Below are positions 1 through 32,000 of a DNA stretch of 32,000 nucleotides, in pieces. Each line of letters opens with the position of its first letter. The first letter of the stretch is position 1. A program made the position numbers and the translations under genes. The stretch is from Aliivibrio fischeri ES114. GTDB lineage: Bacteria > Pseudomonadota > Gammaproteobacteria > Enterobacterales > Vibrionaceae. The notes under the pieces were generated by a model. That model ran no database searches and had not been told where the DNA came from. It saw only the letters and a list, made by a program, of their open reading frames with translations. Location of the stretch: assembly GCF_000011805.1 (NCBI RefSeq), contig NC_006840.2; one strand, 5' to 3'.

Positions 1-2
1 CT

Positions 3-119
3 TATTTAGTAAAGCCCATTGATGGTCATGAGGATATGAAGATTGGATTGGGATTTTTCAGAAAAGAAAGAGAACAGCGCTTAGATAAAATGCTGACCCA
101 ACCCTTTAGAAAGAAATAA
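3..119 (+). CDS. C-terminal end of an unidentified CDS entering from the left window edge
   Basis: Frame 3 stays open from the edge (...KPIDGHEDMKIGLGFFRKEREQRLDKMLTQPFRKK) to TAA at 117-119. A strong hairpin terminator follows within a few nt. Too short to assign a family. Confidence 0.3.
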   Translation, partial: YLVKPIDGHEDMKIGLGFFRKEREQRLDKMLTQPFRKK

Positions 120-121
120 AC

Positions 122-153
122 AAAAAAAGGCGATCCGAAGATCGCCTTTTTTA
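122..153. terminator. Bidirectional rho-independent terminator
   Basis: A-run, perfect stem AGGCGATC/GATCGCCT (128-135 / 140-147) with a CGAA loop, then a T-run. It lies between convergent CDS ends at 119 and 193. Confidence 0.85.
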
Positions 154-192
154 TTTATAGATTATGTATTTCTAGCTAAATTTCTATATTGA

Positions 193-1785
193 TTATGGTG
201 TATAGAACGTAGCTGCACCAGGACCAACTGGTAGACCAAATACAAATACCCACACGTAAAACAGAACACTCCAACCAAACATAAAGCAGATTGAATAAGG
301 CAGCATAGTTGCAATCAGAGTACCGATACCTAGATTCTTCATGTAACGTGTTGCTACAGCAAGAATAAGACCGAAGTAGCTCATCATTGGTGTAATGATG
401 TTCGTTGTTGAATCACCAATACGGTATGCAGCTTGAATTGTTTCAGGTGCATAACCTACTAGCATTAGCATTGGAACAAAGATTGGTGCGGTTACTGCCC
501 ATTGTGCAGACGCTGAACCGATCATTAAGTTAATGAAGCCACACATTAGGATGAATGCGAAGAATAACATAGGACCAGTAAGACCTACGTCTTGTAGGAA
601 GCTCGCCCCACCAACCGCAATCACTTGACCAAAGTTAGTCCACTTAAAGAAAGCAACAAACTGTGCAGCAAAGAATACAAGAACAATGTACATACCCATT
701 GACGACATTGATGTAGCCATTGCATTGATGACATCACGATCATTCTTCATTGAACCAGTCACTTTACCGTAAACAAAGCCTGGAATAGCAAAGAATACAA
801 AAATAAAGGCAACGATACTCTTAAGGAATGGTGAACCAGCGACGGTACCAGTAGCTGAACGTAAAACACCATCTTCAGGAACAATTGTCCATGCAAGTAA
901 TGCACTCACGACTAGAACAGCTATACCAGCTAATTTAAGACCTTTCTTTTCAACATCCGTAAGTTTACCCATCGAATCATTAGACAGATCTTCAGATGCT
1001 TCTTCATCATTGTATTTACCCAGTTTCGGCTCAACAATTTTCTCTGTTACAAATGCACCAGTGATAGCAATAAAGAAAGTAGAAACAAACATAAAGTACC
1101 AGTTTGCTTCAGGACCAACAGTATAAGTTGGGTCAATCATTTGCGCTGCAGTTTCAGTGATACCAGAAAGCAGTGGATCAACCGTACCAATAAGAAGGTT
1201 TGCAGAATAACCACCAGATACACCCGCAAACGCAGCAGCAAGACCAGCTAATGGGTGACGGCCCAATGAGTGGAAAAGCATAGCAGCAAGAGGAATAAGT
1301 ACAACATAACCAAGCTCTGATGCAGTATTTGAAATAATACCAGCAAAAACAACGGTTACAGTAACCATACGCTTAGACGCACCCATTACCATGCCACGCA
1401 TTGCCGCAGATAATAGGCCTGAATGTTCTGCAATAGCAACACCAAGCATCGCTACAAGTACGGTACCTAATGGAGCAAAACCAACAAAGTTTTTCACTAA
1501 GTTAGTTACGATCAATTGTAAACCTTCTGCATTAAACAAGCTTACAACATGGATCATCCCATCAGCGGCACGTCCTTTCGCTCCTTCTGGGCGAGGGTCC
1601 ATAACTGATAGCTCAAAATAACCTGCGATACCGGATAAAACGAGAATAGCCACACAAAAGATTGCGAAAAGAGTAATTGGGTGTGGTAGTAAGTTTCCTA
1701 GGTATTCAACAGAATCAAGAAAGCGAGTAAATAAAGGCCTTTTAGGCTGTTGTTGGTTTTGTTGTTGTGATGCAGACGAACTCAT
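193..1785 (-). CDS. abgT: AbgT-family (p-aminobenzoyl-glutamate / antimetabolite) transporter
   Basis: 530-aa polytopic membrane protein. N-terminal RFLDSVEYLGNLLPHPITLFAIF and GFAPLGTVLVAMLGVAIAEHSGL blocks are typical of the AbgT/MtrF/YdaH family. ATG is preceded by an AAGGAG-like RBS (caaggagttacagATG on the minus strand). Confidence 0.85.
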   Translation of the reverse strand: MSSSASQQQNQQQPKRPLFTRFLDSVEYLGNLLPHPITLFAIFCVAILVLSGIAGYFELSVMDPRPEGAKGRAADGMIHVVSLFNAEGLQLIVTNLVKNFVGFAPLGTVLVAMLGVAIAEHSGLLSAAMRGMVMGASKRMVTVTVVFAGIISNTASELGYVVLIPLAAMLFHSLGRHPLAGLAAAFAGVSGGYSANLLIGTVDPLLSGITETAAQMIDPTYTVGPEANWYFMFVSTFFIAITGAFVTEKIVEPKLGKYNDEEASEDLSNDSMGKLTDVEKKGLKLAGIAVLVVSALLAWTIVPEDGVLRSATGTVAGSPFLKSIVAFIFVFFAIPGFVYGKVTGSMKNDRDVINAMATSMSSMGMYIVLVFFAAQFVAFFKWTNFGQVIAVGGASFLQDVGLTGPMLFFAFILMCGFINLMIGSASAQWAVTAPIFVPMLMLVGYAPETIQAAYRIGDSTTNIITPMMSYFGLILAVATRYMKNLGIGTLIATMLPYSICFMFGWSVLFYVWVFVFGLPVGPGAATFYTP

Positions 1786-2142
1786 CTGTAACTCCTTGTT
1801 TTTGACCTACCTTAAATAAATCATATTAAACGTTAGAAACAATGAACAATATTGTGTGATTTAGTTAAAAGTAAGTACATCCAAAATTCACAGAAAGGTT
1901 ACTTGATTGTTACAATCATTAAAAGAGCAAAATGTCACAAAGTATTTCAAATGTAGTTAATTTGACCAGTTTAACATCACAAAACAAAACTTTTGATTAA
2001 CAATCAATCAGTTTATTTCACATAAAAGTCGAGATAAAAAATGAGAAAGTACTATAATTAGCTTTCAATATTCTCTATTTTGATGTTAATTCCCGTGAAA
2101 TTCATTCAAAATAGTTATCTGCATTTTTTATATAGGCTTGTT

Positions 2143-2622
2143 ATGTTTCGTCACCTTTTCGCTATATTTACTGTTGTTGGCTTATTGGGGTGCTCCTCAA
2201 CTCCTCCAGTGGCAGAGTTATCAAAACAAGAGATCACCACTCAACATCCACAGCTCTCATCATCAGATGCTTATCAAGATTATTTTTATCAATGGCAAGG
2301 AGTTCCGTATAAATACGGGGGTACTTCTAAGAATGGCGTTGATTGTTCTGCATTTACTCAAAACGCATTTGATGTTTTACATCGTTTATCGCTGCCAAGA
2401 ACTACAGAGTATCAAGCAACTTCTGGCACTCAAATCGCATTAGCTAATGCTAAAAAAGGCGATTTAATCTTTTTCAAAACCAGTGTAAAAGTAAGGCATG
2501 TTGGTGTTTATATTGGAAATAGAGAATTTATGCATGCATCTACATCCAAAGGCGTGATTATCTCTAGCTTAGATAATCCTTATTGGAAAAAAGCATTCTG
2601 GCAAGTTCGAAGAGTGTTATAA
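2143..2622 (+). CDS. mepS: NlpC/P60 (C40) peptidoglycan endopeptidase lipoprotein, MepS/Spr-like
   Basis: Lipobox LLGC in MFRHLFAIFTVVGLLGCSS. Catalytic block GVDCSAFTQ, then RHVGVYIGNREFMHASTSKGVIISSLDNPYWKK, which closely resembles E. coli MepS. I prefer the ATG at 2143 over the track start at 2080, because the signal peptide begins there. Confidence 0.85.
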   Translation: MFRHLFAIFTVVGLLGCSSTPPVAELSKQEITTQHPQLSSSDAYQDYFYQWQGVPYKYGGTSKNGVDCSAFTQNAFDVLHRLSLPRTTEYQATSGTQIALANAKKGDLIFFKTSVKVRHVGVYIGNREFMHASTSKGVIISSLDNPYWKKAFWQVRRVL

Positions 2623-2629
2623 ACAAAAA

Positions 2630-2661
2630 AGCTAAGTGAAATACCCCTACTTCACTTAGCT
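2630..2661 (-). terminator. Rho-independent terminator for the minus-strand gene ending at 2691
   Basis: Perfect 11-bp stem AGCTAAGTGAA/TTCACTTAGCT with a 10-nt loop. The T-run follows on the minus strand (plus-strand A-run 2624-2629). Confidence 0.7.
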
Positions 2662-2690
2662 TCACGATCTTTCGTTCTTTATGATATGAA

Positions 2691-3026
2691 TTACTTAAAT
2701 GCGCTATCAAATAAGTTTTTAATTAGACCAATATAATCATCTAAAAACATTACTTGTTCATTTGTCGCTTTTTGAACCCATGCTCCAGCTAACACTTCCC
2801 CTAAGTCATCAACAACAGCATCGGCTTCTCTTAGCAGTGTAAATCTAACATCAGGATCCAATTCAGGATTTTGCTGAAAAACGACCATCAAATTTGAAGC
2901 AACAAGATCATTAACGATATCTTCAACCGTCTCTTCTCCTGTATCACCTTGTTGGTTTGCAAAAATTGAAAGGTGTTCAGTCAAATATTCAATTAATGCG
3001 TGGTATCCATCAGTGTTGACAATCAT
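2691..3026 (-). CDS. Small acidic cytoplasmic hypothetical protein (possibly a DUF3802-like Vibrionaceae family; not certain)
   Basis: Clean ORF followed by its own terminator. No signal peptide or recognisable catalytic motifs. The likely start is MIVNTDGY (3026) rather than the track start at 3092. Confidence 0.5.
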   Translation of the reverse strand: MIVNTDGYHALIEYLTEHLSIFANQQGDTGEETVEDIVNDLVASNLMVVFQQNPELDPDVRFTLLREADAVVDDLGEVLAGAWVQKATNEQVMFLDDYIGLIKNLFDSAFK

Positions 3027-3282
3027 ATTCTGTCCATTTAGTTGTAATTTATTATTAACTAACCAGTAATTTATCAAAATTGAGATCGACACTCAAACGC
3101 TTTCCATTAAGCTTGACAGATAGATCAACTCTTTAATTGATTTCCTTCACGCTTATTACTTCCTTTTTACGAATTGCTTATAAGCTTTTCACATTGAGGT
3201 GTTTTTTAGTCTTACCTCACAGATATTTATCTCAAATATACTATGCTTAGTGTCTGTTTATCAGATATTGTGAGGTAATATT

Positions 3283-4149
3283 ATGTGGCAAGCTATTGCA
3301 AAACAAATCTCTGAAGTAACTCAACAACCTTTCAGTATCTCAGAACGTGAGAGTGTGAATGGTGGCGAAATAAATGACTGCTACATGATAAGTAATGGAA
3401 GTCAGCGTTATTTTGTCAAAATTAATGAAAAAGCAGAACTTCCTATATTTGAAACTGAAATAGAAAGCCTCACTCAACTTGATAAATCAGATCATATCTT
3501 TGTCCCCTCCCCAATCCATATAGGAACAACCAAAGAACATTCATTTTTAGTTCTTAATTACCTCCCAACCAAAAGTATGGATAAAGACGCTTTTTATGAA
3601 TTAGGTGTCAGTCTTGCGAATCACCATCTATGGGGTGATCAACTCGAATACGGTTTTGACTGTGATAATTATCTTGGAAATGTATTACAAGTAAATACTT
3701 GGCACCGTCGTTGGGATTGTTTTTTTGCAGAGCAGCGCATTGGCTGGCAACTTCAACTACTCAAAGAAAAAGGGATGGTCCTTGGGGATATCGATACCCT
3801 AGTTAAAAATAGTAAATTAATTCTTCATAACCACCAACCCAAACCGGCATTACTGCATGGTGATTTATGGCATGGCAATATTGCTTTAAGTGTTAAGGGA
3901 CCAATAAGTTACGATCCCGCATCTTATTGGGGAGATGCTGAATGTGATTTAGCAATGGTTGAACTGTTTGGAGGGATTCAAGACAGTTTCTTTGAAGGTT
4001 ATGAATCCATATCCTCTATTTCTGAAGGCTTTGAGACTCGTCAGCACTTATATAGCCTTTATCATGTATTAAATCATTGCAATATGTTTGGTGGTGAATA
4101 CATGTTCCATGCACAACAACTGATCGATAAGCTAAATTTAAATGAATGA
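3283..4149 (+). CDS. Fructosamine kinase family protein (YniA-like)
   Basis: 288 aa with the kinase-fold motif ALLHGDLWHGNI, a DPA.YWGD.E.DLAM block and an N-terminal ...VNGGEINDCY...YFVK nucleotide-binding region, all typical of fructosamine-3-kinase homologues. RBS GAGGT lies 7 nt upstream. Confidence 0.85.
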   Translation: MWQAIAKQISEVTQQPFSISERESVNGGEINDCYMISNGSQRYFVKINEKAELPIFETEIESLTQLDKSDHIFVPSPIHIGTTKEHSFLVLNYLPTKSMDKDAFYELGVSLANHHLWGDQLEYGFDCDNYLGNVLQVNTWHRRWDCFFAEQRIGWQLQLLKEKGMVLGDIDTLVKNSKLILHNHQPKPALLHGDLWHGNIALSVKGPISYDPASYWGDAECDLAMVELFGGIQDSFFEGYESISSISEGFETRQHLYSLYHVLNHCNMFGGEYMFHAQQLIDKLNLNE

Positions 4150-4175
4150 CAATAGGTATTCACCTAGCAAATACA

Positions 4176-4206
4176 ATGAGATGGTACTTGCCATCTCATT
4201 TTTTGT
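4176..4206 (+). terminator. Rho-independent terminator after the fructosamine kinase gene
   Basis: Stem ATGAGATGG/CCATCTCAT (4176-4184 / 4191-4199), 6-nt loop, then TTTTTTG. Confidence 0.75.
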
Positions 4207-4384
4207 TTAATGTTAAACTCTTTGGCTTAAAACATCGCATCAATCAACTTTTTTACTTAATTCACTGCAGAAACAAACTCTTTTTTCTACTATTAAATGG
4301 ATATTCATTAATGCGTTATGCCAATTCTATAAAAGTTAATTAAAACTGGCATTTACGATTACAGGACAGTAAAAGGAGTTTGTT

Positions 4385-4588
4385 GTGAATAATTACATTA
4401 ATAAAAATATCCAGTGCCCTAACTGCCATCACTCAATTGATATGGTTATCGACCAATCTCAATCAAATAAAAAAGTATACGATGACTGTCCATCTTGTCA
4501 TCGTGCCATTGAATTTAACATGGAGATTAACCCATATACTCAATCGGTAAGTCTTTCTATCAATAATGATGAAGATGGATTGTTTTAG
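4385..4588 (+). CDS. CPXCG-motif cysteine-rich (zinc-ribbon) protein
   Basis: 67 aa with CPNC...CPSC pairs. GTG start is preceded by AAGGAG 7 nt upstream. It matches the small CPXCG-motif family common in gammaproteobacteria. Confidence 0.75.
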   Translation: MNNYINKNIQCPNCHHSIDMVIDQSQSNKKVYDDCPSCHRAIEFNMEINPYTQSVSLSINNDEDGLF

Positions 4589-4594
4589 CTGATC

Positions 4595-5203
4595 TTATTG
4601 TTGGTTCGCTAACACTCGCTCAACAGTATCTACAATCGCTTGTGTTTGCGGATCAATCTCTAGATTAATTTTATCGCCAATTATTCTAGTACTTAAATTG
4701 GTACGCTCTAGAGTTTCAGGGATTAAATTTACATTAAATCCTTTTTCATCGACATCACCAATCGTCAAACTGATCCCATCAACCCCAATATAGCCTTTAT
4801 GTAAAATGTATTTTGTCCATTGTGCAGGAACATCAAACCATATTTGGCAATTCTCACTGGTTTTATTAATTTCACGTACAACCATTACATCAACGATATG
4901 GCCAGACATTGAGTGCCCACCAATCTCATCTCCAAAGCGAGCTGCACGTTCAATATTAACCTTTTGCCCTACTTCTAATAAACCAAGATTCGTTAAACGT
5001 AACGTTTCCTCGATAAGGTCAAAGTGCGCTTGTTGGCCTTCAATCTTAGTTACGGTCAAACAACAACCATTATGAGCAACTGAAGCACCAATTTCTAAAC
5101 CTTGATGGTACGGAGTAGGAATTTCAATAATATGAGTTTGAAACTTGTCTTTTTTTACAATATTAACGACTTTTGCAGTGGTCGCGACAATACCTGTAAA
5201 CAT
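4595..5203 (-). CDS. ribE: Riboflavin synthase (alpha chain)
   Basis: Hallmark N-terminus MFTGIV, an internal second lumazine-binding repeat (GHIVDV...) and NLEID near the C-terminus. I prefer the start at MFTGIV (5203) over the track start at 5233. Confidence 0.9.
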   Translation of the reverse strand: MFTGIVATTAKVVNIVKKDKFQTHIIEIPTPYHQGLEIGASVAHNGCCLTVTKIEGQQAHFDLIEETLRLTNLGLLEVGQKVNIERAARFGDEIGGHSMSGHIVDVMVVREINKTSENCQIWFDVPAQWTKYILHKGYIGVDGISLTIGDVDEKGFNVNLIPETLERTNLSTRIIGDKINLEIDPQTQAIVDTVERVLANQQ

Positions 5204-5461
5204 TTGCTTCTCCAATAATCTTTTATCAAGCATTTGAACTATAAATAATTAACTCAACTTTATTACAATAATCTACAATACTTGGAATATTTCATTTTGT
5301 GAAGCTCACTGTTTTCTATATAATGACGCCTTTCTGCTTACCTTTAACAGTTCCTCTGTTCAAAGCACTCAATCAGACCTTTTTTCTTCATTACATCCTT
5401 ATGTGATGATGAATCGATAAATTAAACTCCTTATTTACAAATATATTGATACGGTGACGCA

Positions 5462-6844
5462 GTGCACAGATACCAAAAAGAAATCGTTCGTTTAATTAAA
5501 CTCTCTACACCTGTATTAATTGCAAGTGTGGCACAAACAGGCATGGGCTTTGTTGATACAGTAATGGCTGGTGGCGTAAGCGCAACTGACATGGCTGCTG
5601 TAGCCATTGCTGCAAGTGTGTGGCTACCTTCTGTATTGTTTGGTGTTGGTCTACTTATGGCCCTTGTGCCTGTTGTAGCTCAACTAAACGGTTCAGGAAA
5701 ATCAAAAAAAGTACCATTTGAGATCCACCAAGGTGTTTACCTTGCTTTATTAACCTCAATTCCAATTATGCTGGTGTTATATAATGCTGGCTTTATTATT
5801 GCCGCAATGGATGTAGAACCTGAGCTATACGAAAAAACTCAAGGCTATTTACATGCTGTATTGTGGGCTGCGCCAGCATTTTTATTATTCCAAACTCTGC
5901 GTAGTTTTTGTGAAGGTTTATCTCTAACCACTCCAGCAATGATTATCGGCTTCATTGGTCTTGCTGCTAACGTTCCATTAAACTGGATGTTTGTTTACGG
6001 TGAGCTTGGCGCTCCTGCTCTTGGCGGTGTTGGTTGTGGTGTTGCTACTGCTATCGTTTATTGGTTGATGTTCTTAACCATGACTTTGTATACGTTTATC
6101 GCTCCGAAACTGCGTCGCGTAAACCTATATGAAAACTGGAATAAACCACAAAGAAAAGAGATCTATCGCCTTTTCAAACTGGGCCTTCCTGTTGCTTTGT
6201 CTATTTTCTTTGAGGTGACCCTATTTGCAGCTGTTGCATTACTGGTTTCTCCGTTAGGCTCTACGGTAGTTGCCGCTCACCAAGTTGCGATTAACTTTTC
6301 ATCATTAATTTTTATGATCCCGATGAGTATCGCTGTTGCGGTAAGTATTCGAGTTGGTCATAAATTAGGTGAGAAAGATCTCGATGGAGCAAAAGTAGCA
6401 AGTTATTGCGGTCTAGCTTTTGGTTTGTTGATGGCATGTTGTACAGCTATTCTAACTCTTATTTTCAGAGAACAAATTGCTTATTTGTATTCAGATAACC
6501 AAGAAGTAATTACCTTAGCGGTAAGTTTAATGCTATTAGCTGCTATTTATCAATGTACTGATGCCGTGCAAGTTGTTGCAGCTGGTGCCCTACGTGGTTA
6601 TAAAGACATGAATGCCATCTTTAAGTGTACTTTTGTCTCTTACTGGATAGTTGGTCTGCCTTCAGGTTATGTTCTTGGCATGACAGATTGGATTAGAGAA
6701 CCAATGGGCGTTTATGGTTTTTGGTTTGGCTTTATTGGTGGCTTAACGACATCTGCAATCCTACTAACTTGTCGCCTACTGTGGCTTCAACGTAATCCTA
6801 CTCGTATCGATATGGAAGTAGATGAACTGCAAATCATGCACTAA
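5462..6844 (+). CDS. norM: MATE-family multidrug efflux pump NorM
   Basis: 460 aa with 12 predicted TM segments. The N-terminus MHRYQKEIVRLIKLSTPVLIASVAQTGMGFVDTVMAGGVSATDMAAV is nearly identical in pattern to Vibrio NorM. GTG start. Divergent from ribE, as I recall for E. coli ribC-mdtK. Confidence 0.9.
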   Translation: MHRYQKEIVRLIKLSTPVLIASVAQTGMGFVDTVMAGGVSATDMAAVAIAASVWLPSVLFGVGLLMALVPVVAQLNGSGKSKKVPFEIHQGVYLALLTSIPIMLVLYNAGFIIAAMDVEPELYEKTQGYLHAVLWAAPAFLLFQTLRSFCEGLSLTTPAMIIGFIGLAANVPLNWMFVYGELGAPALGGVGCGVATAIVYWLMFLTMTLYTFIAPKLRRVNLYENWNKPQRKEIYRLFKLGLPVALSIFFEVTLFAAVALLVSPLGSTVVAAHQVAINFSSLIFMIPMSIAVAVSIRVGHKLGEKDLDGAKVASYCGLAFGLLMACCTAILTLIFREQIAYLYSDNQEVITLAVSLMLLAAIYQCTDAVQVVAAGALRGYKDMNAIFKCTFVSYWIVGLPSGYVLGMTDWIREPMGVYGFWFGFIGGLTTSAILLTCRLLWLQRNPTRIDMEVDELQIMH

Positions 6845-6863
6845 CTTTCCATTCTAAAATAAT

Positions 6864-6902
6864 AAAAAAGCCGAACATATTAGATATGTTCGACTTTTTT
6901 TT
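6864..6902. terminator. Bidirectional rho-independent terminator
   Basis: A-run, stem CGAACATAT/ATATGTTCG (6872-6880 / 6884-6892), then T-run 6895-6902. It lies between the convergent norM and TPR gene ends. Confidence 0.75.
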
Positions 6903-6927
6903 AATCAAATACTTACATTAATTGTTA

Positions 6928-7932
6928 TTACTTACGTTTCTCTTTTAATTGTTCAATTACATATTCAGGCGCTACCTTTGCTAGCTCTTCTAAACAAGCA
7001 TCTGTTTTTTCATTTCCATAGCGTACATAAATATCACATACTGCATATAACTGCTCTGGCGAACCAGAAATTAAATACGCCTTTTCAAACGATTCAGTCG
7101 CTAATTTCACATCAATACTTTCTTGTAAAACACCATTCAAATACCAATAATAACTATTATTATCCGCTAATGTTGCTGCTGTCTGAATCGATTTAGCGGC
7201 GTCTTCTTTTTGATTTAAACGCACTTGAGTTAATGCTTTTGAATAAAATAAGCTCGGTTCTTTAGGTAATTGCTTTATACCTTGATTTAGCGTAACTAGC
7301 GCTTGTTCATCTTGATTTTGGCCACGGAAATTATCTGATAAATTCAACCATACTTCTGCATTTTCAGGTTCGGATTTAACTAATTTTTGATAAATAACAT
7401 CGGCTTTAGTCCACTCACCATGCCAGCGGTATATGTCTGCTAATTGCAGTTGAGTATCCTGTCTATTTTGCGATGTTAGAGTATCAACTAACTCTTTATA
7501 TACAGGTTCCATTTGAACCTGTTGTTCTGCCGTCATAGAACGATATTCACGCATTAAATTAATACCAGCAGCGAGACGAACACTCATTTCAGAATCACTC
7601 AATAACGGTGAAATCATTCTCCAACGATGAGATAACTTGTATAACTCTGATCCTGTAATTGCCGCTTCTCGGATAACCGGATTTGGATCTTTTAGCCCTC
7701 TAGCGACCGCAACCAAACTGTTTTGGTTAGGAAATCGAGCTAATTGGCGTAATGCATCTGCTCTATTTTCTATCGTTTCATTTTTATTTTGAGCCCTATA
7801 CGCTAATTCTTGCTCAGGGCTCATCTTTTGTGCTTGATTCACTGTCGGAGCTTGCTGAACACTGTCACTAGCAAATGAAGACGCAGAAAATCCCAATATG
7901 GATAACAAACTAATGCAGACTATTTTTTTCAT
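6928..7932 (-). CDS. Secreted HEAT/TPR-repeat protein, paralog of the C-terminal module of the octaheme cytochrome at 18002-20278
   Basis: Sec signal peptide MKKIVCISLLSILGFSASSFASD. A HEAT-like segment (ALRQLARFPNQNSLVAVARGLKDPNPVIREAA) is followed by TPR-like repeats. The protein is colinear over ~280 aa with the cytochrome C-terminus (RWRMISPLLSD/RWQIISPLLTD, YYWYLNG/QYWYVYG, SPEQLYAVCD...ACLEELAKVAP/NPQHLFAQCD...ACINELQKYAP). Confidence 0.8.
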   Translation of the reverse strand: MKKIVCISLLSILGFSASSFASDSVQQAPTVNQAQKMSPEQELAYRAQNKNETIENRADALRQLARFPNQNSLVAVARGLKDPNPVIREAAITGSELYKLSHRWRMISPLLSDSEMSVRLAAGINLMREYRSMTAEQQVQMEPVYKELVDTLTSQNRQDTQLQLADIYRWHGEWTKADVIYQKLVKSEPENAEVWLNLSDNFRGQNQDEQALVTLNQGIKQLPKEPSLFYSKALTQVRLNQKEDAAKSIQTAATLADNNSYYWYLNGVLQESIDVKLATESFEKAYLISGSPEQLYAVCDIYVRYGNEKTDACLEELAKVAPEYVIEQLKEKRK

Positions 7933-7985
7933 AAGGTACTCTTAAACGTACGATCTTAAAGATTAAATAATTAAAATTTAGATTA

Positions 7986-9302
7986 TTAAAACTTAGTAGG
8001 AAAAGCATTTTGGTGAACTTGCTGCATCTTCGCATCACTGTATTTACCGTGCTGAACAGGATTCCCTAGCATTTTCAATATATAAGCGATGGATTTATCA
8101 GCATGAGCAAAAAACTTCTTCCAACCTGCACACAGATAATTTAATCCAGGTTCACCATCACGTGTTTTAATAAAACGGTTTTTAGGACATTCACCATGAC
8201 ACGCAAATTTATATTCACACTTCTGACATTGAGTCGTTAACGTTTTTGATTTTGCAAAACCAAACTCTTGTTGCTTGCGGCTAAACGCTAATGTATCCAA
8301 CTCTTCATTATGAATATTTCCGATTTTATATTCAGGGTACACATAATGGTCACAAGCAAACACATCTCCATTGTGTTCCATTGCTAAGCCTTTTCCGCAA
8401 ATCTCACCTAATGTACATAATGGGTTTTTACGCCCCATCCATGTTTCAACACTGGCTTCAAAATACTGAACAAATACTTTACCTAGGTCATGCTGAGTCC
8501 ATTCATCAAATACAGCAATTAAGAAATTACCCCATGCTTCATCTGAAACACACCAAGGTTCCATAATGGATTCTTTATTACCTGGAATTAAACGTTTATC
8601 GCCTTGACGTAGCTGTGCTGCAATTTGCTCAGTTTGAGGAGCAACTGTTCTAAACGTTTTTTGCTCAACGATTGGAATAAACTGCATTTGTGGCGATTTC
8701 ACCACATCACGTAAGAATCGATATACCTCAAGAGGGTTTCGACTCGTTAAATTATTCACACACGTTAACGTGGCAAATTTCACATTATGTTTATGCAATA
8801 ATTCAACAGCGTTCATTACTTGCTTAAACGTACCGCGCCCCGCTTTGTTGGTGCGATAAGCATTGTGTAGCATTTCAGGTCCATCAATACTCAAACCAAC
8901 TAAAAAATTGTTTTCAGCAAGAAACTCACACCATTTATCGGTTAATAACGTACCGTTTGTCTGTAAATCATTAGAAATCAAGATCCCTTCAGGCTGATAT
9001 TTTTTTTGAAATTCAACAATTTTTTTAAAGTAATCAAGACCTAATAACGTCGGTTCACCACCTTGCCATGAGAAGATAATCTCTGGCGTGTTTTGTCCTT
9101 CAATATATTGACGAATATAAGTTTCAAGCGTTTCGTCATCCATTTGCGGTGAACAACCCTTTTTATACTCAAGTAAATCTTCTTTACTTAAGTAATAACA
9201 ATAAGAACAATCAATATTACATACAGCACCAATAGGCTTGGCCATAACATGTAATCGTTTTGATGCTTTACCTTGAAATTGTGGGCCTTGAGTAATGATC
9301 AT
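7986..9302 (-). CDS. Anaerobic sulfatase-maturating enzyme (radical SAM / SPASM, AslB/ChuR/AtsB type)
   Basis: Radical-SAM motif CNIDCSYC within HVMAKPIGAVCNIDCSYCYY, SAM-binding GGEPTL, and C-terminal SPASM cysteines including CQKCEYKFACHGEC (CX2CX5CX3C). RBS AGGA lies upstream of the ATG at 9302. Confidence 0.9.
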   Translation of the reverse strand: MIITQGPQFQGKASKRLHVMAKPIGAVCNIDCSYCYYLSKEDLLEYKKGCSPQMDDETLETYIRQYIEGQNTPEIIFSWQGGEPTLLGLDYFKKIVEFQKKYQPEGILISNDLQTNGTLLTDKWCEFLAENNFLVGLSIDGPEMLHNAYRTNKAGRGTFKQVMNAVELLHKHNVKFATLTCVNNLTSRNPLEVYRFLRDVVKSPQMQFIPIVEQKTFRTVAPQTEQIAAQLRQGDKRLIPGNKESIMEPWCVSDEAWGNFLIAVFDEWTQHDLGKVFVQYFEASVETWMGRKNPLCTLGEICGKGLAMEHNGDVFACDHYVYPEYKIGNIHNEELDTLAFSRKQQEFGFAKSKTLTTQCQKCEYKFACHGECPKNRFIKTRDGEPGLNYLCAGWKKFFAHADKSIAYILKMLGNPVQHGKYSDAKMQQVHQNAFPTKF

Positions 9303-9503
9303 ATTGATTCCTATTATTTTACGAATTTGGTTAAGTAGAACTTACCTAGCCAAAGAGAAAACCACCCTTATAGTTTTGCTGCTAAGTAAGTTCTAACTCT
9401 ATAATAAACCAAAAGAACTACTCTATTAGTTATATACGTTATTCCAATTTGGAATGTTAAGTTACTGTATGATAAACGTACAAAAATAACTGTTGAGGAT
9501 GTC

Positions 9504-10298
9504 ATGTTTAACGTCTCTTTTTTTACAAAAAACAAAACTTTTTTATCTATTTCACTCCTCTGCTTTGCTTTATTGGGATGTACAAGCACACCTCCACATC
9601 CTATCACTCAAAAAATTGAGCAAAACATGGTGTCCGTTCAAGGTGGAGAGTTTCAAATGGGCTCTAACGCCCCTGAAGCGAAAAAATCCGAAAAGCCAGA
9701 ACATTCTGTATTTGTTGATGATTTCTATATTTCTAAGTTCGAAGTTACTCAAGAAATTTTTGAATCAGTAATGGGCTCTTCTCTTAGCTATTTCCAAGAT
9801 CCTAATGTTCCAGTTAATAACTTAAGCTGGCAGCAGGCTAATTTTTTCATTCAAAAATTAAATGAGCTGACAGGTGAAACTTATCGACTACCAACCGAAG
9901 CTGAATGGGAATACGCTGCTCGTGGAGGAAATTTAAGTAAAGGTTATATCTATAGTGGTTCAAACAATATTGATGATGTGGCTTGGTACTCTAAAAACGC
10001 CAATAACCGTGCGCATCCAATTGGAATGAAACAACCAAATGAACTAGGCTTGTATGATATGACGGGGAACGTTGGTGAGTTTGTAAGTGACGCCTATGAT
10101 GATAATTTTTATCGCGTTTCACCAAAAAATAACCCTAACAACGCACGTGATGAAGCAAGTGGTTTAGTTCATAAATCAGTTCGCGGCAGTAGCTTTTCTT
10201 ACGATGCAGATGAATCAGAAAACTATCGACGTGATTTTGCCAGTCAGTCTATTATCATGTCGGATATGGGATTACGTTTAGTAAGAGATAAAAACTAA
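9504..10298 (+). CDS. FGE-sulfatase-fold (SUMF1/PvdO-family) lipoprotein lacking the FGE catalytic cysteines
   Basis: Lipobox LLGC. FGE-domain blocks GGEFQMGS, HSVFVDDFYISKFEVT, YRLPTEAEWEYAARGG, LGLYDMTGNVGEF and RGSSF. The only cysteines are in the signal peptide/lipobox. RBS GAGGA. Confidence 0.8.
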   Translation: MFNVSFFTKNKTFLSISLLCFALLGCTSTPPHPITQKIEQNMVSVQGGEFQMGSNAPEAKKSEKPEHSVFVDDFYISKFEVTQEIFESVMGSSLSYFQDPNVPVNNLSWQQANFFIQKLNELTGETYRLPTEAEWEYAARGGNLSKGYIYSGSNNIDDVAWYSKNANNRAHPIGMKQPNELGLYDMTGNVGEFVSDAYDDNFYRVSPKNNPNNARDEASGLVHKSVRGSSFSYDADESENYRRDFASQSIIMSDMGLRLVRDKN

Positions 10299-10343
10299 AC
10301 TAACTAAAAGTCTTCATTCAAAATTAATTCTTCACAAATAAAA

Positions 10344-10373
10344 ACAGCGCCGAAAATTCAGCGCTGTTTGTTT
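10344..10373. terminator. Bidirectional rho-independent terminator
   Basis: A-run, stem CAGCGC/GCGCTG (10345-10350 / 10361-10366), then TTTGTTT. It lies between the convergent FGE-like and LysR genes and overlaps the LysR stop codon. Confidence 0.6.
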
Positions 10374-11286
10374 AAAAGACATTTTTAGCTGCTTTTTGAA
10401 TTTGTTGTCGCAACCAACGATGGCCACTATCATTACTTCGACTTGGATGCCAAATGCTACATAAATCGTGTTGTTGACGATTCAAAGGTAAATCTAAAGA
10501 TTTCAAATTGTAGTAATCGCCTAAATCATCAATAGATGACTGAGGTAACATCCCAATCATCTCAGTAGACCCAATAATTGGCATCATTTCAAAGGCACCA
10601 GCTGCTCGAATAACAATATTACGAGCTTCTAATTCTCCAATATCTTCAGCATTCAATAAGCTGCTTCGGCTATGCCAACGAGACGCGGCAACATGCTCTT
10701 CACTTAAGAATTGTTCAAGGCTAATTGAATCCCCTATTCTTGGGTGATCTTTACTGCATACGACTCTTAATCTTTCAGTATAAACTACCTCAGATTTTAA
10801 AATAGTGCGTCCACGAATAGCCATATCAATCACCAGATCGTAACGCTGTAAACGTAAGTCTGACTCTAGATCTTCAGTAAATTGAGGATGTATTTCTAAC
10901 GAAATATTAGGTGCAGATGAACGAAGCTGTTTCACCAATTTTGGTATTAATGAATAATTCACCGTAGACACAACCGCAATTGAGAAAATTCGATTGGATG
11001 TCTTAGGATCAAATTCTCTTGATGCTGACAACGTAGAAGTAAAATTCTTAAGTGCTGCAGACATTGCGGGGTAAATATCTGAAGCAAAAACGGTGGGTTC
11101 TACTCCCGTCGTATTTCGATGAAAAAGTGCATCATCATAGATTTCTCGTAGACGTTTTAATGCTTTACTCACCGCAGGTTGGCTAATATTCATTCTTATT
11201 GCCGCCTTTGAGAGGTTTTTCTCTTCATAGATGGCGACAAAAATAGGGATCAAGTTTAGTTCTGTGCTTTTCATAATAACCGACAC
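10372..11286 (-). CDS. LysR-family transcriptional regulator
   Basis: N-terminal wHTH LSKAAIRMNISQPAVSKALKRLRE plus a C-terminal substrate-binding fold. GTG at 11286 is preceded by GGATGA; an alternative ATG lies at 11274. Confidence 0.85.
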   Translation of the reverse strand: MSVIMKSTELNLIPIFVAIYEEKNLSKAAIRMNISQPAVSKALKRLREIYDDALFHRNTTGVEPTVFASDIYPAMSAALKNFTSTLSASREFDPKTSNRIFSIAVVSTVNYSLIPKLVKQLRSSAPNISLEIHPQFTEDLESDLRLQRYDLVIDMAIRGRTILKSEVVYTERLRVVCSKDHPRIGDSISLEQFLSEEHVAASRWHSRSSLLNAEDIGELEARNIVIRAAGAFEMMPIIGSTEMIGMLPQSSIDDLGDYYNLKSLDLPLNRQQHDLCSIWHPSRSNDSGHRWLRQQIQKAAKNVF

Positions 11287-11364
11287 GGCTGATTCATCCT
11301 GATTTCACTTTATATAACTGAGCAGATGAAACAAGTGCAGTCCATCAGTTCTGTGTTGATTATC

Positions 11365-12675
11365 TTACTTTTTCGTTTTGCTTATTCGATACTTATTCAG
11401 CTGAGGCAAAGCTTTCTTAAATTTAATTATTTCACCTAATCGATATTTCGCCGTATCTCTACGATTAATTGCTTTCCACAACCGTTTAGATAGTGACGTT
11501 GTCACCTCTTCGTTTTGAAATTGTGTTGTTTCACTCTGCCATTCTTGCTTGCTTTCATACGCTTTGAGCTCAACGAGATGATCTGTTTCTCTTAATAAAC
11601 GATAAAGCAACATTCTAACTGTTCCCCATTCCTCTTGATTTACCGCTCTAGAATATACGAGCCATGCAGGAAGTGGATGAGTTTGATAATAACGCACGGT
11701 TTTAATAGCAGCGACGATAATAAGAAGAAGAATGAATACACAAACTGCGAATGGTTTCCAATATTCAATAAACCAAGAGCGCAAAGTGTGTGATACCGCA
11801 AAGGTTTGCCCTTCAATATTAATCGTTTTTAATTCACCTGCATCAACATCCCACCAAACTAACTCAAGAGCAGGAAACGTAACTTCTCCACCAGTTTGTA
11901 ATACATAAACTGAAGATTCTTCTCGTTGAGATAAATAGTCACCTCGAGTTTGTGTATCACTCAATTTAGGTGGTTGATTATAGGTTTGATAGTGCGTGCT
12001 TGATGTCGCTGGCAAAATCTCAGGGATCAACATTGCAAGTGTATCAGCCCCTTTAATCGTAATCGTACGAGTTATCGAATCGCCGGCTTCGAGTTCTGAA
12101 TTAGACGTATCCCATTTTTGTTGCACGGTAAAATCTAAACCAGACACCCATTGTTGTTTATCGTCAAGTAACCCAGACGGTTTAATTACTTTAAATGTTT
12201 GAGCTTGGGTATAAATGGTTCCTGAGACATTACCTACACCTTCTTTTGATACTTGCACTTTTACCGCCGCAGGAGGAATAACATAAGTACCTGCTTTTTG
12301 AGGATATAATGTCACTTCCCAGCGTTGGTGTGTCCAAGTTACTCCGTTTTTACGTTCTGTAAAATTAGTTGCAAGTTGATTACGTTGTTTAACTGCAACG
12401 TTGGGAATATCAATTGCAGCAATGCGAGTACCGCCTGTAAACCACCTTGGAGTAACCACTTCTATATACAAAATAATTTGTTGATTAATGGCATATGCTT
12501 TCTGCTCTTCATCTGTTTTTGATGGTTCACTTAACCACGTTTTAATCGAGACATTATCAGCACTTTCAAGTTTGTTCGCTGCATTGGATCTTGCACTGAA
12601 ACTTACCGTAATAAGCAGTACTATCATAAATACAAGAAGGTGTATTAAACGTCGTTTATCATTATGCTGAGACAT
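11365..12675 (-). CDS. batD: BatD-like (oxygen-tolerance family) membrane-anchored protein
   Basis: N-terminal signal/anchor, a large beta-rich exported domain and a C-terminal TM (FAVCVFILLLIIVAAI). It is the last gene of the MoxR-VWA operon, and its start overlaps the upstream stop (TAATG). Confidence 0.7.
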   Translation of the reverse strand: MSQHNDKRRLIHLLVFMIVLLITVSFSARSNAANKLESADNVSIKTWLSEPSKTDEEQKAYAINQQIILYIEVVTPRWFTGGTRIAAIDIPNVAVKQRNQLATNFTERKNGVTWTHQRWEVTLYPQKAGTYVIPPAAVKVQVSKEGVGNVSGTIYTQAQTFKVIKPSGLLDDKQQWVSGLDFTVQQKWDTSNSELEAGDSITRTITIKGADTLAMLIPEILPATSSTHYQTYNQPPKLSDTQTRGDYLSQREESSVYVLQTGGEVTFPALELVWWDVDAGELKTINIEGQTFAVSHTLRSWFIEYWKPFAVCVFILLLIIVAAIKTVRYYQTHPLPAWLVYSRAVNQEEWGTVRMLLYRLLRETDHLVELKAYESKQEWQSETTQFQNEEVTTSLSKRLWKAINRRDTAKYRLGEIIKFKKALPQLNKYRISKTKK

Positions 12676-14372
12676 TATTTCACCTCTTCATTTTGCATTT
12701 GTGTATTACTTGTTTGTTCACGAAGTTGTAATTGGAACTTGGCACGCAAGAAATATTTTGGGTCAGCCTCAACACGACGAAGCCATTTGTCCGCCAACTC
12801 TTGGCTTCCTAAGATCTCATTTGCATTTAAACTTTCTTTCGTCATTAAAGAAGAGTCCACTTCTTCATCTGCACCATCACCGGTTCTAGGCTTATCATCA
12901 CCCAGTTCAAATGACTCTTCTGGGCCATCGGTCGTGCCTTTTTGGCTTTCACTCATCCGATTGACCTCATCAACAATGCCTTGCATGACGTTTAAGTTAT
13001 TCTGCGTTTTTTCTTTTAAATCAGGATCGAGATCTTTCTTTAACAACATACGATAGATGTTTCTCGCAGCAACATATTCTCTTTGTCGAGCCAACGCATT
13101 TGCAGCATTAAACATTCCTAAATCAGATTTCACAGCAATAAAAGCACTGTGAGCTAACTTATACTCACCTGCATAATAATACGCAGTACCCTTCATTAAT
13201 GGGTCTTGATAACTTTTTGCTGCTTTTAAATATTCTGATTTATCAAAATACCATTGCCCTTGTTGATCGGGGGTTAACCACAAATCCATCCACCAATCTG
13301 TCGTTTTTTCCCATAAAGTCACTTCTTTAACAGGTTCTTGAGTTTTCGCTTTTAAACTTACGGTTTCTGCATACGTTGGCACTGAATAAAATGTAGGGGA
13401 AACCAATACCACCACGAGGCACCATTTCACTAACCACCCCTTTCTGAACCATGACAACATAAGTAATGAAACAGGAAATAGTAGGTAGTAACCCATGTCT
13501 TTCCACGGCATAGCTGATTCATTATTTAATTGCATATGTCGCTCGACTCTACTGTTTAAGCTACGAACATCGCTATCATCCACAGTAACGCTTATAACGC
13601 TTCCACCACTTTTACTTGCTAATTTTTTTAATGAGGCATAATCCATCGGATTCTCACTCGCTCTGTTTTCATTGCCGGCAGCAAGCACAAGCAGCTGATG
13701 ACGACTCTTAGAAAAGTATTTCTCATAAGCCGCGATGGTTTCAGGGTTAGCGCCATCCGTAATTAATAACACGGTTCCCGCACTCTCTGTCCCTAATTGA
13801 GGCTCAATGAGTGGTAATGCACTTTCTGCATTCTTCCCTTCTATAGGCATGATATCTGGCTGAATCGCTGCTAAGAATGGCGCAAAAACGGAGTTATCTT
13901 TGGTTAACGGCATAGCCAAGTGTGAAGTTCCCGAAAAGACAACAAGCCCTGTTTTCCCACCTTTACGTAATGCAATCAAATCTCGAATTTTTTGCTTAGA
14001 GCGCTCTAATCGATTCGGAGCTAGATCTTTTTGCAACATGGATTCACTATTATCTAATACAATAAGCAATGCGGCTTTATCTTCACCAAATGGCGAAGCC
14101 TCACGCTCCCATGTAGGACCAGCACAAACCACAATGGCTACGAGCATAGAAGCAGCCAATAATTTTAGTGGTAGTTGTTTTTTCCAACCAACATCATTGA
14201 CCGTTAGCACTGAACGAAGGTGTTTTGGTAATTCTTGTTGCCACTCATTTTTACTGTCTTGTTTCCAACGTAAATAAATAACAATACTTAATGGAATCAA
14301 GGCCAATAGCCATAGTGGACGAATAAAATGAAATTCATTGACAATTTGTTGCCACATCAGAAGATCAAACAT
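12675..14372 (-). CDS. batB: VWA-domain plus TPR membrane protein (BatB/BatC-like fusion)
   Basis: N-terminal TM segments. MIDAS motif DNSES in LLIVLDNSESM and LLITDG. A mid-protein TM is followed by TPR-like repeats (YYYAGEYKLAHSAF..., ALARQREYVAARNIY) and an acidic tail. I prefer the start at MFDLLMWQQ (14372), which gives the 8-nt overlap ATGTTTGA with batA, over the track start at 14456. Confidence 0.75.
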   Translation of the reverse strand: MFDLLMWQQIVNEFHFIRPLWLLALIPLSIVIYLRWKQDSKNEWQQELPKHLRSVLTVNDVGWKKQLPLKLLAASMLVAIVVCAGPTWEREASPFGEDKAALLIVLDNSESMLQKDLAPNRLERSKQKIRDLIALRKGGKTGLVVFSGTSHLAMPLTKDNSVFAPFLAAIQPDIMPIEGKNAESALPLIEPQLGTESAGTVLLITDGANPETIAAYEKYFSKSRHQLLVLAAGNENRASENPMDYASLKKLASKSGGSVISVTVDDSDVRSLNSRVERHMQLNNESAMPWKDMGYYLLFPVSLLMLSWFRKGWLVKWCLVVVLVSPTFYSVPTYAETVSLKAKTQEPVKEVTLWEKTTDWWMDLWLTPDQQGQWYFDKSEYLKAAKSYQDPLMKGTAYYYAGEYKLAHSAFIAVKSDLGMFNAANALARQREYVAARNIYRMLLKKDLDPDLKEKTQNNLNVMQGIVDEVNRMSESQKGTTDGPEESFELGDDKPRTGDGADEEVDSSLMTKESLNANEILGSQELADKWLRRVEADPKYFLRAKFQLQLREQTSNTQMQNEEVK

Positions 14373-15435
14373 GCTTTTCTCCTGCTTTTTTTGAAGAAGA
14401 TGAAAAATGACGTCTAATAGTGGCGAAACCAAAGGCAAACAAATACATCGCAACAATTAGCATTGCTGGGTATTGGTGAATTGACTGCTTTGGTCGGTAA
14501 GTCGTACTTTCATAAAGCTGAGGCTCTAACTCACCAATTTCATCATAAGCTTGTTCTAATTCATCACGGTTAATCGCCTGGAATGCTTTACCTCCAGACT
14601 CTTTAGCAACACGATTAATGATGTTCATATCCAATGCTTGCTCACCCACAGTTCGAGGATCACCCATTGCAATCATATGTATACGCACGTCTTTCGCTGC
14701 TGCAACTTTTGCGGCATCAATAGGTTCAACATAACTGCCAGTGTCGTTACCATCCGTTAAAACAATTGCGACTTTTTCTCGTGGTTTTGCATTTTCTTCT
14801 GCTGACGCTTTATCTTCGCTGCTCTGCTCAAACACTTTAATCGCAAGGCCGATAGCGTCACCTAGATGGGTACTTTGCCCTGCCATTGCAACGTCTGTTT
14901 GATTCAACAATTCAAGCCAAACGGATTGATCAGCCGTGAATGGCGTTTGTACAAAGGCGGCATCGCCAAATAAAATAAGTCCTAAACGATCCCCTTTACG
15001 TGTCTTAACAAAATCGGCTAATACTTCCTTTGTTGCTTCTAGACGTGAAATCTTCTTTACTGCGCCTAAATCTGACGATTGTTTAGAGACAAAATCTTGC
15101 TCAGCCATTGAACCAGATAAATCCACCACAACCATGACATCACGACCTAAACTTTCACGGGTTTGTGGCTCTCCTAATATCGTAGGCTTTGTTAAAGCAA
15201 AAATAAGCAGACACCACGACACAACCAAAAATGCTTTTTGCCATAAACTTGCACTTAATTGACTCGCACCTTCTGATGGTTCCTCATCTAAAGCTTTAAC
15301 CAATACATCAAAAAATGGCACTTTAATCGCTGATTGACGTGTTCGATATGCAGGTATAAACCAATATATTATCAGTGGTAAAGGAAGCATCCATAACCAA
15401 TATGGATTTGCTAATTCAAGTTGATCAAACGGCAT
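14365..15435 (-). CDS. batA: VWA-domain membrane protein (BatA-like)
   Basis: Two N-terminal TM helices, MIDAS motif DLSGS in VVVDLSGSMAEQDF, IVLTDGNDTGS, and a C-terminal TM. The start overlaps the upstream gene by 11 nt. Confidence 0.8.
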   Translation of the reverse strand: MPFDQLELANPYWLWMLPLPLIIYWFIPAYRTRQSAIKVPFFDVLVKALDEEPSEGASQLSASLWQKAFLVVSWCLLIFALTKPTILGEPQTRESLGRDVMVVVDLSGSMAEQDFVSKQSSDLGAVKKISRLEATKEVLADFVKTRKGDRLGLILFGDAAFVQTPFTADQSVWLELLNQTDVAMAGQSTHLGDAIGLAIKVFEQSSEDKASAEENAKPREKVAIVLTDGNDTGSYVEPIDAAKVAAAKDVRIHMIAMGDPRTVGEQALDMNIINRVAKESGGKAFQAINRDELEQAYDEIGELEPQLYESTTYRPKQSIHQYPAMLIVAMYLFAFGFATIRRHFSSSSKKAGEKHV

Positions 15436-15964
15436 AATCCTCTCCTTTTTTAATATCTTGGCTCGCCGTTTTTATATCTTTATGACTTTCTAACCAATCG
15501 ATACACAACGCAAATAAGGCTGCAATTTCTTGTTCATTTAATGCTTTTTGTGATTGAACTAATGAGCGCATCCATTTTTCACCTAATTCTGAATGAAATG
15601 TCTCTTTGTCATCGTTTCCATATGAATCAAGTGCCTTCAAAAAAGCATCTCCAAATTGATTAGAGCGACTCGGGTCGATATACACTAATACCGCTTTCAT
15701 CACTTCAAATATTTCATAACTGATAGATTGATTAGGTACTTGTGAATCTCGCAGTAATAAAATTACATCCAATGCTTCACGACGATAGCGATTTATCCAC
15801 CATCGTTTTAGCCATAGCACACTTTTGTAGACAATAAATGCAAGCAATACAAATGCGAGAATTTTCCATCCAATGGTCTGAGGAAACCAACTGACGTGTT
15901 CAGGAACCGTCACTTCACTTAATTTTTTTAATATATAACTGCTAGGTGGCTGATGTATGCTCAT
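15425..15964 (-). CDS. DUF4381-family membrane protein
   Basis: Pattern VSWFPQTIGWKIL, a TM segment, then RWWINRYRREAL matches the DUF4381 signature seen between DUF58 and VWA genes in MoxR operons. ATGA overlap with the DUF58 gene. Confidence 0.7.
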   Translation of the reverse strand: MSIHQPPSSYILKKLSEVTVPEHVSWFPQTIGWKILAFVLLAFIVYKSVLWLKRWWINRYRREALDVILLLRDSQVPNQSISYEIFEVMKAVLVYIDPSRSNQFGDAFLKALDSYGNDDKETFHSELGEKWMRSLVQSQKALNEQEIAALFALCIDWLESHKDIKTASQDIKKGEDYAV

Positions 15965-16902
15965 CGACGTCCTCCTATTGCACGCTTGAACTGCTCAATA
16001 TGAGATCCTGACGTATCCACTTCTATAGTAGGAAGTCCTTTTGCTGCCATTAATTGAATAAGTTGTTCTTTTTTCAATGACTGATGCTCAGTAAGTCCTT
16101 TGTTCGCTAAATCAAATTTTTTGGCATCATTTAGATTAATTTGAAAATCCCCATCACCAACAACCCATTCATTATTTAATGAAGGAAACATTGATTCGAA
16201 AGGATCAGAGATAAGAACACCAAGCACATCATTATGTTTTTGAAGGTGTTTTAAATGAGTAACATCATCAGGGGTTGCACCACTCCAATCACTCAAAATA
16301 ATAATCGTAGCTTCTTTGAGTTTTAAACGACCAAGCAGGGTGACAAATTGTGTAAAACTAACGGAATCAACATCGGTGCTTGTCACGTTTAAAGATTGAT
16401 TTGAACTTGCTAACAATTGCAATCGATGGAGCAAATCACCTTGAGAACGTTTTGGTGTCAACCAATGTAATTTCTCAGTTGCATTAATGACAAAACCAAC
16501 ACGATCACTGTCTTGCAAAATGCGCCATGCCGTTAAAGCGGCTAATTCCGCCGCAACAACCGATTTCATCGTATCGACCGATGAAAAAAACATACTACTG
16601 CGTTGATCAACACAGATAATAAAATTTCGATCTTTCTCTTCGGTATAAGAACGAACATGAGGTTTGCCTGTTCGCATGGTCACTTTCCAATCAAGATTTC
16701 GAATATCATCCCCTAATTGGTAGTGCCTTAACTCTTCAAAATTTAATCCGCGTCCACGAAATACTGAAGAGTGACGACCAGACAATGCCGTCCCTGATTT
16801 TAGGTTAGGAAGCAAACTAAAAAAACCAGCTTGAGACTGTAATTTTACCAGTTTGCTATATTCACAGTATATGCGTGCGTCTGTGCTTTTCTCTGTCATC
16901 AA
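15961..16902 (-). CDS. DUF58-family protein (MoxR-associated, VWA-like)
   Basis: Signature LRHYQLGDDIRNLDWKVTMRTGKPHVRSYTEEKDR. It lies immediately downstream (5-nt gap) of the MoxR ATPase. Confidence 0.85.
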   Translation of the reverse strand: MMTEKSTDARIYCEYSKLVKLQSQAGFFSLLPNLKSGTALSGRHSSVFRGRGLNFEELRHYQLGDDIRNLDWKVTMRTGKPHVRSYTEEKDRNFIICVDQRSSMFFSSVDTMKSVVAAELAALTAWRILQDSDRVGFVINATEKLHWLTPKRSQGDLLHRLQLLASSNQSLNVTSTDVDSVSFTQFVTLLGRLKLKEATIIILSDWSGATPDDVTHLKHLQKHNDVLGVLISDPFESMFPSLNNEWVVGDGDFQINLNDAKKFDLANKGLTEHQSLKKEQLIQLMAAKGLPTIEVDTSGSHIEQFKRAIGGRR

Positions 16903-16907
16903 AAGCC

Positions 16908-17921
16908 CTACCCAATAACAACGTGATCCAATAATTCATTTATCACTTGCTCTTGTGTCACTCCATCCGCTAAAGCGTCATAACTTAACGTAACACGATG
17001 GCCGAGAACTAAGTATGCCATTGCTCGAATATCATCGGGCTCTACATAATCTCTACCTTGTAACCAAGCATAGGCACGGGCACATTTATCTAATGCAATA
17101 GATGCTCGTGGACTTGAACCAACTTCAACCCAACGAGATAAATTAGATTCTGCGTAACGCTCAGGCTTACGTGTCGCCATCACTAACGCCACAATATAGC
17201 GCTCACTGATTTCTGAAACTTCAATTTTGGACAGCTCCGCTCTCGCTTGCATAACTACCGACGGATCTAATTGAATAGCATCAGGCTTAGGAATCGTGTC
17301 ATTTTCTGAACACTCCTTATCCGATGGCTTGTTATCCAGATTTTCTTCGCTTCTTACTAAACGAATAATATCTAGCTCAGCATCATCATCAGGATAATCA
17401 ACAGATACTTTCATAATAAAGCGGTCCATTTGCGCTTCTGGCAATGGATACGTTCCTTCTTGCTCTACGGGGTTTTGTGTTGCTAGTACCATAAATAAAT
17501 CAGGCAAAGTATGTGTTCTATCACCAACGGTGATCGTTCCTTCAGCCATTGCCTCTAAAAGCGCTGCTTGAACTTTCGCAGGCGCCCTATTGATTTCGTC
17601 CGCAAGAACGATACTGTTAAAAATAGGGCCAGGTTGGAAATTCAATTGTGGTTTACCATTTTGCTCTTGATAGACCTCTGTTCCGGTAACATCAGAAGGC
17701 AAAAGATCTGGAGTAAACTGAATACGACCAAATGATGTATGTAAATTATCAGCCAACGATTTTACTGAGCGTGTTTTTGCCGTACCAGGCAAACCTTCAA
17801 GCAAAACATGACCTTGAGTAAGTAACCCAATAACTAATGAACGAACAACATGAGCTTGACCAATAACTGATTGCTCAACCTGTGACATAAGTGTATTTAT
17901 TGCTTGTTGCGTTTGGTTCAT
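16908..17921 (-). CDS. MoxR-family AAA+ ATPase
   Basis: Walker A GLPGTAKT, Walker B/sensor LADEINRAPAKVQAALLEAM, then ATQNP.E..G.YPLPEAQ.DRF. RBS GGAGGA. Confidence 0.92.
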   Translation of the reverse strand: MNQTQQAINTLMSQVEQSVIGQAHVVRSLVIGLLTQGHVLLEGLPGTAKTRSVKSLADNLHTSFGRIQFTPDLLPSDVTGTEVYQEQNGKPQLNFQPGPIFNSIVLADEINRAPAKVQAALLEAMAEGTITVGDRTHTLPDLFMVLATQNPVEQEGTYPLPEAQMDRFIMKVSVDYPDDDAELDIIRLVRSEENLDNKPSDKECSENDTIPKPDAIQLDPSVVMQARAELSKIEVSEISERYIVALVMATRKPERYAESNLSRWVEVGSSPRASIALDKCARAYAWLQGRDYVEPDDIRAMAYLVLGHRVTLSYDALADGVTQEQVINELLDHVVIG

Positions 17922-17978
17922 GTTTCCTCCTAAACCCGATACGATTCGTTATCCATATTCATTGTAAGTAAATTAACT

Positions 17979-17993
17979 ATAACTATTGGTTAT
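17979..17993. promoter_or_regulatory. Dyad ATAACTATTGGTTAT (T-N11-A, LysR-type box) upstream of moxR
   Basis: Perfect ATAAC/GTTAT inverted repeat with an N5 spacer, 57 nt upstream of the moxR ATG. A minus-strand TACAAT -10 candidate lies at 17966-17961. It is one of four related copies in the window. Confidence 0.6.
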
Positions 17994-18001
17994 ACACATC
18001 A

Positions 18002-20278
18002 TTAATGGGGGCTTACCTGATTAAGACGTTGGTTTAATGAATTAATCATATTCGCAGGGGCGTATTTCTGTAGTTCATTAATACATGCTTTTGCTTTATT
18101 TGACTGATATTTCAATAACATGTCACATTGTGCAAATAAGTGCTGAGGGTTACCACTAATACCAAATGCACGCCCTAATGCATCGGCCGCTTGCTTACCA
18201 TTAAAGGATTCCATTGATAACCCATAAACATACCAATATTGTGCATTTTGTTTTTCTATCTGAGTTGCTTGTTTAAATCGATCTGCTGCTTCCGCTTTTT
18301 GATTCAAACGTAAAAGTGATAATCCTGCACTATAACGAAGTGCTCCTGAGTTAGGTTGCGCTTTAATGCCCTTTCTTAATATCTCGTATCCCTTATTTTC
18401 ATTACCTTGAGAGCGATATAAATCAGCAAGATTGACGTAACTATTCACAAAATACGGTTCTATCTCGATTGCGCCTAAATAAGCTTCTTCTGCTTTAACT
18501 AGCTCTCCCTGAGCACGGTACACATTACCTAAATTTGTTCGACCAAAGCCCCTGTCTGAATTAAATTTTTGAATCTCGATGTATTCATCTAGTACCGGTG
18601 CCAACTGCTCTCTTTGTAATGGATTCAATTCAGGCCAATAAGCAGCTAAAGCGCCTGCTGTCTCCGTCCTAATCGCTAATACAGGATCGGTTAATAAAGG
18701 AGAAATAATTTGCCAGCGATCAAATGCCTCATAGCCAGCAGAACCTTGAATGGCTCCTAACCTTATTAGCTCATCATTATTTTTAACCGCTCGTCCTAAA
18801 GCCACTAAGGTATTTTTACTCGGGAAAGCGCTTAGTCTCTGTAATGCAGAGCCTCTGATTATTCCTGCTTGTTTCGCATCTTGAGCGGTATAAGACAGTG
18901 CATCACCGGCTCCTCGATACTGAATATCTGATGCATAGAATGCCACGGCAAAGTGTTGTTGGTTTCTATACGGAGAATCAGGAAACCATTGTCCAACTTG
19001 CTCGTCAGCCCAAACATCATCTTTATCGTCATGACATTGGGTACAAACGTTCGGAGTACCAATGTTCTTACTAAGATCTAGTCTTGGTATTTGCCAGCTG
19101 TGATCACGCCTTGCATCAACTCCCATATAAACCGTTTCAGGCATATGGCACGTCGTACATTGAGAGGCTTCCGTATTAGCTAAATGAAAAGTGTGTTTCT
19201 CTGGTGTGTATTCTGATGCAATATGACATTGACTGCATATTGCTTCTTCTGGAATGCTTAATTTTGTCGTGTGTGGGTCATGACAATTTGTACATGTCAC
19301 CCCTTTTTTGGCCATTTTTGACTGCATAAATGAACCATAAACATAATCTTCATCATAAATTTGACCATCATTATGATAAAGCTCTGGAGTAATTAGACTT
19401 GGAAGGTAGCTATCCAGTAATGAACGCTCCTCGAGATCACCTTTTGTATGCGCTTGCGCCTCATTTAATTGAGTTCTACGACTATGGCACTGAGCACATA
19501 CAGTAATTTGATCCGTTTTGCGAATGGCTTTTGGTTGAAGAATGGATGAACCTTGTTTAAATACCCACTCTTTTACTGATTTGCTCAGATCACGATCAAA
19601 GCCATAATGAAGTCCAGTAGAACCCTCTTGCTTTTTACTCCATTTAATATGCTCACTAGCAGGGCCATGACACGCTTCACAACTGACATTTATTTCTGAC
19701 CATGAAGTCTCATAACTATTTTTCTCTGAATCGTAATTTTTTTGTACATTGGTTGAGTGGCAATCCGCGCACATGAAATTCCAATTTTGTCCTGTATTAG
19801 TCCAATAAAATTCGTCGGTTTTTTCCATATCAGGGTATAAATGATACCAACGTTGGCCACCCTGACTTTTGTGTCTTGAATCCCAAGCAAATGGAATTAA
19901 TTGAATTCGCCCATCGTCAAATTCAACCATGTACTGTTGTAGCGGTTCGAACCCAAATGTATAACTTATTTTATAATCATGAAATTGACCATCAGGCCCT
20001 TCAATATTGACCCAATACTCTTTGCCTTTTTTGAAAAATCGGTTAGTTTTACCTTCAAACTCAAAAGTAGCATCATCAAAATTGCCCAATACACTACTTT
20101 TATCCGCATGCTTCATCGCCATGTCATGATCCGATCCCTGCCAAGCATCAACGGCTTCTTTATGACAATCAATACAAGATTCGCTACCAATAAAATCAGC
20201 AGAAAATACAGTTGGTGAAAACAACATAATATTCACCCACATTACCAAAAATACGTAGGTAAGTTTTTTCTTAGTCAT
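18002..20278 (-). CDS. Octaheme c-type cytochrome fused to a C-terminal HEAT/TPR module (exported)
   Basis: Eight CxxCH motifs (CIDCH, CADCH, CEACH, CAQCH, CTNCH, CSQCH, CTTCH, CTQCH) in the N-terminal ~450 aa. Signal sequence MTKKKLTYVFLVMWVNIMLFSPTVFSA. C-terminal ~300 aa of HEAT/TPR repeats. I prefer the ATG at 20278 (RBS AAGGA) over the track start at 20317. Confidence 0.85.
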   Translation of the reverse strand: MTKKKLTYVFLVMWVNIMLFSPTVFSADFIGSESCIDCHKEAVDAWQGSDHDMAMKHADKSSVLGNFDDATFEFEGKTNRFFKKGKEYWVNIEGPDGQFHDYKISYTFGFEPLQQYMVEFDDGRIQLIPFAWDSRHKSQGGQRWYHLYPDMEKTDEFYWTNTGQNWNFMCADCHSTNVQKNYDSEKNSYETSWSEINVSCEACHGPASEHIKWSKKQEGSTGLHYGFDRDLSKSVKEWVFKQGSSILQPKAIRKTDQITVCAQCHSRRTQLNEAQAHTKGDLEERSLLDSYLPSLITPELYHNDGQIYDEDYVYGSFMQSKMAKKGVTCTNCHDPHTTKLSIPEEAICSQCHIASEYTPEKHTFHLANTEASQCTTCHMPETVYMGVDARRDHSWQIPRLDLSKNIGTPNVCTQCHDDKDDVWADEQVGQWFPDSPYRNQQHFAVAFYASDIQYRGAGDALSYTAQDAKQAGIIRGSALQRLSAFPSKNTLVALGRAVKNNDELIRLGAIQGSAGYEAFDRWQIISPLLTDPVLAIRTETAGALAAYWPELNPLQREQLAPVLDEYIEIQKFNSDRGFGRTNLGNVYRAQGELVKAEEAYLGAIEIEPYFVNSYVNLADLYRSQGNENKGYEILRKGIKAQPNSGALRYSAGLSLLRLNQKAEAADRFKQATQIEKQNAQYWYVYGLSMESFNGKQAADALGRAFGISGNPQHLFAQCDMLLKYQSNKAKACINELQKYAPANMINSLNQRLNQVSPH

Positions 20279-20424
20279 ATATATCCTTATACATCTTGAC
20301 CATAATTCTGATTTCAAAAGTAAACAAATAGCGATAAGTTAGATATAGTTCACTTGTTGTAAACTTTCCATTTAACTCATTGATTTTGCGTGTTCCCTCT
20401 TAATTTCTATTGCAATGCTTTTAT

Positions 20425-20450
20425 ATAAAAAGGGGCTCCGAAGAGCCCTC
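20425..20450 (-). terminator. Rho-independent terminator after the leftward sulfatase gene
   Basis: Stem GGGCTC/GAGCCC with a CGAA loop. The T-run is on the minus strand (plus-strand A-run 20427-20431). Confidence 0.7.
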
Positions 20451-20478
20451 TTAATTAGAACTGTCATGATAAATTAAG

Positions 20479-22026
20479 TTACTTACTATGAGGCTGTTGA
20501 AGTTTTTCCATTACCTGATCAAGACTGAAGCTTGCCGCTTTTTGACGAGGTGGGAATTCTTCAAATGTTTCTAAGTATTTTCCTACATAAGCTTGCGCTG
20601 GTACGAACATATAAGCGTGGTCTAACAACCAGTCATAATAAGTATTCGACGTTACATCAGCGACTTCATATGGGTCCATACGTAAGTTAAACAGTTTAGG
20701 CACACGTAATGTTACAAACGGTTCAGCCCAAATTTGAAGCGTGCCCTTCACACGTTGCTCCATAAATACGGCTTTCCACTTGTTATAACGAAGTGCAGCT
20801 AAATCACCATCATCCGTGAAGTAGAAAATTTCTTCACGACGGCCTTCTTTTTCTTTACCCGTTAAATAAGGTAAGAAGTTATAACCATCTAAGTGATTTT
20901 TAAAACTCTTATTACCAAGTTTTGTTCCTTTTTTCAGATCATCTTTAATATGATCATTACCAGCAGCTGCTGCAAAAGTTGGTAGCCAATCCATGTGGTG
21001 CATAATTTCATTCGATACTACACCTGGTTCAATTTTTCCTGGCCAACGCACCATTGCAGGAACACGATATGCCCCTTCCCAGTTTGTATTTTTCTCACTA
21101 CGGAACGGGGTTGTACCCGCATCCGGCCATGAGTTCATATGAGGGCCATTATCGGTAGAATAGAAAACAATGGTGTTATCTTTAATACCTAGTTTATCCA
21201 CTGTTTTTAAAAGTTCACCAACGTGGTTATCGTGCTCAACCATACCATCAGCATAGTTACTAATGCCTGTTGAACCTTGTAATTCAGGTTTTACGTGAGT
21301 TCTAAAGTGCATACGCGTGGCGTTCCACCATACAAAGAATGGCTTATCCGCTTTTACCGCTCGTCCCATAAAATCAATAGCTGCAGAAACCGTTTCATCA
21401 TCCACCGTTTCCATACGCTTACGAGTTAGAGGACCTGTATCTTCAATTTTTCCATCAGCAAAAGATTTAATTACACCACGAGGGCCAAATTTTTTGCGGA
21501 ATTCAGGATCTTTTGGATAGTCAATATTTTCAGGCTCTTCTTCAGCATTTAGGTGGTAAAGGTTACCAAAAAATTCGTCAAAGCCATGTGCTGTAGGAAG
21601 GAATTCGTCTTTATCACCAAGGTGGTTTTTACCAAATTGCCCTGTCATGTATCCCATAGGTTTAAGTACTTCAGCGATCGTTGCATCTTCAGCTTGTAGA
21701 CCGATATCTGCACCAGGTAATCCAACTTTACTTAGACCTGTACGTAGAACACTTTGTCCTGTGATAAAAGTTGATCGACCAGCGGTACATGATTGCTCAC
21801 CATAATAATCAGTAAACATCATGCCTTCTTTAGCAATACTATCGATATTTGGTGTTTTATATCCCATTAAACCAAAAGTATACGCACTGATATTAGACTG
21901 ACCGATATCATCGCCCCAAATAACCAGAATATTTGGCTTCTCTGCTGCTAATGTATACCCCGAAGCTCCCATTAACACTGCACTTAGTATTGTTAATCTA
22001 CGCTTCGTTCCTTTTTTGACTTCCAT
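20479..22026 (-). CDS. Exported Cys-type sulfatase (arylsulfatase family), paralog 1
   Basis: Signal peptide, metal-binding IWGDDIG, active-site SCTAGRSTFITG (Cys codon 21787-21789) and GKNHLGD. I prefer the start at MEVKKGTKRR (22026, RBS AGGAG) over the track start at 22110. Confidence 0.9.
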   Translation of the reverse strand: MEVKKGTKRRLTILSAVLMGASGYTLAAEKPNILVIWGDDIGQSNISAYTFGLMGYKTPNIDSIAKEGMMFTDYYGEQSCTAGRSTFITGQSVLRTGLSKVGLPGADIGLQAEDATIAEVLKPMGYMTGQFGKNHLGDKDEFLPTAHGFDEFFGNLYHLNAEEEPENIDYPKDPEFRKKFGPRGVIKSFADGKIEDTGPLTRKRMETVDDETVSAAIDFMGRAVKADKPFFVWWNATRMHFRTHVKPELQGSTGISNYADGMVEHDNHVGELLKTVDKLGIKDNTIVFYSTDNGPHMNSWPDAGTTPFRSEKNTNWEGAYRVPAMVRWPGKIEPGVVSNEIMHHMDWLPTFAAAAGNDHIKDDLKKGTKLGNKSFKNHLDGYNFLPYLTGKEKEGRREEIFYFTDDGDLAALRYNKWKAVFMEQRVKGTLQIWAEPFVTLRVPKLFNLRMDPYEVADVTSNTYYDWLLDHAYMFVPAQAYVGKYLETFEEFPPRQKAASFSLDQVMEKLQQPHSK

Positions 22027-22130
22027 ATAAACTCCTGTTTCCATTGATAAAAAGAGCATCATTAAAGGTATAGTACATAAACCTAAAACTAACAACGGAA
22101 TATACAACAATAATTTTACTTTTTAACTAC

Positions 22131-22145
22131 ATAACCACTAGTTAT
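22131..22145. promoter_or_regulatory. Dyad ATAACCACTAGTTAT (reverse complement ATAACTAGTGGTTAT) centred in the divergent sulfatase intergenic region
   Basis: It lies 104 nt from the leftward sulfatase start codon and 105 nt from the rightward one. An extra ATAAC half-site sits at 22153-22157. Confidence 0.6.
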
Positions 22146-22250
22146 GAACTTAATAACCAATTTCAGTACATCGTTTTTTCCGTATTTGCAGGATAATGCA
22201 GATCCCTTTCCAATATTATCTAGCTGAAATCATTCCTTCAGGAGATAGCG

Positions 22251-23801
22251 ATGAACAAAATAGTAAAAAAAACCGCCATTGCAACAGGCCTTGCTTTATC
22301 AGGGATCCAAGTAGCTTATGCTGCTGCTCAACCGAATATCCTTGTCATTTTTGGTGATGATATTGGTTATGGAAACATCTCTGCTTATAACCAAGGTATG
22401 CTCGGCTACCAAACGCCAAATATCGATAGCATTGCAAATGATGGGGCTCTCTTTACGTCTTATTACGGTCAACAATCTTGTACCGCTGGTCGCTCAGCTT
22501 TCATCACTGGTCAAATGCCCGTCCGTACAGGTCTAACTAAAGTTGGATTACCAGGAGCAAAACAGGGTTTACAAGCACAAGACATCACTCTTGCTCAAAC
22601 TTTAAAAGACCAAGGTTACGTTACTGGTCAATTTGGTAAAAACCACCTTGGTGACCGCGATGACATGCTGCCAACCAACCATGGTTTTGATGAATTTTTT
22701 GGTAACCTTTACCACCTAAATGCAGAAGAAGAACCAGAAAATGCAGACTACCCTAAAGACCCAACCTTCCGTAAAAACTTTGGGCCTCGTGGCGTTATTC
22801 ATTCATACGCAGATGGAAAAATTGAAGATACAGGTCCTCTAACTCGTAAACGCATGGAAACGGTTGATGAAGAAACGATGGATGCGGCGATGGACTTTAT
22901 GACCAGAGCAGTAAAAGCAGACAAACCTTTCTTCACTTGGTACAACGCAACTCGAATGCATATCAAAACTCACGTCAAAGCCGAGAATTCAGGAAAAACC
23001 GGACTTGGTGATTATGCAGATGGTATGGTTGAACATGACAACATTGTTGGAGACCTACTTGATAAAGTCGATGATCTAGGCATCAGTGATAACACTGTCA
23101 TCATTTACACAACCGATAACGGTCCAATGAATGCGACATGGCCTGATGCGGCCTTCAGTCCATTCCGTGGTGAGAAAAATACAGGTTGGGAAGGCGGTTT
23201 CCGTGTACCTGCAGTCATTAAATGGCCTGGACACATCAAACCTGGCACAAAACTTAATGGCATGTTTGCTGGTGAAGACTGGCTACCAACACTAACAGCA
23301 ATCGCTGGTAATAAAGACATTAAGCAAGAGCTACTTAAAGGCTACAAAGCGGATAATGGCAAAACGTATAAAAACCATCTAGACGGTTATAACCAAGTTA
23401 ACTACCTAACAGGTAAATCAAAAGAAAGTGCTCGCCAAGAGTTCTTCTACTGGTCTGATGATGGTGAATTACTGGCTATGCGTGATGGTCGCTGGAAAAT
23501 GCACTTCAAGATCCAAGAAAACCAAGGTTGGAAAGTATGGACTCGTGAATTTACAAATCTACGTATTCCTATGATTTTCGATCTACAAGTAGATCCATAC
23601 GAAAAAGCAGATCAAGGATTTGGATATGATTCATGGGTTTTTGATCATGTATTTTTGCTAGTCCCTACTCAAGCAAAAGTAGCAAAAATGATTGAAAGCT
23701 TTAAAGAGTTCCCACCACGTCAAGAAATTCCAAGCTTCTCTGTCGACAAAGTAATGGAACAGATGAAAAACATGGAAAAAGTAGCTAACGCTAGTAAATA
23801 A
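22251..23801 (+). CDS. Exported Cys-type sulfatase (arylsulfatase family), paralog 2
   Basis: Signal peptide MNKIVKKTAIATGLALSGIQVAYA, IFGDDIG, SCTAGRSAFITG (Cys codon 22479-22481) and GKNHLGD. By eye about 70% identical to paralog 1. RBS AGGAG. Confidence 0.92.
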   Translation: MNKIVKKTAIATGLALSGIQVAYAAAQPNILVIFGDDIGYGNISAYNQGMLGYQTPNIDSIANDGALFTSYYGQQSCTAGRSAFITGQMPVRTGLTKVGLPGAKQGLQAQDITLAQTLKDQGYVTGQFGKNHLGDRDDMLPTNHGFDEFFGNLYHLNAEEEPENADYPKDPTFRKNFGPRGVIHSYADGKIEDTGPLTRKRMETVDEETMDAAMDFMTRAVKADKPFFTWYNATRMHIKTHVKAENSGKTGLGDYADGMVEHDNIVGDLLDKVDDLGISDNTVIIYTTDNGPMNATWPDAAFSPFRGEKNTGWEGGFRVPAVIKWPGHIKPGTKLNGMFAGEDWLPTLTAIAGNKDIKQELLKGYKADNGKTYKNHLDGYNQVNYLTGKSKESARQEFFYWSDDGELLAMRDGRWKMHFKIQENQGWKVWTREFTNLRIPMIFDLQVDPYEKADQGFGYDSWVFDHVFLLVPTQAKVAKMIESFKEFPPRQEIPSFSVDKVMEQMKNMEKVANASK

Positions 23802-23814
23802 CATGAATAAGATT

Positions 23815-23840
23815 TAGGGCTCATATGGGCCCTATTTTGC
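23815..23840 (+). terminator. Weak candidate terminator or attenuator between sulfatase 2 and the AraC gene
   Basis: Stem TAGGGC/GCCCTA with an 8-nt loop followed by only TTTT. It is short and could permit read-through. Confidence 0.35.
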
Positions 23841-23869
23841 TATTTATAAGATACATAAAGGTGAAACCC

Positions 23870-24775
23870 ATGCAGACAAATGCAGACTTTACATTTGATG
23901 AGTTCAGTGAAAAATTATGGTCAATATTTCATGGACAAGCATTGATCACAAAATTTAGTTTTCCATTAAATGACGCCTGTTTCACGTTTAAATCTCTAAA
24001 ACGAAATAATGTAAATTTTTACCTATTTGAAAGCCCTGATCCATTATCTTTATTCAGTTTTCACCTTCCTTCTACATCACAGCCAAAAACATTGTTATTA
24101 CTCGATGTAGATAATGCTGGAATGCTTTTCAATGGAATTCTATGTGAGGAGCATCAATTTGCGTTAATTTCAGAAAAAAGCCAGCAACCATTTTGTTTAC
24201 AAATACCAGCTCACAGCCCTATTTTAGTATGTGATATCAATACCGATAACAAACAGTTTCATCAACTTTGCGGTAGTTTAGTACCTGTTGGGATTGATAT
24301 AAAATACGCAGAAGAATTAAAAATTGCCGTTCGTAATGCAAATAATATGTTTCCAAATAATCATTCCAATGTAGGTGCAACCTTATTGATGCATATTGTT
24401 GAGCTTTTATCTTTACATCCAATTCCAATGCGTCGCCAAGCATTAATGGGAAGAAGTCGTTTACCAAGACGCAATTTTATTCCTAAATGCATTGATTATA
24501 TGATGGAGATGTCCTCAACTGAGGCAATTAAACAACTCTCCAAAGAACGAAATATTTCAGAAAAAACCATTAGAAATGCATTTAAAGAAACAACAGGGTT
24601 CACCCCTAAAGAGTTTGAACAAATCAGTAAACTTTTTGCATTTCGTCGGGCCTTAAAGCAACCAGATATTAAAACTGTTTTTGAAGCAGCTATTGCGAGT
24701 GATGTGTATCGCTGGTCTCGTTATGCTAGTCGTTATTTTAAGATTTTTAATGAGTTACCAATTCAAACTCTTTGA
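23870..24775 (+). CDS. AraC/XylS-family transcriptional regulator
   Basis: C-terminal double HTH (ISEKTIRNAFKETTGFTPKEF ... SRYASRYFKIFNELP). The N-terminal ~190 aa has no recognisable ligand domain. I prefer the start at MQTNADF (23870) over 23825. Confidence 0.75.
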   Translation: MQTNADFTFDEFSEKLWSIFHGQALITKFSFPLNDACFTFKSLKRNNVNFYLFESPDPLSLFSFHLPSTSQPKTLLLLDVDNAGMLFNGILCEEHQFALISEKSQQPFCLQIPAHSPILVCDINTDNKQFHQLCGSLVPVGIDIKYAEELKIAVRNANNMFPNNHSNVGATLLMHIVELLSLHPIPMRRQALMGRSRLPRRNFIPKCIDYMMEMSSTEAIKQLSKERNISEKTIRNAFKETTGFTPKEFEQISKLFAFRRALKQPDIKTVFEAAIASDVYRWSRYASRYFKIFNELPIQTL

Positions 24776-24855
24776 GAAAGCTCTCAATTCACCTGAGTCA
24801 CAAGCGTGAACAAATAAAGCAAAATACCTATAGATTCAATAAGATAAATAACAAG

Positions 24856-24870
24856 ATAACTTTTGGTTAT
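24856..24870. promoter_or_regulatory. Dyad ATAACTTTTGGTTAT upstream of the third sulfatase gene
   Basis: It lies 85 nt upstream of the ATG at 24956 and differs by one base from the moxR-proximal copy. An extra ATAAC half-site sits at 24848-24852. Confidence 0.6.
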
Positions 24871-24955
24871 AAAGTCTATAAAGCGACGATTTAAAAATAT
24901 TTATTTATGATCTCCGCGAATTAAACACGACTATAACTATTATTTGGAGTTATTT

Positions 24956-26527
24956 ATGGGTAATCATTTAAGTAAGATTGCTGTTGGAGTTGGTCTGCTT
25001 GCAACCTCTAGTGCAGCAATGGCAGCAGCGCAACCTAACATACTTGCTATTTTTGGTGATGATGTTGGTTATTGGAACATTAGCGCCTACAACCAAGGAA
25101 TGATGGGTTATAAAACACCTAACATCGATCGTATCGCGAATGAAGGTGCATTGTTCACTGATCACTATGGCCAACAATCTTGTACTGCTGGACGTGCTGC
25201 TTTCATTACAGGTCAAGAACCTTTCCGTACGGGTCTATTAACCATTGGCATGCCAGGTTCTGATCATGGTATTCCTGATTGGGCTCCAACCATTGCCGAT
25301 CTTCTTAAAGATCAAGGCTACATGACGGCACAATTTGGTAAAAACCACCTTGGTGACCAAGATAAACATCTTCCAACCAATCACGGTTTTGACGAATTCT
25401 TCGGTAACCTTTACCACCTAAATGCCGAAGAAGAGCCAGAAACTTACTACTACCCTAAAGATCCTGAGTTCCGTAAAAATTATGGTCCACGTGGTGTAAT
25501 TAAATCTTATGCTGATGGTAAGATTGAAGATACCGGCCCAATGACTCGTAAGCGTATGGAGCACGCAGATGAAGAGTTCTTAGATTCTTCATTAGCATTT
25601 ATGGAAAAAGCGGTAAAAGCGGATAAACCTTTCTTTATCTGGCACAACACAACTCGCATGCACGTTTGGACTCGTCTACAAGAAAAATACCAAGGTAAAT
25701 CAGGCGTAAGTATTTATGCTGATGGTATGCTTGAGCACGATGACCAAGTTGGTATCCTACTTGATAAACTGGATGAGCTTGGTGTAGCAGATAACACGAT
25801 CGTTATTTATTCAACCGATAACGGTGCAGAAACAGTAACATGGCCTGACGGCGGTGCTACACCATTCTATGGTGAAAAAGGCACAACATGGGAAGGTGGT
25901 ATGCGTGTACCACAACTTGTTCGTTGGCCGGGAACTATTAAACCTGGAACAAAAATCAATGAAATGATGGCGCACCAAGATTGGCTTCCAACTTTACTTG
26001 ATGCTGCTGGTGTTCCAAACGTAAAAGAAAAACTTGCTAAAGGCTATAAAGCCAACGGTAAAGAGTTCAAAGTTCATATCGATGGTTACGATTTCAAACC
26101 ATTCTTTGAAGGAAAAGTAGATAAAGGTCCTCGTGAATCACTGCTTTACTTCACTGCAAATGGTGAGTTGAATGCCGTTCGCTGGCAAGATTGGAAACTG
26201 AACTTCGCAATAATGGAAGGTAATATTTCTGATGCAGTTCGTTTGTCACCAAACTGGCCTCAAATCATCCACCTACGTGCGGACCCATTTGAAAAAGCAC
26301 CGCATGAATCAGGCATGTACTTACGTTGGATGGCAGATAACATGTGGTTATTCGTACCAATGCAAGACGTATTAGCTGAGTTCTTTAATACTCTACCTGA
26401 TTACCCAATGCAAATGAGTACTCAAATGAACCCTGCAGCTATCAGTGCACAATCACTTGGCTTAAAAGCGAAAATGCAACAGCTAGATAAGCTTCAAGCT
26501 CAAATGAATAAACTAAATGCTAAATAG
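24956..26527 (+). CDS. Exported Cys-type sulfatase (arylsulfatase family), paralog 3
   Basis: Signal peptide MGNHLSKIAVGVGLLATSSAAMA, IFGDDVG, SCTAGRAAFITG (Cys codon 25181-25183) and GKNHLGD. RBS GGAG lies upstream of the ATG at 24956; the track TTG start at 24944 is less likely. Confidence 0.9.
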   Translation: MGNHLSKIAVGVGLLATSSAAMAAAQPNILAIFGDDVGYWNISAYNQGMMGYKTPNIDRIANEGALFTDHYGQQSCTAGRAAFITGQEPFRTGLLTIGMPGSDHGIPDWAPTIADLLKDQGYMTAQFGKNHLGDQDKHLPTNHGFDEFFGNLYHLNAEEEPETYYYPKDPEFRKNYGPRGVIKSYADGKIEDTGPMTRKRMEHADEEFLDSSLAFMEKAVKADKPFFIWHNTTRMHVWTRLQEKYQGKSGVSIYADGMLEHDDQVGILLDKLDELGVADNTIVIYSTDNGAETVTWPDGGATPFYGEKGTTWEGGMRVPQLVRWPGTIKPGTKINEMMAHQDWLPTLLDAAGVPNVKEKLAKGYKANGKEFKVHIDGYDFKPFFEGKVDKGPRESLLYFTANGELNAVRWQDWKLNFAIMEGNISDAVRLSPNWPQIIHLRADPFEKAPHESGMYLRWMADNMWLFVPMQDVLAEFFNTLPDYPMQMSTQMNPAAISAQSLGLKAKMQQLDKLQAQMNKLNAK

Positions 26528-26542
26528 TAATATCTAAAACTA

Positions 26543-26580
26543 AAACGCCCCGAGTGAATATTCACTCGGGGCGTTTTTTT
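26543..26580. terminator. Bidirectional rho-independent terminator
   Basis: A-run, 14-bp GC-rich stem ACGCCCCGAGTGAA/TTCACTCGGGGCGT, then T7. It lies between the convergent sulfatase 3 and NifW-like genes. Confidence 0.9.
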
Positions 26581-26589
26581 ATCTGGAAT

Positions 26590-26865
26590 CTAGCGACGCT
26601 GACAAGTTGTGCAACCACGACACGCCGAACGTGTATGTGGGTCTAGCCGCCCTCTTTGTATTTTACAATACGCATTTTTGAGTGCTCGGCGAGCTGAAAA
26701 CCAGTCGTCAGGTTTTGCTAAAATCAAGTTGCCATTAAAACGTTTCATTAATGGCACTCGATATTCATTAATAAACTTGCTATCGAACTCAATCTCAAAA
26801 TGCTCAAGTGCTTGTTCAATCGAAGTGAAATTCGCAATCACTTGTTGGATAGTAGATTGGTTCAT
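26590..26865 (-). CDS. NifW-like (nitrogenase-stabilising/protective family) small protein with a Cys-rich tail
   Basis: SIEQALEHFEIEFDSKFINEYRVPLMKRFNGNL follows the pattern I recall from the NifW N-terminus (S.EE...FF.V.Y...V...RLHILQRF). The C-terminal CRGCTTC cluster is extra. Assignment is from memory of the family, not a search. Confidence 0.5.
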   Translation of the reverse strand: MNQSTIQQVIANFTSIEQALEHFEIEFDSKFINEYRVPLMKRFNGNLILAKPDDWFSARRALKNAYCKIQRGRLDPHTRSACRGCTTCQRR

Positions 26866-26872
26866 CGTTTTA

Positions 26873-27217
26873 TTAATGATTAAATGCGTTCATTTCTGCT
26901 GCACTTTTTGCTGTTAAATCACCTGTTGGATTTAATAAATGCGGCAAAATTTTTGGTAGATTTAATACGATATCTTGATTTTCTACTGGGTAAATAACCT
27001 CGTTATACCAGCCTAATAAACCCATTGTTGCGTAACCAATTGCATCATTATCTTCACGGTTTTCAATAATGATTTGTAAAAAACGTAAAATCGCTCTGTC
27101 ATTTGAACCAGCTTGATTACGAGTGTCATCAAAGATAGTTGTCGCTTCTGAAACTAAGCCTTCAAATTCAGTTTCAATCGATACTTTAAACGAACCACCA
27201 TCAACAGATATTTTCAT
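26873..27217 (-). CDS. Hypothetical cytoplasmic protein, co-oriented 7 nt upstream of the NifW-like gene
   Basis: Clean 114-aa ORF with no recognisable motif. Likely co-transcribed with 26590-26865. Confidence 0.5.
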   Translation of the reverse strand: MKISVDGGSFKVSIETEFEGLVSEATTIFDDTRNQAGSNDRAILRFLQIIIENREDNDAIGYATMGLLGWYNEVIYPVENQDIVLNLPKILPHLLNPTGDLTAKSAAEMNAFNH

Positions 27218-27359
27218 ATTTTATAGCCAATTATTTATTTTAATTGTGGCGATATTAACGAATAAATTGCTTCTTGTCGCTACCCTCAGATAAGTGATTT
27301 ACACAAAAATAAAAAAATGCGTTTCTATGATTGTTTTTTAATCTTCGCTGTCAAGTTCA

Positions 27360-27394
27360 TGGCATATGCCAAAAATAATTATTGGCATATGCCA
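27360..27394. promoter_or_regulatory. Twin 12-bp perfect palindromes TGGCATATGCCA (27360-27371 and 27383-27394), candidate operators
   Basis: Two identical perfect palindromes 23 bp apart centre to centre, with an AT-only spacer. The second overlaps the -35 box of the DUF134 operon promoter. Confidence 0.65.
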
Positions 27395-27410
27395 GTAACA
27401 AGCCTATACT
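27382..27410 (+). promoter_or_regulatory. Sigma-70-type promoter of the DUF134 / NifX-like / NqrM-like operon
   Basis: TTGGCA (27382-27387), 17-nt spacer, TATACT (27405-27410). RBS GGAGA at 27426-27430 and ATG at 27437. Confidence 0.6.
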
Positions 27411-27436
27411 TTCATCAAATTTAATGGAGAGCATTG

Positions 27437-27721
27437 ATGGCTAGACCTAAAAAATGTCGTCGAATTTGTAGTAGAGCACCATACAGTTGCTTTAAACCTA
27501 ATGGCGTACCAACAACAGAATTACCTCAAGTTCAATTACTTGCTGAAGAATTAGAAGCATTACGATTGGCTGATTTTGAAGGGTTAAGTCAACAAGACGC
27601 AGCCGATCAAATGATGGTATCGAGACAAACCTTCGGCAACATAGTGAAACAAGCAAGATTTAAAGTAAGCAGTTGTTTAGTTAATGGTCAGGCTTTAATG
27701 CTCCAAGTGGAGACTGAATAA
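27437..27721 (+). CDS. DUF134 (UPF0251) putative DNA-binding protein
   Basis: MARPKKCRRICSRAPYSCFKPNGVP...LLAEELEALRLADFEGLSQQDAADQMMVSRQTFGNIVKQAR is the canonical DUF134 layout: a Cys-containing N-terminus plus a sigma-70 region-4-like HTH. Its stop overlaps the next start (TAATG). Confidence 0.85.
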   Translation: MARPKKCRRICSRAPYSCFKPNGVPTTELPQVQLLAEELEALRLADFEGLSQQDAADQMMVSRQTFGNIVKQARFKVSSCLVNGQALMLQVETE

Positions 27722-28161
27722 TGAAATTTGCTATTCCATACCAAAATGGTCGTATCGCAGGACACTTTTCTAAAGCAGAATCGTTTCTATTTACGGATCA
27801 AGAGCATTCAGAAATAACACCAAACCCTGCACTGAATAGTACGGGCTGCGGTGGAAAAAAATCACTACTCTCATTATTAAAAAGCCAACAAATTGATGCT
27901 CTTGTCGTTCGTAACATTGGACAAAAGATGCTTGGTAACTTACTTCAATCGAACATTCGAGTATTTCACGCTAAAGGTAATGCATCATTAAATAACGCTG
28001 CATTTACAAATTTGCCTGAATTTACAGATGCGACTCAAGGTCGACCTTGTAAAAATACAAAACAAGGTTGTTGTAGCAAAAAACAAAATGTTATGACGCC
28101 GAAGTTAACAGCACCCTCACGACTAAAACAAACATTCACTGTATTAGGATGTAAAGCATGA
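27721..28161 (+). CDS. NifX/NifB-C-terminal-like (dinitrogenase FeMo-cofactor-binding fold) protein
   Basis: MKFAIPYQNGRIAGHFSKAESFLF...IDALVVRNIGQKMLGNL matches the NifX-NifB small-domain pattern (MKIA.P...G.i..HFG.a..F). A Cys-containing C-terminal extension is present. Confidence 0.75.
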   Translation: MKFAIPYQNGRIAGHFSKAESFLFTDQEHSEITPNPALNSTGCGGKKSLLSLLKSQQIDALVVRNIGQKMLGNLLQSNIRVFHAKGNASLNNAAFTNLPEFTDATQGRPCKNTKQGCCSKKQNVMTPKLTAPSRLKQTFTVLGCKA

Positions 28162-28355
28162 ATACCGTTTTAATTACTTTTGGCGCTTTTGTATTGGTCA
28201 TTTTACTAATGGCATTAGGTGTGATTTTTGGACGTAAAGAGATCCAAGGAAGTTGCGGAGGATTAAATAATGTTGGTGTTGATAAAGTATGTAATTGCGA
28301 AACAACTTGTGATGAACACAAGCTTTATCAAATTTCAGAGCCAACGGACAAATAA
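28158..28355 (+). CDS. nqrM: NqrM-like (DUF539) single-TM four-cysteine protein
   Basis: One N-terminal TM helix (VLITFGAFVLVILLMALGVIFG) followed by QGSCGGL...KVCNCETTC, four cysteines in the arrangement I recall for NqrM. ATGA overlap with the upstream gene. Confidence 0.7.
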   Translation: MNTVLITFGAFVLVILLMALGVIFGRKEIQGSCGGLNNVGVDKVCNCETTCDEHKLYQISEPTDK

Positions 28356-28395
28356 AAAGTGAAACCAGTTATCTAGTTTCACTTTGCAATTTTGG
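28356..28395 (+). terminator. Candidate terminator after the NqrM-like gene
   Basis: Perfect 10-bp stem AAAGTGAAAC/GTTTCACTTT (28356-28365 / 28376-28385) with a 10-nt loop. The downstream T tract (GCAATTTTGG) is weak. Confidence 0.55.
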
Positions 28396-28565
28396 TAACG
28401 TTTTATTTCGTTTCTTTTGTATTATATCAATCACAGTAAGTAAGTGATCAGAAATAGCGAAGGAAAAATGCTTGAGAACAAGGCAGAATTTTTCGATAAG
28501 TAGTTATTCTACAATCAAAAATTCTAACGTAGTTATCGAGCATTTTAACAAGCTAGAGCGAACAA

Positions 28566-28910
28566 TTATTTACTACGATTGGTATTACATAAATAAGCGT
28601 TACCAAACATGGTCACAGAGCTTGAAAAATCTAAAGACTGGTATAGATACAATGTATCTGCCCCTAACGCCGCAGCTTTGATACGCATTTGGTTTAACGT
28701 TCCCCAAACCATATCCTTATCAGCATGTAGCCAGTAATCATAAAAATGCCCTTCTGAACCAAAAACGATTCCCAGACGTTGGCAATTCTCAACTACTTTT
28801 ACTTCATCCCAAATAACCTCGACCTTTTCAGACTCTTTAGTCGGAAAAGTAACACAGCCCGTTAACAGCGTTGTTAAAGCAAACATTGAGCTAATAACAC
28901 GTTTTTTCAT
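28566..28910 (-). CDS. Small lipoprotein (DUF4156-like)
   Basis: Lipobox LLTGC in MKKRVISSMFALTTLLTGC, ~95-aa mature domain. The family call is from memory of similar gammaproteobacterial lipoproteins. Confidence 0.6.
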   Translation of the reverse strand: MKKRVISSMFALTTLLTGCVTFPTKESEKVEVIWDEVKVVENCQRLGIVFGSEGHFYDYWLHADKDMVWGTLNQMRIKAAALGADTLYLYQSLDFSSSVTMFGNAYLCNTNRSK

Positions 28911-29019
28911 TAAATAATCACTACAGAATAAATGTTGCGCGATTTTAGTAAAAAAAGTCTCAATAGCAAGTAATAAGTAACTAGACGATTAATTAAAAAT
29001 TATCCCTTACCTTATTATG

Positions 29020-29472
29020 TTATCGCCACTTGCTTGCTTCAGCTTCTCCATTTGCACGACGAGCCGCCGCTGCTACTTCTTTATCTACAATCGTTTGACC
29101 AATAGGTGCGATTGAAATCGCGGCCAATTTTAAGTGTTGAATAGCAAACGGAATACCAATAATAGTAACAAAACACGCAACAGCAGACATAACATGGCCA
29201 AGTGCCAACCAGAAGCCAGCAAAGATAAACCATAAAACATTACCGATAAAACCTAGGCTACCTGTACCAATATCTTCAGAACGCGTTAATTCATCACGAT
29301 AAATGGCTTCTTTACCAAATGGGAAGAAAGAGAATCCAGCCATAACAAAACACGCTCGTCCCCAAGGGATACCAATAATACTAATAAAGGCTAAGATCCC
29401 AAAAAAGCACCATGCTAGCCCCATAAATACGCCACCAAAAAGGAACCAAATTAAATTACCAATTGCGCTCAT
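29020..29472 (-). CDS. yccF: YccF-family inner membrane protein
   Basis: Duplicated YccF motif: GNLIWFLFGG...IIGIPWGRACF and GNVLWFIFAGFWLALGH...IIGIPFAIQHLKLA. Confidence 0.85.
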   Translation of the reverse strand: MSAIGNLIWFLFGGVFMGLAWCFFGILAFISIIGIPWGRACFVMAGFSFFPFGKEAIYRDELTRSEDIGTGSLGFIGNVLWFIFAGFWLALGHVMSAVACFVTIIGIPFAIQHLKLAAISIAPIGQTIVDKEVAAAARRANGEAEASKWR

Positions 29473-29527
29473 TTTATTTCCTTAACTACAATTCTTACTA
29501 TAAATAAATGACAAATTCGTAGAGTGA

Positions 29528-29689
29528 TTAATCACTTGCACCACATTTGGCACATTCATCATATGTTCTATCGCCTTCGCTAATAACGATATATTCTGTG
29601 ACGCACTTTTCACATAACGCCAGAATAGGATAAGCTTCTTTTTGTTTTTTGGAAGACGTATTTCCTTCCGTTGTATAAAATTTTCTCAT
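29528..29689 (-). CDS. Unlisted 53-aa zinc-ribbon-like small protein (candidate)
   Basis: My own translation of the minus strand gives MRKFYTTEGNTSSKKQKEAYPILALCEKCVTEYIVISEGDRTYDECAKCGASD*. It has two CxxC pairs 17 aa apart. It falls below the 60-aa track cut-off and lies 55 nt upstream of yccF on the same strand. The RBS is only weak (AGAGA). Confidence 0.4.
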   Translation of the reverse strand: MRKFYTTEGNTSSKKQKEAYPILALCEKCVTEYIVISEGDRTYDECAKCGASD

Positions 29690-29853
29690 TTTGTCTCTAT
29701 AATCTTTCTTATTTTAAATAACATTATATCGCTATTTACTCAGAAACCTGTCATTAAATAATAGTTCAATTACTTGTATCAAATTACATACAAAAGTAAC
29801 ATGCCTTGGACAAAGTTATACACCAAAGCAATAACTCACTTGGTACAATTATA

Positions 29854-30459
29854 ATGAAAAAACTACTATTAATTTCGCTGCTGTCTGTTCCAGCATTTGC
29901 TTCAAGTAATATAGCCAATAATTTTTCATATATTGGTATTGGTTTTCAATCAGCTAAATACTCTTCCGAAGCTTTATCACCGTATTTTAACGATAAATAC
30001 AGTAATGATAAGAAGAAAACATTAGGAGGCCTATATATTGATGTTAACGCAAACCTTGTAGATAAGGTCTTTTTTGATGGCTACGCCGATTTCGCAACCA
30101 GAATCAGTTCAGATGTTGATACTTGGAAAGCCGGTCTTGGTTACGCTTTTTACTCAACACCAACCTTATCAGTTCCAGCCTCTTGTGGTTGGGTAAACTA
30201 TCATGCTGAACGTGACTCAAGATCATACTCTGAAGGTGCAGGCTACTGTAAAGTCGGAGTAAAAACACAAATAGCAAATCACTGGCTACTGGATGCAACC
30301 TATCAACATGAATTTTTAGATGAATCTAAAGATACCTTGGGGATTAAAAACGTATTTCAATTTGGACGTGTTTTTGGATTAGTTGCAGGCTTTAAATATG
30401 CAGAACGAATCGAGAGTGAAATCACATACCAATTAGGTATGCAGTTCTCTTTCCACTAA
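29854..30459 (+). CDS. Small outer-membrane beta-barrel protein (OmpX/Ail/OmpW-like size class)
   Basis: Signal peptide MKKLLLISLLSVPAFASS, alternating amphipathic beta-strand pattern, and C-terminal ...YQLGMQFSFH. I prefer the start at 29854 over the track start at 29806. Confidence 0.7.
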   Translation: MKKLLLISLLSVPAFASSNIANNFSYIGIGFQSAKYSSEALSPYFNDKYSNDKKKTLGGLYIDVNANLVDKVFFDGYADFATRISSDVDTWKAGLGYAFYSTPTLSVPASCGWVNYHAERDSRSYSEGAGYCKVGVKTQIANHWLLDATYQHEFLDESKDTLGIKNVFQFGRVFGLVAGFKYAERIESEITYQLGMQFSFH

Positions 30460-30536
30460 TTCAATCAGTTATATAGATCTTAATAGCAAAAATGGAGGTC
30501 TACATAGTATTCCTCCATTATCAAATAGCGTTATTA

Positions 30537-30989
30537 TCACTCTAAAATGATTTTTGCATTTTTCTCTTGGTCTTCACTTACCAAACTTTGCATTGATGGA
30601 TTACTAGGGTAACTCTCACCATCAAAGCGCATTAATACACTTCCCTTTCCTTTTGACCATACAATTATATCGTTCCATCCACTCGTTTTTGTTTCAGCAA
30701 TACGTATTGGTGAACCCGTTACTGTACTTTTAGATATGAATGTAAAATCCGAACCCGTATTTTGAAAAATTAATACGGTACACCCACCAGACCCACACCA
30801 ATTCATTCCTTTCAACATTACAATTGCATCATCAAATCCATCTGAATTTAAATCAGCATAACCAACATCAAAATTTGGTTTATTTTCTTGAGATATTAAT
30901 GACACGGCTTGATTAATGTCTGGAATCTCATGGGCTTCTTCATTACAACCAAATAAGAATAATGAAAATAGAATCCACCAGTATTTCAT
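30537..30989 (-). CDS. Hypothetical lipoprotein with an FG-GAP-like DxNxDGxxD motif
   Basis: Lipobox LFGC in MKYWWILFSLFLFGC. Contains DLNSDGFDDAIV and WCGSGGC motifs. No family recognised. Confidence 0.55.
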   Translation of the reverse strand: MKYWWILFSLFLFGCNEEAHEIPDINQAVSLISQENKPNFDVGYADLNSDGFDDAIVMLKGMNWCGSGGCTVLIFQNTGSDFTFISKSTVTGSPIRIAETKTSGWNDIIVWSKGKGSVLMRFDGESYPSNPSMQSLVSEDQEKNAKIILE

Positions 30990-31020
30990 CTTATTCCTCT
31001 CTTATAAAAACAGAATGGCT

Positions 31021-31064
31021 AAAACAAAAACACTCGACAAATTTTAACTGTCGAGTGTTTTTTA
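31021..31064. terminator. Bidirectional rho-independent terminator
   Basis: A-run, 11-bp stem AACACTCGACA/TGTCGAGTGTT (31029-31039 / 31049-31059), then a T-run. It lies downstream of the helicase gene. Confidence 0.8.
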
Positions 31065-31088
31065 GATTATTCATATAACAGTATAGAG

Positions 31089-32000
31089 TTACCAGTTATC
31101 TTTGTATTTCTTTTTGTTCTTTTTACCAGTACCTTCAGGTTTAGCGACAGGCTTAATTGAAGCTAAAAGTGCTTCTGTGATCTCTTCATTCACTTCAAAC
31201 CCTTCAACTTGCTCACGCTCAAGACGAATTTTATTTTTCTTCTCAATGATTTTAAAGTGATGGTAATCTTCATAATCAATCAAAGATAATGCTAGACCAA
31301 CTTCTCCTGCACGGCCACTTCGACCAATACGGTGCATATAATCTGCTGGACTTCTTGGTAAATCAAAATTAATCACAACAGGCAGTTTTTCAATATCCAA
31401 ACCACGAGCGGCAATATCTGTTGCGATCAAAACATCAATCTCACCCGCTTTAAATGCTTCAAGAACGCGAGTACGAGCACCTTGACCTTTATCACCATGG
31501 AACACTTCCGCTGCAATACCACGTTTAGCCAGTTTATCAGCTAGATGATTACACGCATTTTTAGCGTTTACAAAGATAAGCGCTTGTCGCCATTGGTTCT
31601 TTTGAATCAAATGAGCAAGAACCGATGTCTTCTCACCTTTATTCACGGTAAAGACACGTTGTACGACGGTACTTGCATCTGCGCTTTGTAATTGAATTTC
31701 TACAGGATTATTCAATAGCGCTTGAGTTAATGTTTGAACTTCTTCTGGAAACGTTGCTGAAAACAGTAATGTTTGTTTTTGCTTTGGGGCTAATGCTAAT
31801 AATTCATTAAGCTCTTCAGTAAAGCCTAAGCTCAGCATTCTATCAGCTTCATCAAGCACTAGCGTTTTCACTTTATCTAGCTTAACTGCATTGCTTGAAA
31901 TCAAATCAAGTAAGCGTCCTGGAGTAGCGACCAAAATATCTGCACCACCACGTAATGCAAGCATTTGAGTATTTACGGAGACACCGCCAAAGACAGAAAC
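31089..32000 (-). CDS. DEAD-box ATP-dependent RNA helicase (RhlE-like), N-terminus beyond the window edge
   Basis: Frame is open to the window edge (VSVFGGVSVNTQMLALRGGADILVATPGRLLD). Contains VLDEADRML (DEAD box), SAT, ARGLDI and HRIGRSGRAG motifs, plus a basic C-terminal tail. Confidence 0.9.
   Translation of the reverse strand, partial: VSVFGGVSVNTQMLALRGGADILVATPGRLLDLISSNAVKLDKVKTLVLDEADRMLSLGFTEELNELLALAPKQKQTLLFSATFPEEVQTLTQALLNNPVEIQLQSADASTVVQRVFTVNKGEKTSVLAHLIQKNQWRQALIFVNAKNACNHLADKLAKRGIAAEVFHGDKGQGARTRVLEAFKAGEIDVLIATDIAARGLDIEKLPVVINFDLPRSPADYMHRIGRSGRAGEVGLALSLIDYEDYHHFKIIEKKNKIRLEREQVEGFEVNEEITEALLASIKPVAKPEGTGKKNKKKYKDNW

Follow-up and report, generated by a model that had tools for sequence, protein, structure and literature searches.

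The window analysed here, a stretch of 32,000 nucleotides from Aliivibrio fischeri ES114, carries three sulfatase genes and a sulfatase maturase gene together with a MoxR/VWA (Bat-like) operon, an octaheme cytochrome gene and genes for LysR-family and AraC-like regulators (Table 1). All 15 genes that an earlier note had placed at this locus were found where it had put them. Three genes probably begin inside the called reading frame: the cytochrome gene at ATG 20278, the VWA-TPR gene at ATG 14372, and Sulf1 near METGVYMEVKK. Terminator-like hairpins lie by the HEAT/TPR protein gene (6864-6900) and by Sulf1 (20433-20448), and a terminator lies by Sulf3 (26542-26577).

Table 1. Genes and sequence features of the sulfatase-MoxR/VWA locus (positions in the window).
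Feature	Position	Strand	Basis
Secreted HEAT/TPR protein, 334 aa	6928-7932	-	Pfam TPR/HEAT matches
anSME (radical SAM/SPASM)	7986-9302	-	TIGR03942, Radical_SAM and SPASM domains
FGE-sulfatase-domain lipoprotein	9504-10298	+	PF03781, E 3e-44
LysR-family regulator	10372-11286	-	HTH_1 and LysR_substrate domains
moxR-DUF58-DUF4381-VWA(BatA-like)-VWA/TPR(BatB/C-like)-batD operon	11365-17921	-	Pfam
BatD	11365-12675	-	PF13584
VWA protein, weak C-terminal TPR (BatB/C-like)	12675-~14372	-	VWA_2; weak TPR_16
VWA protein, BatA-like	14365-15435	-	VWA_2
DUF4381 protein	15425-15964	-	Pfam DUF4381
DUF58 protein	15961-16902	-	Pfam DUF58
MoxR	16908-17921	-	AAA_3, E 2e-61; AAA_lid_2
Dyad ATAACTATTGGTTAT, 5' of moxR	17979-17993		Exact match
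Octaheme cytochrome::HEAT/TPR	18002-20317	-	8 CXXCH; Pfam cytochrome and TPR matches
Sulfatase 1 (Sulf1), S1, Cys-type, CTAGR	20479-22110	-	PF00884, E 6.5e-51
Dyad ATAACCACTAGTTAT, Sulf1/Sulf2 divergent promoter region	22131-22145		Exact match
Sulfatase 2 (Sulf2), S1, Cys-type, CTAGR	22251-23801	+	PF00884, E 3e-46
AraC-like regulator	23825-24775	+	HTH_18 under Pfam cut-off; weak EutR/AndR matches
Dyad ATAACTTTTGGTTAT, 5' of Sulf3	24856-24870		Exact match
Sulfatase 3 (Sulf3), S1, Cys-type, CTAGR	24944-26527	+	PF00884, E 1e-56

The three sulfatases are paralogues of 56-62% mutual identity, each with a QSCTAGR motif; Sulf2, previously described as divergent, is not notably so (62% identity to Sulf1). 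Sulf1, whose signal peptide contains RR, is 80-99% identical across the Vibrionaceae and 61-66% identical to the sulfatases of rhizobial and Burkholderia clusters, and in other genomes its orthologue lies directly upstream of the cytochrome gene or of moxR. Sulf3 is kept at 76-96% identity and is divergent from Sulf1 in most Vibrionaceae, while the AraC-like regulator is present in some Aliivibrio loci only. The anSME scores 494.8 bits against TIGR03942 (cut-off 349) and has a visible CX3CX2C motif; in the V. parahaemolyticus clade a Ser-type (STAGR) sulfatase is encoded directly upstream of it. Downstream of anSME lies the gene for the stand-alone HEAT/TPR protein, a paralogue of cytochrome residues 474-764 (34% identity, E 1e-56); two other Vibrio have orthologues at a distance of 11-16 kb from moxR.

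The FGE-fold lipoprotein has no cysteine beyond its lipobox, and RGGSYLC of the S. coelicolor FGE corresponds to RGSSFSY. Because the catalytic cysteine pair is missing, it was rejected as an FGE. It resembles pFGE (SUMF2), which also lacks the catalytic cysteines, or Treponema TvpA (2Y3C), its best solved structure. The FGE/pFGE pair (SUMF1/SUMF2) likewise provides an FGE-fold protein in the compartment that receives newly exported sulfatase. Unlike pFGE, however, the present protein is a lipoprotein from a bacterium, TvpA rather than pFGE is closest among solved structures, and binding to sulfatase is hypothetical. In other marine Gammaproteobacteria, the orthologues encoded beside the cytochrome are likewise without CxxxxC and are secreted proteins. 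Genuine FGEs are found in related clusters of Rhizobium, Methylobacterium, Burkholderia, Cupriavidus, and Fulvitalea.

Genes of the MoxR/Bat operon overlap or nearly abut at their junctions. A Walker A motif (GLPGTAKT) and MIDAS motifs (DxSxS) in both VWA proteins can be read from the sequence; the second VWA protein has a weak C-terminal TPR_16 match, and matches to the NCBIfam models of Leptospira BatA and BatB fall far under their cut-offs. Enterobacterial copies have already been called an 'aerotolerance operon' by some annotators. The cytochrome, a periplasmic c-type protein, contains exactly eight CXXCH motifs and a HEAT/TPR C-terminus, and all eight are kept from Aliivibrio to Alloyangia, Methylosinus, Rhizobium, and Aureibacter. 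An AlphaFold2 model resolves the C-terminal solenoid with confidence but not the heme core.

A dyad, ATAAC-N5-GTTAT, of the T-N11-A form typical of LysR-type sites, is common to the MoxR/VWA block and the sulfatase genes, as the earlier note had claimed: four exact occurrences lie in the window (17979, 22131, 24856, and 26337) against 0.02 expected. The same dyad is found 61-189 bp (mostly 61-109 bp) upstream of moxR in approximately 51 Vibrionaceae loci, and upstream of Sulf1 it is kept in approximately 38 loci at 35-291 bp (mostly 190-290 bp). The LysR gene downstream of batD, kept in that place in most Vibrionaceae loci, is the candidate for the dyad-binding regulator; binding is inferred.

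Conservation of the neighbourhood was assessed from two directions, with neighbours called by tblastn using proteins of this locus. Within 10 kb of the cytochrome::HEAT/TPR gene, sampled at 80 species-level loci, a sulfatase paralogue occurs in 69 (directly upstream in 63), a MoxR/Bat block in 64 (directly downstream in 58), and both in 60; rearranged loci are seen in the V. parahaemolyticus clade and in Shewanella. Searches seeded with MoxR recovered CTAGR sulfatases of this same subfamily (61-66% identity) beside MoxR-DUF58-DUF4381-VWA-VWA-BatD in Rhizobiaceae, Rhodobacterales, Burkholderiaceae, Enterobacterales, and Bacteroidota, in most cases without the cytochrome. Rhizobium and Agrobacterium plasmids carry the order arylsulfatase-MoxR-DUF58-DUF4381-VWA-VWA-BatD-FGE-HAD. 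Caballeronia, Burkholderia, Sinorhizobium, and Ensifer have a sulfatase of 61-66% identity to Sulf1 no more than 10 kb away, in varying position and strand. Persicobacter, Fulvitalea, and Alloyangia encode a sulfatase paralogue (62-65% identical to those of this locus) within 4 kb of moxR. In Pantoea a single overlapping operon runs from sulfatase and anSME through MoxR to BatD and then a HAD hydrolase, with stop/start overlaps at the anSME-MoxR and BatD-HAD junctions; Klebsiella aerogenes is arranged similarly. Sulfatase and moxR share one same-strand place in 31 plasmid records. The earlier note had suggested such a survey and would have abandoned the link without enrichment beyond this lineage; the enrichment is seen, the sulfatase-MoxR/Bat pairing recurring in Alpha-, Beta-, and Gammaproteobacteria and in Bacteroidota with varied gene order. 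The linkage is thus conserved across phyla. Independently of this, the cytochrome is repeatedly paired with sulfatases in Alpha- and Gammaproteobacteria and in Bacteroidota, and these sulfatases belong to several subfamilies (22-66% identity; Methylosinus, Methylocystis, Rhizobium, Pseudoalteromonas, Aureibacter, and Vibrio). Pairing with different subfamilies argues, on gene order alone, that the role of the cytochrome concerns some property common to sulfatases.

Could the association nevertheless reflect coincidence, a Bat-like operon with a general envelope or aerotolerance role travelling with sulfatase genes on mobile DNA? Because plasmids or chromids account for many of the instances, co-transfer inflates the counts, and strains of one species were counted repeatedly. 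Each family also has members that occur alone: Sulf1-type genes lack MoxR/Bat in cis in Methylobacterium, Leptolyngbya, and nine of the 80 cytochrome loci, and MoxRs of the same clade lack a sulfatase in cis in Cupriavidus and Photobacterium DA100. Yet the pairing holds across four classes despite repeated reshuffling of gene order and strand, stop and start codons overlap, and a conserved operator is common to the genes. Moreover, the plasmid collection (7.3 Gb) holds Sulf1-type genes at 383 places, about one per 19 Mb, which gives a calculated chance rate of ~0.1% per 20 kb. Judged by these patterns, the neighbourhood is not coincidence; that reading is very unlikely and already looks likely to have been refuted.

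Two functional alternatives accept the linkage. The locus may serve aryl-sulfate utilization, with the cytochrome oxidizing or reducing released phenolic or quinol aglycones and the MoxR/VWA block maturing the cytochrome or another envelope component rather than a sulfatase. Outer-membrane channels for hydrophobic aromatics do adjoin clusters (Phenol_MetA_deg in Rhizobium, FadL/TodX in Pantoea), Methylosinus has an aryl-sulfate sulfotransferase near its cytochrome-sulfatase pair, in Aureibacter the cytochrome gene is immediately preceded by genes for cytochrome b and a Rieske protein, and BatABD of Tenderiales adjoins multiheme cytochrome clusters. This remains possible but unlikely, as the cytochrome pairs with unrelated sulfatase subfamilies whose substrates presumably differ, the MoxR-sulfatase link exists without it in Rhizobium, Agrobacterium, Burkholderiaceae, Persicobacter, and Pantoea, and the same operons also contain FGE or anSME genes. 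Alternatively, the module could assist the export (Tat-dependent, for instance) or quality control of folded sulfatase instead of metal loading. In mycobacteria, MoxR1 has been connected with Tat export of RipA; in addition, both MoxR and DUF58 are cytoplasmic, and twin arginines occur in many Sulf1-type signal peptides (KRRLAIL in Vibrionaceae, SRRLLS in Rhizobium, TRRSILLGG and DRRSLLLGG in Sinorhizobium). Sec-like signals on the sulfatases of Bacteroidota and Nitrincolaceae clusters, and the periplasm-facing topology predicted by eye for the VWA, TPR, and BatD parts, make this quite improbable.

The preferred reading, held at a probability of roughly 0.55 and without any experiment on the system, is that the locus encodes periplasmic Cys-type arylsulfatases with dedicated accessory systems, including a periplasm-directed MoxR activation machine. 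Cytoplasmic anSME would convert the CTAGR cysteine to formylglycine (FGly). MoxR and DUF58 are placed in the cytoplasm, DUF4381 would be a single-pass protein, and the two VWA proteins, anchored in the membrane by inferred topology, would direct their MIDAS domains toward the periplasm, with BatD completing the module. This module may then act on exported sulfatase to complete its active site, most likely by loading the catalytic divalent metal (Ca2+) or keeping the enzyme loadable; that the sulfatase is the client, and whether the chemistry is metal loading, protection or redox, are inferences. The cytochrome::HEAT/TPR, its heme-less paralogue and the cysteine-less FGE-fold lipoprotein would form a second, separable module, in which HEAT/TPR and FGE folds may bind sulfatase and the hemes may link it to the respiratory chain, the redox step being unknown. 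The LysR-type regulator may co-regulate moxR and the sulfatase genes via the dyad. The functional link that the earlier note had proposed among MoxR/VWA block, cytochrome, and sulfatases is thus supported by recurrent pairings and the conserved dyad, although what emerges is a pair of separable modules instead of one machine: both are sulfatase-linked, the cytochrome as an inferred second accessory of unknown redox role. The link, and with it the note's idea of a client for Bat-type operons, is limited to one MoxR/Bat clade and does not extend to Bat operons generally. Sulfatase-linked MoxRs form one clade in a neighbor-joining tree (no support values), and homologues of 42-47% identity belong to Bat-like operons without sulfatases; operons of that kind are seen in Rhodobacterales, Mycolicibacterium, and a Vibrio paralogue. 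Several considerations weigh against the preferred reading, among them the unpaired family members and the co-transfer mentioned above. Related S1 sulfatases have been made active in E. coli, a host without such a module, which is therefore not universally required; sea water is rich in Ca2+, so that the need for a dedicated loader is not obvious; and it is not evident why a hydrolase would need a cytochrome. No paper describing sulfatase links with MoxR/Bat or the cytochrome was found. Partnership in four bacterial classes nonetheless points to a dedicated sulfatase helper, and a long-unexplained operon gains a testable client.

Klebsiella AtsA/AtsB and Bacteroides anSME share with this locus a sulfatase gene beside a radical-SAM/SPASM maturase; we know of no MoxR/VWA, cytochrome, HAD or FGE-fold partners described for that classical two-gene maturation. 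NorQ/NorD, CbbQ/CbbO, and CoxD/E/F likewise combine an AAA+ ATPase and a VWA partner dedicated to one neighbouring metalloenzyme, but they belong to other MoxR subfamilies, have their clients in the cytoplasm or membrane and are without the DUF58, DUF4381, and BatD set. Bat operons of Bacteroides and spirochaetes comprise the same families in the same order (moxR, DUF58, small membrane protein, batA, batB, TPR, batD), whereas BatB and BatC appear fused here and the operon has no batE; the present clade is sulfatase-linked and the more distant Bat-like operons inspected are not, and an aerotolerance role here is hypothetical. In the mxa system all six genes are required for Ca2+ incorporation, and when mxaR, S, A, C, K or L is deleted, the methanol dehydrogenase lacks Ca2+ and can be rescued in vitro by adding it (PMC12276312). 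The proposed client here differs in being a hydrolase (S1 sulfatase) rather than a PQQ dehydrogenase, the present operon includes BatD and a VWA-TPR fusion, and no role comparable to that of the mxa cytochrome, the electron acceptor of its enzyme, is evident. The two sets nevertheless have in common an AAA+ ATPase of the MoxR class, a DUF58/VWA-like protein, a pair of VWA proteins, and small membrane proteins, and in each case the neighbouring genes specify a Ca2+-dependent enzyme of the periplasm and a c-type cytochrome. By this analogy, inferred rather than demonstrated, the A. fischeri block would be a sulfatase activation machine akin to MxaRSACKL, the Ca2+ loader of methanol dehydrogenase.

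The pairing of a sulfatase gene with a MoxR/Bat block (moxR, DUF58, DUF4381, a BatA-like VWA gene, a BatB/C-like VWA/TPR gene and batD) recurs beyond the Vibrionaceae in Rhizobiaceae, Rhodobacterales, Burkholderiaceae, Enterobacterales and Bacteroidota; its absence outside this lineage was an outcome that the earlier note had named as a refutation in its neighbourhood test. When annotated plasmids and chromids were searched by tblastn with MoxR, the nearest relatives outside Vibrio (50-57% identity) came from Rhizobiaceae, Azospirillum, Rhodobacterales, Burkholderiaceae, Enterobacterales and Persicobacteraceae (Bacteroidota). Plasmids of Rhizobium rhizogenes and Agrobacterium tumefaciens carry, in order, arylsulfatase, MoxR, DUF58, DUF4381, VWA, VWA, BatD, FGE and a HAD hydrolase. 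Caballeronia, Burkholderia, Sinorhizobium and Ensifer encode, within 10 kb and on either side or strand, a sulfatase 61-66% identical to Sulf1 (the window sulfatase adjoining the cytochrome gene), and this sulfatase is better conserved there than MoxR. The same pairing is found in Persicobacter, Fulvitalea and Alloyangia. MoxR and Sulf1 lie less than 8 kb apart in 20 of the 24 records common to both searches, a count in which some species are represented by several strains, and a concatenated Sulf1 and MoxR query retrieved 31 records where the two genes lie together on one strand, among them Paracoccus yeei, Pantoea, Rahnella and Klebsiella aerogenes. Plasmid pCB1A of Pantoea agglomerans unites a FadL/TodX channel, arylsulfatase, anSME, MoxR, DUF58, DUF4381, VWA, VWA, BatD and HAD in one operon, with the anSME stop overlapping the moxR start and the batD stop overlapping the HAD start. 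MoxR homologues at 42-47% identity (Paroceanicella, Sagittula, Mycolicibacterium) belong to Bat-like operons without a sulfatase, as does a 55% identical paralogue in Vibrio campbellii. MoxRs linked to a sulfatase group as a single clade in a neighbor-joining tree that carries no support values, with Cupriavidus and Photobacterium DA100 as nested exceptions.

Several clusters show further features. One more recurrent member, absent from the window, is a secreted hydrolase of the HAD family (about 330 aa, PF12710, DNDGTLW motif), which occurs in Rhizobium, Agrobacterium, Alloyangia, Fulvitalea, Methylobacterium, Pseudoalteromonas, Pantoea, Klebsiella and a few Vibrio. Channel genes flank the Rhizobium cluster (L084:19059-20045, Phenol_MetA_deg, E 7e-55) and the Pantoea cluster (L111:7589-8773, FadL/TodX, E 1e-54), and such outer-membrane channels, which pass hydrophobic or aromatic compounds, hint that the substrates are aryl sulfates. 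The linkage does not hold on the megaplasmid of Cupriavidus metallidurans CH34 (L100), where a 21-kb stretch contains an FGE flanked by parts of two MoxR/Bat modules but no sulfatase, and the sole Sulf1-type gene of the replicon is about 1 Mb away.

Within the window, every gene named in the earlier note was recovered in place by ORF listing and Pfam/NCBIfam scans (see table). The cytochrome shares 96% identity with an Aliivibrio fischeri protein, which places the window in A. fischeri or a near relative. Mechanical ORF calling probably set the starts of Sulf1, the cytochrome and the VWA-TPR gene (12675-14456) too far upstream; the alignment with Sulf1 homologues begins only at about residue 23-27, and the likely starts of the other two are ATG 20278 for the cytochrome and ATG 14372 for the VWA-TPR gene, the latter with an 8-nt overlap with the batA stop. 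An Rfam scan of the whole window gave no match. On the right flank, a small ORF (27434-27721, N-terminus MMARPKKCRRI) overlaps a gene for a NifX/NifB-like Nitro_FeMo-Co domain protein (27721-28161; PF02579, E 5e-13), which in turn overlaps a 65-aa Cys-rich membrane ORF (28158-28355); as far as can be told, these genes have no relation to the sulfatase/MoxR finding. Several small ORFs without a family match lie at 26590-27217 and 29806-30459, and the 217-aa secreted protein encoded at 29806-30459 had no match in Pfam or NCBIfam.

Features of the sulfatase, MoxR/Bat and cytochrome cluster in the window, with the HAD hydrolase of related loci in other genomes (L numbers, own coordinates)
Feature	Position	Strand	Evidence or location
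Secreted HEAT/TPR protein	6928-7932	-	ORF and Pfam/NCBIfam scan
anSME	7986-9302	-	TIGR03942, 494.8 bits vs cut-off 349.45
FGE-fold lipoprotein	9504-10298	+	PF03781, E 3e-44
LysR	10372-11286	-	ORF and Pfam/NCBIfam scan
BatD	11365-12675	-	PF13584, 37.9 bits vs cut-off 24.1
VWA protein, weak TPR C-terminus	12675-~14372	-	TPR weakly detected
BatA-like VWA protein	14365-15435	-	Pfam/NCBIfam scan
DUF4381	15425-15964	-	Pfam/NCBIfam scan
DUF58	15961-16902	-	Pfam/NCBIfam scan
MoxR	16908-17921	-	PF07726, E 1.8e-61; PF17863, E 1e-22
Cytochrome, exactly eight CXXCH, HEAT/TPR C-terminus	18002-20317	-	ORF and Pfam multiheme families
Sulfatase 1 (Sulf1)	20479-22110	-	PF00884
Sulfatase 2 (Sulf2)	22251-23801	+	PF00884
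AraC-like regulator	23825-24775	+	ORF and family scans
Sulfatase 3 (Sulf3)	24944-26527	+	PF00884
Dyad	17979	n/a	Upstream of moxR
Dyad	22131	n/a	Divergent Sulf1/Sulf2 promoter region
Dyad	24856	n/a	Upstream of Sulf3
Dyad	26337	n/a	Inside Sulf3
HAD hydrolase	L084:17407-18423; L101:8432-9403; L111:17659-18672; L103:7822-8793	n/a	Also in Vibrio loci L037, L048, L056, L060

The MoxR of the window is an MRP-type AAA+ protein by its AAA_3 and AAA lid domains and its visible Walker motifs (GLPGTAKT and LADEINR), and the Bat-type gene set of moxR, DUF58, a membrane protein, VWA, VWA, TPR and BatD is present in a single direction, its genes overlapping or nearly abutting from moxR to batD. In the NCBIfam scan of the window the VWA proteins were not equivalogs of the characterised BatA and BatB of the Leptospira models, only relatives (NF047508, 118.7 bits against a cut-off of 380; NF047506, 55 against 350). 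Terminator-like hairpins follow Sulf1, Sulf3, the convergent LysR/FGE-fold pair and the HEAT/TPR gene; no such hairpin separates the cytochrome from moxR, or batD from lysR. The exact dyad ATAAC-N5-GTTAT, already pointed out from the sequence, occurs four times against 0.02 expected. It is kept across Vibrionaceae: about 51 species have it 61-189 bp before moxR, mostly at 61-109 bp, and about 38 have it 35-291 bp before Sulf1, mostly at 190-290 bp; the V. parahaemolyticus clade has it between anSME and moxR, and V. diabolicus upstream of anSME. Among the related cytochrome loci scanned, those of Colwellia and Shewanella type lack it. Since the conserved dyad stands upstream of both, the moxR operon and the sulfatase genes share a conserved operator. 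The dyad has the T-N11-A form typical of LysR-type sites, and its binding by the LysR whose gene follows batD is only inferred.

All three sulfatases are of the S1 formylglycine-dependent type (PF00884, E 1e-46 to 1e-56; CTAGR in 3/3), with DD, GKNHLG and DNG motifs readable and an arylsulfatase, 7AJ0, as the best solved structure (E 2e-57). Sulf2 had been described as divergent; at 56-62% mutual identity, with QSCTAGR in all, the three are ordinary paralogues. All other sulfatases inspected are likewise CTAGR, except in the V. parahaemolyticus clade, where the one directly upstream of anSME and moxR (L001:13302-14828) is Ser-type, STAGR. The V. parahaemolyticus arylsulfatase vpa0680 is induced 7- to 60-fold during HeLa infection (PMC3895804); its correspondence to the STAGR cluster is not established. 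Formylglycine (FGly) in the window is made by the anSME, which has the radical-SAM CX3CX2C motif and a SPASM domain and scores above the equivalog cut-off. The neighbouring lipoprotein does have the FGE-sulfatase fold attributed to it, but not the CxxxxC catalytic (copper-binding) pair after RGGS: no cysteine follows the lipobox, RGSSFSY takes the place of the RGGSYLC found in the S. coelicolor FGE, orthologues also lack the pair, and the nearest solved structure is the non-enzymatic Treponema TvpA. As an aerobic FGE it is ruled out by the absent catalytic cysteines. Genuine FGEs replace anSME in related clusters, some with an N-terminal anchor or lipobox. Those of Burkholderia, Cupriavidus and Fulvitalea (L092, L100, L095; RGGSFLCxxxxC) bear an N-terminal hydrophobic anchor, an RRR motif or a lipobox, which suggests, from sequence features, that they may be extracytoplasmic; such FGEs would require copper, O2 and reductant outside the cytoplasm.

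The octaheme cytochrome fused to a HEAT/TPR solenoid is a second sulfatase partner, separable from the MoxR block. A one-genome-per-species scan yielded 577 relatives, the best 80 of which (47-96% identity) were annotated by tblastn with window proteins; these come from Aliivibrio, Photobacterium, Vibrio, Moritella, Shewanella, Colwelliaceae, Thalassotalea, Litorilituus, Alginatibacterium, Cellvibrionaceae and Nitrincolaceae. Within 10 kb, 69 of these best 80 loci have a sulfatase paralogue (directly upstream on the same strand in 63) and 64 a MoxR/Bat block (moxR directly downstream in 58); both are present in 60, a sulfatase without Bat in nine, Bat without a sulfatase in four and neither in seven, and solitary cytochrome genes have unrelated neighbours. 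Gene order varies, with sulfatase, FGE-fold, cytochrome and moxR through batD in the Colwellia type, LysR, the Ser-type sulfatase and anSME inserted between cytochrome and moxR in the V. parahaemolyticus clade, and an inverted Bat block in one Shewanella. On plasmids, tblastn with the heme domain found 149 records, mostly Rhizobium and Sinorhizobium. The cytochrome directly follows a long arylsulfatase in Methylosinus and Methylocystis; the order is arylsulfatase, HAD, cytochrome in R. leguminosarum, HAD, cytochrome, arylsulfatase in Pseudoalteromonas, and cytochrome, TetR, arylsulfatase on a V. coralliilyticus plasmid. In Alloyangia it comes after batD, and in Aureibacter the order is sulfatase-like gene, cytochrome b, Rieske protein and cytochrome, with another arylsulfatase close by. 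Two inspected contexts, Alteromonas pAlt76 and Qingshengfaniella, lack a sulfatase. No fusion with partner domains was found among the long (750-820 aa) sulfatases adjoining the cytochrome. Since the sulfatases that accompany it are anywhere from 22% to 66% identical to the window enzymes, the cytochrome is tied to a property common to sulfatases, not to one substrate. A requirement of the cytochrome for the MoxR-sulfatase link is ruled out by its absence from most non-marine clusters.

As a multiheme c-type protein with a signal peptide, the cytochrome keeps its eight CXXCH motifs in 10 of 12 full-length relatives, the remaining two being truncated ORF calls, and these motifs and the HEAT arginine/aspartate positions are kept from Aliivibrio to Alphaproteobacteria and Bacteroidota. 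Compared with solved structures, the heme domain had no significant match, only TPR and short motif matches (6I5B, 6QVM) being returned, and AlphaFold2 with a 41-sequence alignment left the heme core unresolved (pLDDT <50); the domain is thus not assigned to a known octaheme enzyme family such as OTR, MccA or ONR/HAO. The 334-aa HEAT/TPR protein is a heme-less paralogue of its C-terminal half (34% identity, E 1e-56). In Aureibacter tunicatorum pAT1 (L105:7111-11205) cytochrome b (PF00033, E 4e-45) and an annotated Rieske subunit directly precede the cytochrome, a single case suggesting that it can be fed from the quinol pool. A further Bat-cytochrome adjacency is known from an unrelated lineage, the Tenderiales, where BatA/B/D, an NrfG-like TPR gene and ccsAB are conserved beside a multiheme cytochrome (uet) cluster (bioRxiv 10.1101/2022.05.06.490989).

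Read by eye with the positive-inside rule, MoxR and DUF58 are predicted to stay in the cytoplasm, and the single-pass DUF4381 to have its C-terminus there; the two VWA domains, the TPR tail and the greater part of BatD would face the periplasm, and export is predicted for the cytochrome, for its heme-less paralogue and for the FGE-fold lipoprotein. Modules of MoxR and VWA proteins that serve one metalloenzyme encoded next to them are already known (Mxa, NorQ/D, CbbQ/O), and S1 sulfatases are periplasmic enzymes with a catalytic divalent metal. The window has an Mxa-like composition, MoxR, a DUF58-type and two VWA proteins adjoining a periplasmic metalloenzyme, and on these grounds the MoxR/VWA module is proposed to activate the sulfatase in a periplasm-directed manner, in which metal loading would be the most likely step. 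That the cluster is a dedicated sulfatase accessory system is favoured only slightly over its negation (probability roughly 0.55); Ca2+ loading specifically is a tentative and rather doubtful refinement. For the cytochrome, the most interesting possibility, unproven, is electron supply to, or removal from, FGly chemistry. It is improbable, though conceivable, that the cytochrome and FGE-fold protein are part of a periplasmic, respiratory-chain-coupled route that would make, complete or maintain the FGly of exported sulfatases, with MoxR/VWA assembling or loading the active site; the cytochrome might then supply electrons for O2-dependent FGE chemistry or accept those from Cys/Ser oxidation. 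Such a route would add a third type of maturation system for sulfatases, with Bat-type modules as periplasmic enzyme activators.

Coincidence, which had been left standing as the alternative, is effectively excluded as the cause of the sulfatase-MoxR adjacency. The plasmid collection has 383 Sulf1-type places in 7.3 Gb, about one per 19 Mb; at this density a neighbour within 20 kb would be expected by chance in about 0.1% of cases overall, and in no more than a few percent on rhizobial replicons rich in sulfatases. Joint transfer on mobile DNA adds to the counts but leaves unexplained why the pairing survives so many rearrangements. The accessory reading is itself weakened by the fact that related sulfatases fold and are active in E. 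coli, where the module is absent, by the occasional occurrence of each partner (sulfatase, MoxR/Bat, cytochrome) alone, and by a heme domain that gave neither a usable model nor a match to a solved family. Twin-arginine signals on many Sulf1-type enzymes would be compatible with an export or quality-control role of the MoxR/VWA module. A catabolic role, in which the cytochrome serves the released aglycone, also fits, outer-membrane channels for aromatic compounds adjoining some clusters.

To our knowledge, the substrate of the widespread MoxR/DUF58/VWA "Bat" operons has been unknown since 1999. A conserved, assayable neighbour (arylsulfatase, with colorimetric substrates) in tractable hosts of the sulfatase-linked clade, namely A. 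fischeri, Pantoea, Klebsiella and Rhizobium, makes this question directly testable. A periplasmic activation step for sulfatases, if true, would bear on heterologous sulfatase production and on the use of sulfated compounds by marine and host-associated bacteria. The repeated pairing of a hydrolase with an eight-heme cytochrome bearing a protein-binding solenoid is unexpected and hints at unrecognised redox chemistry in sulfatase biogenesis. The literature yielded no description of a link of MoxR/Bat, DUF4381/DUF58 or a multiheme cytochrome to sulfatases, although prior mention in a paper on MoxR evolution (J Phys Chem A 2022) is not excluded; a paper on a Shinella acesulfame sulfatase proved unrelated to the present system. 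Both the sulfatase-dedicated Bat-type clade and the sulfatase-associated octaheme cytochrome::HEAT/TPR thus appear to be undescribed so far.

Among known systems, the cysteine-less FGE-fold lipoprotein resembles pFGE insofar as it is a non-catalytic relative located where the new sulfatase arrives. For the MoxR/VWA module of the window, the best-documented system of shared composition is the mxa cluster, whose module composition was taken for this comparison from PMC12276312.

Follow-up and report, generated by a model that had tools for sequence, protein, structure and literature searches.

Comparison of orthologous loci suggests that a 15-bp dyad most likely links sulfatase genes, a sulfatase maturation gene and a MoxR/VWA ("Bat") operon in Vibrionaceae through a LysR-type regulator encoded at the operon end. 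Recognition of the dyad by this protein, with sulfC, anSME and moxR under its control, is on the whole the best explanation of the sequence data, and we consider it probable. In the window, the 32,000-nucleotide stretch of Aliivibrio fischeri ES114 analysed here, exactly four matches to ATAAC-N3-TGGTTAT were found (Table 1), as the first-pass annotation had counted. The looser pattern ATAAC-N5-GTTAT returned the identical four sites and none besides (0.02 expected), in agreement with the earlier by-eye scan. The site-to-gene distances that had been quoted were all correct, and the gene identities proposed were borne out by Pfam and NCBIfam. Judged from sequence, sites 1–3 (17979, 22131 and 24856) are genuine cis-regulatory sites, and we infer that a protein binds there.

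Table 1 Coordinates of genes, dyads and predicted promoter elements in the window
Feature	Coordinates	Strand	Remarks
HEAT/TPR protein gene	6928-7932	-	Paralogous protein, 34% identical to cytochrome C-terminus
anSME	7986-9302	-	TIGR03942 anaerobic sulfatase maturase, 494.8 bits (cutoff 349)
Degenerate sulfC-type module upstream of anSME	9398..9446	-	GGAATAAC-gta-TATAAC ... TATTAT
LysR-type regulator (LeuO/BsrA/DntR-like)	10372..11274	-	Candidate dyad binder; HTH_1 and LysR_substrate domains
moxR-DUF58-DUF4381-VWA-VWA-batD operon	11365..17921	-	Pfam AAA_3/bpMoxR, DUF58, DUF4381, VWA_2 (twice), BatD
Predicted moxR -10 hexamer TACAAT	17961..17966	-	12 bp downstream of site 1
Site 1, putative moxR-promoter operator	17979..17993	.	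ATAACTATTGGTTAT; toward moxR reads ATAACCAATAGTTAT; exact match (+); 57 nt from moxR ATG (17921), within the 80 nt separating moxR from the cytochrome stop codon (18002)
Decahaem cytochrome-TPR gene	18002-20278		
sulfA (sulfatase)	20479..22026	-	Pfam Sulfatase; upstream of cytochrome gene
Candidate sulfA -10 TAAAAT	22113..22118	-	Separated from site 2 by 12 bp, the spacing of the moxR-type layout
Site 2, putative operator between divergent sulfA and sulfB	22131..22145	.	Exact match (-); lineage-specific; 104 nt from sulfA ATG (22026), 105 nt from sulfB ATG (22251)
AATAAC box	22152..22157	+	sulfB side, 6 bp past site 2; counterpart of TATAAA/TATAAC box
sulfB and AraC-like insertion	22251..24775	+	Lineage-specific; not needed for dyad
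sulfB	22251-23801	+	Part of the insertion
AraC-like gene	23825-24775	+	HTH_18 match weak (23.8 bits, cutoff 33.6)
Site 3, putative sulfC-promoter operator	24856..24870	.	Exact match (+); ancestral, conserved; 85 nt from sulfC ATG (24956)
sulfC core promoter	24877..24911	+	Predicted from conserved layout
TATAAA box of sulfC	24877-24882	+	6 bp past site 3
-35-like GCGACG of sulfC	24883-24888	+	Abuts TATAAA box; 17-bp spacer follows
Predicted sulfC -10 TATGAT	24906-24911	+	
sulfC (sulfatase)	24956..26527	+	Pfam Sulfatase; ancestral target gene
Site 4, non-operator in sulfC CDS	26337..26351	+	Exact match; encodes ADNMWLF

The comparison covered more than 80 orthologous loci of Aliivibrio, Photobacterium and Vibrio (1.7 Mb). 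In all three genera the dyad has two constant positions, the moxR promoter and the sulfC promoter. Matrix matches of at least 11 bits lay upstream of moxR in 59 loci and on the sulfC side about 60 times (including 50 sulfC/sulfA and four sulfC/AraC intergenic regions), with approximately 25 elsewhere. The consensus built from these orthologues is a 15-bp palindrome, ATAAC-[C/T]-A-[A/T]-T-[A/G]-GTTAT, an interrupted 5-5-5 dyad that is a T-N11-A box (T in position 2, A in position 14); the TGG that had been read as part of the motif falls outside the conserved core. Sites 1, 3, 2 and 4 scored 24.0, 21.9, 19.5 and 15.3 bits, respectively. The dyads stay with moxR and sulfC through rearrangements. 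Harveyi-clade loci carry a lysR2-sulfB-anSME insertion between the cytochrome gene and moxR, and the dyad still adjoins moxR; sulfC is divergent from sulfA or from moxR, and Photobacterium damselae has just one dyad in the region separating sulfC from the divergent moxR...lysR, where the layouts on either side are both intact. The conservation that the earlier reading proposed to look for in related Vibrionaceae thus exists at both promoters, at fixed distances.

The two promoters differ in layout. Exactly 12 bp past the dyad, TAnnnT is found in all 50 unique moxR contexts, which places the dyad centre at a predicted position of about -32. At sulfC the order is dyad, 6 bp, TATAAA, gcGACr (-35-like), 17 bp and TAnnnT; the core GTTAT-AA-N4-TATAA-gcGACr is kept in all genera, of the 51 unique sulfC/anSME-type contexts, 37 have TAnnnT 35 bp past the dyad, and the predicted centre is near -55. 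A consensus sigma-70 scan called neither promoter on account of their weak -35 elements. The anSME and HEAT/TPR genes (6928..9302, minus strand) form a probable third target operon. Their module is degenerate in the window and clear in Vibrio/Photobacterium loci L036 and L082-L087, where it reads GGTTATAA-N4-TATAAC-aagcc-17 bp-TAnnAT; at the anSME promoter of V. diabolicus (L061) the dyad is complete.

The first-pass annotation had tied all three sulfatase genes to moxR/bat. For sulfC this holds across genera, whereas the sulfA/sulfB link through site 2 is confined to the A. fischeri/A. logei lineage: A. fischeri L002 and A. logei L003 retain the site, and in L007 and L031 it is degenerate. 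The assignment of TAAAAT as the sulfA -10 is uncertain, as it is kept in L002 and not in L003, and the consensus scan placed a different candidate promoter at 22126-22099. Facing sulfB, the AATAAC box has the 6-bp spacing of the sulfC and anSME promoters. A terminator-like hairpin (20448-20433) separates sulfA from the cytochrome gene. Site 4, which had been counted among the regulatory copies, has to be removed as a coding by-product: the sulfatase peptide that it encodes is invariant in 55 of 57 orthologues, while no more than nine of the 57 keep the dyad in their DNA, most copies being broken by synonymous changes, and its matrix score is the lowest of the four.

The LysR-type protein fails the cutoffs of all named NCBIfam equivalogs, and the 120 homologues listed are all unnamed LysR-family or unlabelled proteins, every labelled one from Vibrionaceae. 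Its HTH domain is better conserved than the remainder (62% versus 35% of positions at least 90% conserved) and contains an invariant SQPAVS helix. A terminator scan found no terminator-like hairpin in the batD-lysR gap, and one follows lysR at 10369-10342. An orthologue occurred in the same locus in 47 of 47 scorable loci with the moxR dyad; six loci (L052, L053, L070, L074, L077 and L080) had neither, and none had LysR without the dyad. Three loci had the dyad and no lysR within approximately 3.2 kb after batD. One of them (L008) reflects a single recent deletion; in V. harveyi (L037) and V. tetraodonis (L050) the gene may lie beyond the examined interval, since it is found 2.8 kb downstream of batD in L047, a relative of L050, and approximately 8 kb downstream, behind an inserted ATP-synthase operon, in a V. 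jasicida contig and in a second chromosome. The correlation is inflated because the loci are related, and few of the events behind it are independent, namely a single loss clade (L052/L053) and the Colwelliaceae outgroup. Together with the promoter geometry and the P. damselae layout, the co-occurrence supports the earlier preference for the LysR gene that follows batD, and with the cross-genus conservation it supports a single-regulator operator tying moxR/bat to sulfatases.

The same paucity of independent events leaves some room for another reading, in which the dyad is a true operator of a regulator encoded elsewhere, perhaps with further sites outside this locus, such as a global or a sulfur- or redox-responsive dimeric factor, and the linked LysR regulates something else; a palindrome with 10-bp half-site spacing would suit many dimeric HTH families. 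We regard this as rather unlikely, as the dyad is absent from the six LysR-less loci named above and present wherever LysR was scored, the motif is a T-N11-A box, P. damselae shows the classical LTTR divergent arrangement, and the matches outside the target promoters are few and scattered for 1.7 Mb. The AraC-like protein, named earlier as the alternative binder and controller of the three sulfatases, is a very improbable one. Its gene does lie between sulfB and sulfC, adjoining sites 2 and 3, but the sulfB-AraC insertion occurs in only four dyad-carrying loci (L002, L003, L007 and L031), while moxR/sulfC dyads are found in more than 50 loci without an AraC gene; this phyletic distribution rules it out as the shared regulator. 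Furthermore, its HTH_18 match is under the Pfam cutoff, and AraC-family sites are usually direct repeats.

That the four copies reflect chance or composition in AT-rich DNA, a mobile repeat, or an RNA hairpin or terminator is hardly credible. The heptamer TGGTTAT is indeed over-represented (20 copies versus 5.7 expected), several of its copies lie in conserved coding blocks common to the three paralogous sulfatase genes, and site 4 is itself a coding by-product. Nevertheless, none of 100 dinucleotide-preserving shuffles contained even one full match (mean 0.00), as the earlier claim of an excess over chance had implied, and composition would not account for conservation across genera at fixed promoter distances. 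A repeat comparison found no longer repeat around the sites. Predicted hairpins are weak (-2.4 to -6.7 kcal/mol), folding no better than shuffles at site 1 (z 0.84) and site 3 (z -0.53) and somewhat better, though still weakly, at site 2 (z -2.13); Rfam gave no matches, and it is the half-site sequence that is conserved rather than pairing kept by compensatory change. For sites 1–3 these explanations are contradicted.

Under the preferred reading, LysR, encoded last in moxR-DUF58-DUF4381-VWA-VWA-batD-lysR, would bind the dyad as its high-affinity recognition site. At sulfC, the dyad near -55 and, 6 bp on, the TATAAA box abutting the weak -35 would serve as recognition and activation sites, through which an LTTR tetramer with bound co-inducer may activate transcription; the anSME-TPR promoter would be a degenerate form of this layout. 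At moxR, the dyad near -32, 12 bp upstream of the -10, would occupy the place of the -35, and the regulator there would most likely limit its own operon (negative autoregulation), an argument that fails in the Harveyi clade since lysR lies outside the moxR operon. In the A. fischeri lineage, the sulfB-AraC insertion would have created the extra copy, site 2. We infer which protein binds (LysR), in which direction it acts, and that there is an inducer and what it may be; neither a dyad at -55, where textbooks give -65, nor one standing alone at -32 settles the sign of regulation.

Classical LTTR regulons (CatR/BenM, CbbR, MetR with TGAA-N5-TTCA, GcvA with CTAAT-N5-ATTAG) combine a T-N11-A box with an activation site. 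The system described here resembles them in its interrupted 5-5-5 dyad, in the pairing of a strong distal site with a conserved box that directly adjoins the weak -35 of the target promoter, in the overlap of the dyad with the promoter of the regulator-encoding unit, and in the divergence of target gene and regulator operon in P. damselae. It differs in three respects: a seven-gene operon closes with the regulator gene, which in the classical systems stands alone and divergent; the recognition centre is predicted near -55 instead of -65; and most Vibrionaceae carry the operator in duplicate because sulfA and the cytochrome gene lie between sulfC and moxR. In NCBIfam, LysR matches LeuO (193.6 bits) and BsrA (188.4 bits) best, but neither score reaches its equivalog cutoff (262 and 480), which excludes both identities; its best solved relatives are the LysR-type regulators 2uye, 1uth and 5ae5, which we take to be DntR, and the LeuO effector domain 6gz0. 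Pseudomonas SftR/SdsB-type regulators, which control the utilisation of sulfate esters, are likewise LysR-family proteins linked to sulfatase genes, whereas the regulon proposed here also includes a MoxR/VWA operon and anSME. The match to the choline-sulfate utilisation regulator TIGR03418 is weak and partial (48.5 bits, cutoff 324.8), nor do the sulfatases qualify as choline sulfatases (75 bits versus 433). The operon shares MoxR (AAA_3), DUF58, two VWA proteins and BatD with the "Bat" (aerotolerance) operons of Bacteroides, Leptospira and Borrelia, but it ends in an LTTR gene and stands amid sulfatases, FGE, anSME and the decahaem cytochrome-TPR gene.

Literature searches yielded no relevant paper on a MoxR/Bat-sulfatase link among the matches listed, no papers combining deca-heme, sulfatase and Vibrio, and none containing the 15-mers. 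The main value of the dyad lies in the testable link that it offers between MoxR/VWA operons and sulfatase maturation.

In the 32-kb window, ATAAC-N3-TGGTTAT has exactly four matches; 100 dinucleotide-preserving shuffles of the window averaged 0.00 matches. The looser ATAAC-N5-GTTAT found the same four sites only (0.02 expected). A window search allowing two mismatches gave no additional intergenic dyad site. The first-pass annotation, which had reported four copies and no other ATAAC-N5-GTTAT match, was thus right on both counts, and its quoted distances are all correct. The motif it proposed stands in its dyad core; the TGG belongs to a variable flank as read in one orientation. Sites collected from orthologous loci give a 15-bp palindrome, ATAAC-[C/T]-A-[A/T]-T-[A/G]-GTTAT, whose ten half-site positions were fixed beforehand by the search pattern. 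It is an interrupted dyad with the T-N11-A of LysR-type regulator (LTTR) operators, the T being position 2 and the A position 14. A weight matrix built from the orthologous-locus dyads, with a hit threshold of at least 11 bits, scored sites 1 to 4 at 24.0, 19.5, 21.9, and 15.3 bits. Independently of the collecting pattern, it found about 120 places at the moxR and sulfC promoters (sulfC, sulfatase C); across 1.7 Mb of loci, 59 hits lay upstream of moxR, about 60 on the sulfC side, and about 25 elsewhere. The heptamer TGGTTAT/ATAACCA occurs 20 times in the window versus 5.7 expected. Several TGGTTAT copies lie in coding blocks common to the three sulfatase paralogues, which inflates any impression of half-site enrichment gained by eye.

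Coordinates of features in the window and in orthologous loci
Feature	Locus	Coordinates	Strand	Remarks
HEAT/TPR protein	window	6928-7932	-	
Anaerobic sulfatase maturase (anSME)	window	7986-9302	-	TIGR03942, 494.8 bits (cutoff 349.45); radical-SAM/SPASM
Degenerate anSME promoter module	window	~9398-9446	-	GGAATAAC-gta-TATAAC
FGE-sulfatase gene (FGE)	window	9504-10298	+	
Terminator-like hairpin 3' of lysR	window	10342-10369	-	
LysR-type regulator	window	10372-11274	-	
batD, VWA, VWA, DUF4381, DUF58, moxR	window	11365-17921	-	Pfam: BatD 38, VWA_2 63 and 58, DUF4381 91, DUF58 106, AAA_3 206 bits
moxR promoter hexamer	window	17966-17961		TACAAT
Site 1, moxR promoter	window	17979-17993	+	
Decahaem cytochrome c, C-terminal TPR	window	18002-20278	-	
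Terminator-like hairpin 3' of sulfA	window	20433-20448	-	
Sulfatase A (sulfA)	window	20479-22026	-	
TGGTTAT in paralogous coding blocks (examples)	window	20878, 23381		GTTATAACCATC
Site 2, between sulfA and sulfB	window	22131-22145	-	
Sulfatase B (sulfB)	window	22251-23801	+	
Terminator-like hairpin 3' of sulfB	window	23815-23834		
AraC-like protein	window	23825-24775	+	weak match
Site 3, sulfC promoter	window	24856-24870	+	
TATAAA, sulfC promoter	window	24877-24882		
gcGACr, sulfC promoter	window	24883-24888		
TAnnnT, sulfC promoter	window	24906-24911		
Sulfatase C (sulfC)	window	24956-26527	+	
Site 4, inside sulfC	window	26337-26351	+	
Terminator-like hairpin 3' of sulfC	window	26542-26577		
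564-aa ORF	L008 (P. carnosum)	19165-20859	-	
F-type ATP synthase operon and deaminase gene	L086, L087 (V. jasicida)	2374-9185		
Synteny outside Vibrionaceae	L067, L070, L073, L074, L077, L080, L081	around 6000-19000		
Imperfect related dyad TAAACTTTTAGTTAA	L077; L080	~12150-12165; ~12210-12225		Litorilituus, Colwellia
Tandem ~21-bp units	L014, L017, L018, L068	~12200-12320		Splendidus clade
CRP-like TGTGA-N6-TCACA	L014-L024, L062, L064 etc.	~8100-8200		Vibrio, Photobacterium

Given one genome per species, 80 loci with 10-kb flanks were taken from aligned cytochrome homologues; V. vulnificus, P. damselae, and Harveyi-clade contigs were added through the LysR orthologue, and gene maps were made by tblastn. 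The arrangement conserved in Vibrionaceae has sulfC divergent from sulfA and the cytochrome gene, followed on the strand of the latter two by moxR, DUF58, DUF4381, VWA, VWA, batD, and lysR. MoxR AAA+, DUF58, VWA proteins, and BatD thus all lie in one operon, as in MoxR/VWA operons of the 'Bat' type. The dyad recurs in Aliivibrio, Photobacterium, and Vibrio at two places, between sulfC and sulfA and directly before moxR, so it is conserved at orthologous loci, a check that the first-pass annotation had called for. Harveyi-clade loci (L030 and related) carry a lysR2-sulfB-anSME block between the cytochrome gene and moxR, and the dyad keeps adjoining moxR despite such a block in L020, L030, L032, L066, L078, and V. 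vulnificus L082. The dyad and lysR are also kept where neighbouring sulfatases have been lost (L033 and L069). The most telling case is P. damselae, which lacks sulfA and the cytochrome gene and has a single dyad between divergent sulfC and moxR...lysR, flanked by agccac-TATAAG-gcgac on one side and by 12 bp and TAAGAT on the other; judged from its elements, this is the predicted classical LTTR divergent architecture.

Promoters were assigned from hexamers conserved at fixed spacing, and all start positions are predicted. A consensus sigma-70 scan of the window missed both the moxR and the sulfC promoter because their -35 elements are weak. At moxR, TAnnnT lies exactly 12 bp past the dyad in 50/50 unique contexts; it reads TAGGAT, TAGAAT, or TAAGAT outside the window. 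As just 30-60 nt are left to the moxR ATG, this hexamer is probably the -10, which would put the dyad at about -39 to -25, in the place of a -35, and no good -35 is present at this promoter. In the window, the moxR start is thus predicted near 17954 (- strand). The sulfC layout is shared by all genera and runs dyad, AA-n-C-r-C, TATAAA, gcGACr, 17 bp, TAnnnT, the last element lying 35 bp past the dyad in 37 of 51 unique contexts. With gcGACr read as a weak -35, the predicted dyad centre is at about -55, and the TATAAA box, directly before gcGACr, would span -41 to -36; promoters activated by LTTRs usually have the recognition site near -65 and the activation site near -35. The sulfC start of the window is predicted near 24918 (+ strand). 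Among the loci compared, the composite GTTATAA-N4-TATAA occurs outside sulfC only in the FGE/anSME intergenic region, facing anSME; L036 and L082-L087 have GGTTATAA-N4-TATAAC-aagcc-17 bp-TAnnAT there, V. diabolicus L061 has a full dyad at anSME, and the window has a degenerate module. Only A. fischeri and A. logei have site 2 in intact form. TAAAAT stands 12 bp from it towards sulfA and an AATAAC box 6 bp from it towards sulfB; site 2 is a putative bidirectional version of the moxR-type and sulfC-type layouts. A full dyad before lysR itself was rejected: the half-sites there are suggestive and lineage-specific rather than conserved (..AGTTATATA.AGTG in Aliivibrio/Photobacterium, gcaaactttAGTTAT in the Splendidus clade), with one 14.9-bit site in A. 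logei.

The main proposal of the first-pass annotation, that one shared regulator links moxR/bat and the sulfatases with LysR as prime candidate, is borne out by the conserved operators and by LysR co-occurrence. The lysR gene is the final gene after batD, in an operon whose moxR promoter carries site 1 and which is divergent from sulfC in P. damselae; as for known LTTR operators, the regulator gene lies in cis in its own transcription unit starting at the operator. A LysR orthologue was found in the same locus in all 47 scorable loci with a moxR dyad. Six loci lacked both (V. renipiscarius, V. ichthyoenteri, three Colwelliaceae loci, and Litorilituus), none had LysR without the dyad, and in three with the dyad LysR was not seen in range (P. 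carnosum, V. harveyi L037, and V. tetraodonis L050). In P. carnosum, sulfC is missing and a 564-aa ORF stands where lysR and most of FGE would be; both dyads are intact, which suggests recent loss of the regulator. LysR was scored within only about 3.2 kb after batD in L037 and L050. The exception to lysR lying in the operon is the Harveyi clade, where it is displaced by about 8 kb: in L086 and the V. jasicida contig, lysR follows batD at a distance of about 8 kb, and between them lie a complete second F-type ATP synthase operon (~7 kb) and a deaminase gene, an insertion that uncouples lysR from the moxR operon. In L047, a relative of L050, the distance is 2.8 kb. Given such distances in relatives, lysR of L037 and L050 probably lies beyond the stretch covered. 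The protein is LeuO/BsrA/DntR-like and below every equivalog cutoff; identity with LeuO was rejected (193.6 bits versus the NF007063 cutoff of 262). Among the matches listed, homologues with an organism label were all from Vibrionaceae, none specifically named, and a V. parahaemolyticus orthologue was present. The window LysR is 97-99% and the window cytochrome 96% identical to A. fischeri proteins. The LysR HTH is more conserved than the remainder of the protein. Covariation of the HTH with operator variants gave nothing informative because both are essentially invariant.

Other readings of the dyads fared differently. Chance, which the first-pass annotation had deemed unlikely, is excluded by the shuffle counts and by recurrence across genera. 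The AraC-like protein, which it had named as the alternative binder, was rejected, since its gene and sulfB are an insertion in four loci only (L002, L003, L007, and L031) and more than 50 loci that lack this insertion keep the dyads. Site 4, which it had counted among the four copies, is a coding by-product rather than an intragenic operator: it encodes ADNMWLF, invariant in 55/57 SulfC orthologues, and as third codon positions drift freely, the DNA dyad is kept in at most 9/57 despite the invariant peptide. A mobile or repeat element was likewise rejected, the repeats of the region being the paralogy of the three sulfatases (71-75% nucleotide identity). Nor do the dyads behave as structured RNA or intrinsic terminators: hairpins reach -2.4 to -6.7 kcal/mol with no Rfam match, sites 1 and 3 fold no better than shuffles and site 2 weakly better (z-scores 0.84, -2.13, and -0.53 for sites 1, 2, and 3), and the terminator scan called none at the dyad sites. 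What stays a real, if rather unlikely, alternative to LysR is an unlinked regulator binding the dyad, because the LysR-dyad correlation rests on few independent evolutionary events and the motif scans covered the window and the orthologous loci.

With LysR as the putative binder, the steps beyond dyad binding are read from position. From about -55, together with the TATAAA box beside the weak -35, LysR would activate sulfC, and through the weaker copy of this module it may activate anSME-TPR. At moxR, where the dyad covers the -35 region, it most likely restrains its own operon. The terminator scan of the window found no hairpin between the cytochrome gene and moxR, nor between batD and lysR, so read-through from the cytochrome gene may add to moxR transcription; given the hairpin 3' of sulfA, the cytochrome gene may depend on a promoter of its own or on read-through from sulfA. 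The predicted local regulon defined by the conserved LysR-type operator thus comprises sulfC, anSME-TPR, and moxR-bat-lysR, and in A. fischeri also sulfA/sulfB.

Several further features were observed at these loci. CRP-like sites lie upstream of sulfA in Vibrio and Photobacterium (for example, tgtgatggctatcaca in L064) and suggest that, independently of the dyad, the sulfA-cytochrome unit may be under catabolite control. In the Splendidus clade, two to four tandem units with caATTATCAcg stand just 5' of the moxR dyad; possible readings are additional regulator sites and a small expansion of repeats. The synteny sulfatase-(FGE)-decahaem cytochrome-moxR-DUF58-VWA-VWA-BatD extends to Colwelliaceae, Litorilituus, Cellvibrionaceae, and Shewanella. 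Those loci have neither a LysR orthologue nor an ATAAC dyad, indicating that the functional module is older than this regulator. Two of them carry the imperfect dyad TAAACTTTTAGTTAA upstream of moxR at the equivalent position, where another regulator may have its operator, and L070 and L074 have a LysR of 29-31% identity divergent from sulfA. Over its C-terminal ~290 residues, the cytochrome is paralogous to the HEAT/TPR protein (34% identity, E 2e-56), and FGE lies directly 5' of the cytochrome gene in Colwellia and Cellvibrionaceae loci. It therefore seems that both sulfatase-maturation routes go with one kind of TPR module, a possible client-binding adaptor.

Literature searches found no paper containing the dyad 15-mers, none combining deca-heme, sulfatase, and Vibrio, and, among the matches listed, nothing relevant on a MoxR/Bat link to sulfatases or LysR. 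V. vulnificus papers describe an 'arylsulfatase cluster' within genomic region XII, not equated here with the present locus; neither MoxR nor this LysR nor the motif is mentioned in them. A V. parahaemolyticus transcriptome reports induction of the arylsulfatase vpa0680 in HeLa infection and gives no regulon information. Taken alone, this is an ordinary local LysR-type regulon, undescribed in the literature searched. It joins a poorly understood Bat MoxR/VWA operon, beside the conserved decahaem cytochrome-TPR gene, to sulfatases and a sulfatase maturase as members of a single predicted regulon. The predicted link spans many Vibrionaceae, V. vulnificus and P. damselae among them. The operator is defined precisely enough to serve as a reporter for a putative inducer. 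Tentatively, MoxR-DUF58-DUF4381-VWA-VWA-BatD and the decahaem cytochrome-TPR might be a system dedicated to maturing or activating periplasmic sulfatases, switched on by LysR with its client sulfatases and the anSME route, a possibility that we consider rather unlikely. It is hinted at by the synteny from sulfatase through (FGE) and cytochrome to moxR...batD, reaching Colwelliaceae and other Alteromonadales, and by the anSME-linked TPR paralogue of the cytochrome C-terminus. Such a system might supply electrons to a periplasmic FGE or load a metal or cofactor through the MoxR/VWA pair, and, if it exists, Bat-type MoxR/VWA operons would gain a defined client. The link between Bat-MoxR/VWA and sulfatase maturation is directly testable.
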